Source: Candidatus Lustribacter sp.
GTDB lineage: Bacteria > Vulcanimicrobiota > Vulcanimicrobiia > Vulcanimicrobiales > Vulcanimicrobiaceae
DNA length: 64,000 bases
Reading direction: 5' to 3'
Assembly (NCBI GenBank): GCA_965277805.1
Contig: OZ255842.1
Coordinates: forward strand, 3,712,001 to 3,776,000
The notes under the pieces: generated by a model
Seen by the model: only the letters and a program-made list of their open reading frames with translations
Told to the model about the DNA's origin: nothing
The model's database searches: none
Translations under genes and position numbers: made by a program
Shown here: in pieces, positions 1 through 64,000 of the stretch
How the letters are laid out: each line of letters starts with the position of its first letter
Numbering within the stretch: position 1 is the stretch's first letter

Positions 1-2
1 CG

Positions 3-533
3 CAAACGCTCGGCCCGGCGAGCGCGTACGTCGTCGCAAAATCGACGCCGGCGGCGGCACCGGAGATCGCCGGTCAAGCCATCACCGGCAAGCAAGTCGC
101 GGTCGTGTTCGAAGTGACGGTGCCGCCGACCACCAACTTCACCGATAGCGTCTACATATCGACCGACTCGAGCGACTGGAACCCGACCGCGATCAAGCTC
201 GATCGCGTCGATGCATACAAGTATCGCGCGCTGCGGTATTTCGCATCAGGCACAAAGTTCGCGTATCGCGTCACGCGCGGCAGCTGGAATTCTGTCGAGC
301 GCGGCGAGGACAACCTCGATACTCCGCCACACCAATTCTTCGTGCGCGAAGTCGACTCGCTCGCCGCGCGCGTGACCGTGTACCACTGGTCGGACGAGCG
401 CGGTTCCTCGCTCGGCACCGGGCCCAACTCGATTCCGACGCCGTACAATCCGAGCCCGTTCGGCGGCGGCCCCGGCGGCATCGCGGTGCCGCAAGTCCCG
501 ATCCGCCCGACACCGCCGCCCGGACATCAATAG
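3..533 (+). CDS. CBM20-like (starch-binding-type) domain protein, 5'-truncated by window edge
   Basis: Frame is open from base 3. VFEVTVPPTT..VYISTD..DWNP..FAYRVTRGSWNSVE resembles CBM20; Pro/Gly-rich tail. Confidence 0.65.
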   Translation, partial: QTLGPASAYVVAKSTPAAAPEIAGQAITGKQVAVVFEVTVPPTTNFTDSVYISTDSSDWNPTAIKLDRVDAYKYRALRYFASGTKFAYRVTRGSWNSVERGEDNLDTPPHQFFVREVDSLAARVTVYHWSDERGSSLGTGPNSIPTPYNPSPFGGGPGGIAVPQVPIRPTPPPGHQ

Positions 534-2108
534 GTGCGGACGCGAGCGCTCATCGGCGCGCTTGCGCTCCTCACGCTCTGGCCGCTCTCCGCGCCGGCAA
601 AGCCCATCGCGGAGATCCGCGGCGGCAGCGTGCTCTTCTACAACGACGCGCTCGCGCTCGTGGTGCGCGACGGCATCCGCGCGGAGCTCGCCAACGGCGC
701 GCACATCACGGCCACGGCGGCCTACGTCGATTTGCGTTCGGATCGCGCGGTGTTCGCCGGCAATGTGGAGTTCGTGCGCGGAGCGTTGACGCTTCGCGCC
801 GATGCCATCGCGCTCGATTTCCCCGGCCGCAAGATCGACGTGCTGCGCAACGATACCGGCATCATGCAGACGGACCTTTCGCTCGCAGCGCTGCGGGCCT
901 CGCCGCGCGATGGCGCCGCGTTTGAGTTTCCCGAGCTCGCCGACAACCATGCCTACATCCGCGCGCGGCGAGCGGAGATCGTCTCGCGCACGAGCGTGCG
1001 CTTTCGGCCGGCGGCGTTTCCCACGTCCAAAGGCGCGCCGCCGGTGCCGATGTACCTCTACACGTTTGCGGCCGGCAACGGCTACGCCGCGACCGCGCTC
1101 TCGTCGGCGGCGTTCGATCAGCCCTACGGTTTGGTTTCCACGCCCAACGCGCTGACCGCGCTGCACTTGCGCTACCTCAACGGCGAGGGCGCTTCGCTCG
1201 GCATCGAGCAGAACATCATCGACAACAACGACGGGTTTCTCGCCGGTGCGGTCGATGTGCCGGTGCACGCAGCGATCGACGAAGGTCTCAACGGCTATCG
1301 CCGGTTGGGCGAAGACGGCACGGTCTCGCTCGGCGCGACGACCGACGACGGCTTCCATCAGGCAACGCTCGGCTTCACGCAGGCGATCGGCACGCTCGTG
1401 AGCCGGCTGAACTACGGCATCACGAATCTCGGCGCGTCGAGCGCCCTGCTCTCGCTGCGTACGCGCGATCATCGCCTCTTCGACGGCTTCACCTGGCACA
1501 CGAGCGTGAACTTTGGCTTTCTCGCGCAGGACGGCGGCGTGTATCCGCTGGCGCCGAGTCCGGCGCAAGTGCAGACGGTGTGGCAGAAAGGCCTCGACGT
1601 GTTCGTCGCCTCTCCGGTCGTGGCGGGACCGCTGCGCACGACGCTCTCCGCAACAGTCGACGCCTCGCGCACCGCTTACTCCTACGGCGCGCACAATTAC
1701 AACGCGCTCGAAACGAACGTCACCGGATCGCGGCGGCTGAGCCGGACGATGACGCTCTTCTTCGGCTACGACACGCGCTGGTCGGCCGACATCTTTCCGA
1801 ACGCGCAGACGATCTTCTATCCGCCGCTGCCGACCGACTACGGCTACGCGGGATACGCGATCGGGCGCCTCGCAAACATCGACGTGCAGTACGTGCAAGG
1901 GCCGTACACCTCGGTGCGGCTCTCCTACCGTAAGGCCGACGACTTTCCGCAAGTGAACTTCTTCGCCGGCCGGCCGCCGAACGAAGTGCACGCGGATTTG
2001 CGCATCCGGATCGCGCCGAACATCGGCTTCAGCTTCGGCCGCTCGTACGACTTCGGCTGGAACGGCTCGCGCTGGGTCCCCGGCTGGAACTTCTCGGTGT
2101 TCCAATGA
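534..2108 (+). CDS. Secreted outer-membrane protein: OstA/LptA-like beta-jellyroll N-terminus plus predicted beta-barrel (LptD-like architecture)
   Basis: Signal peptide; ITATAAYVDL..AVFAGNV..LRADAI resembles OstA; amphipathic beta-strands; aromatic C-terminus WNFSVFQ. Confidence 0.55.
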   Translation: MRTRALIGALALLTLWPLSAPAKPIAEIRGGSVLFYNDALALVVRDGIRAELANGAHITATAAYVDLRSDRAVFAGNVEFVRGALTLRADAIALDFPGRKIDVLRNDTGIMQTDLSLAALRASPRDGAAFEFPELADNHAYIRARRAEIVSRTSVRFRPAAFPTSKGAPPVPMYLYTFAAGNGYAATALSSAAFDQPYGLVSTPNALTALHLRYLNGEGASLGIEQNIIDNNDGFLAGAVDVPVHAAIDEGLNGYRRLGEDGTVSLGATTDDGFHQATLGFTQAIGTLVSRLNYGITNLGASSALLSLRTRDHRLFDGFTWHTSVNFGFLAQDGGVYPLAPSPAQVQTVWQKGLDVFVASPVVAGPLRTTLSATVDASRTAYSYGAHNYNALETNVTGSRRLSRTMTLFFGYDTRWSADIFPNAQTIFYPPLPTDYGYAGYAIGRLANIDVQYVQGPYTSVRLSYRKADDFPQVNFFAGRPPNEVHADLRIRIAPNIGFSFGRSYDFGWNGSRWVPGWNFSVFQ

Positions 2109-2689
2109 TCGCCGCAGCCGTATTAGCGGCAGTGCTGAGTTACCGCGTCGTTCCGCTCGCGTGTACGGCGAGCGGGCTGTCGATTTCCGGCGGCGGGGTG
2201 CTGCGTGTTTCGCCGCAGGGTTCGTGCACAGATGTCATCCCTGGACGCGCGATCTCGGTGACGCTCGACGATCAAACGCGCGTCATCCCCGGGAAACTCG
2301 ATCCGGCGTCGCATCCGGCAGGCGACCTACCGGCCGCGGCGTTTTCGTTCGCGCCGTCATCGGCGGCTGCACCGGAAGCCAAGCAAGTGACGATTACGAT
2401 CATCGTCGCGATCCCACCGTCGACGCCGGCCGGCAGCGACATCTATCTCTCAACGGAACGCAGCAGTTTCAATCCTGCGGAAATCCGCATGGATCAGCTC
2501 GACGCGCGCCGCTACCGTCTGCAACTCCCGCTCGAAGAAGGCGGCCGCCTCGCCTTCCGCGTCACCCGCGGCAGTTTCACGACCATCGAACGCGATGCCA
2601 AAGGCCGCCTTCCGCCTCCGCACATCGCCGTCGGCACGCCCAATGCCGTCTACACGATCACTGTCGAAGCCTGGAGCGACGACACCTAA
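2105..2689 (+). CDS. Secreted protein with C-terminal CBM20-like domain (paralog of 3..533)
   Basis: ATGA-coupled to the upstream gene; VTITIIVAIPPSTP..IYLSTE..FNP..LAFRVTRGSF..VEAWSD aligns by eye with the first CDS. Confidence 0.65.
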   Translation: MIAAAVLAAVLSYRVVPLACTASGLSISGGGVLRVSPQGSCTDVIPGRAISVTLDDQTRVIPGKLDPASHPAGDLPAAAFSFAPSSAAAPEAKQVTITIIVAIPPSTPAGSDIYLSTERSSFNPAEIRMDQLDARRYRLQLPLEEGGRLAFRVTRGSFTTIERDAKGRLPPPHIAVGTPNAVYTITVEAWSDDT

Positions 2690-3600
2690 CCGGCGAGCTC
2701 CAACGCTTCCTGTTCGAGCAAATTACAGTTCAGCGTAATTGCCGCTTCAGCGCCGCTCGCCGCGGAAATGACGATCTGGTGCCGCGCGGTGACTGCGTCT
2801 CCCGCAGCGTAACAGCCCGGCACCGACGTCCTGGAATGCTCGTCGACAACGACGTTGCCATCGGCTCCGATCGTGCATCCTAAGGCCGCGAACAATGGCG
2901 AGTGCTGGCGGAGCGGCGCGCTGATGAACAGTGCCTGGCACGCGTCGTCAGCGCCGTTTTGGAACGATAGCCCGATCGGCGAGCAATCCGGTCCGGATAA
3001 GGCGACGATCGTTCCGACGCGAAGTGCCGCGCGCGCGGCCCCGATCCAGCGGCGATCTTGATCGCTCAGATCGTCGCGTTCGACACAGACGATCAGATCG
3101 TTCGTCCAGCCGTGGAGTTCTTGCGCGAGTTCAACCGCATCACGGCCCTTGCCGTAGACCGCGATGCGCTGATCGCGGACCTCCCAGCCGTCACAGAAGG
3201 GACAGACGAAGACCGATTTTCCCCAACGCTCCGTCAAGCCGTCGATCTTCGGAAGAACGTCGTAAACACCGGTTGCCAGAATCAACCGTTTGCCGGCCAC
3301 CTGCGTCTTCGACGCCGCGGTCACGACGAATCTCTCGTCTCGCAACGACGCCGCCACCGCCGTTTCCTGGAGTAGTTCTACCGTGGGATAGGCCGCGAGT
3401 TCGGCCCGAGCCATGCGAACCAAGTCGGCCGGGTGGACTCCGTCGCGGGTGAGGAAGCCGTGCGAAACCTCGACGACGGAATTTCGGGGCCGGCCATCGT
3501 CGATGACCAACACGGTGCGGCGAGCTCGGCCCAAGAGCAGTGCTGCACTTAGGCCGGCCGCGCCGCCGCCGACGATCAGAGCGTCGTAGAGCTTGTTTAC
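2686..3600 (-). CDS. NAD(P)/FAD-dependent oxidoreductase, thioredoxin-reductase-like
   Basis: YDALIVGGGAAG Rossmann motif (upstream of the track's TTG at 3534), LILATG, CPFC, TSVPGCYAAGD. Apparent start codon is GTA at 3600. Confidence 0.85.
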   Translation of the reverse strand, partial: VNKLYDALIVGGGAAGLSAALLLGRARRTVLVIDDGRPRNSVVEVSHGFLTRDGVHPADLVRMARAELAAYPTVELLQETAVAASLRDERFVVTAASKTQVAGKRLILATGVYDVLPKIDGLTERWGKSVFVCPFCDGWEVRDQRIAVYGKGRDAVELAQELHGWTNDLIVCVERDDLSDQDRRWIGAARAALRVGTIVALSGPDCSPIGLSFQNGADDACQALFISAPLRQHSPLFAALGCTIGADGNVVVDEHSRTSVPGCYAAGDAVTARHQIVISAASGAEAAITLNCNLLEQEALELAG

Positions 3601-4142
3601 GAGGTGCTCGAATCCGTTTGTTCGAGCGGCGTGCCGGCAACGGCGTGACGCGCGATCTCTTTGCCGTGCTGTTGTGCCGACTCCGTTGCGGTTGAGAGCG
3701 TATCGTTCAGAATGCTCTTGCCGGCTTCGATGGCTTCGTCGACCGCGTTCTGCGCGCGGCCGGCAATTTCGTCGGTAATCGGCCCAATGCGCCGGCGCTC
3801 GAGATCGCTTGCGGGCACGAGAAGACCGCCGAGGAGACCGAGTGCCAACGCACCAAGCGCCAAACCTAACGGATTCTCCACCGCCATCGATACCGCGTGC
3901 CGCGTGGAATCGGCGGCATCGGAGAGCTGCGAACGAGAGCTATCCAGAGCATCGTTCGTGGCCTTTTTCGAGCCCGAAAAGACCCCGCCGATCGTTCCTT
4001 TTACCGATTCAATGCGACCGTTGATATCGTCGCGCACGCGGGCCGGAACGTCGGCTTTATACGCGATTGCGTCGACCGTGTCGCTCATACGATTGCGTGT
4101 CGCCTCTATTTCGCTTTGGATTTGACTTGTGTCTTGGCCCAC
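3597..4142 (-). CDS. DUF3618-like protein
   Basis: GTG start after AAAGGA; IQSEIEATRNRMSDTVDAIAYKADV; NPLGLALGALALGLLGG membrane segment. Confidence 0.7.
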   Translation of the reverse strand: MGQDTSQIQSEIEATRNRMSDTVDAIAYKADVPARVRDDINGRIESVKGTIGGVFSGSKKATNDALDSSRSQLSDAADSTRHAVSMAVENPLGLALGALALGLLGGLLVPASDLERRRIGPITDEIAGRAQNAVDEAIEAGKSILNDTLSTATESAQQHGKEIARHAVAGTPLEQTDSSTS

Positions 4143-4513
4143 GAGATGTCGTCCTTTACAGTTTGAGTGGTTTGTGGAATGAGCGGGGGTTCGGCGTTCG
4201 CCAATTTCCGTTTCCCGTTGAGCACGAGCGCATACGCGACGGCTCCGTAGACAATCGCCACGAGAAGCGCTGCCGCCCACGTTGGAATCACGAGCGCGAG
4301 AACGGCGATGAGAAAGGCGGTGGCAGCGCCGAAGGCGCCTAGGCCGAAGAGCGCGGTGCCGCCGAACGATACGGCGGAGGCGCCGACCGGTTTCGCCTTC
4401 TCCATGATCTCGGCGCGGGCCAACTGCATTTCTTGGCGGACGAGCGTGGCCGTGTCGTTCGATAAATCGCGCAGCAGTTGCGCGATCCCGCGATCGGTAA
4501 GGTCAGCTTCCAT
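4106..4513 (-). CDS. Holin-X/YqjE-like (DUF1469) membrane protein
   Basis: LVRQEMQLARAEI, two TM helices, PQTTQTVKDD..W. Confidence 0.75.
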   Translation of the reverse strand: MEADLTDRGIAQLLRDLSNDTATLVRQEMQLARAEIMEKAKPVGASAVSFGGTALFGLGAFGAATAFLIAVLALVIPTWAAALLVAIVYGAVAYALVLNGKRKLANAEPPLIPQTTQTVKDDISWAKTQVKSKAK

Positions 4514-4898
4514 AATTGCTTGCGTCACGATAGCGTTGTGCGCTCGAAACCTTGAGCACGCGTGAGGCGGCGAATCCGGCCGCTAGAGCAGCGGCGGCGA
4601 CTGCCCACGGGCGTTGGCGCGCAAAGTCCTCGGCATCGCTGATGAGCCGATCGCCGTCGGAGTCCTTGAGGTAGGTGGCGATACGATCGACAAACGCCGC
4701 GCCCCGCTCGGCGAGGTCCGCACTGCCGGGAACCGATTCGTTGCTGCGCAGTTCTTCCGCGATCCGATGCAAGTCACCGGCGGTTGCCGAGATGGTCGTA
4801 CCAAGTTGCGTCGAGCGATCGTCCAATTGCGCGTTGATAAATGACCGGGATTTGCTAGCCGCGCTCGTTGCGACCGATTTGAGATCCGAAGAATCCAT
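4503..4898 (-). CDS. ElaB/YqjD/DUF883-like tail-anchored protein
   Basis: Helical N-terminus; EDFARQRPWAVAAAALAAGFAASRVLK tail; typical order with holin-X and DUF3618. Confidence 0.6.
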   Translation of the reverse strand: MDSSDLKSVATSAASKSRSFINAQLDDRSTQLGTTISATAGDLHRIAEELRSNESVPGSADLAERGAAFVDRIATYLKDSDGDRLISDAEDFARQRPWAVAAAALAAGFAASRVLKVSSAQRYRDASNYGS

Positions 4899-5066
4899 GA
4901 CGTCCCCTGTAAGCCGAATGCGAAGAAGTGACGACGATCATTCCCCAATCGAAATAAAACTAAATATTTTCACGGCCGGAGTGTCGACCGGGGGCTGGCA
5001 AGTAGGCGCCGTGTTGGGCGGAGACATCTGGATTGCGCGCGCAACGCAATGGGGTAGGAGGCGCTC

Positions 5067-5375
5067 ATGGATATTCAAGATCTACTGAAGCAAGTCACGT
5101 CCGGCGGAACGTCAGACTCCGTCGCGCAGGCGGCCACCGATCACGTCTCGTCGCTGCCGCCCGCGGAGGTTGCCCAAAATCTCCAAACGGCTGCATCAAA
5201 CGCGTCCGCGAACGGACAGCCGGAGATCGCCAATGAAATCGGCGATCTCATCACGCGCGCCGAATCCGATCCCGAATCGCTGAAAACGGCCGCCATCGCC
5301 TACATCCAGCAAAACCCGCAAGCGCTCGCGCACTTCGCACCATCATTCGCACAAGGCATCCTAAGCAAACTCTAG
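5067..5375 (+). CDS. Hypothetical helical protein (102 aa)
   Basis: AGGAGG RBS, ATG, protein-like composition. Confidence 0.7.
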   Translation: MDIQDLLKQVTSGGTSDSVAQAATDHVSSLPPAEVAQNLQTAASNASANGQPEIANEIGDLITRAESDPESLKTAAIAYIQQNPQALAHFAPSFAQGILSKL

Positions 5376-5377
5376 CA

Positions 5378-5408
5378 GCTGTCATCCCGAGCGCGTAGGC
5401 GCGAGGTG
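5378..5408 (+). repeat. REP-like repeat, hybrid A/B copy
   Basis: GCTGTCATCCCGAGCGCGTAGGCGCGAGGTG: type A 5' end plus type B core, just after a stop codon. Confidence 0.8.
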
Positions 5409-5475
5409 GCTACTCATATCCAACGGCGGGAGCGGGTCGCGAGGGGTTTCTTCTTCTGTCTTACAAGGGGCGGGG

Positions 5476-6465
5476 GTGGCGAGCCTAAGCGTTGTGGCGC
5501 CGTTATTTAACGAGGAGGGCAATGTCGCCGAACTCGTGCGGCGGCTGCGCGCGGCGGCGGACGGGTGCGCGGGGATCGACGGCTACGAGATCGTGCTCGT
5601 CGATGATGGGAGTACCGATCGGACCGTGGAGTTGCTGCGCGTGCACGCGGCGGCCGATCCACGGCTCGTGATCGTGCGGTTGTCGCGGAATTTCGGGCAT
5701 CAGCTGGCCGCGACCGCGGGGCTGGACGTGTCGCGCGGCGATGCCGTCGTGCTCATCGATGCGGACTTGCAAGATCCGCCCGAACTGATCCCCGCGATGG
5801 TCGAGCGCTGGCAGGCCGGGTTCGACGTGGTGTATGCGGTACGGCGCAAACGTAAGGGCGAGAGCCGCTTCAAGATTTGGACTGCGCGGCTTTTCTACCG
5901 GACGACGCAACGCCTGACGAAGGTCGCGATCCCGGTCGACGCCGGCGACTTCCGGCTCATGTCGCGGCGCGTCGTCGATGCGCTCAAGGTCATTCGCGAG
6001 CGGCACCGGTTCATTCGAGGCCTCGTGTCGTGGGTGGGCTTTCCGCAAACGGCGCTCGAGTACGATCGCGACTCGCGCTTCGCGGGCGAGAGCAAGTACC
6101 CGGTCTCGAAGATGCTGCGCTTTGCGATCGACGGCATCACGTCGTTCAGCGACGTGCCGCTGCGCTTCGCCTCGTACTTCGGCTTCATCGTTTCAGGCGT
6201 AGCGTTCGTCGTCGGCGTCTTCGAGATCGGGCTCAAGATCTTCACCGGCTACCAGTTGCCCGGCTACACGTCGACGATCTTCGCCATCCTATTCTTGGGC
6301 GGCGTGCAGCTGATCGGGATCGGAATCCTAGGTGAGTACATCGGCCGGATCTACGAAGAGATCAAAGGCCGGCCGCTCTACCTGCTGGCGGGCGTGGAAC
6401 GCGCCGATCCCGCGCCGGTCGGCGAGGGCACCTCGGCGCCGAGGGTCACGCCCGGCACGAGATAG
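5476..6465 (+). CDS. GT2 polyprenol-phosphate glycosyltransferase (GtrB/ArnC-like)
   Basis: VVAPLFNEE, DDGSTD, SRNFGHQ, DADLQDPP, two C-terminal TM helices, GEYIGRIYEE. Confidence 0.9.
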   Translation: MASLSVVAPLFNEEGNVAELVRRLRAAADGCAGIDGYEIVLVDDGSTDRTVELLRVHAAADPRLVIVRLSRNFGHQLAATAGLDVSRGDAVVLIDADLQDPPELIPAMVERWQAGFDVVYAVRRKRKGESRFKIWTARLFYRTTQRLTKVAIPVDAGDFRLMSRRVVDALKVIRERHRFIRGLVSWVGFPQTALEYDRDSRFAGESKYPVSKMLRFAIDGITSFSDVPLRFASYFGFIVSGVAFVVGVFEIGLKIFTGYQLPGYTSTIFAILFLGGVQLIGIGILGEYIGRIYEEIKGRPLYLLAGVERADPAPVGEGTSAPRVTPGTR

Positions 6466-7427
6466 CGGCAAATATACTCCCACACGCCTTCTTCGAGCGA
6501 CGTGAACGGCGCGGTGTAGCCGCTCGCCCGCAGCTTGTCGACCGTGGCCTCCGTGCGGTACTGGTACTTCCCACGTAACGCATCGGGCATCGGGATGTAG
6601 GTAATGCTCTTCGGCCGCTCGAGCGCGGTAAAGATTGCGGCGACGAGATCGTTCCACGTTCGTGCGACGCCCGAGCCGACGTTGAAAAGTCCGGCTGCTT
6701 TGGAGCGGCCGAGGTACAGCGCGATCGCGACCGCGTCTTTGACGTAGAGAAAGTCGCGCGTCTGCTCGCCGTCGCGAATGCCGGGCCGATAGCTTTCGAA
6801 GAGCTTCACGCTGCCTTCGGCCGTAATCTGTTCGTACGCCTTCGCGACGACGCTGCGCATGTCGCCCTTGTGATCTTCGTTGGGGCCGTAGATGTTGAAG
6901 AACTTCAACCCCACGATGCGATCGAGCAGGCCTTCGCGCCGTGCCCACAGATCGAAGAGCTGCTTCGAATAGCCGTACATGTTGAGCGGCGCGAGGCTGC
7001 AGGGATCGAGATCTTCGCGCAGATCCGTTTCGCGCGAACCGTACGTGGCCGCCGACGACGCGTACACGAAACGCGCGCCTTGCTTGACCGCCCATGTCGC
7101 GAGATCTTGCGTCGTGCGATAGTTGTTGGCGATCAGGTAGGTCGCATCGCGTTCGGTCGTGGCCGAGCACGCGCCGAGATGGTAGACCTCGGCGATCGGG
7201 CCGAAGGCGTCCGGGTTCTCGGCGATGCGCGGATAGAATTCTTCGGCTTCGAAATATTCGCCGAAACGCAACGGCACGAGGTGGCGCCACTTCTCACTGC
7301 GCCCCAGGCGGTCGACGATGATGGCGTCGTCAACCCCGTGCTGGTTGAGTTCCCACACCATAGCGCTGCCGATCAAACCGGCAGCACCGGTGACGATTGT
7401 CCGGCCCGTACGTGAGGTTCCGTTCAT
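6378..7427 (-). CDS. hldD: ADP-L-glycero-D-manno-heptose 6-epimerase
   Basis: TGAAGLIGS, HLGACSATTE, YASSAATYG, YGYSK, NEDHKGDMRS, KYQY. Confidence 0.92.
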   Translation of the reverse strand: MNGTSRTGRTIVTGAAGLIGSAMVWELNQHGVDDAIIVDRLGRSEKWRHLVPLRFGEYFEAEEFYPRIAENPDAFGPIAEVYHLGACSATTERDATYLIANNYRTTQDLATWAVKQGARFVYASSAATYGSRETDLREDLDPCSLAPLNMYGYSKQLFDLWARREGLLDRIVGLKFFNIYGPNEDHKGDMRSVVAKAYEQITAEGSVKLFESYRPGIRDGEQTRDFLYVKDAVAIALYLGRSKAAGLFNVGSGVARTWNDLVAAIFTALERPKSITYIPMPDALRGKYQYRTEATVDKLRASGYTAPFTSLEEGVWEYICRYLVPGVTLGAEVPSPTGAGSARSTPASR

Positions 7428-8716
7428 CCGCGCGCGGTCTTCGACGGCACCGTGAGATCGGCATCCCGGATGACTTCGTGCAGCAGCGGACGGTGCTCGG
7501 CGATGCGGTCGCCAACGGCAAAGGCGCTGCCGATCGCGGCCACATCGTCGCCCGCGCCGACCAGCTCCGCGAGCGTGTCGCCGGCCCGCACCGCGTCGCC
7601 GACGCGCGCCCGCACGATGATGCCGGCGCTCGAACCGTGGCGATCGACCGCCGTTCGTGCCAGCTCGCCGAGCTGGATCGCGTTCACCGCGGTGACGCGC
7701 CCGTCGCGCGGAGCCCGTGCCGCCGCACGCTTTTCCATCACGCGCATGCCCTCGAGCCCGCTGCGCGAGCCGCCCTGCGCTTCGATCAGCGCGACGAATT
7801 TTTCGTACGCTTGCCCGCTCGTCAACGCCGTCTCGACCTGCGCTTCGATGTCGCCGGTCGCGCCGCCGACGCGCAGCATCTCGGCCGCGATCACGCGCAC
7901 CACTTCGCCCAAGCGCGGATCTTGCGTGCCGCCGCGCAGGAAGTCACGCGCTTCGATCGCTTCGAGCGCGTTGCCGATCGACGGTCCGAGCGGCTCGTCC
8001 ATGTCGGTGATCAGCGCCGACGCGCGCCGGCCGAGGCGTGCCGTGATTTCCACCATTGCGACAGCCAGTTCGCGCGCTTGGTCGAGCTTCGACATGAACG
8101 CGCCGCCGCCGGTCTTCACGTCGAACACGATCGCGCTCGCGCCGCCGGCGATTTTCTTCGACACGATCGACGCCGCGATCAAGCCGACGCTGGCGACGGT
8201 GCCGGTGCGATCGCGCAGATCGTAGAGCCGTTTGTCGGCCGGCACGAGGCGCTCGCTCTGCGCGCTGATCGCGCAGCCGATGCGTTCGACTTGCGCGCGA
8301 AATTCATCCGGCGTGAGCGTGGTCCGCACGCCCGGGATCGACTCGAGTTTGTCGAGCGTGCCGCCGGTGTGGCCGAGCGCGTGCCCCGAGAGCTTCGCCA
8401 CGGCGACGCCGCACGCGGCGACGACCGGCACGACGATCATCGAGACGCTGTCGCCGACGCCGCCGGTGGAATGCTTGTCGACGGCGCTGCCGGCAAAGGT
8501 GATCGTGTCGCCCGAGCGGATCATCGCCTCGGTCAGGGCCTGGGTTTCGCCCGGGGTCAGCCCCTGGATCGCGGAGGCCATCAGGAGCGCGGCGATCGGG
8601 GCCTCGTCGATCGTCTCGGCGACGTACCCGTCGATCAGCCGCTCCCAGGTCGAGGCGGGAACGACCCCGCCGGTCCGCTTCATATCCAGTGCCTGCCGCA
8701 CCCAGCTCTCGGTCAT
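7424..8716 (-). CDS. pdp: Pyrimidine-nucleoside/thymidine phosphorylase
   Basis: DKHSTGGVGD, KLSGHALGHTGGTLDKLESIPG, ASIVSKK, DVKTGGGAFM. Confidence 0.92.
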   Translation of the reverse strand: MTESWVRQALDMKRTGGVVPASTWERLIDGYVAETIDEAPIAALLMASAIQGLTPGETQALTEAMIRSGDTITFAGSAVDKHSTGGVGDSVSMIVVPVVAACGVAVAKLSGHALGHTGGTLDKLESIPGVRTTLTPDEFRAQVERIGCAISAQSERLVPADKRLYDLRDRTGTVASVGLIAASIVSKKIAGGASAIVFDVKTGGGAFMSKLDQARELAVAMVEITARLGRRASALITDMDEPLGPSIGNALEAIEARDFLRGGTQDPRLGEVVRVIAAEMLRVGGATGDIEAQVETALTSGQAYEKFVALIEAQGGSRSGLEGMRVMEKRAAARAPRDGRVTAVNAIQLGELARTAVDRHGSSAGIIVRARVGDAVRAGDTLAELVGAGDDVAAIGSAFAVGDRIAEHRPLLHEVIRDADLTVPSKTARG

Positions 8717-8757
8717 CTCGCTTGGGTTTACCCCCGCGCGGCTCGAAGCCCGCCCCC

Positions 8758-9306
8758 ATGCGTTCCCACGCCCGGGCCGCGCTGGCAATCATCTTGGTCG
8801 CGAGCGCGTTGCCGTCTGCCGCAGGTGCGCAACCGGCGCCCGTCCCCACGCCCGAGCGGGCCCCGGCCACCGCTTCGCCCGCTCCGCCGCCGGCCGCACC
8901 GACGGCCGCGCCGCTACCGGCACCGCCGGCGTCGCCTACACCCTCGCCCAGCCCTACGGCAACGGCGAGCGGATCGCCGTATCACTTCATCACGACGCCC
9001 TCGCCCCCGCCGGCCGGTCAGCCCGCGATCCTCGAGATCGAGATGCTGGACCAGACGCTGCACGCGGGCGCACCGTACAGCGTGCGCGTCAAGACGAGCC
9101 CCGACGTCACTGCGATCAACGTTTCCGCAATGGGCCAGACGTATGGCATGCAAGCCGCGGGACCAGGCCTGTTCGCCTCCGACGGTCAGATCCCGAACGG
9201 CATTCCGTTCTTCTTACTCAACCGCGACTATACGGTCACCATCATTGCCCTCACCGCCGACAAACGCACCACCAGCGTTTCGCTGACACTGCATCTCACG
9301 AAGTAA
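8758..9306 (+). CDS. Secreted protein with Pro/Ala/Thr linker and small beta-sandwich C-terminal domain
   Basis: Signal peptide MRSHARAALAIILVASALP; low-complexity PAP/TPSP linker; beta-rich C-terminus. Confidence 0.65.
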   Translation: MRSHARAALAIILVASALPSAAGAQPAPVPTPERAPATASPAPPPAAPTAAPLPAPPASPTPSPSPTATASGSPYHFITTPSPPPAGQPAILEIEMLDQTLHAGAPYSVRVKTSPDVTAINVSAMGQTYGMQAAGPGLFASDGQIPNGIPFFLLNRDYTVTIIALTADKRTTSVSLTLHLTK

Positions 9307-9317
9307 CATTGTTTTTG

Positions 9318-9326
9318 TGGTATGAT
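9318..9326 (+). promoter_or_regulatory. Extended -10 element (TGgTATGAT) upstream of mfd
   Basis: TATGAT at 9321-9326 in an AT-rich gap, 8 nt before GTG 9335; no SD. Confidence 0.45.
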
Positions 9327-9334
9327 GTAAGGCC

Positions 9335-12300
9335 GTGCCTGATGCCGTTTCTGTTTTAGCGCCCTCATTTGTTCGTGCTCTTCCCTCGAGCAGCAGGCCC
9401 CTGGCGGAGCTGATCGACCGGTTACGTACGCCCTCGGACCGGGGGCTGGCGTTCGGCTTGCACGAGACGACGGCGGCGGCGCGGCCGTATTTGCTGGCCG
9501 GGATTCATGGGGCACTCGGCGGGACGATGATGGTCGTCGTGCCGACGGCGGACGTGGCCGAGCGGACTTTTGCCGACCTGACGTACTACCTGGGCGAATC
9601 GGAATCGCGCACCGTGTCGCTCGTGCGCGCGCGCGATGAAGCCGTCGGAGCACTTGACTCGCCGTCGGAACGCAGTGCGCGCATGACGTTGCTGCACGAT
9701 TTGTGCGCGAACCGGCCGCAGATCGTCGTCGTGCCGGTCGCGGCATTGCGGCAGTACGTGATGCCGTGTGACGTGTTCCGGGCGGAGACGCTCGAGCTCG
9801 CCGCCGGTGATGAGCCGGGTTGGGATGCGCTGCAACAGCGTCTCTTCCGGCTTGGGTACACGCGCGTCGACGTCGTGAGCGCGGCCGGCGAGTTCGCAGT
9901 GCGTGGCGGTATTCTCGATGTGTTTCCCGCGACCGCGGATCGCCCGGTGCGACTGGAATTCTTCGGCGATACGCTCGAGTCGTTACGGCCGTTCGACATC
10001 GCTTCGCAACGTTCGGATGATTCGATCGAGCGTATTACGATCGTGCCGTGGCTCGAGATCCTTCGTGACGATGTCCTGCGCGAGAACGTGCTGCGCGGCG
10101 CGACCGGTGAGGCCGGCGTGGTTTCGGCGGTGCGGCAATTTCTCGCCGGCGGCAACGACGTGCCGGAGCCGTGGCTCGGTCTGGCGTACAGCGAACGCAC
10201 GACGCTGCTCGATTATCTCGACGCGCGCGCGGTCGTCGTGCTCGAAGAACCCGGCATGCTCGCGACGATCGACCGAGGGCTCGAAGACGAGCACTCGCGC
10301 GCGACCAACGTGTTGCTGGCCGGCGTCGAATCGGGCGAACTCGACGTGAGCACGGACGAAGTCGGCGAGGCGCTCGTTGCAGATCTCGCGTTTCCGTATC
10401 CGCGGCTCGCCTCGCATCGCGATGCGCTCGCCGCGCGGCGCGTGCTGGTGGTCACGGGCGGTATCGAGACCGGCGACCTGCCGTGGCTGCCGAGCATCGT
10501 CGAAGGGTACGCGCAAGAGACCCATCCTGGCGAGTTGTTCAGCAGGCAAATCGAACGTTTTCTCGAGGCGGTGCGCGGGTGGATCGCCGCGGGCGACACG
10601 GTGCTGCTCGTTGTTAACGGCGCTTCGCGACTGACCGAGATTTTGCGCGCGGCGGACATCTCCGTCGAGCGCACCGCCAACTTCGTGCATCTGCGTGCAA
10701 CGGGAACCGACGGCGTAGCGATGGGGTCGCGCAGCGGCTCCGTCTTTGTCGACACCGGCTCGCTCGAGGCGGGGTTCTCGATTCCGGGATTGCGGCTGCA
10801 CGTGCTCGGGGATCGCGAGATTTTTGGGCAGCCGGCGAAGCGGGTCAAGCTGCGCGCGATCAAGGAAGGCGTGCCGGTTACGCTGGCCGATCTGAAGGTC
10901 GGCGATTACGTGGTGCACGCGGTGCACGGCATCGGGCAGTATCTCGGGCTGCGCACGGAGACGATCCTCGGCGCCATCGGCGACTACATGGACTTGAAGT
11001 ACGCCGGCACCGATCGCATGCTCGTGCCGGTGCATCAGATGCATCAAGTGACGAAGTACGGCGCGCACGAAGGCGCGGCGCCGAAACTCAGCAAGATGGG
11101 CGGGGCCGATTGGGCCCGCACCAAAGGCCGCGTTTCGGAAGCGCTCTCGAAGATCGCCGACGGCCTCGTCGAGTTGTATGCCGAGCGCGAGAGCTCGCCC
11201 GGCCACGCGTTCGGGCCCGACACGCCGTGGCAAGCCGAACTCGAGGAAGCGTTCCCCTACGATCCGACGCCCGATCAAGCGAAGGCGATCGACGAGACGA
11301 AGGCCGATATGGAACGTCCGCGGCCGATGGACCGCCTCGTCTGCGGCGATGTCGGCTACGGCAAAACTGAAGTTGCCGTACGCGCGGCGTTCAAGGCGAT
11401 CGCCGACAAGAAGCAAGTCGCGATCCTCGTGCCGACCACGCTCTTGGCCTCACAGCACCATCGCACGTTCACGGCCCGCTTCGCGTCCTATCCCGTGCGC
11501 ATCGAAGAGCTCTCGCGTTTCAAGACGAAAAAAGAACAGCAGGCGACGCTGGCCGCGCTCGCCGATGGCAAAGTCGACGTCGTCGTCGGGACGCACCGGC
11601 TGTTGCAGAAAGACGTCGTCTTCCGCGACCTCGGGCTCATCATCGTCGATGAAGAGCAGCGCTTCGGCGTGATGCACAAGGAGCGGCTCAAGCAGATGCG
11701 CGCCACGGTCGACGTGCTCACGCTCTCGGCCACGCCGATACCGCGCACCCTGCAGATGTCGCTGATGGGCGTGCGCGATCTCTCGCTGATCCGCACCGCA
11801 CCGCGCAATCGCATGTCGATCAAGACCGTCGTCGTGCCGCAGTCGGACGCGATCGTGCAGCACGCGATTACCGCCGAGCTCGATCGCGGCGGCCAGGTGT
11901 ACTACGTTCACAATCGCATCGAGTCGATCTACGGCGTGGCGCGCGCGCTCGAACAGCTCGTCCCGAAGGCGCGCATCGCGGTCGGTCACGGCCAGATGCA
12001 CGAACACGAGCTCGAGCCGATCATGTCGAAGTTCATCGACGGCGAGATCGACGTGTTCGTCTCGACGACGATCATCGAGAACGGCATCGACATTCCCAAC
12101 GTCAACACGATCATCGTGCACGATGCCGACAAGTTCGGGCTCGCGCAGCTCTATCAGTTGCGCGGACGGGTCGGCCGCTCGAACCACCAGGCCTATGCGT
12201 TCTTGCTCTATCAAGCGCACAAGGCGCTCAGCGAGGATGCGAAGGCGCGGCTCGAAGCAATCCGCGAGTTCACCCACCTCGGCTCGGGCTTGCAGATCGC

Positions 12301-12886
12301 GATGCGCGACCTCGAGATTCGCGGCGCGGGCAACTTGCTCGGCGCGGCGCAGTCGGGCTTCATCGGCGCCGTCGGCTTCGAGACGTACGCGCAACTGCTG
12401 GCCGAAGCGATTACCGCGCGCAAGGGCGCGCAAGCGGTCACCGATGCGCGCGAGACCGTGATCGACGTGAAGCTCGATGCGTTCGTGCCCAACGACTACA
12501 TCCCGCAGGTCTCGCAAAAGATCGCCGTCTATCAGCAGCTGGCCGCCGCGCGCACGCTCGACGGCGTGGAAGACATCGTCGCCAGCGTACGCGACCGCTT
12601 CGGGCCGCTGCCCCAACCGTTCGAGAACCTGGCGGAGATCACGCGCTTGCGCGTGCTGGCGCTGCAGGCCGGCGTGACGCGCGTGGTGATCAACGAACAG
12701 CGGCTCACGCTCGGTGTCGGCACCGGGTTCGTGCTCGATCCGGCGGCGATTCCGCGGCTGCAATCGATCACGAAGAACAAGTTCCGCTTCGGCGAGGGGA
12801 AGATCACGATCGACTTACCGGCCCGCAGCGCGGCCGAACAACTGCCCACGCTGCACGCGCTGCTGAACACGCTGAGCCCGGTATGA
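9335..12886 (+). CDS. mfd: Transcription-repair coupling factor
   Basis: UvrB-homology FAVRGGILDVFP, RID GDYVVH..HGIG, GDVGYGKT, DEEQRFGV, QLRGRVGR, DLEIRGAGNLLG. Confidence 0.97.
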   Translation: MPDAVSVLAPSFVRALPSSSRPLAELIDRLRTPSDRGLAFGLHETTAAARPYLLAGIHGALGGTMMVVVPTADVAERTFADLTYYLGESESRTVSLVRARDEAVGALDSPSERSARMTLLHDLCANRPQIVVVPVAALRQYVMPCDVFRAETLELAAGDEPGWDALQQRLFRLGYTRVDVVSAAGEFAVRGGILDVFPATADRPVRLEFFGDTLESLRPFDIASQRSDDSIERITIVPWLEILRDDVLRENVLRGATGEAGVVSAVRQFLAGGNDVPEPWLGLAYSERTTLLDYLDARAVVVLEEPGMLATIDRGLEDEHSRATNVLLAGVESGELDVSTDEVGEALVADLAFPYPRLASHRDALAARRVLVVTGGIETGDLPWLPSIVEGYAQETHPGELFSRQIERFLEAVRGWIAAGDTVLLVVNGASRLTEILRAADISVERTANFVHLRATGTDGVAMGSRSGSVFVDTGSLEAGFSIPGLRLHVLGDREIFGQPAKRVKLRAIKEGVPVTLADLKVGDYVVHAVHGIGQYLGLRTETILGAIGDYMDLKYAGTDRMLVPVHQMHQVTKYGAHEGAAPKLSKMGGADWARTKGRVSEALSKIADGLVELYAERESSPGHAFGPDTPWQAELEEAFPYDPTPDQAKAIDETKADMERPRPMDRLVCGDVGYGKTEVAVRAAFKAIADKKQVAILVPTTLLASQHHRTFTARFASYPVRIEELSRFKTKKEQQATLAALADGKVDVVVGTHRLLQKDVVFRDLGLIIVDEEQRFGVMHKERLKQMRATVDVLTLSATPIPRTLQMSLMGVRDLSLIRTAPRNRMSIKTVVVPQSDAIVQHAITAELDRGGQVYYVHNRIESIYGVARALEQLVPKARIAVGHGQMHEHELEPIMSKFIDGEIDVFVSTTIIENGIDIPNVNTIIVHDADKFGLAQLYQLRGRVGRSNHQAYAFLLYQAHKALSEDAKARLEAIREFTHLGSGLQIAMRDLEIRGAGNLLGAAQSGFIGAVGFETYAQLLAEAITARKGAQAVTDARETVIDVKLDAFVPNDYIPQVSQKIAVYQQLAAARTLDGVEDIVASVRDRFGPLPQPFENLAEITRLRVLALQAGVTRVVINEQRLTLGVGTGFVLDPAAIPRLQSITKNKFRFGEGKITIDLPARSAAEQLPTLHALLNTLSPV

Positions 12887-13410
12887 GCGATAGCGTCACC
12901 TCGCACGCCGACGAAGCAATCGATGCCATCGCCGATCTCGAGCGCGAAGCGCAGGAAGCGACGTCGCGCCACCACCGCTGGATTCAGCGCGTCACGAGCC
13001 GCATCGGCCGGCCGCTGACGTTCTACATCGTGGTCACGTTCGTCGTGCTCTGGATGGTGTCGAATATCGTCGTCTTGCGCACGAGCGGGCACACGTTCGA
13101 TCCGCCGCCGTTTTCGTGGCTGCAAGGAATGGTTTCGCTGAGCGGGTTGCTCGTCGCGATCCTCATCTTGACTACCGCTAACCGTGTGGCGCAAATCGAT
13201 TCCTCGCGTGACAAGCTCGATTTGCAGATCAACTTGCTCAACGAGCGGCGCACAGCAAAGTTGATCCGCATGCTCGACGAATTGCGGCGCGATTCACCGC
13301 AGGTTCCCACGCACAACGATCCCGAAGTGCAGCAATTGAGCGAACATACCGACACGCAAGAAGTCGCGCGCGCGATCGAAGAGCGCACGCCGGCGCGTCC
13401 GGGAACGTAA
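12883..13410 (+). CDS. DUF1003 membrane protein
   Basis: Two TM helices flanking FDPPPF; DLQINLLNE motif. Confidence 0.75.
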   Translation: MSDSVTSHADEAIDAIADLEREAQEATSRHHRWIQRVTSRIGRPLTFYIVVTFVVLWMVSNIVVLRTSGHTFDPPPFSWLQGMVSLSGLLVAILILTTANRVAQIDSSRDKLDLQINLLNERRTAKLIRMLDELRRDSPQVPTHNDPEVQQLSEHTDTQEVARAIEERTPARPGT

Positions 13411-13421
13411 CAGGAGCACCG

Positions 13422-14273
13422 ATGGCCGCCGAACCCACCAACGAGTCGACCCTGCGCATCGTCCAAACGAAAGAATGGAAGATCCAGATCAACGAAGCCG
13501 GCAGCGGCTATCCGATCATCATGCTGCACGGCTCGGGACCCGGCGCCACGGGCTGGACGAATTTCGGCCCCAACATCATCGCGCTCTCGAAAAAGTACCG
13601 CGTGATCGCGGTAACGCTGCCGGGCTGGGGCCAATCTTCGGAGATCGAACCCGGCAAGGAACCGCTGCGCAAGACCAACGCGCGCGCGGTGAAGCTGCTG
13701 ATGGACGAATTCGGCATCGACAAAGCGGCGGTCGTCGGCAACTCGATGGGCGGGGGGGCCGTGCAGCAATTCCTCACCGATTTCCCCGAACGCCTCTCGC
13801 ACTTCGTGACGATGGGCACGGGCGGGCCGGGCGTGAACTTGCTCGTCCCCGGCGGCTTCACCGAAGGAATCCGCATCCTCAACGAAACCTACGCCGATCC
13901 TTCGCCCGAAAACATTCGCCGGCTCGTGCGCATCATGGTCTACGACTCATCGTTCGTCACCGACGAATTGTGCAATCTGCGCTCGCAGGCCGCGCTTGCG
14001 AACCCGCAGCACCTCAAGAACTTCTTGAACCCCAAGAAGGACGGCACGGTTCAGGGCGACGACATCGTTGCCGCCCTGACGAACACGAAGACGCCCGCGC
14101 TGCTCGTGCATGGGCGCGACGACCGCACCGTTCCGCTGGAAGGTTCGATGCGGCTAAACGCGATGATCCCCGACTCGCGCCTGCTGGTCTTCAACCGCTG
14201 CGGTCACTGGGCACAGCTCGAGCACGCAGACGAATTCAACCAGCTCCTGGATGGGTTTATTTCGAGCCGTTAA
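13422..14273 (+). CDS. Meta-cleavage-product (C-C) hydrolase, BphD/HsaD/MhpC-like alpha/beta hydrolase
   Basis: HGSGPGATGWTNF, GNSMGG nucleophile elbow, HGRDD, CGHWAQLEH. Confidence 0.85.
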   Translation: MAAEPTNESTLRIVQTKEWKIQINEAGSGYPIIMLHGSGPGATGWTNFGPNIIALSKKYRVIAVTLPGWGQSSEIEPGKEPLRKTNARAVKLLMDEFGIDKAAVVGNSMGGGAVQQFLTDFPERLSHFVTMGTGGPGVNLLVPGGFTEGIRILNETYADPSPENIRRLVRIMVYDSSFVTDELCNLRSQAALANPQHLKNFLNPKKDGTVQGDDIVAALTNTKTPALLVHGRDDRTVPLEGSMRLNAMIPDSRLLVFNRCGHWAQLEHADEFNQLLDGFISSR

Positions 14274-16224
14274 CCACCGGCTCGAAGCGTTCGTGGTGGC
14301 TTCGGAATGAGCCGAGGCCTTGGGTGGCGGTTCGGAGTTCGGTGATGTAGTGGGCGAGTTCGGCTTGCGGCACGAGCGCCGAGACCTGGTAGAACGCCGC
14401 ATCTTCGGAGGGGCCGAAGGATTGCACGACGCCGCGCTTGGCCGTGAGCTGCGAGACCGTAGCCGACGCGAACGGTTCGGGCACGCGCACCTCGATCGCG
14501 GTGATCGGCTCGAGCACGCGCACGCCGCACTTCGGCAGCGCATCGCGCATCGCCATCGCGGCGGCCGTTTTGAACGACGCCTCGCTCGAATCGACGGCGT
14601 GGAACGAGCCGTCGTAGAGCGTGACGTGCAGATCGGTCACCGGATAGCCGTTCGGTCCGCGCAAGAGCGCTTCGCGCACGCCTTTTTCCACCGCCGGAAA
14701 GAACTGGCGCGGTACGGCGCCGCCGACGACCTTCTCCTCGAACGAGACACCGTGACCGCGTTCGCGCGGCTCGATGCGCAGCCGGACCTCGCCGAACTGG
14801 CCGTGGCCGCCGGTCTGATGTTTGTAGCGCGCGTGCGCTTCCGTGCCCGCCGTGATCGTTTCACGATATGCGATCTGCGGCTCGCGCGTCTGCACGGCCA
14901 CGTGATACTTGCGTTCGAGGCGCTCGGCCGCAACCGCGACGTGGACTTCGCCGCAGCCGCAGAGTTCGAGCTCGTTCGTGAACTCGGCGCGCATCAGCCG
15001 CAATGCCGGATCTTCGTCGATCAGGCGCGCGAGCATCTGCGAGAGCTTCGCTTCATCGAGCCGGTCCTTCGGTGCGATCGCAACCGCGAAAACCGGATCC
15101 GGCAGATCGAGCGACGGCATCTTCGTGTGCGCGCCGCCGGTCGTCAGCGTGTCGAGTGTCTGCACGTTTTCCAAGCGCGAGAGCGCGACGATTTCTCCGG
15201 GTCCCGCGCTCGTGACCGGCTCTTGCTTCTTTCCTTGCAGACGGTAGATGCCGCCGGGGCGCGATTGCACGCCCGGGCGCGATGTATCGGTGAGAACGGA
15301 ATCGTTGGTCAACGTGCCGCTGAAAATGCGCACGACCGATAGCTTGCCCGATTGCGGGTGGATGACGGTCTTGCACACTTGTGCCACGAGCGGACCGCCG
15401 GGCTTCGCTTCGATCGTGCGTCCGTCGGCGTCGGTGCGTTCGACGTCGAGCGGTGAGGGAAACTGTTCGGCGATCGTGGCGATCAGTTCGCTGATGCCGA
15501 TGCCGCGCGCGGCGGAGCCGTAGAGCACGGGCACGATTTGATCGCGCGCGTACTCGTCGTGCAAGTCTTTGCGCACTTCATCGAGCGGCGGTTCGACCCC
15601 CTCGAGCAATTCTTCGAGCAGATGATCGTCGAAGTCGCCGAGCGCTTCGAGCAATTTGCCGTGCGCATCGGCGACATCGCCCGCCCCGGCAGTTGCGGCG
15701 ACGACGTCGACGACGCCGCTGAACGCATCGCCTTCGCCGAGGGGAACTTGTTCGGCAACGACGTGCATGCCGTATGCTGCGACGAGCGCTTGCAGCGTCG
15801 CCGCGGGTTGCGCGCCGGGGCGGTCCATCTTGTTGATAAAAAATAAATGCGGCATGCGCCGCGATTCGAGAAAGTTGACCAGTGCGCGCGTTTGCGCGAT
15901 GTGGTTGGGATCGGCGTCGATGACGACGACCGCCGCATCCGCCGCGAGCAGCGCGATCTTGGATTCTTCGAGAAAGTCGACGAAGCCGGGCGCGTCGATC
16001 AGCATGAGATCGATGTCGCCGCAAGCGGTGTGTGCGAAGCCGACGCACGTGGATTGCGCGTGACCGATGCACTCGGGTTCGAAGTCGGTGGTGGTGGTGC
16101 CGTCGGCAACCGAGCCGCGGCGCGGGATGGCCCCGCAGTGGTGGAGGATCGCTTCCGTCAAGGTCGTCTTGCCCGCGTGGTGCAGGCCGACGACCGCGAG
16201 GTTCCTCCGGCGCGAAATATCCAT
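14257..16224 (-). CDS. Elongation factor G paralog (EF-G II type)
   Basis: GLHHAGKTT, DAPGF, NKMD, YRETI, HQTGGHGQFG, DGSFHAVDSSE; AGGAG RBS. Confidence 0.9.
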   Translation of the reverse strand: MDISRRRNLAVVGLHHAGKTTLTEAILHHCGAIPRRGSVADGTTTTDFEPECIGHAQSTCVGFAHTACGDIDLMLIDAPGFVDFLEESKIALLAADAAVVVIDADPNHIAQTRALVNFLESRRMPHLFFINKMDRPGAQPAATLQALVAAYGMHVVAEQVPLGEGDAFSGVVDVVAATAGAGDVADAHGKLLEALGDFDDHLLEELLEGVEPPLDEVRKDLHDEYARDQIVPVLYGSAARGIGISELIATIAEQFPSPLDVERTDADGRTIEAKPGGPLVAQVCKTVIHPQSGKLSVVRIFSGTLTNDSVLTDTSRPGVQSRPGGIYRLQGKKQEPVTSAGPGEIVALSRLENVQTLDTLTTGGAHTKMPSLDLPDPVFAVAIAPKDRLDEAKLSQMLARLIDEDPALRLMRAEFTNELELCGCGEVHVAVAAERLERKYHVAVQTREPQIAYRETITAGTEAHARYKHQTGGHGQFGEVRLRIEPRERGHGVSFEEKVVGGAVPRQFFPAVEKGVREALLRGPNGYPVTDLHVTLYDGSFHAVDSSEASFKTAAAMAMRDALPKCGVRVLEPITAIEVRVPEPFASATVSQLTAKRGVVQSFGPSEDAAFYQVSALVPQAELAHYITELRTATQGLGSFRSHHERFEPVVNGSK

Positions 16225-16283
16225 TTCAACGCTCCTACCGTAGTCCGAGGGACCACCCCAATTCCCCACCCAAAATCGGGCTC

Positions 16284-17870
16284 CTACACCAGGCGTGTTT
16301 CGGCGAGATCTAGGTCGTATTGGACTTTGCGGAAGATGTCGTCGGGGATGCGGCCTTCGTCGCGCAGGCGCATGATCTCGTGGCGTTCGGCGGCGATCGC
16401 CTGCTCTTGGATTTTGTGGTCGAAGAGGCTCTCTTCGCTCTCCTCGTCGTGGCCGGGCGTGATGTGGCGGCCGAGGTGGTCGATGCGGTTGCGGTATTCG
16501 GCGATCGCGCGCTGCACGGGCTCGCGTTCCGCATCCTGGTTCGCGCTTTCGGCCAGCGCTTCGAGCCGTTTCAAGCCCGCTTCGAGCGCCTTGATGCGCA
16601 CTTGCGCTTCATACGCAGCGCTGTCTTCGCCGGCTTCCAGCTTCAGCCAGCGCAAGAGCGGAAAGAGCGACAGTCCCTGGCCGACCAGCGTAATGACGAT
16701 CACGCAGAACGTGATGAAGATGATCGCCGCGCGTTGCGGAAACGGGCCGCCGTGCGCATCGCGCAGCGGCAGCGCGAGCGCGGCCGCCAGCGAAACGATG
16801 CCGCGCAGTCCCGTCCAGCCGATGACCGTGATCCACTTCCATTGCGCGGGATCGCGACTGCGTTCGCCCGGACGGAACGCGCGCGGAATATAGGCTTGCG
16901 CGAACGCCCACGCCATGCGCAGCACGATCAGCATCAACGAGAGCCACAGCGCGAGCGGCAACCATTGCGAGACGATCGAACCGTCGCTGATGATGTCGCG
17001 CAGTTCGAGCCCGATAAGCAAGAACACGAGCGCGTTGAGCAAGTAGATCAGGATGTTCCAGACGGCGCCCGAGACGAGGCGCGTTTCGGGACTCGCGTAG
17101 ATCGAGCTGCGGCGGCCGAGAATGATGCCGATCGTGACCGTTGCCAGCACGCCCGAACCCCCGAGCGCCTCGGCGCTAAGGTAGCTCACGTAAGGCGCGA
17201 TCAGCACGATGAGCGTATCGATCTGCGTGTCGCTGATGTCGAGCCGGCGCAAGAGACGCAGCAGCCCCTCGGCCGCGAACGCCAGCGCAACGCCGACCCC
17301 CGTTCCCACGACGACGACGATCACGAACGTCATCGACGCGCGCGGCAGCGAGAAGCGTCCGAGCACGGCGGCGACCACGGCGAACCGGTAGATCACGAGC
17401 GCCGTCCCGTCGTTGAGCAGCCCTTCCCCGTCCAAAATCGCCACGACGCGGCGCGGCACGCCGAAGCGCTCGAAGACGGCCGAGGCGGCAACGGCGTCCG
17501 GCGGCGAGACGATTGCCCCCAGCACGAACGCGCTCGCCCACCCGAATCCCGGTGCGAGCCACTCGACCATCGCCGCCACCGCGAGGGTGCTGGCGATGAC
17601 GAGGCCGACCGCGAGCAAGATAACCGGGCGGATGTTCTTCTTGAGCAGGCCCCAGTCGGTCACCCAGCCGCCGTGGAAAAGCAACGGCGGCAAGACCGTA
17701 TAGAAGATCCATTCGGGGGCGACGTTCACGTGCGGGAGGCCCGGCACGAAGGCGATCGCCGACCCGCCGATCACGAAAACGATCGGGTAGGGCAGCTTGA
17801 GCCATTTGGCAAGCACGGCCAGCGGCGCGATCGCCGCCAGCGTGGCAAACAGCAGGATCGGCGCGCTCAT
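16284..17870 (-). CDS. Na+/H+ antiporter, CPA1 family
   Basis: LPPLLF, GAIVSPPDAVA, GEGLLNDG, GLRGIVSLAAAL, DLDLAE. Confidence 0.92.
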   Translation of the reverse strand: MSAPILLFATLAAIAPLAVLAKWLKLPYPIVFVIGGSAIAFVPGLPHVNVAPEWIFYTVLPPLLFHGGWVTDWGLLKKNIRPVILLAVGLVIASTLAVAAMVEWLAPGFGWASAFVLGAIVSPPDAVAASAVFERFGVPRRVVAILDGEGLLNDGTALVIYRFAVVAAVLGRFSLPRASMTFVIVVVVGTGVGVALAFAAEGLLRLLRRLDISDTQIDTLIVLIAPYVSYLSAEALGGSGVLATVTIGIILGRRSSIYASPETRLVSGAVWNILIYLLNALVFLLIGLELRDIISDGSIVSQWLPLALWLSLMLIVLRMAWAFAQAYIPRAFRPGERSRDPAQWKWITVIGWTGLRGIVSLAAALALPLRDAHGGPFPQRAAIIFITFCVIVITLVGQGLSLFPLLRWLKLEAGEDSAAYEAQVRIKALEAGLKRLEALAESANQDAEREPVQRAIAEYRNRIDHLGRHITPGHDEESEESLFDHKIQEQAIAAERHEIMRLRDEGRIPDDIFRKVQYDLDLAETRLV

Positions 17871-17937
17871 CCCATCGCCCGTTTCCCGCATGCCCACGGA
17901 GGGCCCCGCCGTATGGGCTTTGAAGCGCTCCTGGTCG

Positions 17938-17964
17938 TGCGGAGCAGCAACGCTCCGCATTTCT
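17938..17964 (+). other. 8-bp GC stem-loop followed by TTTCT in the antiporter/prsA divergent gap
   Basis: TGCGGAGC-AGCAAC-GCTCCGCA-TTTCT; function unknown. Confidence 0.4.
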
Positions 17965-17986
17965 GCGTCAGTCCCCGGGGAGATTT

Positions 17987-18964
17987 ATGTCCAAGCTCAT
18001 TCGAACGGCAGCTGCCGTGGCGACCGCGATCGTCGGCATCACGTTCACCGGCTGCTCCGGCAGCGGCGGTAGCAGCGGCGGCGACATCGCCACCGTCAAC
18101 GATCAGCACATCACCAAGGCCGCTTTCGACAACCGTCTCGAGTCGAGCCCGACGGCGAAGCAAGTCCTCACCCAGCTCGTTCAGCAAGCGCTGATCGACC
18201 AGTACGGTCAGGACCAGAAGATCACGATCCCGCAGGCCGACATCGACAAAAAAGAAGCGGACATCAAGAGCAAGTATCCGCCGGGGCAGTTCGATACGAT
18301 CCTCAAGCAGCAAGGCCTGACCGAATCCGACGTGCAGACGATCCTCAAACAGCAGCTGATCATCGAGAAGGCCGTCGCGCCGATGGTGCACGTCACCGAT
18401 GCCGACGTCGCCGCCTACTTCGCGAAGAACCACGCCACGCTCGACAAGCCGCCGCAGGTGCGCGCGCGCCACATCCTCGTCGCCGACGAGAAGACGGCCG
18501 ACATGATCGAGGGCAAGCTGAAGGCCGGCGGCAATTTCGCCGATCTCGCCAAGCAATATTCGACCGATCCGTCGACCAAAGACAAGGGCGGCGAACTCGG
18601 CTTCTTCGGCGCGGGCCAAATGGTGCCGGCATTCCAGGCAGCGGCGTTCGCGCTGCCGGTCGGCGCCACGTCGGCGCCGGTGAAGTCGCCGTTCGGCTGG
18701 CACATCATTCAGGTTGAAGAGAAGCACCCGGCGATCCACGCGACGCTGGCGGGCTCGAAAGCCCAGATCAAGGACACGCTCACGCAGCAAGCCGAGCAGC
18801 AGCAGATCCCGATCTTCTTGCAGCAGCTGCGCGCGAAGGCGAACATCTCGATCAACGACCCGCGGTTTGCCGACCTCTTCCCGCCGCCGCTGCCTCCGCC
18901 GCCGTCGGCCGCAGCGCCGGCTCCGGCCGCCTCCGCTCCCGCACCGGCCCCCGCAAAGACCTAG
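17987..18964 (+). CDS. prsA: PrsA-like parvulin foldase lipoprotein
   Basis: Lipobox FTGC; VRARHILV, FADLAKQYSTD, GGELG, SPFGWHII. Confidence 0.88.
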   Translation: MSKLIRTAAAVATAIVGITFTGCSGSGGSSGGDIATVNDQHITKAAFDNRLESSPTAKQVLTQLVQQALIDQYGQDQKITIPQADIDKKEADIKSKYPPGQFDTILKQQGLTESDVQTILKQQLIIEKAVAPMVHVTDADVAAYFAKNHATLDKPPQVRARHILVADEKTADMIEGKLKAGGNFADLAKQYSTDPSTKDKGGELGFFGAGQMVPAFQAAAFALPVGATSAPVKSPFGWHIIQVEEKHPAIHATLAGSKAQIKDTLTQQAEQQQIPIFLQQLRAKANISINDPRFADLFPPPLPPPPSAAAPAPAASAPAPAPAKT

Positions 18965-19010
18965 CCCACCGGAGGCCGCCCGCGACCGATTCGGCGAAAG
19001 CGCATGAAGC

Positions 19011-20201
19011 ATGTTGCGCATCGTCGGACTCGGTCCGGGCGACCCCGATCTCCTCACCCTCGGCAGCCGGGAGGCGATGCGCGCCGTCGGGCGTGCCGTC
19101 ACCGTGCTTGCTCCGCCGGACCTCGTCCTCTTCCTCGAGAGCGAGGGGGTGGCGATTCTGCGCGGGCTGATCACCGATCAGCCGCTGTTCATTCGCGGCT
19201 CGAGCGAGGTGATCGACGGGTTCGTCGAGCGGCTCGACGATAGCGATCTCGCGCTTGGGATTCTCGGCAACCCGCTCTCCGATTTCGCCGGCCTGCCGAT
19301 TCTGCTGCGCGCGCTCGAGCGGCGCCGGATCGTCGCGGAGATCGTGCCCGGCATGCCGCGCGCCACGCTTTCGGCGTCGATCACGATGCCGCTGTTGCCG
19401 CTGCCGCCGGGCTCGAGCCATCAGAACTGGGACGATCTCATCCAGATCATGGCGCGGCTGCGCCGCTCGTGTCCGTGGGATCGCGAACAGACGCACGAGT
19501 CGCTGGTGCGCTATCTCGTCGAGGAAACGTACGAGGTCGTCGACGCGATCGAAAGCGGCGAAGAAGCGGAGTTGTGCGAGGAACTCGGCGACCTTCTCTT
19601 CCAGGTCGTCTTTCACGCGCAGCTGGCGACGGAACGCGGGAAGTTTTCGGTGGCCGACGTCGTCGACGCGCTCTCGAACAAGATGATCCGCCGTCACCCG
19701 CACGTGTTCGGTGACGTTGCGGCCGCCAACGTGGCGGAAGTGTGGCAGAACTGGGACCAGCTCAAGTCGCAAGAACCCTCGAGCGCCTCGCGCACCTCGA
19801 AGCTCGACGGCATCCCCAACGGTATGCCGGCCTTGCAGCGCGGCCAGAAGATGCAAGAGAAGGCCGCGCGCGTTGGTTTCGACTGGGTCGACGCGCGCCA
19901 GATCACGGAGAAGCTCGCCGAGGAACTGCGCGAGTTTGCCGACGCACGCGCGCAAGCGACCAAGCCGGTCTACGAAGACCCGCACGTCCGCGAAGAACTC
20001 GGCGACGTGCTGTTCACGGTCGTGAACCTCGCGCGCCGGCTGAACATCGACGCCGAAGGCGCCATGCGCGACGCCAACACGAAATTCGACCGCCGCTTCC
20101 GCTACATGGAGCAATACGCGCTCGCCAGCGGCCGCGAACTCGGCGACATGACCCTCGACGAACTCGAAGACCTCTGGCAGGCCGCAAAAACCGCAGCGTG
20201 A
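19011..20201 (+). CDS. mazG: YabN-like fusion: degenerate tetrapyrrole-methylase domain plus MazG nucleoside triphosphate pyrophosphohydrolase
   Basis: IVGLGPGDPDLLT; CPWDREQTHESL, EELGDLL, KMIRRHPHVFG, KFDRRF. Confidence 0.9.
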   Translation: MLRIVGLGPGDPDLLTLGSREAMRAVGRAVTVLAPPDLVLFLESEGVAILRGLITDQPLFIRGSSEVIDGFVERLDDSDLALGILGNPLSDFAGLPILLRALERRRIVAEIVPGMPRATLSASITMPLLPLPPGSSHQNWDDLIQIMARLRRSCPWDREQTHESLVRYLVEETYEVVDAIESGEEAELCEELGDLLFQVVFHAQLATERGKFSVADVVDALSNKMIRRHPHVFGDVAAANVAEVWQNWDQLKSQEPSSASRTSKLDGIPNGMPALQRGQKMQEKAARVGFDWVDARQITEKLAEELREFADARAQATKPVYEDPHVREELGDVLFTVVNLARRLNIDAEGAMRDANTKFDRRFRYMEQYALASGRELGDMTLDELEDLWQAAKTAA

Positions 20202-20207
20202 GCCTCG

Positions 20208-20245
20208 CTGTCATCCCGAGCTTGTCGAGGGACCGCCACAATCGC
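20208..20245 (+). repeat. REP-like repeat type A
   Basis: CTGTCATCCCGAGCTTGTCGAGGGACCGCCACAATCGC; first 32 bp identical to the reverse complement of 60152-60183. Confidence 0.9.
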
Positions 20246-20369
20246 TAATATCCTCAAGGCTCTCCCGGTTCTCCGCGCGCGACTCCGGCCACGCGAACTT
20301 CCGATATTGCGGGCACGCCTGCAGCAGCGCGTTCGGCAAGCGCCGTTGCCCGCCGGCCCATTCGGCCAT

Positions 20370-21578
20370 ATGCGCCGCTGGTGGAACGTGATCAACGCAT
20401 CGGTGGCCGGATTGCGCACGGACCGGTTCATCGATGTGCGCGAGCTGATGCGTTCGACCACGCTGGAAGACCACGTTGCGAGAGCCGACGCGTACTTCGA
20501 CGGCCTTGGACCGAACAGCGTTCACGCGCGCAAACCGTTCGCCGATCCGCTCGAAGCGGAACAGCTCACGCGCGCGCTTACCGTGCTGTTGCCGCACCTC
20601 GATCTTTTTTCCGGCGCGCGCGTTTTGGATTTCGGCGCGGGCACGTGCTGGTCGAGCATGATCTGGGCGTATCTCGGCTGCACCGTGATCGCGACGGATG
20701 TTTCGGCGAACGCGCTGCGCTTCGGCGAGGAACGGCTGCGCGCGGATCCCGTGGCCAAAAATTTGCCCGTGTCGTTCTTGCGCTTCGACGGGCAGCGATT
20801 CGATTTGCCGGATGCGTCGGTCGATCGCATCATCGGCATCGACACGCTGCATCACGTGCTCGATGTGCCGGCGACGCTCGCCGAATTGTCGCGTCTGCTT
20901 GCACCCGGCGGCATCGCGGCGTTCAGCGAACCGGGGCCGCTTCATTCGCTGGGTCCGCAAGCTCAGCACGAGATGGCCGCATTCGGCGTGATCGAGAACG
21001 ACATACGCGTCGCCGGCATCCGCGCGTCGGCGCTGGCGGCGGGCTTTGCGGATATGCGCGTGGCTTGGTTTTCGCCGCAGTCGCGGTTGATGAGCGTCGA
21101 TGAATTCGACAAGCTTGCTGCCGGCCGCGTGTCGGGCCGTGACGCGCGCAAGATCGTGCGTGACATCGCCGGCGATTTGGCAAACATCCGCATCTTTTTC
21201 TTGTACGCTCCTGGTTCGCGCGCGCTCAATAGCCGCGACCGTCAGGGCCTCGCCGCCGAGTTCTCCGGTACTTTGCGCTACGACGGCTCGCGTCTCACCG
21301 GAACGCTGACGGTGAAAAATACGGGCAGCGCAACGTGGCTCCCATCAGGGCCCGATCGCGGCGCAGTCAACGTCGGCGTGCAGCTGCGCGGCGCGGCCCC
21401 CAACAACAATTTCGCGCGAATCCCACTGAGCACAACGCCCGTCGAGCCGGGTCAAAGCGCGAGCGTTGCGATCGACCTGCCGATCGCGCAAGCCGATCGT
21501 ATCGCAATTGATCTCGTTGCCGAGGCGGTCGAATGGTTCGCCAACCTGGGCAACCCCGAACTCATCATCACCCGATAG
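20370..21578 (+). CDS. Class I SAM methyltransferase with C-terminal Ig-like domain
   Basis: VLDFGAGTCW, TDVS, TLHHV, LAPGGIAAFSEP; C-terminal LTVKNTGSATW..DLVAEAVEWF. Start uncertain. Confidence 0.75.
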   Translation: MRRWWNVINASVAGLRTDRFIDVRELMRSTTLEDHVARADAYFDGLGPNSVHARKPFADPLEAEQLTRALTVLLPHLDLFSGARVLDFGAGTCWSSMIWAYLGCTVIATDVSANALRFGEERLRADPVAKNLPVSFLRFDGQRFDLPDASVDRIIGIDTLHHVLDVPATLAELSRLLAPGGIAAFSEPGPLHSLGPQAQHEMAAFGVIENDIRVAGIRASALAAGFADMRVAWFSPQSRLMSVDEFDKLAAGRVSGRDARKIVRDIAGDLANIRIFFLYAPGSRALNSRDRQGLAAEFSGTLRYDGSRLTGTLTVKNTGSATWLPSGPDRGAVNVGVQLRGAAPNNNFARIPLSTTPVEPGQSASVAIDLPIAQADRIAIDLVAEAVEWFANLGNPELIITR

Positions 21579-21605
21579 TCATGGTGTGCTATAACTCGAG
21601 GATGG

Positions 21606-21881
21606 ATGCGACTCGATAAGTATCTTAAGGTCTCGCGGTTGGCGAAGCGGCGGGCTGAGGCGAAAGATGGGATCGAGGCCGGGCGCATCACGCGCGACGG
21701 GCGCGCGCTCAAGCCCGGTTACGAAGTAAAAGTTGGGGACGTGCTGGTGATCCATTACCGCACGAAGTTTCTCACGGTGCGCGTTGCGATGATTCCCGGA
21801 CGCATCCTGCCGTCGCTGAAACCGGCCGAGATGTACGAGATCGTCGACGAACGCAAGGACGACGCGCGCGATTGGCTCTGA
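21606..21881 (+). CDS. S4 RNA-binding protein (YabO/RqcP-like)
   Basis: MRLDKYLKVSRL.KRR, KPGYEVKVGD; near mazG/yabN. Confidence 0.9.
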   Translation: MRLDKYLKVSRLAKRRAEAKDGIEAGRITRDGRALKPGYEVKVGDVLVIHYRTKFLTVRVAMIPGRILPSLKPAEMYEIVDERKDDARDWL

Positions 21882-22768
21882 CGCGTTCGAGTCTCTCGAT
21901 CGATACGAAGGATGCGCTCGCGCGCGACGTTCCGGCCGCGCCGCATTGCCGCGCTGCCCTGCGTGACGGGCTGGCGTACTTCGCGGGTGCCGACGCCGCG
22001 GGGCGGCACGTCGTGCGCACCCGGCGCTCGTCGATCGCGCGGCTCGTGCGTTCGCTCGCGGGCACGGCCGAGGGCAACGTGCGGCGCACGATCGAGCCGC
22101 GACTCTATCGCAGCACGATGTTCGAGATCGACTCCGACGGCGCGGGGACGCTACCGCCCTGGCCCCGGGCGCGCTGCGACCGGCGCATGGAACTCCGGGC
22201 CGCGTTCTTGGCCTGCGGATCGCTCGCGGCGCCGCAGGCGGGATACCACCTCGAATTCGTGCCGCCGACCCCGGAAGCAGGCGAGCGGATTGCGCGGCTC
22301 ATCCGGGCGGAAGGCGTCGAGGCGCGCACCATGCTGCGCAAGGGCCGGCCGGTGGTCTATCTCAAGGGCCTGGACGCGATCGTGGTCGTGCTTTCCGCGA
22401 TCGGCGCGCACGGCGCCGTCCTCCGGCTCGAAGACGTGCGCGCCCTCAAGGAAACCAAGAACCGCATCCACCGTTTGGTGAACACCGAGACCGCCAACGT
22501 GGTCCGGGCCGCGAGCGCGGCGGCGGCGCAGCGGGACGCGATCGCCTACCTAGCGGATGCCTACGGCCTGCGCAATCTCTCGCCGGCCCTGCGGGAGGCG
22601 GCGCAGCTGCGGCTGTCCCATCCGGAGGAAACGTTGGCCGAGCTGGGCCGCCGCGCGTCCCCGCCGGTGGGAAAAGCGACGATCAACGGCCGGATCGTCG
22701 CGCTGATGCGCCTGGTCCGGCGACTTCGTGAGCCACGCGAACAGGAGCCGCGCACGCATCCGGCTTAG
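21872..22768 (+). CDS. whiA: DNA-binding protein WhiA
   Basis: LRAAFLACGS, GYHLEF, RLVNTETAN, LRLSHPEETLAELG. Confidence 0.88.
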   Translation: MALTRSSLSIDTKDALARDVPAAPHCRAALRDGLAYFAGADAAGRHVVRTRRSSIARLVRSLAGTAEGNVRRTIEPRLYRSTMFEIDSDGAGTLPPWPRARCDRRMELRAAFLACGSLAAPQAGYHLEFVPPTPEAGERIARLIRAEGVEARTMLRKGRPVVYLKGLDAIVVVLSAIGAHGAVLRLEDVRALKETKNRIHRLVNTETANVVRAASAAAAQRDAIAYLADAYGLRNLSPALREAAQLRLSHPEETLAELGRRASPPVGKATINGRIVALMRLVRRLREPREQEPRTHPA

Positions 22769-22780
22769 TCACGCTGTCCT

Positions 22781-23794
22781 ATGCGCATTGGTATCAACGG
22801 TTTCGGCCGGATCGGCCGCAATTTCACGAAGTCGCTCCTCGAGCGCCACCCCGACGTCGAGATCGTCGCCGTCAACGATCTGACCAGCGCCAAAGAGTGC
22901 GCGCATCTCTTCAAGTACGATTCGAACTACGGCACGTTCCCGGGGACCGTCACCGCGACGGAAAGCGGGATCACGATTGACGGCAAGTCGATCAAGGTGC
23001 TGGCCGAACGCGATCCGGGCAAGCTGCCGTGGAAGGATCTCGGCGTCGACGTCGTCGTCGAATCGACCGGCCTCTTCACCAAGGCCGAGAAGGCGCGCGC
23101 CCACATCGACGGCGGCGGCGCGAAGAAAGTGATCATCTCGGCGCCCGCGACCGGCGACGACATCACGATCGTGCTGGGCGTGAACGACAAAGACTACGAT
23201 CCTGCCAAACATCACATCATCTCGAACGCGTCGTGCACGACGAACTGCCTCGGGCCCGCGGTGAAAGTCGTCGTCGACGAACTCGGCTGGGTGAAGGCGT
23301 TCATGTCGACGATTCACTCCTACACGAACGACCAGAACATCCTCGATGCGCCGCACAGCGATGCGCGTCGCGCGCGCAACGCCGCCACCAACATCATCCC
23401 GACGTCGACCGGCGCGGCCAAGGCGCTGTACCTGACGATTCCGGAAGTGAAGGGCGCTTTCGACGGCTTCGCGCTGCGCGTGCCGACGCCGACCGTGTCG
23501 ATGGTCTACCTCGTCGCGGTGACGAAAAAGGCCACCACCAAAGACGAGCTCAACGCGATGCTCAAGAAAGCCGCCGACGGCCCGCTGAAGCACGTGCTGC
23601 AGTATACCGAGGAAGAACTCGTTTCAGCCGATTTCAAGCGCAATCCGTATAGCTCGATCGTCGACAGCAAGCTGACCAACGCGCAAGGCGATCTCATTCA
23701 ACTCGGGCTCTGGTATGACAACGAATGGGGCTACTCGTGCCGTCTCGCCGACGTCACGTCGATGGTCCTGAAGAAGATGCCGGCCGCGGTCTGA
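22781..23794 (+). CDS. gap: Glyceraldehyde-3-phosphate dehydrogenase type I
   Basis: [29 protein letters not shown]. Confidence 0.98.
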
Positions 23795-23795
23795 T

Positions 23796-24980
23796 TTGAC
23801 GTTTCGGACGTTGCGCGACGCGGGCGACGTCCGCGGCAAGCGCGTATTGCTCCGCGAAGACCTCAACGTCCCGATGAAGGACGGCAAGGTCGGCGATGAG
23901 ACGCGCATCGTCGCGTCGCTCGAGACGCTGCGTTGGCTCAGCCAGCGCGGCGCCAAGACGATCATCCTCTCGCATCTCGGACGGCCCGACGGGAAGCCCG
24001 ATCCGAAGTATTCGCTACGGCCCGTCGCGGCGCGGCTCGGCGAGCGGCTCGGCATGCCGGTCGCGTTCGTCGACGACTGCGTCGGCGCGGCGGCCGTCGC
24101 CGCCTCGCGCGCAGTTCCCGATGGCGGTTTCGTGCTGTTCGAAAACGTGCGCTTTCACCCCGAAGAAGAGACGAACGATCCGGCGTTCGCGCGCGACCTC
24201 GCGCAGAGCGGCGACCTCTACGTCAACGACGCCTTCGGCACGGCGCACCGCGCGCACGCCTCGACGGTCGGCGTTGCGAGCGATCTGCCGGCCTATGCGG
24301 GCTTGCTCATGGAAGCCGAACTCGCCGCGCTCACGAAACTGACCGTGAACCCGGTGAAGCCGTTCGTGTGCGCGATCGGCGGCGCGAAAGTGGCCGACAA
24401 GGTCGGCGTGTTCGAGAACCTGCTCGCACGCGTCAGCTCGTTCGTCATCGGCGGCGGCATGGCCAACACATTTCTCGCCGCACAAGGGATCGACGTCGGC
24501 AAGTCGCTGCGCGATCCCGATCTCGGTCCCGCGAAATCGATCATCGAACACGCCAAGGCCAAGGACGTGACCCTGCATCTGCCGACCGATGCGGTGGTGG
24601 CCGATGCGTTCGACGCCGATGCGACGGCCCAAACGGTGGCGCTGAAAGACGTCGGCGCGAGAATGATCCTCGACATCGGGCCCGAGACCGCGAAGGCGTA
24701 CGCGGCCGTGTTGCGCGCGGCCAAGACGATCGTGTTCAACGGTCCGATGGGCGTGTATGAAAAGGCGCCGTACCAGAACGGCACGCGCACGATCGGCGAA
24801 GCGATCGCAGCGGCCACCCGCGACGGCGCAATCAGCGTCGTCGGCGGCGGCGATGCGGCCGCGGCGGCAGCCGAGCTCGGCTTCGCGGGTGCGATGACGC
24901 ACGTATCGACCGGCGGCGGCGCGACGCTCGAGTTTCTCGAGGGCAAGACGTTGCCCGGCGTCGCCGCGCTCGAGCACTAA
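23796..24980 (+). CDS. pgk: Phosphoglycerate kinase
   Basis: DLNVP, SHLGRP, NDAFGTAHRAHAS, STGGGA. Confidence 0.98.
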   Translation: MTFRTLRDAGDVRGKRVLLREDLNVPMKDGKVGDETRIVASLETLRWLSQRGAKTIILSHLGRPDGKPDPKYSLRPVAARLGERLGMPVAFVDDCVGAAAVAASRAVPDGGFVLFENVRFHPEEETNDPAFARDLAQSGDLYVNDAFGTAHRAHASTVGVASDLPAYAGLLMEAELAALTKLTVNPVKPFVCAIGGAKVADKVGVFENLLARVSSFVIGGGMANTFLAAQGIDVGKSLRDPDLGPAKSIIEHAKAKDVTLHLPTDAVVADAFDADATAQTVALKDVGARMILDIGPETAKAYAAVLRAAKTIVFNGPMGVYEKAPYQNGTRTIGEAIAAATRDGAISVVGGGDAAAAAAELGFAGAMTHVSTGGGATLEFLEGKTLPGVAALEH

Positions 24981-24986
24981 CGGCAC

Positions 24987-25739
24987 ATGTTTGCAGAACG
25001 TCCGCTCGTCGCGGGCAACTGGAAGATGCACAAAACGCTCGGCGAGTCGGTCGCGTTCGTCGAGGAATTCCTCGCGTTCGACCCCGATTTCGCAGCGGTC
25101 GACGCCGTGATCTTTCCGCCGTTCACCGCGCTCTTCGCCGCCTTCGAAGCGTTGTCCGGAAGCCGGCTCGGGCTCGGCGGTCAAACGATGTGCGATCGCG
25201 ACAGCGGTGCGTACACCGGCGAAATCAGTCCGGTGATGCTGCTCGATTGCGGTGCGCGCTGGGTGATCCTCGGCCACTCCGAGCGCCGCATGTACAACGG
25301 CGAAACCGACGCAGCGGTCAACCGGAAAGTTCACACCGCGCTGCGCTTGGGCATCACGCCGATCGTCGCCGTCGGCGAGTCGGCTGAGGATCATGCCGCG
25401 GGACGCACGCACGCGCACGTCGTGCAGCAAATCACCGCCGCGTTCCAGGACGTGACGCCCGACGATGTAGCGCGCTGTGTCGTGGCCTACGAACCGATTT
25501 GGGCGATCGGCACCGGACTGACGGATAGCCCTGAGGGAGCAAACGGCGTAATGGCACAAATTCGCGGGGCGGTGGCCGGCCTCGAGCAGACGCGCATCCT
25601 TTACGGCGGCAGCGTGAGGCCCGAAAACATCGGCGCGCTGGTTGCGCAACCGCACATCGACGGCGCGCTCGTCGGCGGAGCGAGCCTGCTCCCGCGATCG
25701 TTCTACGATTTGATGGTTAACGCGCGAGCGCAGCTATGA
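24987..25739 (+). CDS. tpiA: Triosephosphate isomerase
   Basis: AGNWKM, GHSERR, AYEPIWAIGTG, YGGSV. Confidence 0.98.
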   Translation: MFAERPLVAGNWKMHKTLGESVAFVEEFLAFDPDFAAVDAVIFPPFTALFAAFEALSGSRLGLGGQTMCDRDSGAYTGEISPVMLLDCGARWVILGHSERRMYNGETDAAVNRKVHTALRLGITPIVAVGESAEDHAAGRTHAHVVQQITAAFQDVTPDDVARCVVAYEPIWAIGTGLTDSPEGANGVMAQIRGAVAGLEQTRILYGGSVRPENIGALVAQPHIDGALVGGASLLPRSFYDLMVNARAQL

Positions 25740-27274
25740 GCCGCCGTCCGCCGCTGGTGCTCGCGATTCTCGACGGCTGGGGGCTACGCGCGGATCCCTA
25801 CGGCAACCCGATCGCGAAAGCCGAACTGCCGAATTGGCAGCGCATGCTCGAACGCTATCCGCATACCGCGCTCGAGGCCAGCGGCGAAGCGGTGGGCTTG
25901 CCCGCCGGCGTGATGGGCAACAGCGAAGTCGGCCACATCAACATCGGCAGCGGCCGCATCGTCCCGCAAGGCTTGGTCGTGATCGATGCTGCGGTGACCG
26001 ACGGAACGTTCGCGACCAACGCGACGCTGCAAGCCTGCATCGATCACGTGAAGGCGAGCGGTGGAACGCTGCACTTCTTCGGCCTGCTCTCCGACGGCCG
26101 CGTGCACAGTTCGCTCGATCACCTCGAAGCGCTGATCGACGCGTGCGGAAAAGCCGGCACGCCGTTCGCGATCGACGCCTTTCTCGACGGCCGCGATACG
26201 CCGCCGCGTTCCGCGCAGAACTACCTCGACCGCATTCAGGCCTACCTCGACGCGCACCATAGTCCGGGCCGGTTCACCAGCATCTGCGGACGGTACTACG
26301 CGATGGATCGCGACAAGCGCTGGGAGCGCATCGAGAAAGCCTACGCGATGCTCACCGGCGGCGAAGCCCACCATGCCGCTACGGCGAGCGAAGCGCTCGC
26401 GGCCGCATACGAGCGCGACGAGAACGATGAGTTCGTGCTGCCGACGACCGTCGGCGAGGCAAAGCCCGTCGTCGACGGCGATGCGGTGATCTTCTTTAAC
26501 TTCCGGCCCGATCGCGGCCGCGAACTCACGCTTGCGTTTTCCGACGCGCACTTCAACCACTTCCCGGTCAAGCCGTTCGTGAACCTCATGTTCGCGACGA
26601 TGACGCGGTATGAAGACGAGTTTCCGAATCCGATTCTCTTCGGGCCGCGGCCGCAATCGCGCACGTTCGGCGAGATCGTTTCCGAAGCGGGGCTCTCGCA
26701 GTTGCGTCTCGCCGAGACCGAAAAATATGCGCACGTCACGTATTTTTTCAACGGCGGACGCGAAGCGGTGTTTCCCGACGAAGATCGCGTGCTGATCCCG
26801 TCGAATCGGTCGGTCGCGACGTACGATCTGGCGCCGGAGATGTCTGCCAGCGACATCACCAGCACCGCGGTCGAAGATGTTGCTCGGGGACACCACGACG
26901 TGATCGTCATGAACTATGCGAACGCCGACATGGTCGGTCACACCGGCGTGTGGGATGCGACGGTCTCGGCATTGGAGACGCTCGACCAATGTTTGGGACG
27001 GCTCGATCACGCCGTGCGCAAAGCCGGCGGCATCCTCGCGGTCACGTCCGATCACGGCAACGCTGAAGAAAAACTCGACGCGGACGGCAACGTGCTGACC
27101 GCGCACACGACGAATCCGGTGCCGTTCGTGCTGATCAGCGATCCGCCGCTGGGTACCTTGAAAAGCGGCGGACGTCTCGGCGATATTGCGCCGACGCTGC
27201 TGCCGCTGCTCGGCCTCGCCGTGCCGCCGGAAATGACCGGCACGAACTTGCTCACCCCGGCCGCTCCGGCGTGA
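25736..27274 (+). CDS. gpmI: 2,3-bisphosphoglycerate-independent phosphoglycerate mutase
   Basis: ILDGWG, MGNSEVGH, GRYYAMDRD, AETEKYAHVT, DMVGHTG, SDHGN. Confidence 0.97.
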   Translation: MSRRPPLVLAILDGWGLRADPYGNPIAKAELPNWQRMLERYPHTALEASGEAVGLPAGVMGNSEVGHINIGSGRIVPQGLVVIDAAVTDGTFATNATLQACIDHVKASGGTLHFFGLLSDGRVHSSLDHLEALIDACGKAGTPFAIDAFLDGRDTPPRSAQNYLDRIQAYLDAHHSPGRFTSICGRYYAMDRDKRWERIEKAYAMLTGGEAHHAATASEALAAAYERDENDEFVLPTTVGEAKPVVDGDAVIFFNFRPDRGRELTLAFSDAHFNHFPVKPFVNLMFATMTRYEDEFPNPILFGPRPQSRTFGEIVSEAGLSQLRLAETEKYAHVTYFFNGGREAVFPDEDRVLIPSNRSVATYDLAPEMSASDITSTAVEDVARGHHDVIVMNYANADMVGHTGVWDATVSALETLDQCLGRLDHAVRKAGGILAVTSDHGNAEEKLDADGNVLTAHTTNPVPFVLISDPPLGTLKSGGRLGDIAPTLLPLLGLAVPPEMTGTNLLTPAAPA

Positions 27275-28140
27275 AACGCAAGAAGCTCGACGAGGCCGCC
27301 GACCTGCTGCGCGAACGCGCCGGCGGCACGCTCGACGCAGCGATCATCCTGGGCTCGGGTTTCGGCGGCGTGTTGCGCGACCGGATCTCGGCGACGCCGG
27401 TCGCCTACAAGAAGATCGGCATGCCGGAACCGACGGTTCCCGGGCACGCCGGCGAGGCACTCGTCGGACAACTACACGGCCGCCGCATCGTTGCGTTTAG
27501 CGGCCGTTTTCATCTCTACGAGGGCTACGAGCCGCTCGAGGTCGTGTATCCGGTCGCCGTTGCGGCGCACGCCGGCGCGAAGACGATCGTGTTGACCAAC
27601 GCGGCGGGCGGCGTGAACGCCGGCTTTCATCCCGGCGATCTGATGCTGATCGTCGATCAGCTCAACCTCACCGGCCGCAGCCCGCTCGTCGGCCGCGTGC
27701 CGTTTGCCGGCGTGAAAGACCGCTTCGTCGACATGGTCGACGCATACGATCCGAACTTGTGCAACCTCGCGCGACATGTGGCGACGCAGTATTCGATCGC
27801 GATGCACGACGGCGTCTATGCGGGCCTCGTGGGGCCGGCCTACGAGTCGCCGGCCGAAGCGCGCTTGCTGCGCGTGATGGGTGCCGACGCCGTCGGCATG
27901 TCGACCGTGCTCGAAACGATCGCAGCGCGCGCACTCGGAATGTCGGTGGTGGGCTTCAGCTTGATCACGAACGCGCACCTCACCGGCGAAGCCACCTCGC
28001 ACGCCGCCGTCATCGCCGCCTCGCAGCGCGGCGCCACCGACGTTGCTCAGCTAATCGAGGGGATCGTGGCCAACATCGAAGCACCGCTCCCCGCCACCGT
28101 CGAGTCCCCCGCCAAGACCGAGGACTCCGTCCCAGTATAG
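27271..28140 (+). CDS. punA: Purine-nucleoside phosphorylase (trimeric type)
   Basis: ILGSG, GRFHLYEG, TNAAGG, GPAYESPAE, VGMST. Confidence 0.93.
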   Translation: MKRKKLDEAADLLRERAGGTLDAAIILGSGFGGVLRDRISATPVAYKKIGMPEPTVPGHAGEALVGQLHGRRIVAFSGRFHLYEGYEPLEVVYPVAVAAHAGAKTIVLTNAAGGVNAGFHPGDLMLIVDQLNLTGRSPLVGRVPFAGVKDRFVDMVDAYDPNLCNLARHVATQYSIAMHDGVYAGLVGPAYESPAEARLLRVMGADAVGMSTVLETIAARALGMSVVGFSLITNAHLTGEATSHAAVIAASQRGATDVAQLIEGIVANIEAPLPATVESPAKTEDSVPV

Positions 28141-28155
28141 GCGCACGAGTAGGGT

Positions 28156-28338
28156 ATGGCCGCCAAACGCAAAGTTAAGCCCCCGAAGCCCCGTCTCGAT
28201 CTGCCCTGGACCGAGCTTTCCAAAGCGCAGCAAAACCAGCTGTACACCAACGCCCTGCAAGCCTACACGACGGGCAAAGGGCCGAATCCAGCGACCAAAG
28301 CGGAGTTTTTCCGCGCCAAGGTCGCCGCGAAGGCGTAG
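28156..28338 (+). CDS. Small basic hypothetical protein (60 aa) directly upstream of UbiD
   Basis: Fills the gap between punA and UbiD; stop is 3 nt before the UbiD ATG; Lys-rich. Confidence 0.6.
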   Translation: MAAKRKVKPPKPRLDLPWTELSKAQQNQLYTNALQAYTTGKGPNPATKAEFFRAKVAAKA

Positions 28339-28341
28339 ACA

Positions 28342-29829
28342 ATGAGCGTTGCGATCGAACGTACCGGCTCGTCCGCTAAGCTCGGACCGAATACGCCGCA
28401 AAACGACCTCCGCACGTTCATCGCTTCGGTCGAGGCGCATGGCGAACTCGCGACCGTGCGCGACGCGCACTGGAACAAAGAGCTCGGCGCCGTCACCGAA
28501 GTGCTCTACCGGCAAAAGGTCGAGAAATCGCCGATGCTGGTGTTCGACGACATCCCGGGCTACGAGCCGGGCTATCGTTGCACGTACGGCATGTTCGGCT
28601 CGCCGTATCGTTTGGGTCTCGTGCTCGGCATGGAAACGGCACTCGCCGATAATCGCAAAGCGCAACTCGACTACTTCCGCAAGAACATCAAGAAGGCGTA
28701 TAAGCAGATCCCGCCCGTGATCGTCGACGACGGTCCGGTGTTCGAGAACATCGCGCGCGACGGCGACGTCGATGTCGAGATTTTCCCCGTGCCGATCCAT
28801 CACGAACAAGACGGCGGCCGTTACATCGGCACCGCCTGCGGCGTGGTGACGCGCGATCCCGATACCGGCCGCATCAACGTCGGCACGTATCGCGTGATGG
28901 TCAAAGGCAAGAACCTCCTCGCGTCCTACATCTCGAACGGCAAACAAGGCCGCATTCACCGCGACAAGTATCTCAAAGCCGGCAAGCCGTGTCCGGTCGT
29001 CATCATTTGCGGCATCGATCCGATCACGTATCTCGCCGCCGCGTACACGATGGCCGACAGCGTGCCCGAATACGACTGGTGCGGCGGCATGATGGACCGT
29101 CCGATGGAATTGGTCGAAGGCGAAACGACCGGCTTGCCGTTTCCGGCCCGCGCCGACATCGTGCTCGAAGGTTGGATTCATCCGAGCGACGTGACCCGTG
29201 AAGGTCCGTTCGGCGAGTGGCACGGCTACTACGCCGGCGAAGCCCGCGACGAACCGCTGATCACGATCGACCGCGCGTACTATCGCAACAAGCCGATCCT
29301 CACGTGCGCCGCGAGCCAGAAACCGCCGCACTCGCATCTCTTCGAACGCTGCTTCCTGCGTTCGGCCGCGCTGCTCGACTCACTCGAAGGCGCGGGCATT
29401 CCCGACGTCACCGGCGCGTGGCTGCACCAGGCCGGTGCCGGACGCACGTTCGCGGTCGTATCGATCAAGCAACGTTATTTCGGCCACTCGACGCAAGTCG
29501 GGCTCGTCGCATCGCAAGTGAATCCGGTCGGCTACATCGCGCGCTGGATCGTCGTTGTCGACGACGACGTCGATCCCACCGACATTCACGACGTGATCTG
29601 GGCGATGGGCACGCGCTGCGATCCGAAGACGCAGACGACGCTGCTCGACCGATGCTGGTCATCGCGCCTCGACACGATGGTGACCGATTACTCGCGCCTC
29701 TACAACTCGCGCATGGTCATCGACGCGTGTCGCCCGTACGAGCGGCTCGACTCGTTCCCGCAAGTCGCCCAGAGTTCACCCGAACTCGCCGCGGCCGTGC
29801 GGGCAAAGTACCCCGACCTCTTCAAGTAG
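28342..29829 (+). CDS. UbiD-family prFMN-dependent (de)carboxylase
   Basis: DGGRYIGT, NVGTYR, EGPFGEWHGYY, VVVDDDVDP, WAMGTRCDP. Confidence 0.92.
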   Translation: MSVAIERTGSSAKLGPNTPQNDLRTFIASVEAHGELATVRDAHWNKELGAVTEVLYRQKVEKSPMLVFDDIPGYEPGYRCTYGMFGSPYRLGLVLGMETALADNRKAQLDYFRKNIKKAYKQIPPVIVDDGPVFENIARDGDVDVEIFPVPIHHEQDGGRYIGTACGVVTRDPDTGRINVGTYRVMVKGKNLLASYISNGKQGRIHRDKYLKAGKPCPVVIICGIDPITYLAAAYTMADSVPEYDWCGGMMDRPMELVEGETTGLPFPARADIVLEGWIHPSDVTREGPFGEWHGYYAGEARDEPLITIDRAYYRNKPILTCAASQKPPHSHLFERCFLRSAALLDSLEGAGIPDVTGAWLHQAGAGRTFAVVSIKQRYFGHSTQVGLVASQVNPVGYIARWIVVVDDDVDPTDIHDVIWAMGTRCDPKTQTTLLDRCWSSRLDTMVTDYSRLYNSRMVIDACRPYERLDSFPQVAQSSPELAAAVRAKYPDLFK

Positions 29830-29836
29830 GATCGCT

Positions 29837-30787
29837 ATGCGTCGTTCACCGTTTTTGATTTCGCTGGCTGGGGCGGCCGTGGCTTCACGGGTTGGGGCTC
29901 AGGACTTGCCGGCGGTTACGCTGGCTACGCTGATCAACGATACAGCGACGTCGGCGCTCTACGCCGCGAAGGCTGGGCTGTTCACCAAGTACGGGCTCAA
30001 CGTGCAGTTGCAAATCTTGCCGACCGGTGCGGCTGGGCAGGCGGCGGTGGCCGGTGGAGCGGCGCAATTCGGGCTTTCGAGTCTGGTCGGTATCATCGCG
30101 GCGCACGAGAAGGGCATCCCGTTTACGCTGGTCGCGCCGGCGGGCGTCGTCACCTCGGACGTGCCGTACTCGCAGTTCGTCGTGAAGGCCGATGCGCCGA
30201 TCAAAACCGGCCGCGACCTCAACGGCAAGATCATCGGCGCAGCCGGGCTCAAGGACATGGACACGGTCGCGATCATGAATTGGGTCGACCTCAACGGCGG
30301 CGACTCGAAGACGCTGAAGTTCGTCGAGATGTCGGGACCGGTGGCGCTCGCCGCGATCGAACAAGGCCGCATCGACGGCGCCGACCTCAACACCCCGACG
30401 CTCACGCGCGGACTCGAGGACGGCAAAGTGCGTTCGCTCGCGCAGATCTTCGATGCGATCGCGCCGCGCTTCGCCAACACCGGCTGGTTTACGACGACCG
30501 ACTATGCTGATAAAAACCGCAGTATCGTCGAGAAATTCGCGCGCGCGATGGCCGAAGCGAATGCCTACTGCAACGCCCACCACGCCGATACCGTGCAGTT
30601 AGTAGCCGATAGCGCGAAGATCGATCCGAAGGTCGTCGCACGGATGGCACGGATCACGTTCGGCGATTATCTGCGCGCGGCCGACATTCAGCCGCTCGTC
30701 AACGTGGCTGCGAAGTACGGCGCGATCGCGAAACCGTTCGACGCGAAAGCGCTGATCAGCCCTTATGCGTTGAAGCCATCCGCATAG
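29837..30787 (+). CDS. ABC substrate-binding protein, NMT1/SsuA/TauA-like
   Basis: Signal peptide; GLFTKYGLNV, AVAGG, DLNGK, GRIDG; paralog of 32181 and 37320. Confidence 0.85.
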   Translation: MRRSPFLISLAGAAVASRVGAQDLPAVTLATLINDTATSALYAAKAGLFTKYGLNVQLQILPTGAAGQAAVAGGAAQFGLSSLVGIIAAHEKGIPFTLVAPAGVVTSDVPYSQFVVKADAPIKTGRDLNGKIIGAAGLKDMDTVAIMNWVDLNGGDSKTLKFVEMSGPVALAAIEQGRIDGADLNTPTLTRGLEDGKVRSLAQIFDAIAPRFANTGWFTTTDYADKNRSIVEKFARAMAEANAYCNAHHADTVQLVADSAKIDPKVVARMARITFGDYLRAADIQPLVNVAAKYGAIAKPFDAKALISPYALKPSA

Positions 30788-31484
30788 TCGCGTCGCGACG
30801 CATGCAGTAGTTCCAGTAATTGTCGATACCCGCTGCGGTGCGCGTCTGGGCGCGCTTCGCACGGGCGTCGGCTGCGTCGGGCCACTTGTAGCGGAAGCCC
30901 GTCATCGCGAGCGTGCACTGCGCTTTGACCGCCGCTTCGAGATAAATCCCGACCATCGTGCACTCGCGGATGTTCTTGCCCGTGAACGCGACGCCGTGAC
31001 TCATGAGAAACACCGCGTCGGCTGCACCGAGCGATTGGGCAAGGCTCACGCCGAGTTCGGGCGTGCGGATGAGCGAGCACGTTTCTTGAAACTTCGGCTG
31101 GTCGTCGAACCACGCGCCCTCTTTGCCGATCGGGTGCAGCGGTTCGTCGGTGGCGGCGAAGATCTGCGAGTAGAACGCGTGCGTATGGCCGACGGCGTGC
31201 ACGTCGGGCCGCGCGCGGAGAATTTCGGAATGAATCGGCCACTCGTGGTGCCGGTTGCCGGTGCCCTCGAGCACCTTGCCGTCGAAGTCGACCAGCAGCA
31301 GATCTTCCGGCCCGTAGACTTCGTCCATGCCGATATGGCTGCGCTTCATCCAGAAGCCATGACCGCCGGGGTCGCGCCACGACACGTGCCCGGACGTGCG
31401 GTCCTCGTGCCCTTCGGCGGCGAGAATCCGGTGCGACGCGCACAATTCGTTGAGCTGCGTCGCGAAGTCAGTTTTGTTGGCCAT
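30756..31484 (-). CDS. Class II aldolase/adducin family protein
   Basis: SGHVS, EWPIHSEILRARPDV.AVGHTH, FLMSHG metal ligands. Confidence 0.88.
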   Translation of the reverse strand: MANKTDFATQLNELCASHRILAAEGHEDRTSGHVSWRDPGGHGFWMKRSHIGMDEVYGPEDLLLVDFDGKVLEGTGNRHHEWPIHSEILRARPDVHAVGHTHAFYSQIFAATDEPLHPIGKEGAWFDDQPKFQETCSLIRTPELGVSLAQSLGAADAVFLMSHGVAFTGKNIRECTMVGIYLEAAVKAQCTLAMTGFRYKWPDAADARAKRAQTRTAAGIDNYWNYCMRRDATMRMASTHKG

Positions 31485-31544
31485 GTCAGGCATTTGTGAA
31501 TCGCATGAAGGAGGCCCTGCGCGCAGCCGGCGTACCTCCGCACC

Positions 31545-32063
31545 ATGAGCGGCCATCAGTACACCGCGACGATTCGGTGGCAGCGCGGCGCCGATGAAGC
31601 GTTCAACGACCGGCGGTACAGTCGCGCGCATACGTGGGCCTTTGATGGAGGGGCCGAGATCGCGGCGTCGGCCTCGCCGCTGATCGTGCGCGCGCCATTT
31701 TCCGATGCGCACGCGGTCGATCCCGAAGAAGCGTTCCTCGCGTCGGTCTCCAGCTGCCACATGCTCTTCTTCTTGGACTACGCCGCGCAAGCGAACTTCG
31801 TCGTCGACCGGTATGAGGATACCGCTAGCGCGACCATGGGCAAGAACGAAGCCGGCCGCGACTACGTCGCGACGATCGTCCTAACACCGCAAATCCACTT
31901 CTCCGGCGCATCACCTGCCCCCGAGCAACTCGCCGCGCTCCATCACCGCGCGCACGAAGACTGCTTCATCGCCAACTCCATCCGCACCGAAGTCCGCGTT
32001 GACCCATGTCATCCCGAGCTTGTCGAGGGACCAACCGTACTTAAGCCCGATCGCCACCGATGA
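31545..32063 (+). CDS. OsmC/Ohr-family protein with repeat-derived C-terminal tail
   Basis: DPEEAFLASVSSCHML, AHEDCFIANS; tail CHPELVEGP is encoded by the repeat at 32007-32032. Confidence 0.88.
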   Translation: MSGHQYTATIRWQRGADEAFNDRRYSRAHTWAFDGGAEIAASASPLIVRAPFSDAHAVDPEEAFLASVSSCHMLFFLDYAAQANFVVDRYEDTASATMGKNEAGRDYVATIVLTPQIHFSGASPAPEQLAALHHRAHEDCFIANSIRTEVRVDPCHPELVEGPTVLKPDRHR

Positions 32064-32097
32064 TCACGCGCGGTCCCTCGACAAGCTCGGGATGACA
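32007..32097. repeat. Inverted pair of type A repeats (REPIN-like doublet)
   Basis: TGTCATCCCGAGCTTGTCGAGGGACC at 32007-32032 and its exact reverse complement at 32072-32097; 39-bp spacer. Confidence 0.92.
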
Positions 32098-32116
32098 CAT
32101 AGACGTGAGGCGACGT

Positions 32117-32152
32117 CGCCTTGAGAAGCCGAGCGCGTAGGCGCGAGGTGTT
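32117..32152 (+). repeat. REP-like repeat type B
   Basis: CGCCTTGAGAAGCCGAGCGCGTAGGCGCGAGGTGTT, matching 43056-43091 with 3 mismatches and core 5387-5408. Confidence 0.85.
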
Positions 32153-32180
32153 TACTCCTTCTCCTCCGTCTACTTCTTCG

Positions 32181-33110
32181 CTACGAGCCAACCAGTAATT
32201 GCGAGGCGGGGAAGCTGTTCTTGAGGCCGCCGTATTTGGCGGAGGCGTCGATGAGGGGTTGCATTTCGGGGGTTGTCAGGCGCTCGGCGAAGACGACGCG
32301 CGATGCATTGGCTCCGACCGGGATGCCGGTTGAAGCTTCGAGGATTTTGGCCGACTCGGTTTGGTTGTGGTTCGCCCACTGCGCGGCCATCACCATCGCT
32401 TGCGCGTACGCTTTGACGACGTCGGGGTGCGCTTTAGCATAAGCTTGCGTGGTGAACCAGGTCCCGAGCACCCATTGTTTGCCGATCGAATCGAACGGCG
32501 TTGCGAGAATCTTGACTTTCTTGGCCGCCAGTGCGGCGCCTAGTTCGGGCTCGGCCATCATGGCCGCATCGATGCGGCCGGTCACGATCGCTTCGGCCGT
32601 GGCCGAGAACGGAATCTCGACAATGTGGGTTGAGGTCCAGTTACCGCCGTTCGTGTCCATCCACTTATTGAAGCCGACTTCCTGAACGTTCTTGAGGCCG
32701 CCGACGGCGATCGTTTTGCCGTTGAGGTCCTTGGCGCTGCGCAACGTCGAGTTCGTGGCGACAACGAGTTCGCTCTGATGCGTGCGCGAATCGTAGGTGT
32801 TCGCGCCGGCGATCGCAACGAACGGCAAGCCGCGCAGAAATGCGGCGCACAGCGAACTGAGATTGGCTTGCCCGATGTCGGCGGTTCCGCCGGCCACCGC
32901 GGCGGCGACCGATGCGCCTTCGTTGATCGGCATGATCTGTACCGTCAAGCCGACTTTTTTGAAGAAGCCCTTCTCCTGCGCGTAGTAGACTTGCGAGGCC
33001 GCATCGATCGGCGGCATCGCCACGCGTACCGTCGGCATCGCGGACTGCGCCCGTGCCGCCGAAGCGGCGCCCAGGGCGAGCATACCGCCCGCGAATATGG
33101 CTCGTTTCAT
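32181..33110 (-). CDS. ABC substrate-binding protein, NMT1/SsuA/TauA-like
   Basis: MKRAIFAGG signal peptide; YYAQEKGFFKK, AVAGG, KDLNGK, GRIDA. Confidence 0.85.
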   Translation of the reverse strand: MKRAIFAGGMLALGAASAARAQSAMPTVRVAMPPIDAASQVYYAQEKGFFKKVGLTVQIMPINEGASVAAAVAGGTADIGQANLSSLCAAFLRGLPFVAIAGANTYDSRTHQSELVVATNSTLRSAKDLNGKTIAVGGLKNVQEVGFNKWMDTNGGNWTSTHIVEIPFSATAEAIVTGRIDAAMMAEPELGAALAAKKVKILATPFDSIGKQWVLGTWFTTQAYAKAHPDVVKAYAQAMVMAAQWANHNQTESAKILEASTGIPVGANASRVVFAERLTTPEMQPLIDASAKYGGLKNSFPASQLLVGS

Positions 33111-33619
33111 CCTTGGAACTCCGGTGAATCTTGCATTTGCGTCATTTCGTGCGCCAGGTGTTCGGAGATCGGCGTATTGATGAACGCGATCCACGTCGAC
33201 GGCTTCTCCGTATCGAGGTTGAAGTGTTGATGTTCGACGCCTTCGGGGCGCAGGGGCAGCAGCATCAGGTCGCCGGCTTCCCATTCCCAGCGCTCGCCGT
33301 CGACCATCGAGTAGCCGCGGCCCTCGATCACGTAGATCACGAGACCGCCCTGATGTTTGTGCTTGCCCGACGTCGTGCGCAGTTCGTGCGAAAACACGAG
33401 CCACTGCTGCAGCGGCGTGTCCTTGTGAATCTGATGGTTGAGGTAGTACCGGATGCGGCCCTGGCGCGAAAGCTCGACTTCGCGGTCGTCCTTGTGAATG
33501 ACAACCGGACCCATGGCGTTGCGTTCGACGCGCTCGCGATAGAAATCGAGCATCTTGTCGTAGGTGCGTTCTTGACCGGGTTCGCGCTCGCGCGTGCGGG
33601 TGCGTTCGTTATCGGTCAT
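33107..33619 (-). CDS. Monocupin with intact 3-His metal site (gentisate-dioxygenase-like domain)
   Basis: SGKHKHQGGLVIYVIEGRG ... GDLMLLP..GVEHQHFN. Confidence 0.85.
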   Translation of the reverse strand: MTDNERTRTREREPGQERTYDKMLDFYRERVERNAMGPVVIHKDDREVELSRQGRIRYYLNHQIHKDTPLQQWLVFSHELRTTSGKHKHQGGLVIYVIEGRGYSMVDGERWEWEAGDLMLLPLRPEGVEHQHFNLDTEKPSTWIAFINTPISEHLAHEMTQMQDSPEFQG

Positions 33620-34134
33620 GCCGGCCGCCGTTGGAATTCGGGTGCGTCTTCGAGTTGCTCGAAGCCCGAGCCGCGATCGACGCTCGTGCACGCGTAGAGA
33701 TTCGGTTCGACCGCGAGGAAACGCGCCGGCGCCTCAGGGTCTTCGTTGAAGTGCTGCACGACGATGCCGCCGCGCCGAAGCGGCAGGTTGATGACGGCAC
33801 CCGCTTCCCACGGATGCTTCACTCCGTCGAGCAGCGTATAGCCGCGGCCCTCGATCACGTAGATCACTTGACCGCCTTGAAACTTTACCCGGCCCGTGCG
33901 GCTGCCGGGCGGTATCTCTTGCTCGAAGCAGAGATACGTCGAGAGCACCGTGTCTTTGATCTCGGGGTGCATGTACCAGCGCATGAACCCTTGGCGGTTG
34001 GCTTCAAGCGGCAGGTCGCGCCGCTTGAGCACTTGCATGCCGTCCTTGCGCTCGGCGCGCTGCCGGTCGCGCAAGGCGAGCAGTTCGCCCCAGAAGTTCT
34101 TCTCGGCTAAACGCTCGGTACGGTTGTCGCTCAC
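33616..34134 (-). CDS. Monocupin paralog lacking metal-binding histidines
   Basis: TGRVKFQGGQVIYVIEGRG ... GAVINLP..GIVVQHFN; GTG start overlaps the FAH stop (TAGTG). Confidence 0.8.
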   Translation of the reverse strand: MSDNRTERLAEKNFWGELLALRDRQRAERKDGMQVLKRRDLPLEANRQGFMRWYMHPEIKDTVLSTYLCFEQEIPPGSRTGRVKFQGGQVIYVIEGRGYTLLDGVKHPWEAGAVINLPLRRGGIVVQHFNEDPEAPARFLAVEPNLYACTSVDRGSGFEQLEDAPEFQRRPA

Positions 34135-35006
34135 TACGTACGCGCAGCGGCGGCGACGCGCGAGGTGACGGGCAACTTCATCTTGCCGACGCGCGCGATC
34201 TCGATCTCGACCGTGTCGCCGGGAACGAGCGGGCCGACGCCGGCCATCGTGCCGCTGGCGATGATATCGCCCGGTTCGAGCCGCGTCACATCGGAGCAGG
34301 TCTGAATCTGTTCGCGGATGCCGACGATCATTTGGTTCGCAACCGCATGCTGACGCAGCTCGCCGTTGACCCACAGCTTCATGTCGATGTCATCGGGCGC
34401 GCCGACCTCATCGGCCGTCGTGATCCACGGACCGACGGGGCAGAACGTATCGAACGACTTGCGCATGACGCGTTCGCCCGCGCCGCGCATCGTGATGTCC
34501 ATCAGACACGCGTAGCCGAAGACGTGATCGAGCGCCTTGTCGACCGGAATGTCGTTGCCACCGGTGCCGATGATCGTCGCCATCTCGCACTCGTGATGGA
34601 ACGTGCGGCCCGGGCGATCGGGAATGACGATCGCGTCGGCCGGTCCGATCAGCGAGGCGTTGGACTTCATGAAGAAGCCCGCTTCGTCGGCCGGCAGGCT
34701 GTTGGCAACGCCGAAACCGTTCGTCTTCATCTCCGCTGCGTGATCTCTGAAGTTCGACGGCATAGCGAGCAATTTGTGCGGCCACGGGATCGGCGTTTCC
34801 AATCGCACGCCGCTGAGCGGCTCCGCCTTCGCGGTCTTGAGCGCGGCTTCGATCTTCGGACGCAGCGTCGCGAAGTTCTTGATCACCCGGTTCATGCCGA
34901 CCGGCGGCCATTCACCCGGGTCGACGCCGCAGATTGCGGTGACGTCGACGATTTGGTCACCGGTAACGATACCGATTTTGCCACCATTAAAGCGTGCGAT
35001 TTTCAT
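34134..35006 (-). CDS. Fumarylacetoacetate hydrolase family protein
   Basis: FFMKS, HHECEMA, GYACLMDIT.R, RKSFDTFCPVGP, PGDIIASGT. Confidence 0.92.
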   Translation of the reverse strand: MKIARFNGGKIGIVTGDQIVDVTAICGVDPGEWPPVGMNRVIKNFATLRPKIEAALKTAKAEPLSGVRLETPIPWPHKLLAMPSNFRDHAAEMKTNGFGVANSLPADEAGFFMKSNASLIGPADAIVIPDRPGRTFHHECEMATIIGTGGNDIPVDKALDHVFGYACLMDITMRGAGERVMRKSFDTFCPVGPWITTADEVGAPDDIDMKLWVNGELRQHAVANQMIVGIREQIQTCSDVTRLEPGDIIASGTMAGVGPLVPGDTVEIEIARVGKMKLPVTSRVAAAART

Positions 35007-37264
35007 GCAACGATCCTTTGTTGGATGGAACGCCAGACCTTTTCCGTGGTCACCGGCATTTCCAGGTCTTTGACGCCGTACGGCTTGAGCGCGTCGAGCA
35101 GCGCGTTGACGATCACGGCCGGCGACGGGGTGACGCCCGCTTCGCCGCCGCCTTTGATCCCGAGCGGGTTGCCGGACGTGCGGTCCTCGGTCAGCTCCAG
35201 ATCGTAGGCCGGCACCTGAAAGGCGCGCGGCGCGGCGTACGACATGAAGCTCACCACCGGCTGGCCGCTGTCCGGATCGTAGGCGAGATGCTCGAAGAGC
35301 GCCTGGCCGATCCCTTGTGCGATGCCGCCGTGCGTTTGTCCGTCAACGATCATCGGGTTGATCACGCGCCCGGCGTCGTCGACCGATGTGTACCGCACGA
35401 TCTCGATCGCACCCGTGCGCGGATCGACCTCGAGTTCGCACACCGCGCTCCCGGTCGGAAATGCCGGAATGCGGCGCGCGATATCGGCCGTCGCGGTGAA
35501 CGTCTCCTCACGCTCGGCGAGGAGTTCGGCCGCAGCGATCACGTTGGACACGCCGAGCTCGCGCGCGCGTGCGTTCAGCGTCTCGCAAATCTCGACCAGC
35601 AGCGTACCGACCAGCCGCATCGAGCGGTTGGAGTGCGAACCGCCGCCCGACTCGATGAAATCGGTGTCGCCGGTGCGCAGCACGACGTTGCGATATGGTA
35701 CGTCGAGCAGATCCGCGACCACCTGCGCAAACGTCGTCTCGTGTCCCTGTCCGTTGGATTGGGTGCCGGAAACGATCACGACGGTGCCGTCGCGCTCGAC
35801 GGTGACGCTCACGCGCTCGCGCGGCGCGCCGACCGGCGTCTCCAGATAATTCGCGACCGAGATGCCGCGCAGCAAACCTTTGCTCTCACTCGCGGAGCGG
35901 CGGGCCGGAAACCCCGCCCAGTCGGCGCGCGCGATCACGCGCTGCATGTTGCCGGCGAAATCGCCGCAATCGTAGATCAGGCCGAGCGGGCTGTGGTAGG
36001 GAAACATTTCGCGCTTGATGAGATTGCGCTCGCGCAACGCGACGCGATCGAGCTTCAGTTTTTCCGCGGCCATATCGAGCAGCCGTTCAAACGCATAGAC
36101 GATCTCGGGGCGCCCGGCGCCGCGATATGGTGCCGTCGGCGTCGTGTTCGTCAGCACGGCCCGCACGCGCACGTGCCCGTGCGGAACGTGATACGGACCG
36201 GTCGCAACGCGAACGACGTTCTGCAGCGAGGCGAACGAGACGGTGTAGGCGCCGACGTTGCCGAGGTCGTCGTAGCGCATCGCCTGGATCAACCCGTCGC
36301 GCGAGAGCGCCATCGTCGCGCGCACCACGATGTCGCGGCCGTGGTAGTCGGTGGTAAAGCCTTCGGACCGGTCGGCGACCCAACGCACGATTTGGCCGAG
36401 CCGGCGCGCGGCCCATGCGCACAGGATCGGTTCGACGTGGATATTGTTGCGTGCGCCGAAACCGCCGCCGACGTCGGGCGTTACGTAGCGCACTTTTGCG
36501 AGCGGTACGCCGAGCGCGCCGGCCGCCGCGGCGCGATGCCGCACGACGCCCTGTCCGCCGGCCGTGATTTCGTAGATGCCGTTGGCGGCATCGTAGCGCG
36601 CGAAGGCCGCCCGCGGTTCCATGTGCGCGGCGATGACGCGCTGGTTCACGAACTCGTGCGAGATCACGAGATCCGCGCCCGCTATTGCGGCTTCGGTTCC
36701 CTCGGCATCGCCGTAGTCGAGGTCGAATGCCACGTTGCCGGGCGCTTCGCCGAAGAGCTGTGGTGCGCCGGGCAAAATCGCATCGCGCGATTGCGTGACC
36801 GAACCGAGGTGCTCGTACTCGATGTCGACGAGCTCGAGCGCATCGCGCGCGGCGGCGGCCGTCGTGCCGACGACCATCACGACCGCTTCGCCCACGTAGC
36901 GCACGACGCCGGTTGCGAGCGGCGGCTGCAGCGGTTCGATCACCGGATGGCCGGGGCGCGGCTCGAATGCGACGTGGCTAATGTCGACCGCGTCGGCGGG
37001 GTTCGGGAGATGCTTGATCGGGCCGTGTCCGTCGGCGGCATAATCGTCGGCGGTCAGCACTGCGAGCACGCCCGGCGCTTTTGCCGCCTCGCTCACGTCG
37101 ACCGACACGATGCGCGCGTGCGCGTGGATCGAGCGCAGGAAGCACGCGTGCAACGCGTTGCGCGGCGCGATGTCGTCGGTGTAGCGGCCTTGTCCCGTGA
37201 TGAGGCGTTGGTCCTCGCGGCGCGGGATCGACTGGCCCATCATTTTCGTCAGCGTCGTCGTCAT
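35003..37264 (-). CDS. Xanthine dehydrogenase family molybdopterin-binding large subunit (CoxL form II-like)
   Basis: RREDQRLITG, DVGGGFG, PYRGAGRPE, GQGHETT, GQTHGG, KGGGEAG. Confidence 0.92.
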   Translation of the reverse strand: MTTTLTKMMGQSIPRREDQRLITGQGRYTDDIAPRNALHACFLRSIHAHARIVSVDVSEAAKAPGVLAVLTADDYAADGHGPIKHLPNPADAVDISHVAFEPRPGHPVIEPLQPPLATGVVRYVGEAVVMVVGTTAAAARDALELVDIEYEHLGSVTQSRDAILPGAPQLFGEAPGNVAFDLDYGDAEGTEAAIAGADLVISHEFVNQRVIAAHMEPRAAFARYDAANGIYEITAGGQGVVRHRAAAAGALGVPLAKVRYVTPDVGGGFGARNNIHVEPILCAWAARRLGQIVRWVADRSEGFTTDYHGRDIVVRATMALSRDGLIQAMRYDDLGNVGAYTVSFASLQNVVRVATGPYHVPHGHVRVRAVLTNTTPTAPYRGAGRPEIVYAFERLLDMAAEKLKLDRVALRERNLIKREMFPYHSPLGLIYDCGDFAGNMQRVIARADWAGFPARRSASESKGLLRGISVANYLETPVGAPRERVSVTVERDGTVVIVSGTQSNGQGHETTFAQVVADLLDVPYRNVVLRTGDTDFIESGGGSHSNRSMRLVGTLLVEICETLNARARELGVSNVIAAAELLAEREETFTATADIARRIPAFPTGSAVCELEVDPRTGAIEIVRYTSVDDAGRVINPMIVDGQTHGGIAQGIGQALFEHLAYDPDSGQPVVSFMSYAAPRAFQVPAYDLELTEDRTSGNPLGIKGGGEAGVTPSPAVIVNALLDALKPYGVKDLEMPVTTEKVWRSIQQRIVA

Positions 37265-37319
37265 GCGATTGTGGCGCTCCCTCGACTACGCGCCTTGCGG
37301 CGCTGCGCTCGGGATGACA
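37265..37319 (-). repeat. Type A repeat variant with inserted GCAA-tetraloop hairpin
   Basis: Minus strand TGTCATCCCGAGC-GCAGCGCCGCAAGGCGCGTA-GTCGAGGGAGCGCCACAATCGC; fills the entire gap between an SBP stop and the Mo-enzyme ATG. Confidence 0.85.
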
Positions 37320-38255
37320 CTAGACCGTTGAGATGAGCTGCGTTGCGGGGAAGGCGGCTTTTAGGACGCCGTATTTGGCGGCGACGTCGATGCACGGTTG
37401 AATCATCGAAGGATCCATACGCTCACCGTAGAGGATGCGGTTGGCATTACCGACCGCCACCTTGGTGTACTTCTCGAGAATCGCGGCGGATTGCTTCGTG
37501 TTGGCCGGTTTGTTTGCCCATTCCGCCGACTGCTTCATCACCGCGGCAAACTTCCGCGCCGTGTCGAGGTTCGCACTGATCCAATCGGTCTTGGCGAACC
37601 AGCCGCCGATCATGAACTGTTTGCCGATCGCATCGAAGGCTTTGCCGAACGGGCGGGTGCGGCCGGCAGCTAGCGCGGTCGTTGCATCGGGGTCGGCAAG
37701 CAGTGCCATGTCGATGCGGCCGCTGACCAGCGCCGGCTCCATTTCGACGAACGGCATTTCGACGAACTTGATCGCGTTCGAATCGCCGCCGTTCTGATCG
37801 GCCCAGGCTTGCACGGAGATCTGCGTGATGCTCTTGAGGCCGTTCACCGCCACGGTCTTGCCGCTGAGATCCTTGGCCGTCTTCAGCGGTGAGTTCTTGT
37901 CCACGATCATCATCGAGGTTGGTTTGAGCGTGGTGTACATGCCGGCCGCCGCGATCAGCGCGAATGGCAACCCGCGCTCGTGTGCGGCGGCCAGTGAGAT
38001 CAGGTTCGACTGACCGATCTGAACCGAGCCGCCCGCGACCGCTGCGGCCACCTGCGTGCCGAAGTTCGTGATCGATACGGTCGCATCGAGTCCGGCGCTT
38101 TTGAAAAACCCGAGGTCCTGCGCGTAGAAAGCTTGCGCGCCTTGATCGATCGGCAGCGTCATCACGGTGAGCGCCGTATCCGCTCGCACGAGTTGCGGCG
38201 CAAGTGCGAGCGCGGCCGTCGCGCCGGTCGCGGTGAGAAAGCGCGCGCGATCCAT
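37320..38255 (-). CDS. ABC substrate-binding protein, NMT1/SsuA/TauA-like
   Basis: MDRARFL signal-like N-terminus; FYAQDLGFFK, AVAGG, KDLSGK, GRIDM. Confidence 0.85.
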   Translation of the reverse strand: MDRARFLTATGATAALALAPQLVRADTALTVMTLPIDQGAQAFYAQDLGFFKSAGLDATVSITNFGTQVAAAVAGGSVQIGQSNLISLAAAHERGLPFALIAAAGMYTTLKPTSMMIVDKNSPLKTAKDLSGKTVAVNGLKSITQISVQAWADQNGGDSNAIKFVEMPFVEMEPALVSGRIDMALLADPDATTALAAGRTRPFGKAFDAIGKQFMIGGWFAKTDWISANLDTARKFAAVMKQSAEWANKPANTKQSAAILEKYTKVAVGNANRILYGERMDPSMIQPCIDVAAKYGVLKAAFPATQLISTV

Positions 38256-38256
38256 C

Positions 38257-39819
38257 CTAAGCGTTTGCCTTCTTGTCGACCAGTTTGTAGCGGCCCTCAG
38301 CGGCCTCACGGCCGAGCACGCCTTCGTTGCGCAGTTCGTCGAGCATCACGACGACTTCGCGGCCGTCGGCGGTGCCGAGCGCGGCCATCAGTTGTTCGAA
38401 GTACTTCGGCCCGTCGGCGAGCGCGTCGCGCACCGAGGCGAAACGCGGACCAACGAACGACGGCGGATTCGGTAAACTGAACTCGAGACCGCTCTTGCCG
38501 CCGAACGGCAGCGTGAGGTCGAAGCCGCACTTCGAGCCGACCTTCTGATCGGCCGGCAGCGAGGGATCGAGCGGCGAGACGCGATAGCCGCTCTCGACGT
38601 AGACGTCGTGATCGGGCTGCAGGCGCGTCGCGATCGCCCATTCCATCTGCTCGTCGGAGAAGATGTCGATGTCGGGGTCGACGACGAACACGTTCTTCAC
38701 GTTGCCCATGCAGGCGAACACCGCCGACATCGCGTTGCGCGCTTCACCGGCGTTGCGCTGACGGATCGCGCAGCGCACGTTGTAGACGCCGCCGGTCGCC
38801 GGGGGTGCGTACACCGCGACGGGTTCGCGAATCGCGTTCTGCAGCGCGCGCCACACCAGCGCTTCGGTGCGCAGCGTCGTGAGCTGCGCGGTATCGGTGC
38901 GGCTGAGCGTTTTGCCGCTGATGCTCAGCGTTTGGAAGAGGGCGTCTTTGCGATGCGTGATCGCGGTGATGTGGAACACCGGATTCGTCTTCACGCCGCC
39001 GTAGTAGCCGAGGAACTCACCGAACGGGCCTTCGGATTCGATGTAGCCTTCGTCGCCGAGATAGCCTTCGATCACGTACTCGGCATCGGCCGGCACGCGG
39101 ATGTCGTTGGTCACGCTCTTGACGGTTGGCAGCGGCGCGTCGCGCAGCGACGACATCAAGCCGATTTCATCGCCCGGGATGCGCATCGTGGCAGCGAAGT
39201 AGTCGATCGGATGACTGCCGACGACGATGCTGAGCGGCAGCCGTTCGCCGCGCTCGACCGACGCCTTGTAGATGTTGCGCAGATCGCTGACGGCGACGAG
39301 ATCGATGCCGGTCTCGTGTTTGCCGCGCAGCATCAAACGGCGCAGGCCGACGTTGCTGAGGCCGGTTGCGGCATCCATCGAGATGTCGAGCGCCGCGGAG
39401 ATATACGGGCCGCCGTCGAGGCCGTGATGCACGTGCACCGGCAGCTTCGTCACGTCGGCATCGGCGCCGGTCAGGATCACTTCATGCACCGGCGCTTGCG
39501 CGCTCGTCAGCTCGATGAATTCGGGCTTGCGATTGAGCCGGCGCATGATTTCGGTCAGCAGGCCTGCGGCCGGCACGCCGAACGCGCGCGCCATGCGTTC
39601 CCGGCTGCCGAGCGCGTTGCCGACCAGCGATTGATGATCGGGGCCGACGTTCGTGAAGAGCACCGCGCGCGGGTTGCCTTCGAGAATCGCCGCCACCGCG
39701 GCGAGCGACAGCGGCTCGTCATGCCGTTCGAGCTGCTCTGCGTCGAGGTTTTCGACGAAATTCTTCAGCCGAAACTTCTCGGTATCGACGCCCGCCGGCA
39801 CACGCTCTGCACTGATCAT
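38257..39819 (-). CDS. UbiD-family (de)carboxylase with C-terminal extension
   Basis: DGGPYIS, NVGLRR, EGPFGEFLGYY, VVDPDIDI, WAIATR, LDPS; about 60 extra C-terminal residues. Confidence 0.92.
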   Translation of the reverse strand: MISAERVPAGVDTEKFRLKNFVENLDAEQLERHDEPLSLAAVAAILEGNPRAVLFTNVGPDHQSLVGNALGSRERMARAFGVPAAGLLTEIMRRLNRKPEFIELTSAQAPVHEVILTGADADVTKLPVHVHHGLDGGPYISAALDISMDAATGLSNVGLRRLMLRGKHETGIDLVAVSDLRNIYKASVERGERLPLSIVVGSHPIDYFAATMRIPGDEIGLMSSLRDAPLPTVKSVTNDIRVPADAEYVIEGYLGDEGYIESEGPFGEFLGYYGGVKTNPVFHITAITHRKDALFQTLSISGKTLSRTDTAQLTTLRTEALVWRALQNAIREPVAVYAPPATGGVYNVRCAIRQRNAGEARNAMSAVFACMGNVKNVFVVDPDIDIFSDEQMEWAIATRLQPDHDVYVESGYRVSPLDPSLPADQKVGSKCGFDLTLPFGGKSGLEFSLPNPPSFVGPRFASVRDALADGPKYFEQLMAALGTADGREVVVMLDELRNEGVLGREAAEGRYKLVDKKANA

Positions 39820-39822
39820 GAC

Positions 39823-41481
39823 CTAACCTCCCGCAACGAGTTCTCCAGGTATCTTCCACGCATAGGGCGCGGCACCGCGCACGCAATCGGCCAGCAGACC
39901 CGGCTCCGGCATCGATGCGCCGCGCCAGGCCACATGTCCGTCCGGACGCACTAAGACGAGCGGCGCCGCGTACAACGTCACCGCGGCCGGTTCGCCCGAC
40001 AGATCGACCACCTTGACCGGGACCTTGCGCTCGCGCAGCGCGGCCGCGACCGGCTCGGGCTGCGCCTCGGCCGTGAACTGTAAGAGCACGAAGCCGTCGC
40101 CGAAGAGATCGAGCGTCGACCGCCCGTCGGAGAGGTACACGTGCGGCGCGCGGGCCCCGGCGCGCGACTCTTGCACGTACCTAGCGACTTCGAGCGGCGG
40201 AGCAACCGTGCCGTCGGGCCAGTTGATCGGCGATTCGTCGTACCGGTAGCCGAGATGGATGCCCAGCGTGTACCACTCGTGGCTCATCGCCTTGGCGTAC
40301 CGCGGCCCGAGTTCGGCCCGCGTGGCCTCGCCTTCGGGCGTAGCGTCGCACAGCGCCGGATTCTTGCCGGGCGAGAGCATGCGGGCGAGGTTCGCGCTCG
40401 ACTCGCGGCCGTTGCGCACGGCGACCGGCCGCCGTTCGGGCGTGTAGGATTCGAGTAGCCCCGCGCCGCCCCAGCCGCGCAGCGTTGCATCGAGTTTCCA
40501 GCTGAGGTCGACCGCATCGCCGATCCCGGTGTTCATGCCGAAGCCGCCGGTCGGCGACATCACGTGCGCCGCATCGCCGGCGATGAAGACGCGGCCTTGC
40601 TGATAGGTTTGCGCGACGAGTTCGCGCCGCGTCCACGACGTAACGGAGAGGATCTCGAAGTCGAAATCGATGCCGACCGCGCGGCGGATTTCGTTCGCGA
40701 TTTCTTCGCGCGTAAAACCGTCGGGCGGCGAGTTCGTGATCGACATGCGCCAGCGGTCCCAGCCGTTGATCGCGACGATCGTCGACCACATGCCTTCGGG
40801 GCTCAGGATGATGAAGCGGTACGCTTCGCCCTTGTCATGCAGCGAAAGCAATTGCGGCGCGCGGAAAATGATGTTCGTCGTTTGCGAGAGGACCGGCGTG
40901 CCTTCCATGCCGCCCGCGATTTGCTTCGCGATGCGGCTGCCCGCGCCGTCGCAGCCGACCAGGTACTGCGCTTCGAGGTCGAACGTTTTTTCCGTTGTCA
41001 GATCGGTGACGTGCGCTATGACGCCGGCGTCGTTTTGTTCGAAGCCGGTGAGCTGGTGGCGATAGCGTAGGTCGACGTGCGGAAACGAACGGGCCCATGC
41101 GGTCAGGATCGGGTCGAACATGTCTTGCGGACAGCGTTCGCGCTTCTGCGGGCTCTGTTCGGGCGGTTTGCTTTCGCGCATCGACGGAAAACGTTCGCGG
41201 CTGAGCTCGTAGCCCGTGAGGCTCGTGACGTAGACGTTGTCTTGCGCCAGATCGCGGTTGTACGCGCTCGCTTCGACGTTCGGCACGATGCCCCAGCGCC
41301 GGCAGAACTCCATCGTGCGCACGCCCACCATGTCCATGCGCGGCTGTTCGATCGTTCCGTCGCTGCGCTCGAGCACGGTGACCGCCTGACCGCGCGTGGC
41401 CAAATCGCCGGCAAGCGCGAGGCCGACAGGGCCGGCACCGACGATGAGGATCGGAGCGGAAACGGAGCTATTCGCGGACAC
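39823..41481 (-). CDS. FAD-dependent aromatic monooxygenase (class A, PheA/TfdB-like)
   Basis: IVGAGPVG, VGCDGAGS, GRVFIAGDAAH..SPTGGFGMNTG, LVRPDGHVAWR. Confidence 0.92.
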   Translation of the reverse strand: MSANSSVSAPILIVGAGPVGLALAGDLATRGQAVTVLERSDGTIEQPRMDMVGVRTMEFCRRWGIVPNVEASAYNRDLAQDNVYVTSLTGYELSRERFPSMRESKPPEQSPQKRERCPQDMFDPILTAWARSFPHVDLRYRHQLTGFEQNDAGVIAHVTDLTTEKTFDLEAQYLVGCDGAGSRIAKQIAGGMEGTPVLSQTTNIIFRAPQLLSLHDKGEAYRFIILSPEGMWSTIVAINGWDRWRMSITNSPPDGFTREEIANEIRRAVGIDFDFEILSVTSWTRRELVAQTYQQGRVFIAGDAAHVMSPTGGFGMNTGIGDAVDLSWKLDATLRGWGGAGLLESYTPERRPVAVRNGRESSANLARMLSPGKNPALCDATPEGEATRAELGPRYAKAMSHEWYTLGIHLGYRYDESPINWPDGTVAPPLEVARYVQESRAGARAPHVYLSDGRSTLDLFGDGFVLLQFTAEAQPEPVAAALRERKVPVKVVDLSGEPAAVTLYAAPLVLVRPDGHVAWRGASMPEPGLLADCVRGAAPYAWKIPGELVAGG

Positions 41482-41517
41482 GCAGACCCCTTAGGAAAAA
41501 AATGTTATGGTAGTATA

Positions 41518-42534
41518 GTGAAACGCATAGCAGTCGTTCTCCTCGCCTTCGCCCTCATTACGGGCAGCGGCGCTTCGGCCGCCGGACCGGCGGACCAAGC
41601 GCTGGAAGACACGGTCGTCTGGTACGGCACGCCCGGCACGCGCGCTTACGTGCAGCCGGCGCTCGACGTGTGGGCAAAACTTCATCCGCACACCGCTATC
41701 AACGTAGTAGAAGGCAACGGGCCCGATATTCTGGAGCGGGTCAATACCGAAGCACGCGCCGGACACCCGGTGGCCGACCTGATCACGCTCGGCGACCTGG
41801 CGATGTGGCAGCTCGCTTCGGTCAATGGCCTCGGTACGTACGCCCCCAATCTCGTGCCCAATGTACGCGCCGTCGTTCCGCGCATCAAGGATCTCGTCGA
41901 TACGCAGCACCGCTTCGTACCGACATATCTGATCCTCTTCGGCATGACGGTCAACACCAACGCGCTTGCGCCCGCGCAGCAGCCGAGCCGCTGGAGCGAT
42001 CTGCTCGATCCGAAATACGCCGGTCAAATCGGCATGCACGACATCGGCTTGCTCGGCGCGGGGCTCAGCCTCGTGATGGTCGGCCGCGCTACGCTCGGCG
42101 ATAACTTCTATCAGAACCTGGTGAGCAAACAGCGGCCGCGCACGTACGGCCGCGCCCCGGAGCTCGACGCCGCCGTGCAGAGCGGCGGACGCGCCATCGC
42201 GATCCCCTCGACGTATGCCAACGCGATGCAGGCCAAAGGCGCACCGATTCGCTGGATCGCGCCGAAAGACGGCGTGTTTTTCGTTGCCGTGTATACCGGC
42301 ATGGTGAAGAACGCGACGCACCCGCGCGCCGCCCAAGCGTTTATGAATTTTCTGCTCGACCGCGACACGCAGTCGGCGATCGCGGCGGCCAACTTGATAC
42401 CGGTGACGACGCTGGCCGCTTCACCGGTCGATCTCGCGAAACTGAAGTTCCTCGGCAAGGGATCGGTCACCGAAGATCAAGCCACGCATCTCGGCGACTG
42501 GTTAGCGATCGGCCAGCACCTCAAAGGCGAATAG
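41518..42534 (+). CDS. ABC substrate-binding protein (Fe3+/thiamine/polyamine-type family)
   Basis: Signal peptide; PSRWSDLLDPKYAG; HPRAAQAFMNFLL. GTG start follows TGtTATGGT. Confidence 0.82.
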   Translation: MKRIAVVLLAFALITGSGASAAGPADQALEDTVVWYGTPGTRAYVQPALDVWAKLHPHTAINVVEGNGPDILERVNTEARAGHPVADLITLGDLAMWQLASVNGLGTYAPNLVPNVRAVVPRIKDLVDTQHRFVPTYLILFGMTVNTNALAPAQQPSRWSDLLDPKYAGQIGMHDIGLLGAGLSLVMVGRATLGDNFYQNLVSKQRPRTYGRAPELDAAVQSGGRAIAIPSTYANAMQAKGAPIRWIAPKDGVFFVAVYTGMVKNATHPRAAQAFMNFLLDRDTQSAIAAANLIPVTTLAASPVDLAKLKFLGKGSVTEDQATHLGDWLAIGQHLKGE

Positions 42535-42978
42535 TTGAGCGATCTGTTGCCGCTCGACGAGAGCCTCGATTTCCTGATTCGCGATACGCGTCGCGTGCTG
42601 CTGAAATCGATCGAAGCGCGACTGGCCAAAGACGGCATTCCGCTCGGCGCTTGGTTTCCGCTGCGCATCCTCTACGAAGAAGACGGGATCACGCAGCGCG
42701 AACTGAGCCGCAAACTCGGCTACTTAGATGCGGCAGCCGGCTCGATCGTCGAGGTCATGGAGAAGCTGAAACTCGTGCGCCGCCAGCGCAACGAAACCGA
42801 TCGCAGAAAGATCAACGTCTTTCTCACGCCGCTCGGCAAACGCATGGGCAAAAAAACAATCGATCACATGCGCGCCGTCAACGAACGAATCGCCCTCGGC
42901 CTCACCAAAACCGACGAAGAAACCCTGCGAACCCTCCTCCGCCAAGCCCACGACAACCTCACCCGCCCAACTGACTAA
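42535..42978 (+). CDS. MarR-family regulator
   Basis: DGITQRELS, LVRRQRNETDRRKINVFLTPLG. Confidence 0.92.
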   Translation: MSDLLPLDESLDFLIRDTRRVLLKSIEARLAKDGIPLGAWFPLRILYEEDGITQRELSRKLGYLDAAAGSIVEVMEKLKLVRRQRNETDRRKINVFLTPLGKRMGKKTIDHMRAVNERIALGLTKTDEETLRTLLRQAHDNLTRPTD

Positions 42979-42984
42979 CTCCAT

Positions 42985-43008
42985 TGTCATCCCGAGCTTG
43001 TCGAGGAC
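42985..43008 (+). repeat. REP-like repeat type A (1-nt deletion)
   Basis: TGTCATCCCGAGCTTGTCGAGGAC, 6 nt after the MarR stop. Confidence 0.88.
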
Positions 43009-43055
43009 AGCGATAGTCGTTGTCGCGCAGTGCTGCGCTGAAGCTCGCCAAGCCA

Positions 43056-43091
43056 CGCCTCGAGATGCCGAGCGCGCAGGCGCGAGGTGTT
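43056..43091 (+). repeat. REP-like repeat type B
   Basis: CGCCTCGAGATGCCGAGCGCGCAGGCGCGAGGTGTT. Confidence 0.82.
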
Positions 43092-43105
43092 CTTACCGAC
43101 CTCGG

Positions 43106-43681
43106 TTAGGAGGCTTGTTGCGCTACGCCTACGACGACCTTGCGGGCGCGGCGGACTGAGGCGGCGGGGGGCTTTGTTTCTTCGAAGCCGCGGTTGATGG
43201 AGAGTAGCAGTTCCATGAGGTGGCGGCGATCAGCGGTTGAAACGTGGCGCAGCTTTTCTTCGATCATGCGGTGGTGCATCGGCGCAGCAACTTGCATCAG
43301 CTTGACGCCCTTCGGGGTGAGCTTGACGACGACGCTGCGCGCATCGCGCGGGTTCTTGGTTCGTTTGACCAGCCCGTCGCGCTCCAGCCGCTGGACCATC
43401 TGCGCGACGCTCGCATGCGTGGTATGCACGTAGAGACGGATTTCGTTCTGCGTCAGCGTGTAATCCGCACCGGCCGCATAGAGGGTGACCAGATGATTGT
43501 AACTGCCCGAGTTGAGCCCGAGGCCGGCGAGCCATCCGTTCGCCTCGTCGTTGATACGCTGTGCGAGCGCGCGGATGGCAAAGAATACGCGCGTCGAATC
43601 GCGATTATACTCCCCGGGAAACTGCTCTTCGAGCGGCTGGACCATCGCGTCGGTGAGAGCGAGTATCCTCTTGTCGGCCAT
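43106..43681 (-). CDS. MarR-family regulator
   Basis: LTQNEI, VQRLERDGLVKRTKNPRDARSVVVKLTPKG. Confidence 0.9.
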   Translation of the reverse strand: MADKRILALTDAMVQPLEEQFPGEYNRDSTRVFFAIRALAQRINDEANGWLAGLGLNSGSYNHLVTLYAAGADYTLTQNEIRLYVHTTHASVAQMVQRLERDGLVKRTKNPRDARSVVVKLTPKGVKLMQVAAPMHHRMIEEKLRHVSTADRRHLMELLLSINRGFEETKPPAASVRRARKVVVGVAQQAS

Positions 43682-43774
43682 CGGGATCAAATTCGCCGGG
43701 TTGCCGGGGTCGTCCGCCCCAGGTAAACTCAGGCGCCATAGAAAAATTCTTCAACAACCATCAAGGAGAACCGC

Positions 43775-44632
43775 ATGTCCGCCACTCGTTCGCGCTACGT
43801 CATCGCCAACGGCATCCGCACGCACTACACCGAGGCAGGCGAAGACGGCCCCGTGGTGGTCTGCCTGCATGGCGGCGGCGCGGGTTCATCCGGTGACGCG
43901 GGCATGGGCGGACTGCTGCCCGAGTTGGCGCCGAACTTCCGCGTGCTCGCCATCGACGGCGTCGGCGGCTTCGGCCTGACCGACACGAACGCGCCGACGC
44001 CCTACGGCGTGCAGAGCCGCGTCGACCACCTCGAAGCGGTGCTCGATACGCTGATGATCGACAAGTTCATCATCTGCGGCAATTCTCAAGGCGCTTGGGT
44101 GGCCGCGAAATATGCGATCCTGCATCCTGACCGCGTGCAAAAGATGATGATTATCGGCAGCGCCACGATCGCGGCCGCGATGGGCATCCCCGAAGAGTTC
44201 ACGCCGGCGTTCAAAGCCTTGGCGAACTACGACTACACGCGCGACGGCATGAAGAAAATGCTCGAAGCGCTCGTGCACAACCATGCGAAGATCGACGACA
44301 AGCTGATCGAGGGCCGCTACGAATCGTCGGTTCGTCCGGGCGCGAAGGAAGCGCTAGCCGCGTTCCAAGTCGGCCACCGCTATCTGCAAAGCGACGTCAT
44401 GCGTTGGAACTTCGACATGCGCACGTCGCTGCCGGAACTCACCAAACACATCAAGACGGTCTCGGTGTGGGGTAAGGAAGATCAGATGGCGCCGGTCAAG
44501 GTCGGCCAGCAGCTCGAAAAACTGCTGCCCGACGTGAAATGGGAATACGTCGAGGGCGCCGGACATCAAGTGCAGACCGATCATCCCGAACGTCTCGCCA
44601 AGATCATTCTCGATCTCTCCAAGAGCAGCTAA
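43775..44632 (+). CDS. Alpha/beta hydrolase, meta-cleavage-product hydrolase-like
   Basis: AAGGAG RBS; LHGGGAG, GNSQG, WGKED, AGHQVQTD. Confidence 0.85.
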   Translation: MSATRSRYVIANGIRTHYTEAGEDGPVVVCLHGGGAGSSGDAGMGGLLPELAPNFRVLAIDGVGGFGLTDTNAPTPYGVQSRVDHLEAVLDTLMIDKFIICGNSQGAWVAAKYAILHPDRVQKMMIIGSATIAAAMGIPEEFTPAFKALANYDYTRDGMKKMLEALVHNHAKIDDKLIEGRYESSVRPGAKEALAAFQVGHRYLQSDVMRWNFDMRTSLPELTKHIKTVSVWGKEDQMAPVKVGQQLEKLLPDVKWEYVEGAGHQVQTDHPERLAKIILDLSKSS

Positions 44633-44651
44633 AGCCGAACGAGGGCTCCGC

Positions 44652-45818
44652 ATGTTGACACGCGAGCAAAACGAACGCCTAACACGCGTCGGACCGGAAA
44701 CACCCGGCGGCAAGCTGTTGCGCCGTTATTGGCAAGCGCTCTGCCCGACGAAAGAACTCGCGCACGACGTCGACCGTAAGCGGATCCGCATCCTGGGCGA
44801 GGATTTGCTGCTCTTCCGCGATGCGCAAGGAACGATCCGCTGCGTGCAAGAGCGCTGTCCGCATCGCAGCGCGTCGCTCTACTTCGGGTTTGTCGAACCC
44901 GACGGTATTCGCTGCTGCTACCACGGCTGGAAGTTCGACTGCGTGAACGGACAGTGCGTCGAGCGTCCGTTCGAACCGGCGGCGCCGCACGCCGGCATCA
45001 AACTCAAGACGTATCCGGTGCAGGCGCTGGGCGGACTGCTCTTCGTCTACATGGGGCCCGATCCGGACAAAGCGCCGCTGCTGCCGCGCTGGGACGTGCT
45101 CGCGCGCGAGGACAAGGGCAAGAGCATTCTCGTGATGCCCGAGCATCATTGCAACTGGCTGCAGATTCAAGAAAACACCGCGGACTCCGTGCACACGTTC
45201 TATCTGCACGGTCATCGCGCGGCGGTGCTGAACGGCGGCGTGCCCGATCGCATCTCGGCGTACTTCTATCGTCCGATCAAAGCGTACGATTGGAAAACCT
45301 CGCACTGGGGCGTCGAGAAAATGGTCGAGTACGGCGGCGATCAAGCCGAACTCGAAGTGCGGCCGCCGCTGATCTTTCCGAATATTCTGCGTATCCCGGA
45401 AGGCCCGGTCGAAGCGCTGCACTTCCGCGTGCCGATCGACGATGAGTGGACGCGGATCATCTGGATCGGCCTCTACGCCGGCGTCCCCGGCGGCGAGATG
45501 GGCCCGGCCGACCAGGTCCCCTATACCTACGCCGTCGATCCGCCGGGCGTCACCGTCGAGACGGTCGACATCTCGACGTTTTACGGCCAGGACCGCGTCG
45601 TCTGGGAAACCCAGGGCGCGATTACCGACCGCTCGGTGGAGACGTTGGGCGCTTCGGATCGGGGAATCGTCCTTTTCCGCCGAATGCTGGCCGACCAGAT
45701 CGACAGAGTCGAGCGCGGCGAAGAGCCCGATGTTGCGGTGGTGCGCGATCCGGCGCAGAATGAATGCATCACCTTCGACGTCACGACACCGTGGTTTGAG
45801 ATGAGCAATGCTAGCTGA
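44652..45818 (+). CDS. Rieske non-heme iron oxygenase alpha subunit (phthalate 4,5-dioxygenase/LigXa-like)
   Basis: RVGPETPGGKLLRRYW; CPH..CCYHGW Rieske site; ENTADSVHTFYLH; QD mononuclear Fe site. Confidence 0.92.
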   Translation: MLTREQNERLTRVGPETPGGKLLRRYWQALCPTKELAHDVDRKRIRILGEDLLLFRDAQGTIRCVQERCPHRSASLYFGFVEPDGIRCCYHGWKFDCVNGQCVERPFEPAAPHAGIKLKTYPVQALGGLLFVYMGPDPDKAPLLPRWDVLAREDKGKSILVMPEHHCNWLQIQENTADSVHTFYLHGHRAAVLNGGVPDRISAYFYRPIKAYDWKTSHWGVEKMVEYGGDQAELEVRPPLIFPNILRIPEGPVEALHFRVPIDDEWTRIIWIGLYAGVPGGEMGPADQVPYTYAVDPPGVTVETVDISTFYGQDRVVWETQGAITDRSVETLGASDRGIVLFRRMLADQIDRVERGEEPDVAVVRDPAQNECITFDVTTPWFEMSNAS

Positions 45819-45833
45819 GCAGAGGAGCCGCTG

Positions 45834-46949
45834 ATGGGCGAAATTCTTGGTCTGGGCCTGAGCCACTATCCCGGGCCGGTCGCGCCGCCCAAACATTGGT
45901 CGCGCATGATTCAGCGCAACATGGAAGTCGGCCGCATCCCCAAGGATCTCTACGAAGACAAATCGCGCTGGCCCAAGGCGATGCTCGAGGAGATGAGCGA
46001 CGACAACGGTCTCGCCGCGGCCGAGGAACATCGCGACCGGCTGCTGGCCGGCTACGTCGTTTTGCGCGAAGCGCTGGATGCGTTCAAGCCCGACGTCGTG
46101 CTGATCTGGGGCGACGATCAATTCGAGAATTACAAGAAGACGTGCGTACCGGCTTTCGCGCTCGGCATTTTCGATGAGCTCGACGTGCGCCCGTTCGGCG
46201 GCGGTAAGCAAGTCTTTCAAACGACCGAGAACGTGTGGAACCTCGCGCCGGAGACGCCGCTGCACGTGCGCGGTCACCGCAAGGCGGCATCGCAACTCGC
46301 GCGGCACCTGATCGAAGATCAGTTCGATATCGCCTACTCGCTCGAGTTCGGCCACCCGGCCGGCCTCGCGCATTCGTTCAACAACACCGTGCTGTATCTC
46401 GATTACGAGGCGCACGGCGATCGCTTTCCCTACCCGATCATTCCGTGTCACGTGAACTGCTACGGCAGCGATCTGATGAAGACGGCCGCCGGCATGATCG
46501 GCGAGGGCGAGAACGTGCTCTCACCGCCGGCGCCGACGCCGCGCCGGTGCTTCGATCTGGGCGCGAGCGTGGCGCGGTTCTTTGCCGCGAGCCCGTGGCG
46601 CGTCGCACTGATCGGCTCGTCGAGCTGGTCGCACGGTTCGCTCACGAAAAAGCACGGCCGCTTGTATCCCGATCTCGACGCCGATCAACGCCGCCTGGCG
46701 GAATTGCAGAACGGCGAGTTCCGCAACTGGGGCAAACTCACCGAAGCGGAAATCGACGATACGGGTCAGCATGAGCTGCTGAACTGGATCTGCCTGGCCG
46801 GCGCGATGTCGGAGCTCAACCGTTCGGTCGAGATCGTCGACTTCGTGCCGAGCTACATCTTCAATTCATCGAAATGCTTCGCAGCATTCCCGCCGGCGGG
46901 TTTGAAAATCGGCTCCGTCGGAGCGTTGGCGGCGTCAGCGCCCGCCTGA
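45834..46949 (+). CDS. Class III (LigB-like) extradiol ring-cleavage dioxygenase
   Basis: GLSHYP, WGDDQFEN, LAHSF, GSSSWSH, GQHELLNW. Confidence 0.82.
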   Translation: MGEILGLGLSHYPGPVAPPKHWSRMIQRNMEVGRIPKDLYEDKSRWPKAMLEEMSDDNGLAAAEEHRDRLLAGYVVLREALDAFKPDVVLIWGDDQFENYKKTCVPAFALGIFDELDVRPFGGGKQVFQTTENVWNLAPETPLHVRGHRKAASQLARHLIEDQFDIAYSLEFGHPAGLAHSFNNTVLYLDYEAHGDRFPYPIIPCHVNCYGSDLMKTAAGMIGEGENVLSPPAPTPRRCFDLGASVARFFAASPWRVALIGSSSWSHGSLTKKHGRLYPDLDADQRRLAELQNGEFRNWGKLTEAEIDDTGQHELLNWICLAGAMSELNRSVEIVDFVPSYIFNSSKCFAAFPPAGLKIGSVGALAASAPA

Positions 46950-47525
46950 CGGGCAAATAACCACCGTGTCCGGTCCGGCGAACGGCGGCGGCAACGCGTC
47001 TTGCCGCAAGCCGTGTTCTGCGGCGCGGTCGTAGGCGGTCTGATCGGCGTTCACACGCACGGCGGCAGCATTGCCGTGTTGCTTTGCCACCTCGAGATAT
47101 GCGGAGGTGCTTGGCGCGCTAAACTGCGGTTCCGCGTTGATCGCGTCAAGCGTCGTCAGAAGCGTGCGCACGTGACCGATCTCATGCCAGAGCGTGGCGC
47201 GATAAATTTTGCGCAGGGACTCGGCACCGGCGGCCGACATGCGGTCCCAGGAGTACGCGGTCAGTTCGATGCGCGCGTCGAGCACGCGCACGACGAGTTG
47301 CCCGGTATAGCCCTCAGCGGACGCGAGCGATTGCGTCGACTGCCAGCCCGTCTCGAGGCGCGTCACGCCCGCACCGTCTTGGGTGGACTGCGCGCCGAGG
47401 TCCGCACACGAACTCACGGTTGCGTGCGACCAGACGATCGGCACGGTCAGGTTGCCGATCATCATCGCGCCCTCGACGCTGGGGTCGGCGCACATCGCAA
47501 ACGTCAGCATGGTGCAAAGGAGCAT
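46935..47525 (-). CDS. Secreted HExxH protein (DUF922-like putative Zn peptidase)
   Basis: TLWHEIGHV; YDRAAEHG..Q; hydrophobic N-terminus. Confidence 0.6.
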   Translation of the reverse strand: MLLCTMLTFAMCADPSVEGAMMIGNLTVPIVWSHATVSSCADLGAQSTQDGAGVTRLETGWQSTQSLASAEGYTGQLVVRVLDARIELTAYSWDRMSAAGAESLRKIYRATLWHEIGHVRTLLTTLDAINAEPQFSAPSTSAYLEVAKQHGNAAAVRVNADQTAYDRAAEHGLRQDALPPPFAGPDTVVICPSGGR

Positions 47526-47543
47526 AGCTGACCGGCCTCTTCG

Positions 47544-47837
47544 TCAGCGCGGGGCTTGCGTCCGGTGAAAGGCGTAGGCGGTAAGGTGTTCGGCCACGGT
47601 GGTGACGATGCGCGAAATGCTCATCGGGCTCAACGCGAAGATCTTGCTCCGGACGAGACGGTCGCCGCTCATCAACTCCACGAGCACGCCGGTTGATCCT
47701 GACGGACTGATCGCTACGGCTTCGCGCCCGCGCGTCCACTCGCAACTCTCGCCGCTGAGCTCGCGCACGCTGCCGTGCAGGCGCGGCTCTGCCTCGAGTT
47801 GCTCATCGACGAGCGCACGAAGTTCCGGAAACGTCAT
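47544..47837 (-). CDS. Hypothetical protein (97 aa)
   Basis: ATG start, protein-like composition, fills the gap. Confidence 0.55.
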   Translation of the reverse strand: MTFPELRALVDEQLEAEPRLHGSVRELSGESCEWTRGREAVAISPSGSTGVLVELMSGDRLVRSKIFALSPMSISRIVTTVAEHLTAYAFHRTQAPR

Positions 47838-47904
47838 GCCGTTTAGTTACGCAAGCAACGTGCGATAACCGTTTGCCGAACTTGTCGGGTGCTCAACCGT
47901 CGAC

Positions 47905-48204
47905 CTATCCGAAGCGGTAGCAGCCGGCAGGGTCGACGGAGAGCGTGCGTGAGCCGAACGCCACTTCGCGAACGCGATGGTCCCAGTAGGCAAGCGTGCG
48001 AACCACGACGGGAACGACGTTCGCAATGAACGCGCGAGCGCGTGACGAGATGGAGACGACGTCGCGCTGCCATTGCGGATGATCGGATGGGAGGTCGGGT
48101 AGACCGTTCGCTTCGGCGTCAATCGGCGGCAGCGCGGGGACGACCGCGAGCGGGTAGACGAGCGCGGGGTCGACCGGCACGAGCGAGGAGGAGGTTTCGT
48201 TCAC
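47905..48204 (-). CDS. Hypothetical protein coupled to the sigma factor gene
   Basis: GTG start overlaps the TGA of the upstream sigma gene (GTGA). Confidence 0.5.
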   Translation of the reverse strand: MNETSSSLVPVDPALVYPLAVVPALPPIDAEANGLPDLPSDHPQWQRDVVSISSRARAFIANVVPVVVRTLAYWDHRVREVAFGSRTLSVDPAGCYRFG

Positions 48205-48860
48205 GCGAGTGTGTGCCGCAGGCGGTGGATGGCGGCGATGTGCAGTTGCGAAACGCGTTGCGGTGAGACGCGCATCTTTTCGCTCAGTTCGCGCAGCGGC
48301 TCCTCGGCGAAGTAGTGCGCGACGAGCACGTCGCGCTGCCGTCGCGGCAGCGCTTTGATGGCGGTGTGGATGCGGTGACGTTCTGCCTTCGCAATCACGG
48401 CCTCGGCCGGGTCTTCGCCGCCGCATGGGGCGCCGCCCGAATCGGGCGGAAGCGGGGCGTCGAGTGAGAGCGGCGAGCCGCGGTGCGCGTCGGTTCGCGC
48501 GCGGCTGAGGAGCGGAAAGCGCGTTTCCAGCTCCGCCGAGGTGGGCAACGCGCCGTGTTCGACGGCGAGCGCGTACCGTTCGCGTTCGGCAACGCGAATC
48601 ACGCGCCGCACGCGTTCGCTGACGGGATCGAGGCGGCGCACGCCGTTGAGCATCGCGCCGAGCGCGACACGGCGCGCGTATTGCTCGAGCGACGTGCCGA
48701 GCGTCGGATCGAAACCGTCGACGGCGCGGATGATTCCGACGCAGCCGTCACCGATGAGATCGTCCAGATCCGCACCCGGCACCAGGCGTACGATCCGGCG
48801 CGCAATCCGGCGCACCAGCGGCACGAGCCGGCGAATCGCGTCCGCGCGATCTTCGCTCAC
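48201..48860 (-). CDS. FliA/WhiG-like sigma factor (sigma-28 type)
   Basis: LVPLVRRIARRI, DDLIGDGCVGIIRAVDGFDP, PLSLD, LRELSEKMRVSPQRVSQLH. Confidence 0.82.
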   Translation of the reverse strand: MSEDRADAIRRLVPLVRRIARRIVRLVPGADLDDLIGDGCVGIIRAVDGFDPTLGTSLEQYARRVALGAMLNGVRRLDPVSERVRRVIRVAERERYALAVEHGALPTSAELETRFPLLSRARTDAHRGSPLSLDAPLPPDSGGAPCGGEDPAEAVIAKAERHRIHTAIKALPRRQRDVLVAHYFAEEPLRELSEKMRVSPQRVSQLHIAAIHRLRHTLA

Positions 48861-49051
48861 GGCTTCGCCCGCACGAAAAGCGAATCGGCGATCGAATCAA
48901 TTGCGGTTTCGCCGACGGGACCGATGCCTTCGGCTAGGGGCTTGAGGATCTCGCGAAAGACGATCGCTTCGATCGCATCGGTCGCGAACGTCGACGGGTC
49001 TCGCTCGGTCGCGATGGCCGGCGGCTGGACCCCGGTAACCTGCGTTGCCAT
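48857..49051 (-). CDS. Small protein, possibly FlgJ rod-binding-domain-like
   Basis: DAIEAIVFREILKPL...DSIADSL loosely resembles the FlgJ N-terminal pattern; coupled to the sigma gene. Confidence 0.4.
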   Translation of the reverse strand: MATQVTGVQPPAIATERDPSTFATDAIEAIVFREILKPLAEGIGPVGETAIDSIADSLFVRAKP

Positions 49052-49099
49052 TCTGCCGCCATTACAGCAGGCGCAGATTGCCGGAAAGCGACGAGAAAG

Positions 49100-50278
49100 C
49101 TACCGGCGTGCTCTACGTTCGAGTGCCTCTTGCAGGCGGGTGAGTGCCTCGCGCAAGTTCGCGCTCGCGGTGGCATATGAGATGCGCAAGTGGCCTTGGC
49201 CGGCCGGTCCGAACGATGAACCGCCGAGCAGTGCGACGCCGGCCTCTTCCAGCAGCATACGGGCCAACGCCACATCGTCGGCCTCGATCGCTGCGATGTT
49301 GGGAAACGCGTAGAACGCTCCTCCGGGCAGTGCGCATTGCACGCCCGGCAACGCGTTGAGTCCGTCGACGATCAGATCGCGGCGGCGTTGCAGGCGTTCA
49401 CCCATTGCCACGACATCTTGCTCACCGCCCTTCAGAGCCGCAATTCCGGCAATTTGCGTGAAGGTCGCAACGCACTGATAGGTGTTGTTCGCGAGCAGCG
49501 TCAGTGCGCGGGCGACGGCCGGCGGCGCGATGCAGTAGCCGAGCCGCCAGCCCGTCATCGCATACGCTTTCGAGAAGCCGTCGATGACGATCGTGCGCTC
49601 TTGCATGCCGTCGATCTGCGCGATCGACGCGAACGCTCCGTAGACGTTGCGGCTGTAGATCTCATCGGAGACGATCGCGAGATCGTGACGCAGCGCGAGG
49701 TCCGCGACAACTTCGAGGTCTGCGCGCGTCATCACGCCGCCGGTCGGATTGTGCGGGCTGTTGAGCACGATGGCGCGCGTCCGCGGCGTGATCGCAGCGC
49801 GCAACTCGTCGAGATCGGGCCGCCAGTCGCGGGCTTCATCGAGCCGAAACGTGACGGCGCGCGCGCCGAGATACGCTGCCGCGGCGCGATACGCGGGATA
49901 GGCCGGATCGGCGAACACGACCTCATCGCCCGGATCGAGCAACACCGCGAACACGTTCCAGAGCAACGGCTTCGCGCCGGGTCCGACGATGACGTTTTCG
50001 GTCGCGTAAGTTTTGAGGCCGCGGAAACGCGCGGCGTCGAGCGCGATGGCTGCGCGCAGATCGGGCAGACCCGGCACCGGCGCGTAGTGCGTGAAGTGCT
50101 CGTCGAGCGCCGTCTTCGCAGCGGCCGTGATGTGGGCTGGTGTGTCGAAGTCGGGTTCGCCGATGTCGAGGCGCACGACGCTGCGGCCCTCGCGTTGAAG
50201 CTGCTGCGCGCGCATCATCAATTCGACCGTGTCTTCGTTGCGAAAGGCCGCAGCCGCGCGCGAGAGTCGCGCCTCCAC
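49100..50278 (-). CDS. PLP-dependent class I/II aminotransferase
   Basis: IGEPDF, NSPHNPTG, SDEIY, DGFSKAYAMTGWRLG, GAFYAF; GTG overlaps the kynA stop. Confidence 0.92.
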   Translation of the reverse strand: MEARLSRAAAAFRNEDTVELMMRAQQLQREGRSVVRLDIGEPDFDTPAHITAAAKTALDEHFTHYAPVPGLPDLRAAIALDAARFRGLKTYATENVIVGPGAKPLLWNVFAVLLDPGDEVVFADPAYPAYRAAAAYLGARAVTFRLDEARDWRPDLDELRAAITPRTRAIVLNSPHNPTGGVMTRADLEVVADLALRHDLAIVSDEIYSRNVYGAFASIAQIDGMQERTIVIDGFSKAYAMTGWRLGYCIAPPAVARALTLLANNTYQCVATFTQIAGIAALKGGEQDVVAMGERLQRRRDLIVDGLNALPGVQCALPGGAFYAFPNIAAIEADDVALARMLLEEAGVALLGGSSFGPAGQGHLRISYATASANLREALTRLQEALERRARR

Positions 50279-51058
50279 TACATCTCCGTGCGCAGGCTGA
50301 GGAGTTCGGGAAAGAAGCTCTTCTCGAGCCGCTTCGCCAGATACGCCGCGCCGGCCGTGCCGCCCGTGCCGCGGCGGAAGCCGATCACGCGCTCGACCGT
50401 CTTGAGGTGCGCGAAGCGCCACTTCTGGAAGCGGTACTCCACGTCGACGAGCTTTTCGGCCAGCTCGTAGAGATCCCAGTAGCGATCGATGTCATGGTAG
50501 ACCTGCAGCCAGACCGCTTCGACCTTCCGCACTCGGTACATACGGCAGCGTCCAATCGCGCGCCAGCGCTTCGGCCGGGATGGCGAACCCGCGCCGCGCG
50601 AGCAGCTGCAGCGTTTCATCATACAAGCTCGGTGCCCGCAGGGCAGCTTGCAAGTCCGCGTAGTGCGCGGGATCGTCGCGATGCATTTCGAGCATCGCTG
50701 CATCTTTGCCACCGAGCAGAAACTCGAGTAGCCGGTACTGATGCGACTGCAAGCCGGAACTCGTGCCGAGCGTTCCGCGAAAACGCAGGTAGTCGGCCGG
50801 CGTCATCGTGGCCAGCGTCTCCCACGACTCGGTCATGTGCGACTGAACGCGGCCGACGCGCGAGAGCATCTTGAACGCCGGCGAGAGATCGTCGTCGTGA
50901 ACGTGTTGCACGACGGCGCGGAGCTCGTGGATGCAGAGCTTCATCCAGAGTTCGGTCGTCTGGTGAATGATGACGAAGAGCAGCTCGTCGTGTTCGCCGG
51001 AGAGAGGCTCCTGACAAGCCAGTAGTTCGGGCAGCTGCAGGTACTCGCTGTAGTTCAT
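50278..51058 (-). pseudogene. kynA: Tryptophan 2,3-dioxygenase, frameshifted (one extra base near 50523-50528)
   Basis: N-part YSEYLQL, HDELLF..HQTTELW, SSGLQS; C-part in another frame WRFAHLKTVERVIG..GTGGT, FFPEL. Span 781 nt = 3n+1. Confidence 0.85.
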
Positions 51059-51076
51059 GCGTGCCCTGCTGGACCC

Positions 51077-51703
51077 TCAGATCGCGGCGAGCGTTTCCTT
51101 TGCGTCGCGCGAGGTAAGCGTGACGTTGTAGATCTTGCTGCCGGGTTGTTGTTTGCGGCCGCCTTGCGCGAGCGAGCCGGTATCGATCGCGTCGAAGCCG
51201 ATCTCGTCGATGAGTTTTGCGACCACGGATTTCGCGTGCGCGTCGTCGCCGGCGATGAAGATCGCGAGCCGGTCTTTTGAACCGTGCGGCTTGCCTTCGC
51301 TCGCAAGGCGTTTGTAGTTGAGCGTGTTGAAGGCTTTGACGAGCTGCGCGCCCGGCACGAGCGTCTTGATGATTTCGCTCGACGTGCGGTCGCCGAGATC
51401 TTCGAGTTCGAAGTCTTCGTCATACGGATTCATCGCGTCGATCACGATCTTATCGTCGTAGGGGCCGGCGTCGGGAATCGCATCTTCTTTTTTATGCCAC
51501 GGCACTGCGATAAGCACGACGTCGCCGAACGCGACGGCATCTTCGGGCGTGGCGGCGCGCACGGTCGCACCCATATCGGCCACCGCCACGGCCAGCGATT
51601 GCGGGCCGCGCGAGTTGGCGATGCGGACGTCGTGTCCGGCGGCTGCGAAGAGCTTTGCCGCGGTTGCACCGATATTTCCGGCGCCGAGGATGCCAATGTT
51701 CAA
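51077..51703 (-). CDS. NADPH-dependent F420 reductase-like (FNO family) oxidoreductase
   Basis: AGGAGG RBS plus TTG; IGILGAGNIG, NSRGP, IDAMNP, VKAFNT, AGDD. Confidence 0.88.
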   Translation of the reverse strand: MNIGILGAGNIGATAAKLFAAAGHDVRIANSRGPQSLAVAVADMGATVRAATPEDAVAFGDVVLIAVPWHKKEDAIPDAGPYDDKIVIDAMNPYDEDFELEDLGDRTSSEIIKTLVPGAQLVKAFNTLNYKRLASEGKPHGSKDRLAIFIAGDDAHAKSVVAKLIDEIGFDAIDTGSLAQGGRKQQPGSKIYNVTLTSRDAKETLAAI

Positions 51704-51816
51704 ACCAGACCGCCTCCTGAAAGAAGCCGTGTTCTGCATGCGGCCCCGGAAGTCCCAACCGCGGCGGCAATTCCTACGACATCGTCCGGAAATGCTCCCC
51801 AGGTACGCTGGGCGGC

Positions 51817-52404
51817 ATGGACGGTATGGACTGGATGGCGAGCGCCATGCGCGCCGCCCAAGCGCAACTCGAAACGGCCACGCACAATCTGGCCAACGTC
51901 GCAAGCGACGGTTACCGCCGGGTCCACGCCGCGGTCAGCCTGACCGCACGCGGCCTGGTCGCCCGCGAATCGGCCGATCCGGCCCAAGGCGGCATTCGCG
52001 AAACGGGCCGCACCCTCGACCTTGCCCTGCTCGGCCCGGGCACCTTTCGGGCCGGTGCCGGCGAGACACGGAACGGCGCCTTCATTCGGGACCGTGACGG
52101 CTACCTTGCCGACCAGCAAGGGCGGCGCGTGCAGGGGCTGGCGGGGCCGATCCGGCTGTCCGAAACGGCGGTCGTCGGGCCGGACGGGACAATTCGCGAC
52201 GACGGCCGGCTCGTCGGGGCGCTGCCGTTGCCGCGGGGCACCACGATCCGGAGCGGGGCGCTGGAGTCGAGCAGCGTCGATGCTATCGGGGAAACGTTGG
52301 GCGTGCTGACCGCCCAGCGGGCCTTCGAGACCGCGCAGAAGACACTGGTCGCGATCGACCAAACCCGCGACAAAGCCGTCAACGACGTGGGGCGCCTGAA
52401 GTGA
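51817..52404 (+). CDS. flgF: Short flagellar basal-body rod protein (FlgF-like)
   Basis: HNLANVASDGYR, TGRTLDLAL.G, TRNGAF, GALESSSVD, AQRAFE. Confidence 0.75.
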   Translation: MDGMDWMASAMRAAQAQLETATHNLANVASDGYRRVHAAVSLTARGLVARESADPAQGGIRETGRTLDLALLGPGTFRAGAGETRNGAFIRDRDGYLADQQGRRVQGLAGPIRLSETAVVGPDGTIRDDGRLVGALPLPRGTTIRSGALESSSVDAIGETLGVLTAQRAFETAQKTLVAIDQTRDKAVNDVGRLK

Positions 52405-53129
52405 ACCGCGCGATGTACGCTGCGGCGTCGGGGATGGCCGCGCAGCAAACGAATCTCGAAGTCATCGCGGACAACCTCGCCAACGCCGACGTGGCCGGGT
52501 TCAAGCAAGTCGTCGCGAGCTTCACCGACGTGAACGCCGGCGGCTCGCTCGGCCTCGGCACCGCGACCGCCGGCAAACATCCGCTGTTCGCGCAGGGCAA
52601 GCTGATGCATAGCGGCGGGCCGTTCGATGTCGCGATCGACGGTGAGGGGTTCTTCCGCGTCGAGCGCGCAGGCACGCTCGCCTACACGCGCAATGGCGAG
52701 TTTTCGCGCGCCGCCGACGGCACGCTGCGCAACGCCGACGGTTGGGCCTTACGCGACGTCCGCATTCCGGCCGACGCTACGGCGGTGCACGTTGCGACGA
52801 ACGGTCGCGTCACCATCGATTCGCCTACGGCAGCTGGGCGCACCATCGGGACGATTCGCCTCGCGACGTTCGCATCGCCGGAACAATTGTTGCCGCTTGG
52901 TGGGACCGTGTTCGCGGCTACTCACGACTCCGGTGCCGAACGGCGTATCGATGCGGGGCACGCAACGGGGCCGAACATTCAGTTTGGGATGCTCGAACGC
53001 TCCAACGTCTCAATCATTGAGTCGATGATGCAAATCCTGACCGCCCAACGCGCCTACGAAGCCAATGCCAAAGGCGTCCAAGCCGCCGACGAAATGCAAC
53101 GCATCGCCAACAACATCAACCGCGGCTAA
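52401..53129 (+). CDS. flgG: Flagellar basal-body rod protein FlgG
   Basis: AASGMAAQQ, NLANAD..GFK, DVAIDGEGFF, YTRNG, LERSNV, AQRAYEANAKGVQAADEM. Confidence 0.85.
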   Translation: MNRAMYAAASGMAAQQTNLEVIADNLANADVAGFKQVVASFTDVNAGGSLGLGTATAGKHPLFAQGKLMHSGGPFDVAIDGEGFFRVERAGTLAYTRNGEFSRAADGTLRNADGWALRDVRIPADATAVHVATNGRVTIDSPTAAGRTIGTIRLATFASPEQLLPLGGTVFAATHDSGAERRIDAGHATGPNIQFGMLERSNVSIIESMMQILTAQRAYEANAKGVQAADEMQRIANNINRG

Positions 53130-53133
53130 TGCG

Positions 53134-53541
53134 TTAGGCTTCCCAGAAGGCTTTCATATTGGAAGCCGGCGCGACGAATTCACGCATCTCTCGTACGAGA
53201 CCATCGGCGATCGTTAAGACCATGATGCTTTGCTCGTGCAGCGAGAACCCGTTGCGTTCGCCGCTGATATCCTGCAAGACGAAAACGCGGTCGTCCGCTG
53301 CGGCGATCGTCACCGGCTTTGCCTTGAACGTTCCTTTGGTTTCATTGAAGAGCGTCCCGAAATAGGCGAAAATTGCGTCGCGCCCGCGGTGCGTGCCGTC
53401 CCCTGTTTTTTGAGGCACCGCGTAGAAGACCGCATCGGCGTGATACAGCCCTTGCAGCGTCGCCATGTCTCCGTTTGCAAACGCGTCGTAGCCGCGCTTC
53501 ACGAGAGCGGCGTTGTCCTTTTCAACTTGTGCGTCAGTCAT
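53134..53541 (-). CDS. SnoaL/NTF2-like protein
   Basis: LVKRGYDAFANGD, HRGRDAI, DGLVREMREF, FW terminus. Confidence 0.85.
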   Translation of the reverse strand: MTDAQVEKDNAALVKRGYDAFANGDMATLQGLYHADAVFYAVPQKTGDGTHRGRDAIFAYFGTLFNETKGTFKAKPVTIAAADDRVFVLQDISGERNGFSLHEQSIMVLTIADGLVREMREFVAPASNMKAFWEA

Positions 53542-53553
53542 GGCCGGCCACCG

Positions 53554-54183
53554 TCAGAGGTCGAAGCGGGCTGCGCTCGCGTGGTTGGGCGGCAGCGGGA
53601 TGTCGTCGATGACGGATGCTTCGACGGTTACGTGCGTTACCGATGGGATCGTTGGGGTTGGCGGCGCCGGCGGAGCGACGGAGACGGCCGGCTCGGCGTG
53701 TGCGGGAGTTGGCGCGGAGGCCGCGTCGTAGGGCGCGCGGTCGATGAGGGCGAGATGCGAGAGCAGCAGGCTGCGGATCTCGCTTTTTGCTTTTTCGGCG
53801 ATGTCGAGCATGCGCTGATGTTCGCGCCGTGACTCCTCGACTTTGTCGCCGAGGCTCCCGATCTCGCGTTCGCTTTGCAGGCGCGCTTCTTGCTTGATGA
53901 GGTCGGCCTCTTTGTGGGCGGCCGCTTTGACCTCATCGGCGGTGCGCTGCGCGAGCAGCAAGGTCGACTGCAGCGATTCTTCCATCGCCTTGAAGTGCGA
54001 GATGCGTTCCTTGAGGTCGGCAATCTCGGCTTCGTAAGCCGCGCGGGCCGTCGCTTCATCTTCCAGCGACTCGATGATCTCGTCGAGGAACTTGTCGACG
54101 TCGGTGCGGTCGTAGCCCTGCAGCGCGCGCTTGAACGTGCGGTGCTGGATGTCGACGACCGTAATTCTCGAATTAGCGCTCAT
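53554..54183 (-). CDS. divIVA: DivIVA domain protein
   Basis: ITVVDIQHRTFKRALQGYDRTDVDKFLD; coiled coil; follows sepF. Confidence 0.9.
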   Translation of the reverse strand: MSANSRITVVDIQHRTFKRALQGYDRTDVDKFLDEIIESLEDEATARAAYEAEIADLKERISHFKAMEESLQSTLLLAQRTADEVKAAAHKEADLIKQEARLQSEREIGSLGDKVEESRREHQRMLDIAEKAKSEIRSLLLSHLALIDRAPYDAASAPTPAHAEPAVSVAPPAPPTPTIPSVTHVTVEASVIDDIPLPPNHASAARFDL

Positions 54184-54625
54184 TGCGTTGTGTATTCCCA
54201 AAGCGTGCCGAGAGATCGAGCATCCCGTCGTCATTCATCTGTTCGCGCAAATTGGCCGAGTTCACCGTGACCCCGGCCGGGACTACGAGGTAGATCGCTT
54301 CAGCGAGTTTTTGTATGCGTCCGTCGATGGTGTAGGCGACGCCCGAGGTGAAGTCGACGACGCGCTGCAGCAGCGAGCGGTCGGCCCCTTGCAAGTTGAC
54401 GATGGCCACTTGCCTCGCGCGTAAGGCGTCGGCGATCTCCGTGACGTCGCCGAAGCCGCGAGGAGCGAAGACGGCGACCGATGGCCCCACCCGGCGGCCG
54501 GCCTCCGTTAAGGGAACGACATTGCGTTTCGGAAGGGCTTGATCGGCGTCATAGCCCTCGATCTCGTCGATCTCGTCGTCGTGAATCGCAAACCAGGAAC
54601 CGATCTTGTTGAACATACCGTTCAT
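54173..54625 (-). CDS. sepF: Cell division protein SepF
   Basis: PRGFGD..IADAL, IVNL, RVVDFTSG..Y.IDG, YLVVP. Confidence 0.92.
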   Translation of the reverse strand: MNGMFNKIGSWFAIHDDEIDEIEGYDADQALPKRNVVPLTEAGRRVGPSVAVFAPRGFGDVTEIADALRARQVAIVNLQGADRSLLQRVVDFTSGVAYTIDGRIQKLAEAIYLVVPAGVTVNSANLREQMNDDGMLDLSARFGNTQRNER

Positions 54626-55299
54626 ACCGTGACCCTTTCTGGCACCGGCCGCGCGCCGAATATCGCGGTGCCGATGCGTATCATCGTCGACCCGAAAGCG
54701 ATCGCGCGCTCCCAGTCAGCCGACATTCCGAGCGAGAGCGTCGTGCCGCCGACCGCGCCGAAGGCTTCTTGCGCCAGCGCAAACGCGCTGTCGACGTCAC
54801 CTTCGAGCGGACCGATGGCCATCACGCCGTCGACCGTCAAACCTTCATTGCGCAGTGCCTGCGCGAGCTCGGCTGCCCCCGCCGGCGCAACGCCGAAGCG
54901 CTCCGACGGCGAGACGTTCACTTGCACCAGCACGCGCACGGTGCGCCCGAGCGCGCGCGCCGCTTTGCCGATCGCGAGGCCCGCTTCGAGCCGGTCGATC
55001 GATTGCACGACGTCGAACAGGCCGACGATGGCCTTGGCCTTGTTCGTCTGGACGTGGCCGATGAAGTGCCGCGTTACCGGCGGCAAATCGACGTACTTCT
55101 CGCGAGCTTCCTGCAGATAGTTTTCACCGATATCCGGCAGACCAGCGGCAATGGCGGCTAGTACCGCCTCGCGGGGCTGCGTTTTGGTAACGCCGAGGAT
55201 GGCGACGGAGCCGGCGGACCGGCCTGCCGCTTCGGCGACGCGATCGACGCGTGCGCGAAGCATCGCCACGCGCTCGCCGATCGTTGAGGCGAGTGCCAT
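54622..55299 (-). CDS. yggS: PLP homeostasis protein (YggS/PLPBP)
   Basis: GVTKT, GENYLQE, HFIGHVQTNK, SLGMSAD, IRIGTAIFG. Confidence 0.95.
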   Translation of the reverse strand: MALASTIGERVAMLRARVDRVAEAAGRSAGSVAILGVTKTQPREAVLAAIAAGLPDIGENYLQEAREKYVDLPPVTRHFIGHVQTNKAKAIVGLFDVVQSIDRLEAGLAIGKAARALGRTVRVLVQVNVSPSERFGVAPAGAAELAQALRNEGLTVDGVMAIGPLEGDVDSAFALAQEAFGAVGGTTLSLGMSADWERAIAFGSTMIRIGTAIFGARPVPERVTV

Positions 55300-55343
55300 G
55301 GCCGTACATCTTCACCACGCACGCGCAGTGCTCCCGCGCGTTG

Positions 55344-56174
55344 CTACGCCGTGACGGGTTCGACCGGCATGACGACGACGTGGCGATTTTGGCGGATGGC
55401 GACGTAGAGCAGCCATGCGCCGATGAAGACCATCGGCAGCGCGACGAGTTGTCCGCCCGAGAGGCCCATCACCGTGAAGCCCGGTTCGCGCCAAATCTCC
55501 GCCACCGTGCGCGTGATCCCGTAATATGTAAACCAGACCCACGCGACGACACCGTCGGCCGGGCGTTTGCGTAAGATGATCAGGAGCAGCGGGACCGCGA
55601 GGATGTCGAGGATCCCTTCGTAGATCTGCGAGGGATGGCGATAGCCGTCGACGGCCGGGAACTTGATGCACCACGGGTGGTCGGGATCGCAGACCTTGCC
55701 CCAGAGTTCGTCGTTGATGAAGTTCACGACGCGCGTCGTCGCGATGCCCAGCGGAAGCAGCACGACGACCTCGTCGGCGAGCACGTTGAACGTCAGGCCC
55801 GGAAGCTTGCGCAAGAATAGGAAGATCGCGATGATGACGCCGATCAGCGCGCCGTGGAAGGCCATGCCGCCCTTCCAGATCGCAATGAAGTCGATCGGGT
55901 TCGCCAGATAGTCGGCAAAATTGTGGTTCGTGATCACGTCGGCGATGACGAACACCAAGCGGCCGCCGATCAGTACCCCGATCAGGGCGTAGATCAGAAA
56001 ATCCTGTATGTTGTCGGTGGTGAGGCCCATCCGGCGCCGGCCCGCGGGGCGATTCATCCACAAAAAGACGCAAATGAATCCGAACAGGTACGACAGACCG
56101 TACCAGTGCACGGCAAGTGGTCCGAGGCGAAACGCCACCGGATCGATGTTCGGGTAGGTAAACCAATGCGTCAT
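55344..56174 (-). CDS. lgt: Prolipoprotein diacylglyceryl transferase
   Basis: HWYGL, GGRL, GGMAFHG, RVVNFINDELWG, RHPSQIYE. Confidence 0.95.
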   Translation of the reverse strand: MTHWFTYPNIDPVAFRLGPLAVHWYGLSYLFGFICVFLWMNRPAGRRRMGLTTDNIQDFLIYALIGVLIGGRLVFVIADVITNHNFADYLANPIDFIAIWKGGMAFHGALIGVIIAIFLFLRKLPGLTFNVLADEVVVLLPLGIATTRVVNFINDELWGKVCDPDHPWCIKFPAVDGYRHPSQIYEGILDILAVPLLLIILRKRPADGVVAWVWFTYYGITRTVAEIWREPGFTVMGLSGGQLVALPMVFIGAWLLYVAIRQNRHVVVMPVEPVTA

Positions 56175-56239
56175 CGCCCTCGTCCTACGCTGACCGTCAG
56201 CAGGCAGCCTCCGCGTCGCGCGAAAAAGACCGTACACTC

Positions 56240-56965
56240 GTGAACGTCCAGCTCAACGTCGCCACCGCGTTTTTGGCGGGTCTCGTATCCTTCGTCTCGC
56301 CGTGCGTCCTGCCGTTGATCCCGGCCTATCTCTCCTTCCTCACCGGTTCGAGCTTAGAAGAGCTGAAGGCCGAGCAGGACGCAGCGCAGCGGGCCCGGGT
56401 CATCGGGCACGCCGTCGCGTTCATCTGCGGGTTCACGGTCGTGTTCATGGCGCTCGGCTTCACCGCCGGGGCAATCGGCAACGCGCTCTTGCAGTACCGC
56501 GACATCGTGGCCCGCGTCGGCGGCGTCGTGGTCGTGATCCTCGGCCTCAACATGATCGGGGTTTTCAAGATCCCGTTCCTGATGATGGACAAGCGCCCGC
56601 AATGGCGCAGCGCGAACCGTTCCTACCTCGCCTCGTTCGTGGTCGGACTCGGCTTCGCGGCCGGCTGGTCGCCGTGCATCGGCCCGATCCTGGCCGGCAT
56701 CCTCGCGCTGGCCTCGCAGCAGAGCTACGGCGTTGCGACGGGCCTGCTGCTCGTGTACTCACTGGGCCTGGCGGTGCCGTTCTTGCTGACCGCGGCCGCG
56801 ATCTCGCGCGCCCTCGGCGCACTCAACCGCATCAAACGCTATCTCGGCGCGATCGAGATCACCGCCGGCGCGTTTCTGGTCGCCACCGGCATCGTGCTGC
56901 TTACCGGAACGTTTACGCGCATTGCCGGTTGGTTCTACCAGTATGTGAGCCCGCCGAGTCTGTGA
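56240..56965 (+). CDS. ccdA: Cytochrome c biogenesis protein CcdA
   Basis: SFVSPCVLPLIP, GWSPCIGPIL, YSLGLAVPF. Confidence 0.93.
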   Translation: MNVQLNVATAFLAGLVSFVSPCVLPLIPAYLSFLTGSSLEELKAEQDAAQRARVIGHAVAFICGFTVVFMALGFTAGAIGNALLQYRDIVARVGGVVVVILGLNMIGVFKIPFLMMDKRPQWRSANRSYLASFVVGLGFAAGWSPCIGPILAGILALASQQSYGVATGLLLVYSLGLAVPFLLTAAAISRALGALNRIKRYLGAIEITAGAFLVATGIVLLTGTFTRIAGWFYQYVSPPSL

Positions 56966-57435
56966 TTCTCTGGATCGTTGCCGCCCTCGTCTTCCTCCTC
57001 GATCGCTGGACGAAGTCGCTCATCGCCACGCACTTTTATCCCGGTGAGAGCGCGATCGTGGTGCCGCACCTGTTGTGGTGGACGTACGTGCAGAATACGC
57101 ACGGCGCGTTCGGGATGTTCGGCTCGCAGCCGGCGCTCTTGATCGGCCTCGCGCTGCTGGTGCTCGCGCTGTTTGCGTATGCGTTCCGCGACTCCGTGCG
57201 CAGCTCGCTGCTCGTGCGCATCGCCTTCGGCGGCATCGTCGGCGGGGCCGCCGGGAACATCGTCGACCGGCTGCAGCATCAGTACGTGGTCGACTTCATC
57301 GACTTCAAGACGATCTGGCCCAACGTGTTCAACGCCGCCGATTCGTGCATCACCGTCGGCGTGATCGTGCTCATCCTCGCATCGCTGCGCACCGAGCGCA
57401 AAGCGGGGTTAGTGAAGCCGAACGATCCGGTCTGA
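56962..57435 (+). CDS. lspA: Lipoprotein signal peptidase II
   Basis: DRWTK, NTHGAFG, GGAAGNIVDR, VVDFI, FNAAD. Confidence 0.93.
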   Translation: MILWIVAALVFLLDRWTKSLIATHFYPGESAIVVPHLLWWTYVQNTHGAFGMFGSQPALLIGLALLVLALFAYAFRDSVRSSLLVRIAFGGIVGGAAGNIVDRLQHQYVVDFIDFKTIWPNVFNAADSCITVGVIVLILASLRTERKAGLVKPNDPV

Positions 57436-59136
57436 CGGCGGCGGCGCCAGGGGCGATTTTGCGGTGATGTAGGCGTCGAGGGCCTGCAGATCGACCATCC
57501 CGGCGGTCTTGTTGCGTCCTTGACGTAAGACAACATAGCCGTCGCCGCCGTCGGACATGAAGGCATCGACCGTGACTCGGTAGTCGGCGGTCGGGTCGAT
57601 CGGCGCGCCGTTGTACTTCACGCTGCCCGGCACGACTTTGCTCGCGCCGTCGGGTTTGCTCGCGTCCCAGGTGTAGGTGAGGCCCTGCGAGATTCCGAGC
57701 AGCTCGACTTCTTTTTTGCCGATCCACTGTTCGTCGAGCAGCGTGAGGAGCTGCGCGCCGGTCAGCGTTTCCGTATAGAGCAGATCGCCGAACGGCTGGA
57801 CGTTGTATGCGGCCCCGTAGGTGACGTCGCCGCCGTGCAGGAACGAGCGAACGCCACCGCCGTTGATGATGCCGATCGAACCCGGTACGGCAAACGTGCG
57901 CGCGTCCGCGATGACGTCGCCGATCGGGTCCTCGCCTGAACCGCCACGGGCGACCTCGGCACCGTCGAGGGAGATGTCGGCGCTCGCGCGGCCGATCACG
58001 CGGTTTACGAGCGGCGCGGTAGCGCCGTGATAGCGCGTCACGAGCGCGGCAATTGCGTGATTCGGTGCCACGGCGGAAATCGTGGCGGCGAGCGGGTTCG
58101 GCCCGCGATCGTTCACGACCAGGTCGTTGTGCGCACTGATGTTGGCGATCGTGTCCGTCGCGACGTCGAGGTCGACGTTGATGTCGCTGACGATCTGTCC
58201 GTACTTGCCGGCGGAGGTGTAGAACACGTGGGGGTTGGTCGTGCCTTGGCCGCTCGCGCATAGATATGCACGGTGGGTGTGGCCGCTGATGACCAGGCGA
58301 ATCGAGCGATCGAGCTTGTTGAGTTCCGCCAGCAAATCGCCGTCGGCGCCGGCACACGTCGGATCGTTGTATCCGACCGACGTGAAGATCCCCTGATGGA
58401 TCAGCACCACAACCGCGTGGACGCCTTGCGCGTAAATCGACGGGAGCAGCGAGTTGATCGTGTCGGCTTCGTCGGCGAAGTGCAGGCCGCGCACGCCGGT
58501 GGCGGTGGTGACGACGGGTGTGTCGTGCAGCACGACGCCGATGAACGCGATGCCGGCGCGCTTGCCGTTGCCGGCATCGAAGTACTTGATCGCATACGGC
58601 GGGAACAGCGCCTTGCCGGTGGCGTCGTCGATCACGTTGGCGGCGAGATATTTGTATTTCGCGCCGGTGAACGTGCCGTCGATCAAGCATGTGTCGATGC
58701 CGATCGTCCCGCCCGGCCGGCACCCGCCGCGCTGCTTGCGCAACAGCTCGGCTTCGCCTTCGTCGAACTCGTGATTCCCGACCGACGTGTACTCGAGACC
58801 CATTGCGTTCAGGGCTTGGATCGTCGGCTCATCGTGAAAGAGCGCAGAGCCGAGCGGGCTCGCACCGACCATGTCGCCGGCGCCGACCACGACGTTGCGC
58901 GTATTCTCGGCTTTCAACTGACCGATCACCGTCGCCAGATAGGCGGCCCCGCCGACGGGTTCACGGATCGTCTTCGATGCGTCCGCCGGATCAGGCAGGG
59001 CGAACGATTCGGTGGGTTCGAGATAGCCATGGAAGTCATTGATCGCGATCAGCTTGACCGTGATCTGCGCCGGCGCCGGCGCCGCACCGAGAATACCGGC
59101 GACGAGAAGGACGAGCAAGGCACGAACGATACGCAT
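57409..59136 (-). CDS. Secreted 5'-nucleotidase/metallophosphatase
   Basis: Signal peptide; NDFHG, GAGD, GNHEFD, SGHTH, NGGGVR, QPFG, GGDGY. Confidence 0.92.
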   Translation of the reverse strand: MRIVRALLVLLVAGILGAAPAPAQITVKLIAINDFHGYLEPTESFALPDPADASKTIREPVGGAAYLATVIGQLKAENTRNVVVGAGDMVGASPLGSALFHDEPTIQALNAMGLEYTSVGNHEFDEGEAELLRKQRGGCRPGGTIGIDTCLIDGTFTGAKYKYLAANVIDDATGKALFPPYAIKYFDAGNGKRAGIAFIGVVLHDTPVVTTATGVRGLHFADEADTINSLLPSIYAQGVHAVVVLIHQGIFTSVGYNDPTCAGADGDLLAELNKLDRSIRLVISGHTHRAYLCASGQGTTNPHVFYTSAGKYGQIVSDINVDLDVATDTIANISAHNDLVVNDRGPNPLAATISAVAPNHAIAALVTRYHGATAPLVNRVIGRASADISLDGAEVARGGSGEDPIGDVIADARTFAVPGSIGIINGGGVRSFLHGGDVTYGAAYNVQPFGDLLYTETLTGAQLLTLLDEQWIGKKEVELLGISQGLTYTWDASKPDGASKVVPGSVKYNGAPIDPTADYRVTVDAFMSDGGDGYVVLRQGRNKTAGMVDLQALDAYITAKSPLAPPPSDRIVRLH

Positions 59137-59176
59137 CGCACGTGATTCGTCGCATCCCAAGCGGTAACCGGCCCCA

Positions 59177-59204
59177 TGTCATCCCGAGCTTGTCGAGGGA
59201 CCGC
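59177..59204 (+). repeat. REP-like repeat type A
   Basis: TGTCATCCCGAGCTTGTCGAGGGACCGC; flanked by direct repeat AAGCGGTAACC at 59159-59169 and 59224-59234. Confidence 0.9.
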
Positions 59205-59259
59205 GGCCATCGCGCCGGCACGTAAGCGGTAACCCGTCGGCTTTACGCCGAACTCTTTC

Positions 59260-60180
59260 TTGATGTTCACCGTGAGCGAGGAGTCGTCGGGCGGGCGGAT
59301 CGATGTCGAACTGACGCGCCGTACGGGGTTTTCGCGTTCGCATGTGGCCGCGGCAATTCGCGCGGGTGCGGCGGCGGTGAATGGCGAGACCGCGAAGCCG
59401 AGCCGCATTCTCGAGCCGGGGGATAGCGTAACCTATACGATTGACGCGCCGCCGGTACTTGAAGTGCTGCCGCAAGATTTGCCGCTCGATATCGTGTTCG
59501 AAGACGAGACGCTGCTGGTCGTCAATAAGGCAGCGGGGATGGTGACGCATCCCTCGCATGGGTGGGTCGACAATACGCTGGTGAACGCGCTGCTCGCGCA
59601 TACGGGTGCGTTGCCCGGTGATCCGTTGCGGGCCGGGCTCGTGCATCGGCTCGACCGCGATACGTCGGGATTGCTACTCGTGGCGAAGACGGAAGCTGCG
59701 CTGACCACGCTTGGGCGCGCGATGCAGAAGCGCTACATCAAACGCGAGTATCGCGGCATTGTTGCCGGCGTTCCACGCGAGCTCGACGGCGTGATTCGCG
59801 GCGCGATCGGGCGTGATCCGCACAACCGGTTGAAGTATGCGATTCGGGCCGATGGGAAACCGGCGGTTACGCATTATACGCTGCGGCAACGGTTCAAGGA
59901 TGCGACCGAGTTGAATCTAACGCTCGAGACGGGGCGCACGCATCAGATTCGCGTGCATTTTGCGGCGCTCGGGTATCCGATTTTCAACGATCATATTTAT
60001 GGCAAGCTCGATCCGCGCTCGCCGTTGCCGGGGCAGGCGCTGCATGCGTGGCGGCTTGGGTTCAAGCATCCGGTGACGAAAGAGATGCTAACGTTTGAAG
60101 CGGAGCCGCCGGCGGATTATTTGACGACGCTTGCCAATCTTGCGCAAGATCGTGGCGGTCCCTCGACAAGCTCGGGATGA
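59260..60180 (+). CDS. rluD: RluA-family pseudouridine synthase (RluD-like, S4 domain)
   Basis: GRIDV, VNKAAG, VHRLDRDTSG, TGRTHQIRVH, QALHA; tail GPSTSSG is repeat-encoded. Confidence 0.92.
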   Translation: MMFTVSEESSGGRIDVELTRRTGFSRSHVAAAIRAGAAAVNGETAKPSRILEPGDSVTYTIDAPPVLEVLPQDLPLDIVFEDETLLVVNKAAGMVTHPSHGWVDNTLVNALLAHTGALPGDPLRAGLVHRLDRDTSGLLLVAKTEAALTTLGRAMQKRYIKREYRGIVAGVPRELDGVIRGAIGRDPHNRLKYAIRADGKPAVTHYTLRQRFKDATELNLTLETGRTHQIRVHFAALGYPIFNDHIYGKLDPRSPLPGQALHAWRLGFKHPVTKEMLTFEAEPPADYLTTLANLAQDRGGPSTSSG

Positions 60181-60183
60181 CAG
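60152..60183 (-). repeat. REP-like repeat type A spanning the rluD stop and tgt start
   Basis: GTGGCGGTCCCTCGACAAGCTCGGGATGACAG; contains ATGA at 60177-60180. Confidence 0.9.
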
Positions 60184-61310
60184 TGCGCGATAACCTCGCC
60201 ACCGCACCGTTTTTCGTTTTGCATTGCGTCGACGGGGTTGCTCGGCGCGGAACCCTGACGCTGGCGCACGGAAGCGTGGAGACGCCGGCGTTTATGCCGG
60301 TGGGGACGGCTGCGACGGTCAAGGGGATTACGCCGGCGGATTTGCGGGAGATCGGCGCGCAGATCATTCTCTCGAATACGTACCATCTGTGGTTGCGGCC
60401 GGGGCGCGAGACACTGGTCGAGCTTGGCGGGCTGCATCGTTTTATGGCGTGGGATCGCCCGATCCTGACCGATAGCGGCGGGTTTCAGGTGTTCAGCTTG
60501 GAGTCGCGGCGAAAGCTCGATGACGATGGCGTGACGTTTCAGTCGCACCTCGACGGCAGCACGCACCGGTTCACGCCGGAGAACGTCGTCGGGTTTCAAG
60601 AAGCGCTCGGCGTCGACATTGCGATGATGCTCGATATCTGCGTCAAGCTGCCGGCGGCTCCGGATGAGGTCGCGGAATCCGTGCGCCGTACGACGCTCTG
60701 GGCGCGCCGCGGAACGGCCGCTTGGCAACGCGGTGCAACCGCGCTGTTCGGCATCGTGCAAGGCGGTCTCGACGAGCGCATGCGCGAGCAGAGCGCGCGC
60801 GAACTGGTGGCGCTCGACCTTCCGGGATATGCGATCGGTGGGCTCTCGGTCGGCGAATCGCGCGAGGAGATGGCGCAGTTCACGCGCTTCACAGCGGCGC
60901 TCTTGCCCGAGACGAAGCCGCGCTACCTCATGGGTGTCGGTACGGTGCGCGACTTGATCGCCGGCATCGACGGCGGGATCGATATGTTCGACTGCGTCTA
61001 CCCCACGCGGGCCGGACGTCACGGGCGGGCGATCACGCGCTCCGGCGAATACAACATCCGCAACGCGGCGTACGTCCGGGACCAACGCCCGGTCGATCCG
61101 CAGTGTTCGTGCATGGTTTGCACGACGTTCACACGCGCGTATCTCGCGCATCTCTTCCGATCGGAGGAACTCTTGGGTCCGCGTCTGTTGTCGTACCACA
61201 ATCTCGCCGCCCTGGCAGCGCTGATGGCCGATGCGCGCGACGCGATCGCGGCCGGACGCTGGGTGACGTTTCGCGACAGCGCGCTCAACCCGGCGGTAGC
61301 GGCATCGTGA
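60177..61310 (+). CDS. tgt: tRNA-guanine transglycosylase
   Basis: TPAFMPVGT, NTYHL, TDSGGFQ, GIVQG, DMFDCV, CSCMVC...H zinc site. Alternative GTG start at 60183. Confidence 0.96.
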   Translation: MTVRDNLATAPFFVLHCVDGVARRGTLTLAHGSVETPAFMPVGTAATVKGITPADLREIGAQIILSNTYHLWLRPGRETLVELGGLHRFMAWDRPILTDSGGFQVFSLESRRKLDDDGVTFQSHLDGSTHRFTPENVVGFQEALGVDIAMMLDICVKLPAAPDEVAESVRRTTLWARRGTAAWQRGATALFGIVQGGLDERMREQSARELVALDLPGYAIGGLSVGESREEMAQFTRFTAALLPETKPRYLMGVGTVRDLIAGIDGGIDMFDCVYPTRAGRHGRAITRSGEYNIRNAAYVRDQRPVDPQCSCMVCTTFTRAYLAHLFRSEELLGPRLLSYHNLAALAALMADARDAIAAGRWVTFRDSALNPAVAAS

Positions 61311-62071
61311 CGTTCTTCGCGCGCGTGTGTGCGGCGGCGACGGTGCTGTTCGCGCTCGCAACCGCACCGGTGCTGGCCGACAATTCGGCGGGCGCGGGTG
61401 TCGGCATTACGCTCGATCCGATCCTGGGCGGAATCCACGACAGCTTCGACGATCAGATCCATCTGCCGCCGATCCCGGTCCCGCTGCTCGAGGGTGCGGC
61501 GCACTTCAAAAACTTCGAGTTGACCGGCTACGGATTACCGCCGGTCGCCGCGATTCCGTACAACGATGCGATTCAAGGACAGGTCGCGCTGCGGCTCTCC
61601 ATTCTCGACGCGACGCTGCGCGTGTGGGATCCGAGCGGTCATTTCGGCATCGGCGCGGGCGAGACGATCTACAATCAAACGACGCACTACGCAACGTCCG
61701 ACGCCTTCGATGTCTTCGGGCCGGGCGGGGGCGAACGGCAATACTCGCGCATCGCCGGCGCGCACTACGAAGCCGTGGTGCGCCTGCCGTTCCGCGCCGG
61801 CACGCTCGAAACGTCGCTGCGCTACGCGCCCGTGCTGCTCGGCACGCAAGTGACGACCTACGATGACGGCTCGCCGTCGCGCTTCGATCCGGAGCGCGGC
61901 CAGCAGATCGACACGAACATTCGCTACGTGCACCACGTGGGACCGCACATGGACGCGATCCTCGGCGTGCGCTACGTGAACTTCACCGCCGCCTACGACG
62001 TGCCGGGCCATCCGCTCTCCGACCGCAACGCCGCCGTCCTGCCCGCCTTCGGGTACCTCTGGCACCTCTAA
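61307..62071 (+). CDS. Secreted protein, predicted small outer-membrane beta-barrel
   Basis: Signal peptide ending VLA-D; alternating beta-strands; C-terminus FGYLWHL; GTGA-coupled to tgt. Confidence 0.55.
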   Translation: MTFFARVCAAATVLFALATAPVLADNSAGAGVGITLDPILGGIHDSFDDQIHLPPIPVPLLEGAAHFKNFELTGYGLPPVAAIPYNDAIQGQVALRLSILDATLRVWDPSGHFGIGAGETIYNQTTHYATSDAFDVFGPGGGERQYSRIAGAHYEAVVRLPFRAGTLETSLRYAPVLLGTQVTTYDDGSPSRFDPERGQQIDTNIRYVHHVGPHMDAILGVRYVNFTAAYDVPGHPLSDRNAAVLPAFGYLWHL

Positions 62072-62094
62072 ACCCGTTGGCGTATGATGGGGGC

Positions 62095-63207
62095 ATGGAT
62101 ACCATGCACCCCGAGGTCGTTGTTGCCGAAGCGCGCGGTTTGGCGGCGCTCAAGGAGCGCCCGGATGCGGCGATGCAGGCAGCGCTTGCCGCGTTGCCGC
62201 CGCTCTTCTCGACCGACTCGCACGTGATGGAACCGCACGCGGTGTGGGAAGACATGCCGGCGCCGCAGCGCGAGGTCGTGCACGCGTGGTTGAGCGAAAT
62301 CGGGTTCCGCGCCGATAAACTGCCGCCCGGCGCAAGCGATCCGCACGCGCGGCTGCTCGATCAGAAGCGCGACGGCATTCAAGCCGAAATTCTCTTTCCC
62401 AACGACGGCATGTCGGTGTTCGGAATGCCCGATCCGCTCGCGCAGCAGGCGGCGTTTCACGCCTACAACGATTGGCTGGCCGCGTTCTGCAAGACCGCGC
62501 CGCGGAATTTCTTCGGCGTGACGGCCCTGTCGGTGTACGACATCGATGCCGCTGTCAAGGAGATGTATCGCGGGCTCGATTTGGGACTGCTCGGTGCGAT
62601 GGTATGGCAAGTGCCCGATCCGGCGTTGCCGTTCACTTCGCGCCATTACGATCCGCTCTGGGCCGCGGCCGCAGAGGCCGGCGCGCCGGTGCACATGCAC
62701 ATCCTCACCGGCCACTCCTACGCACTCACGCAAAAGAAGGCAGTCGGCGCCGACAAAATTCGCGGCGCCGTGAACAAGAAGCAGAACGACACCGTCAACG
62801 CGCTCTTCGACGTTATTTTCTCGGGCGTGTTCGACCGGCATCCGACGTTACGCATCGTGCTCGCCGAGAGCGAATGCGGCTGGCTGCCGTTCGTGCTGCA
62901 GCAGTGGGACTACTATTTCGAGCGCTTCCGCGCGAAGGAAGACCTCTGCATCACGCGGCTGCCGAGCGAAATCTTCAACGAGCACGTGTACTGCACGTGG
63001 CTCGAGGATTATTCGGGGACGCGGCAGTTTTCGTGGTGGGGTCAGGACAACTTGATGTGGTCCAACGACTATCCGCACTTCAACATGACGTTTCCGTACT
63101 CGCGCGAGAACGTCGTGCATCACATCGGCAATTTGCCGAAAGAGATTCAGCTCAAGCTCATTCGCGACAACGCTATCCGTTTGTATGGCCTTGCGGAGCG
63201 TCTCTAA
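62095..63207 (+). CDS. Amidohydrolase_2 family protein (hydratase/decarboxylase-type)
   Basis: DSHVMEP, AYNDW, YDPLWA, HMHILTG, SGVFDRHP, WSNDYPH. Confidence 0.88.
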   Translation: MDTMHPEVVVAEARGLAALKERPDAAMQAALAALPPLFSTDSHVMEPHAVWEDMPAPQREVVHAWLSEIGFRADKLPPGASDPHARLLDQKRDGIQAEILFPNDGMSVFGMPDPLAQQAAFHAYNDWLAAFCKTAPRNFFGVTALSVYDIDAAVKEMYRGLDLGLLGAMVWQVPDPALPFTSRHYDPLWAAAAEAGAPVHMHILTGHSYALTQKKAVGADKIRGAVNKKQNDTVNALFDVIFSGVFDRHPTLRIVLAESECGWLPFVLQQWDYYFERFRAKEDLCITRLPSEIFNEHVYCTWLEDYSGTRQFSWWGQDNLMWSNDYPHFNMTFPYSRENVVHHIGNLPKEIQLKLIRDNAIRLYGLAERL

Positions 63208-63290
63208 GGGCGACGCTTCGGTTGTACGTACAATGAGCGAGTGAGCGCTTATCCTTGAAGTGATCGGGACCGGACGTCTATAGTAGCGAA

Positions 63291-63785
63291 ATGCGATCCG
63301 CCCTGTTGCTGCTCGCACTGTTGGCCTTATGCGGATGCTCCCTTTCGGCTTCCGAGCTCATGCCGAAGTCGCACGGGCCGTCGGATACGCGAACGGTGCA
63401 TGTCAGTCTCGTCGCGCTCCCGGCCGCGGCGGCGGTCCCGAGGACGGCGCCGGACGCCCTCGATATTTCGTCAGTGGCCCGGTCCGCAGTAAGTATTCCG
63501 CGCGGAATAGCGGACCTCGAACATGCGGTGGTCGTCGCGACGGTGACACTCGGGGCGATCGGTTTGATAAACGCCGCCTTGCTTATTCGGCTGACAACCA
63601 TGCGTCCGCGCGAACGTCTCCGGCCGGAGCCTGAAATAGACGTCGACGTGGCGCCCGCAAAGACGTGTGCTTGCGGCGCGCCGATTTCCATGCGGACGAA
63701 GACGGGCCGCTGCCGGCGATGCGCTCTCGAACATCGGCACAACAACAGCTCGAATGGTCGCCGGGAAACGATCGGACTGTCGTAG
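63291..63785 (+). CDS. Hypothetical lipoprotein-like membrane protein with C-terminal CxC...CxxC motif
   Basis: LLALCGC lipobox-like; TM segment; TCACG...GRCRRC. Confidence 0.5.
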   Translation: MRSALLLLALLALCGCSLSASELMPKSHGPSDTRTVHVSLVALPAAAAVPRTAPDALDISSVARSAVSIPRGIADLEHAVVVATVTLGAIGLINAALLIRLTTMRPRERLRPEPEIDVDVAPAKTCACGAPISMRTKTGRCRRCALEHRHNNSSNGRRETIGLS

Positions 63786-63824
63786 CTCGCGCGCCCAAGC
63801 GGGTATGCATGCGGCATGGGCATT

Positions 63825-64000
63825 ATGGTTTGGCCGAGTGCGGCAGCGTACCGCGACGCAATAAGTAAACCCGGCGCGTTAAGCGACGCGGAGCTGCAGT
63901 CCCGCAACGTTGAGATTGATGGCGATGGGCGTCCCGTCATGTACAGCGGAGCGTTCACGACGACGTTTCGCCTTCGATCCGAAAACGGCGACGTAGCGCT
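63825..64000 (+). CDS. N-terminus of a probable protein-kinase-like protein, truncated by window edge
   Basis: Open frame MVWPSAAAYRDAISKP..LSDAEL..GRPVMYSGAFTTTFRL..DVA, resembling a kinase N-lobe (Gly-loop then beta strands); only about 58 aa visible. Confidence 0.45.
   Translation, partial: MVWPSAAAYRDAISKPGALSDAELQSRNVEIDGDGRPVMYSGAFTTTFRLRSENGDVA

Follow-up and report, generated by a model that had tools for sequence, protein, structure and literature searches.

The catabolic island at 28156..46949 is more likely a fixed chromosomal site carrying at least three separately inherited cassettes than one funnel, and its central cassette, B, looks like an undescribed pathway with a two-subunit ring-opening enzyme. 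The island lies in the 64,000-nt stretch of Candidatus Lustribacter sp. DNA that was analysed (the window) and starts directly after gap-pgk-tpiA-gpmI-punA, where the initial annotation had located it. All genes listed there were found at the claimed position and strand with agreeing Pfam/NCBIfam families. Its reading of the island as catabolic, probably for (hetero)aromatic carboxylates, was supported. No enzyme reaches any equivalog cut-off, and a match to a named pathway, which it had been unable to make, was likewise not found.

Organization of the island

Features are given as coordinates, strand and description.

28156..28338, +, orf60, 60-aa basic protein of no family (dN/dS 0.05)
28342..29829, +, UbiD1, prFMN decarboxylase, PpcB/7PDA-like clade, cassette A (TIGR00148 above cut-off)
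29837..30787, +, SBP1, NMT1/SsuA-type binding protein, cassette A (PF09084)
30756..31484, -, class II aldolase/decarboxylase-fold protein, cassette A, convergent on SBP1 (PF00596)
31545..32063, +, OsmC-like protein, variable passenger (PF02566)
32007..32097, no strand, REP-like repeat, inverted pair, A/B junction (26-nt perfect inverted repeat)
32181..33110, -, SBP2, NMT1-type binding protein (PF09084)
33107..33619, -, CupB, metal-binding half of a split GDO-like bicupin (invariant His ligands)
33616..34134, -, CupA, metal-free CupB paralog, predicted partner subunit (no H-x-H)
34134..35006, -, FAH-family C-C hydrolase, cassette B (PF01557)
35003..37264, -, xanthine-oxidase-family Mo large subunit, cassette B (PF01315/02738/20256)
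37320..38255, -, SBP3, NMT1-type binding protein, cassette B (PF09084)
38257..39819, -, UbiD2, prFMN decarboxylase, uncharacterised clade nearest HmfF, cassette B (PDB 6h6v)
39823..41481, -, FAD monooxygenase (FMO), PRK06126/RebC-like, first gene of cassette B (NF004780 above cut-off)
41482..41517, no strand, AT-rich divergent promoter region, 36 nt, putative MarR1 operator
41518..42534, +, SBP4, SBP_bac_6-type binding protein, variable insert (PF13343)
42535..42978, +, MarR1, likely cassette B regulator by position (PF12802/PF01047)
43106..43681, -, MarR2, likely cassette C regulator (divergent from hydrolase)
43775..44632, +, alpha/beta hydrolase, meta-cleavage-product (C-C) type, cassette C (PDB matches)
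44652..45818, +, Rieske oxygenase, phthalate 4,5-dioxygenase/LigXa-like, variable insert in cassette C (PF00355 + PF19301)
45834..46949, +, LigB-fold (class III) extradiol dioxygenase, uncharacterised subfamily, cassette C (PF02900)

All 19 island genes are real; 19/19 are under purifying selection (dN/dS 0.05-0.29, each against one congener ortholog), with GC3 of 0.74-0.84 vs a genome mean of 0.81 ± 0.04. As claimed initially, mobility genes are absent (0/19 scanned proteins with a mobility-family match), and the minus-strand operon (FMO > UbiD > SBP > Mo > FAH > cupin > cupin > SBP) is tight, its junctions being overlaps or 1-3 nt gaps with only the SBP3/Mo gap larger (55 nt). The nearest solved relatives are HmfF (UbiD2), RebC (monooxygenase), meta-cleavage-product (MCP) hydrolases and phthalate 4,5-dioxygenase (Rieske). 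No gene for UbiX, a Mo FAD or 2Fe-2S subunit, a Rieske reductase, ferredoxin, ABC permease or ATPase was found in the island; the genome encodes one UbiX, 8 FAD subunits and 12 2Fe-2S subunits.

Distribution of the cassettes

Modularity was assessed in 8 genus genomes (G numbers); individual loci carry L numbers. Cassette A (UbiD1-SBP/aldolase) is present in 8/8, with UbiD1 orthologs at 87-100% and SBP1 after UbiD1 throughout, and cassette B in 5/8 and, at 72-92%, on the metagenome contig L139. G002, G005 and G006 carry block A but neither B nor C; the site is empty in G002, where OsmC runs directly into the DUF922 ortholog, and in G006 a different cassette occupies the B site. The Rieske gene is missing between the hydrolase and LigB genes in 2/5 carriers of cassette C (G001, G007), SBP4 is missing between FMO and MarR1 in the same two, and OsmC is not between the aldolase and SBP2 genes in G001 or L139. 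Comparison of neighbourhoods in relatives, which the initial annotation had proposed, showed all blocks in the same order in G003 and, spanning contig breaks, in G001, G004 and G007 (A, B and C together in up to 5/8 genomes, these three partly across breaks), but the blocks separate in congeners.

The 3' end of the OsmC gene reads into the REP-like repeat. The genome holds 124 copies of its 13-nt core, 105 of them outside called genes, and the repeat has further copies near 37307, between SBP3 and the Mo gene, and at 42985.

Cassette A

The real gene orf60 has no Pfam, NCBIfam or Atlas match and is not an obligatory UbiD1 subunit: it was not found before UbiD1 in G005 or G007, and two genes intervene in G002. 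UbiD1, with an intact E-G-P-F-G-E motif, is closest to 7pda (E 1e-89), which we take to be the phenazine-1-carboxylate decarboxylase PhdA, to the PpcB model and to a UbiD (42%) in a plasmid cluster of Aromatoleum EbN1, presumably its phthalate cluster. It differs from these enzymes in falling under the PpcB cut-off (274 bits, cut-off 469) and in having no phenylphosphate carboxylase partner genes, and identity to named plasmid records is 35-44% at best. Phthaloyl-CoA decarboxylase is among its weakest matches (E 7e-10). PDB matches of the aldolase-fold protein are weak (8ix6, 2z7b; E 1e-19 to 1e-20), and it scores far under the PhtC cut-off.

Cassette B and the cupin pair

FMO scores 629 bits against the PRK06126 subfamily (NF004780, cut-off 445) and its best PDB match is RebC (2r0c, E 1e-108); unlike RebC/StaC-type monooxygenases, its context is catabolic (cupin and FAH), with no indolocarbazole biosynthesis genes. 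A cupin partner lies within 8 kb in 7/9 non-syntenic FMO loci at ≥50% identity, and in L141 FMO (75%) is joined directly to cupA-cupB. Non-syntenic FAH relatives at 52-65% adjoin a GDO-like bicupin in 4/4 cases, and in the FMO loci (≥50%) and FAH loci (≥50%) examined the cupin slot holds a bicupin or a pair, not both. The Mo large subunit has the loop Y-R-G-A-G-R, keeps the catalytic G-G-G-E and lies under all equivalog cut-offs; a 56% paralog elsewhere in the genome is accompanied by FAD and 2Fe-2S subunit genes and by a paralog of UbiD2 (60%). SBP3 is syntenic in L023, L024, L139, L220 and L226.

The hmf furan gene set comprises the HmfF UbiD, the HmfABC Mo enzyme and HmfD/E. UbiD2 has HmfF (PMC10176493) as its closest solved relative (6h6v, E 2e-59; HmfF model, 205 bits), and its clade is often found with a Mo enzyme: a large subunit is present in 23/80 relative loci (57/80 show none, many loci being incomplete), and a Mo enzyme with an enoyl-CoA-hydratase (ECH)-fold gene in 12/80. 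In contrast to the hmf set, the cluster has a flavin monooxygenase, cupins and FAH and lacks a CoA ligase, ECH-fold hydrolase, UbiX and Mo small subunits. FMO, cupin and Mo occur together in only 1/80 outside UbiD2 loci, many of them incomplete.

G005 combines FMO (61%), a bicupin, FAH (54%), two UbiD (43-44%) and Mo (49%) with small and medium subunits in a different order, and alphaproteobacterial L115 reads FMO (57%)-bicupin-UbiD (47%)-transporter-Mo (46%). FMO, FAH and bicupin are together in Burkholderia RPE67 and Sagittula, and UbiD, Mo and monooxygenase in Paraburkholderia (also with fumarylacetoacetase) and Neorhizobium. Since the same classes of enzyme come together again in distant bacteria, cassette B appears to form one coherent route that has not been named.

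The two cupins are a bicupin divided over two genes, of which CupB kept the iron ligands and CupA lost them. Both are 170-aa proteins, 43% identical; H87, H89, H130 and H132 of CupB are invariant in 31/31 aligned sequences, H-x-H is absent in 50/53 CupA family members (3 unmatched), and natural CupB-CupA fusions exist. The CupA-CupB complex was predicted at 0.88 (best of 3 controls, 0.00), with runs agreeing in ≥99% of contacts and partner pLDDT ≥91, passing a mark reached by 116/157 solved and 2/215 mismatched pairs; binding is modelled, and resemblance to solved bicupins may account for the passing score. PMC10306065 describes bicupins with one active and one vestigial domain, which CupB and CupA appear to resemble respectively, and hydroquinone 1,2-dioxygenases with two different cupin subunits and one metal site, a precedent for a heteromeric enzyme with a single functional site, from which CupA and CupB differ as 170-aa paralogs. 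No hydroquinone dioxygenase was among the PDB sequence or fold matches listed for the cupins.

By sequence and fold CupB is closest to gentisate/salicylate 1,2-dioxygenases, ring-cleaving cupins of class III (3bu7, 2d40, 2phd); it has their three iron-binding His and a counterpart of His162, and the adjacent FAH gene adds to this likeness. The gentisate-type lower route read earlier from cupin plus FAH nevertheless fails, because CupB lacks the gentisate-binding residues (SDO Arg127 and Asp174 are Ile95 and Ala145); the domains are also separate genes here, the gentisate dioxygenase model TIGR02272 gives 26 bits (cut-off 442), and the pair's family is linked elsewhere to a Cdc48-type ATPase. 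The G005 bicupin retains both the Arg and the Asp, so it and CupB may not be isofunctional.

SBP2 travels with the cupin pair, following cupB in L222 and L136-L139. Cassette B might itself be an assembly of smaller units for different substrates (FMO+FAH, UbiD2+Mo, cupA-cupB-SBP2), the pair being a metalloenzyme of general use, with a Cdc48-type ATPase dedicated to it, and not the ring-cleaving step; we regard this as doubtful, although a serious contender. An enzyme other than the pair may cleave the ring in B, because cupA-cupB-SBP2 orthologs (87-94%) stand alone in G002 and L177 carries a bicupin as well as a pair. The five pairs of this genome sit in five different neighbourhoods, the ATPase occurs in 25/77 cupB loci (mostly 60-71% identity) and directly upstream of cupB in near-orthologous L137 and L138 (CupB 92-95%), and SBP3 is separated from the Mo gene by a REP copy, plus an aldolase fragment in G004; the missing Arg127 and Asp174 equivalents point the same way. 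Against it stand the start/stop codon overlaps from Mo to SBP2, the order kept in L139, the re-assembly in G005 and L115, the FMO-cupin junction of L141 and the exclusive cupin slot.

Cassette C and promoter regions

Top PDB matches of the hydrolase are all MCP hydrolases (1j1i, E 2e-33), under the HsaD and BphD cut-offs, and the Rieske protein has a LigXa_C domain (7fhr, E 4e-52). In the LigB-fold enzyme H11, H180, H267 and E314 are invariant and the second iron His is Gln96 in 9/9; relatives at 40-42% lie near hydrolases on Rhodococcus and Sphingobium plasmids. Blocks B and C, both oxidative, each face a separate divergent promoter region, in both cases paired with a MarR gene. The region at 41482..41517, an AT-rich near-palindromic stretch kept in 5/5 aligned, is likely the MarR1 operator; FMO directly faces MarR1 in G001 and G007. 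The spacer between MarR2 and the divergent hydrolase gene is conserved in 4/4, and MarR2 relatives (55-75%) lie beside Rieske and/or LigB genes in L212 and L232.

LigY and LigW are amidohydrolase-fold enzymes. Compared by families, the island differs from the DDVA biphenyl route in its alpha/beta-fold hydrolase, UbiD decarboxylases and optional Rieske gene. The likeness to this Sphingobium SYK-6 route, LigX-LigZ-LigY-LigW (PMC12997858), lies in a Rieske protein with LigXa_C domain, a LigB-fold dioxygenase, a C-C hydrolase and a nearby decarboxylase.

That logic, together with the LigB subfamily near C-C hydrolases in other phyla and the conserved order in G003, speaks for the funnel first proposed, spelled out here as one (di)carboxylate, bicyclic, biaryl or N-heteroaromatic, whose ring is opened first by Rieske-LigB-hydrolase, after which UbiD, Mo, FMO, cupins and FAH degrade the released monocyclic acid. 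Cupin pairs also occur with Rieske-LigB in L188, L212, L230 and L231, and among 77 loci 10 have UbiD1-like, 6 and 3 Rieske and/or LigB genes; because A, B and C co-occur and pairs recur near such genes, there may be a chemical relation between the blocks. One funnel that runs through the two decarboxylases and the two modes of cleavage is nonetheless improbable, given block A without B and C in three congeners, the missing Rieske entry enzyme in 2/5 carriers, two MarR-linked promoter regions, and no locus with B and C together among 80 UbiD2 loci of other species. Least credible by far is a divergent version of a pathway already characterised (hmf furan, DDVA, phthalate 4,5-, nicotinate or picolinate route), which the HmfF and LigXa_C likenesses would suit but which conflicts with the equivalog scores (HmfF only 205 bits), the absence of CoA ligase, ECH or amidohydrolase genes and the weak phthaloyl-CoA decarboxylase match.

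Proposed model

The host is a soil bacterium with an unusually large stock of genes for degrading aromatics. For nine enzyme families the cluster is the densest run of 19 genes in the genome (9 families; runner-up 5), a rank that is circular because the families were chosen from this cluster. Its earlier label as best candidate in the window needs context, because the genome is rich in the same families: among 5123 called genes there are 13-15 UbiD, about 100 Rieske (104 counted), about 285 binding protein, 26 FAH and 23 aldolase genes, and five cupin-pair copies. UbiD genes number 8-21 per genus genome vs 0-3 in 33 relatives; the genus has expanded these catabolic families.

On balance we lean towards a docking site with at least three cassettes for (hetero)aromatic acids, B being one oxidative route. 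Cassette A would import one acid and decarboxylate it non-oxidatively through UbiD1, SBP1 and the aldolase-fold enzyme. Under MarR1, the Mo enzyme of B would hydroxylate a ring carbon next to a heteroatom or oxidise an aldehyde, UbiD2 would remove a carboxyl, the RebC-like flavoprotein would hydroxylate, a one-metal CupA-CupB heterodimer would cleave the ring of an ortho-hydroxy acid other than gentisate, and FAH would hydrolyse the acylpyruvate-type product; the order of these reactions is conjectural, and as substrate our best guess would be a small (di)carboxylate with an N- or O-heteroaromatic ring. Cassette C, under MarR2, may perform meta cleavage of a biaryl or bicyclic diol and then hydrolysis, with the Rieske enzyme an optional entry step. 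Supply of prFMN, Mo small and medium subunits, reductases and permeases would come from elsewhere in the genome. A Vulcanimicrobiota genus with genome-wide catabolic expansion would thereby have stacked at least three uptake-plus-enzyme cassettes for different (hetero)aromatic acids at a docking site that has long lain between punA and the DUF922/sigma-28 genes.

Gene content of the island

Nineteen genes were called at 28156-46949 (codon-model gene caller) on the single 5.53 Mb contig of the source genome, G000, one of eight genus genomes compared (G000-G007). They include three cassettes: A, with UbiD1, the substrate-binding protein (SBP) SBP1 and a class II aldolase-fold gene; B, a minus-strand operon of a FAD monooxygenase (FMO, PRK06126/RebC-like), UbiD2, SBP3, a Mo large subunit, FAH, cupA, cupB and SBP2, with MarR1 and SBP4 adjoining FMO; and C, with an alpha/beta hydrolase, a Rieske oxygenase and a LigB-fold dioxygenase, MarR2 being divergent from the hydrolase. 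Each family named in the initial annotation was confirmed with Pfam and NCBIfam, and the tight packing described for the minus-strand operon held up, its junctions being overlaps or 1-3 nt gaps with the exception of 55 nt at SBP3/Mo. All 19 genes gave dN/dS values of 0.05-0.29, each against one congener ortholog. An SBP placed on the minus strand at 41491-42336 was rejected, as it matches no family and the true gene lies on the plus strand. The reported absence of mobility genes was borne out for the island, and this, with an island GC3 the same as that of the genome, led to the rejection of recent horizontal insertion. No island enzyme reached a curated NCBIfam cut-off except through broad UbiD and PRK06126 subfamily models, and no Mo-enzyme FAD or 2Fe-2S subunit, Rieske reductase, ABC permease or UbiX gene was found within the island stretch. 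Scans for sigma-70 promoters (3 found vs 2.8 expected) and terminators (24 vs 17 ± 4.4) were uninformative, and the sliding-window density rank of the island, being circular, was excluded from support. Outside the island, a tryptophan 2,3-dioxygenase-like gene read from the sequence at 50278-51058 occupies two overlapping frames; it is a single 259-aa frame in G003, and a sequence error or frameshift is possible.

The gene preceding UbiD1 is as follows.

28156-28338: orf60, basic 60-aa protein, 80-100% conserved, near punA in six genus genomes, dN/dS 0.05

No family match and no usable Atlas match were obtained for orf60. It was rejected as an obligatory UbiD1 small subunit: UbiD1 orthologs (89-93%) lack an upstream orf60 in G005 and G007, and the two genes are separated in G002.

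Distribution of the cassettes

Block A was found in 8/8 genus genomes. Operon B was found in five of the eight, contiguous in G000, G003 and G004 and across contig breaks in G001 and G007, and recurs at 72-92% identity on metagenome contig L139 with block A alongside. The site in G002 is empty, OsmC being followed directly by the DUF922 ortholog, and cupA-cupB-SBP2 orthologs (cupins 87-94%) stand alone at another locus of that genome. The G006 site is occupied by a different transporter-enzyme cassette, and G005 carries block A at another locus. Two of these site arrangements are positive evidence of a mosaic rather than of assembly gaps. Block C occurs in the same five genomes as B; two of them, G001 and G007, lack the Rieske gene between hydrolase and LigB, which overlap there, and also lack SBP4, so that FMO directly faces MarR1. 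FMO and the hydrolase each start at a conserved divergent spacer next to a MarR gene, which suggests two regulons. The divergent starts of FMO and SBP4 lie 36 nt apart (41482-41517), SBP4 being apparently leaderless. A REP-like repeat (124 copies of a 13-nt core in the genome) is found at the A/B junction, within B and at the B/C junction (32007-32097, 37307 and 42985); further copies in the window lie at 5380, 20209, 59177 and 60170, and one copy lengthens the OsmC reading frame.

UbiD and Mo enzymes

UbiD1 and UbiD2 both scored over TIGR00148 and carried all three UbiD Pfam domains, and the catalytic Arg/E-x4-E set was present by alignment. For prFMN supply, one UbiX over cut-off is encoded elsewhere in G000. 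Orthology to HmfF, PpcB, VdcC and PhtDa was rejected, every specific model falling below cut-off (HmfF 205 bits; phthaloyl-CoA decarboxylase E 7e-10 for UbiD1), as was PhtC orthology (below cut-off). The nearest matches of UbiD1 were 7pda (E 1e-89), which we take to be PhdA, and the PpcB model, the latter below cut-off. A UbiD1 paralog (47%) at L044:5905-7373 (G000:C1:4589904-4591372) is present as pieces of 107 and 382 aa, either a split gene or a frameshift.

The Mo large subunit carries the molybdopterin domains and catalytic Glu of the xanthine oxidase family. Its FAD and 2Fe-2S subunits are not co-encoded; the nearest paralog (56%) adjoins such a pair together with a 60% UbiD2 paralog, and that locus is a likely source of both subunits in trans. 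Form I Cu,Mo CO dehydrogenases have a Cys-containing active-site loop; this assignment was rejected, the loop here being Y-R-G-A-G-R, without Cys, and TIGR02416 reaching 396 of 991 bits.

Cassette B as a candidate route

Parts of B recur at a distance. G005 holds a rearranged version with FMO (61%), a gentisate 1,2-dioxygenase (GDO)-like bicupin (both cupin domains in a single chain), FAH (54%), two UbiD (43-44%), a Mo enzyme (49%) whose small and medium subunits are encoded with it, and genes for an ECH-fold protein and an aldolase, and the alphaproteobacterial locus L115 holds FMO (57%), a bicupin, UbiD (47%), a three-gene transporter and a Mo enzyme (46%). FMO (53-54%), FAH (52%) and a bicupin are found again in Burkholderia RPE67 and Sagittula E-37. 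In both Paraburkholderia and Neorhizobium, UbiD2 relatives (55-57%) have a Mo enzyme, a monooxygenase and an ECH-fold gene as neighbours; the Paraburkholderia cluster, apparently divided into two parts, also includes fumarylacetoacetase and UbiX. Nine non-syntenic loci had an FMO of at least 50% identity; a bicupin was present in six, a cupin pair directly behind FMO in one (L141), and neither within 8 kb in two.

We lean slightly towards reading the island as a docking site whose three cassettes serve different acids, with B as a single route. In that route the Mo enzyme would hydroxylate or oxidise an aldehyde, UbiD2 would decarboxylate, FMO would carry out a flavin-dependent hydroxylation, CupAB would cleave the ring and FAH would hydrolyse. 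We infer these reactions and their order throughout; the genes, motifs and distribution are observed directly. Counting against a one-route B, FMO, cupin and Mo genes occurred together in only 1/80 loci of the UbiD2 clade (the 80 top-scoring out of at least 594, many of them incomplete), the individual figures being 23/80 for the Mo large subunit, 16/80 for a flavin monooxygenase of either type (manual count) and 12/80 for ECH. A reading of B as itself a chain of units, the cupins having some other role, is rather doubtful when set beside the recurrences in G005 and L115.

Two other arrangements were seen among the UbiD loci. In Paraburkholderia, Burkholderia and other Pseudomonadota, cultured strains included, a conserved cluster (L052, L063, L066, L074, L094, L110) combines UbiX, a 3-hydroxybenzoate-6-hydroxylase-like monooxygenase, a VOC protein, fumarylacetoacetase, a hydrolase and UbiD, mostly also with Mo M/S/L and ECH genes; the searches yielded no assignment for this cluster. 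Within G000, UbiD2 paralogs at L042 and L043 lie 3' of an AMP-ligase-like gene and 5' of ECH and hydrolase genes, followed at one of them by homogentisate dioxygenase and fumarylacetoacetase.

The cupin pair

CupA shares 43% identity with its paralog CupB, and the family they belong to spans at least 469 clusters. Both by sequence and by predicted fold (pLDDT 84), the nearest enzymes to CupB were the 1,2-dioxygenases of gentisate and salicylate. The three-His iron site and the His162 equivalent are kept in CupB (H87, H89, H130 and H132 in 31/31 aligned; motifs in 81/81); in the CupA family H-x-H is absent from 50/53 members, the remaining three being unmatched. In salicylate 1,2-dioxygenase (SDO), according to the available text of PMC10306065, Arg127 is essential and loss of Asp174 is tied to a lack of gentisate activity. 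Counted along the 3nst alignment, these positions are Ile95 and an invariant Ala145 in CupB, so gentisate is an unlikely substrate to judge from these residues, and the gentisate-type label first given to the cupins was withdrawn. Orthology to gentisate dioxygenase was also rejected on the two-gene arrangement and a TIGR02272 score of 26 of 442 bits. A plausible type of substrate for CupB would be a ring with an easily ionised hydroxyl, for example a hydroxy-N-heteroaromatic acid.

Ten longer relatives were read, of which six are CupB-then-CupA fusions, three are A-then-B joins (possible assembly artefacts) and one is a chimera. The fusion order agrees with that of bicupins, in which the active domain comes first and the vestigial domain second, and hydroquinone dioxygenases, with two cupin subunits and one metal site, provide a precedent for a two-subunit, one-metal-site CupA-CupB (both from the available text of PMC10306065). 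CupA is modelled as binding CupB: the predicted complex scored 0.88 (best control 0.00), a mark attained by 116/157 solved and 2/215 mismatched pairs, and one that the halves of a split gene may attain through their resemblance to solved bicupins. At least 99% of contacts were shared between runs, and partner pLDDT was at least 91. Only two partial matches to CupB were found among plasmid sequences. The split cupin family is widespread, with no function assigned in the literature searched.

A Cdc48-type ATPase partner

At 77 metagenome cupB loci, cupA was adjacent in 34, a Cdc48/p97-type double AAA gene lay directly upstream of cupB in 17, 10 were too short and 16 were of other kinds; by Pfam the ATPase was present in 25/77 overall, and UbiD1-like genes (35-39%) in 10/77. 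Near-orthologs of the window's cupin pair (L137, L138) carry the ATPase, which the window lacks. It occurs in 6/8 genus genomes, and the only copy in G000 lies beside another cupin pair.

G000:C1:4412285-4414381 (L038:12286-14382): Cdc48-type AAA gene beside cupA, single copy

The second Walker B is D-Q in 11/16 long copies, the motif pattern being unmatched in the other five. Several copies (among L038, L138, L158, L175, L177, L204 and L205) have a His-rich N-terminus, with as many as 9 His among 40 residues, a composition hinting at metal handling. Locus L177 carries a bicupin and a cupin pair with the ATPase, which weakens the case for the pair simply replacing a bicupin. A recurring cluster (L204, L158, L165, L181) contains two bicupin types, MarR, ferredoxin, an amidohydrolase, cupA-Cdc48-cupB and a UbiD1-like gene, with a DHDPS-fold aldolase also in L204; it resembles a hydroxynaphthoate-type route.

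A fuller proposal is speculative and we consider it rather unlikely: B would be an undescribed aerobic route for an N- or O-heteroaromatic (di)carboxylate, in which ring opening falls to a two-subunit cupin dioxygenase of a new class, lacking the gentisate Arg/Asp, the single cupin-linked Cdc48-type ATPase would assemble, metal-load or reactivate the cupin in trans, and A and C would feed in bicyclic precursors.

Cassette C and the remaining readings

The nearest structures to the hydrolase were all meta-cleavage-product hydrolases; the Ser-His-Asp triad and H-G-G-G oxyanion loop are present, and Gln replaces Trp after the catalytic His. BphD/HsaD orthology was rejected, the cut-offs not being reached. 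The Rieske protein, nearest to phthalate 4,5-dioxygenases, has its Rieske and mononuclear iron motifs. The LigB-fold enzyme (PF02900; Atlas 0.98 to LigB clusters) has H11, H180, H267 and E314 invariant in 9/9 aligned, among them the first His, the Glu and the catalytic His typical of class III extradiol dioxygenases, with Gln96 at the second iron His position (His61 in LigB numbering) and an invariant Glu98 beside it, also in 9/9. The same change of the second iron His may also occur in DesZ/LigZ. Relatives at 40-42% on Rhodococcus and Sphingobium plasmids had alpha/beta hydrolases nearby in 3/3 loci viewed and two-subunit Rieske oxygenases in two. These enzymes and neighbours would fit a meta-cleaving role on a biaryl or bicyclic diol. 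The likeness to the DDVA route as given in the available text of PMC12997858 is one of logic only. For the 40% relative on pANTQ-1, the available part of the AntQ-1 paper contains neither 'extradiol' nor 'aldolase' and so gave no substrate lead (PMC9836352). The LigB subfamily with its altered iron ligand is one of the testable elements of the island.

Cupin pairs adjoin Rieske-LigB genes in L188, L212, L230 and L231, and no other finding now speaks as strongly for a chemistry that the blocks have in common. This co-location would favour the single co-inherited funnel through all blocks that had been proposed at first. The neighbourhood comparison contradicted that proposal, as A, B and C are not conserved together across the eight genus genomes or the UbiD2 loci, C accompanying B in 0/80 of the latter (best 80 of at least 594), and a single funnel is considered unlikely. 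A known pathway in diverged form is very improbable: the enzyme families are all known, but models for CO dehydrogenase, HmfF, PpcB, PhtC, BphD/HsaD and gentisate dioxygenase all fell below cut-off. The original statement that the combination matches no named pathway stands, and the search of models, structures and papers gave no characterised close relative for any of the enzymes. Nor was any account of the gene combination, the Cdc48-linked cupin pair or aromatic catabolism in the genus found in the literature searched, which took in only a minority of subscription papers. Cassette B, with its split and uncharacterised cupin enzyme, is what still draws attention.

Catabolic gene expansion in the genus

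By BLAST of 5123 called genes, G000 encodes 285 NMT1/SsuA-type SBPs, 104 Rieske oxygenases, 34 cupins, 26 FAH, 23 class II aldolases, 18 FAD monooxygenases, 15 UbiD, 15 Mo large subunits and 14 LigB-like proteins. UbiD genes number 8-21 in each of the eight genus genomes vs 0-3 in 33 others of the family, order and class, a range that stands also without the two unpublished genomes among the 33 (G015 and G036). The expansion of catabolic families is a genus trait. The CupB family was found in 0/250 other phylum genomes, a sample that includes one congener only. Helper genes are scarce: besides the one UbiX there are 8 FAD and 12 2Fe-2S Mo-enzyme subunit genes, 2 PF00175 (FNR-type) and 0 PF14759 reductase matches vs about 100 Rieske oxygenases, and about 41 TauC-like permeases, with only 19/285 SBPs within three genes of one. 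Given this scarcity genome-wide, the partners missing from the cluster are normal for G000.

The island offers a compact, testable set of two UbiD clades, a LigB subfamily and a two-subunit cupin, and the UbiD clades could extend biocatalytic CO2 fixation to heteroaromatics. Unusual catabolic gene combinations are the norm in G000, with pathway information held only in recurring sub-modules, and this one genus of Vulcanimicrobiota emerges as a specialist scavenger of aromatic acids in which scarce cofactor, reductase and permease genes are common to hundreds of enzymes and SBPs.
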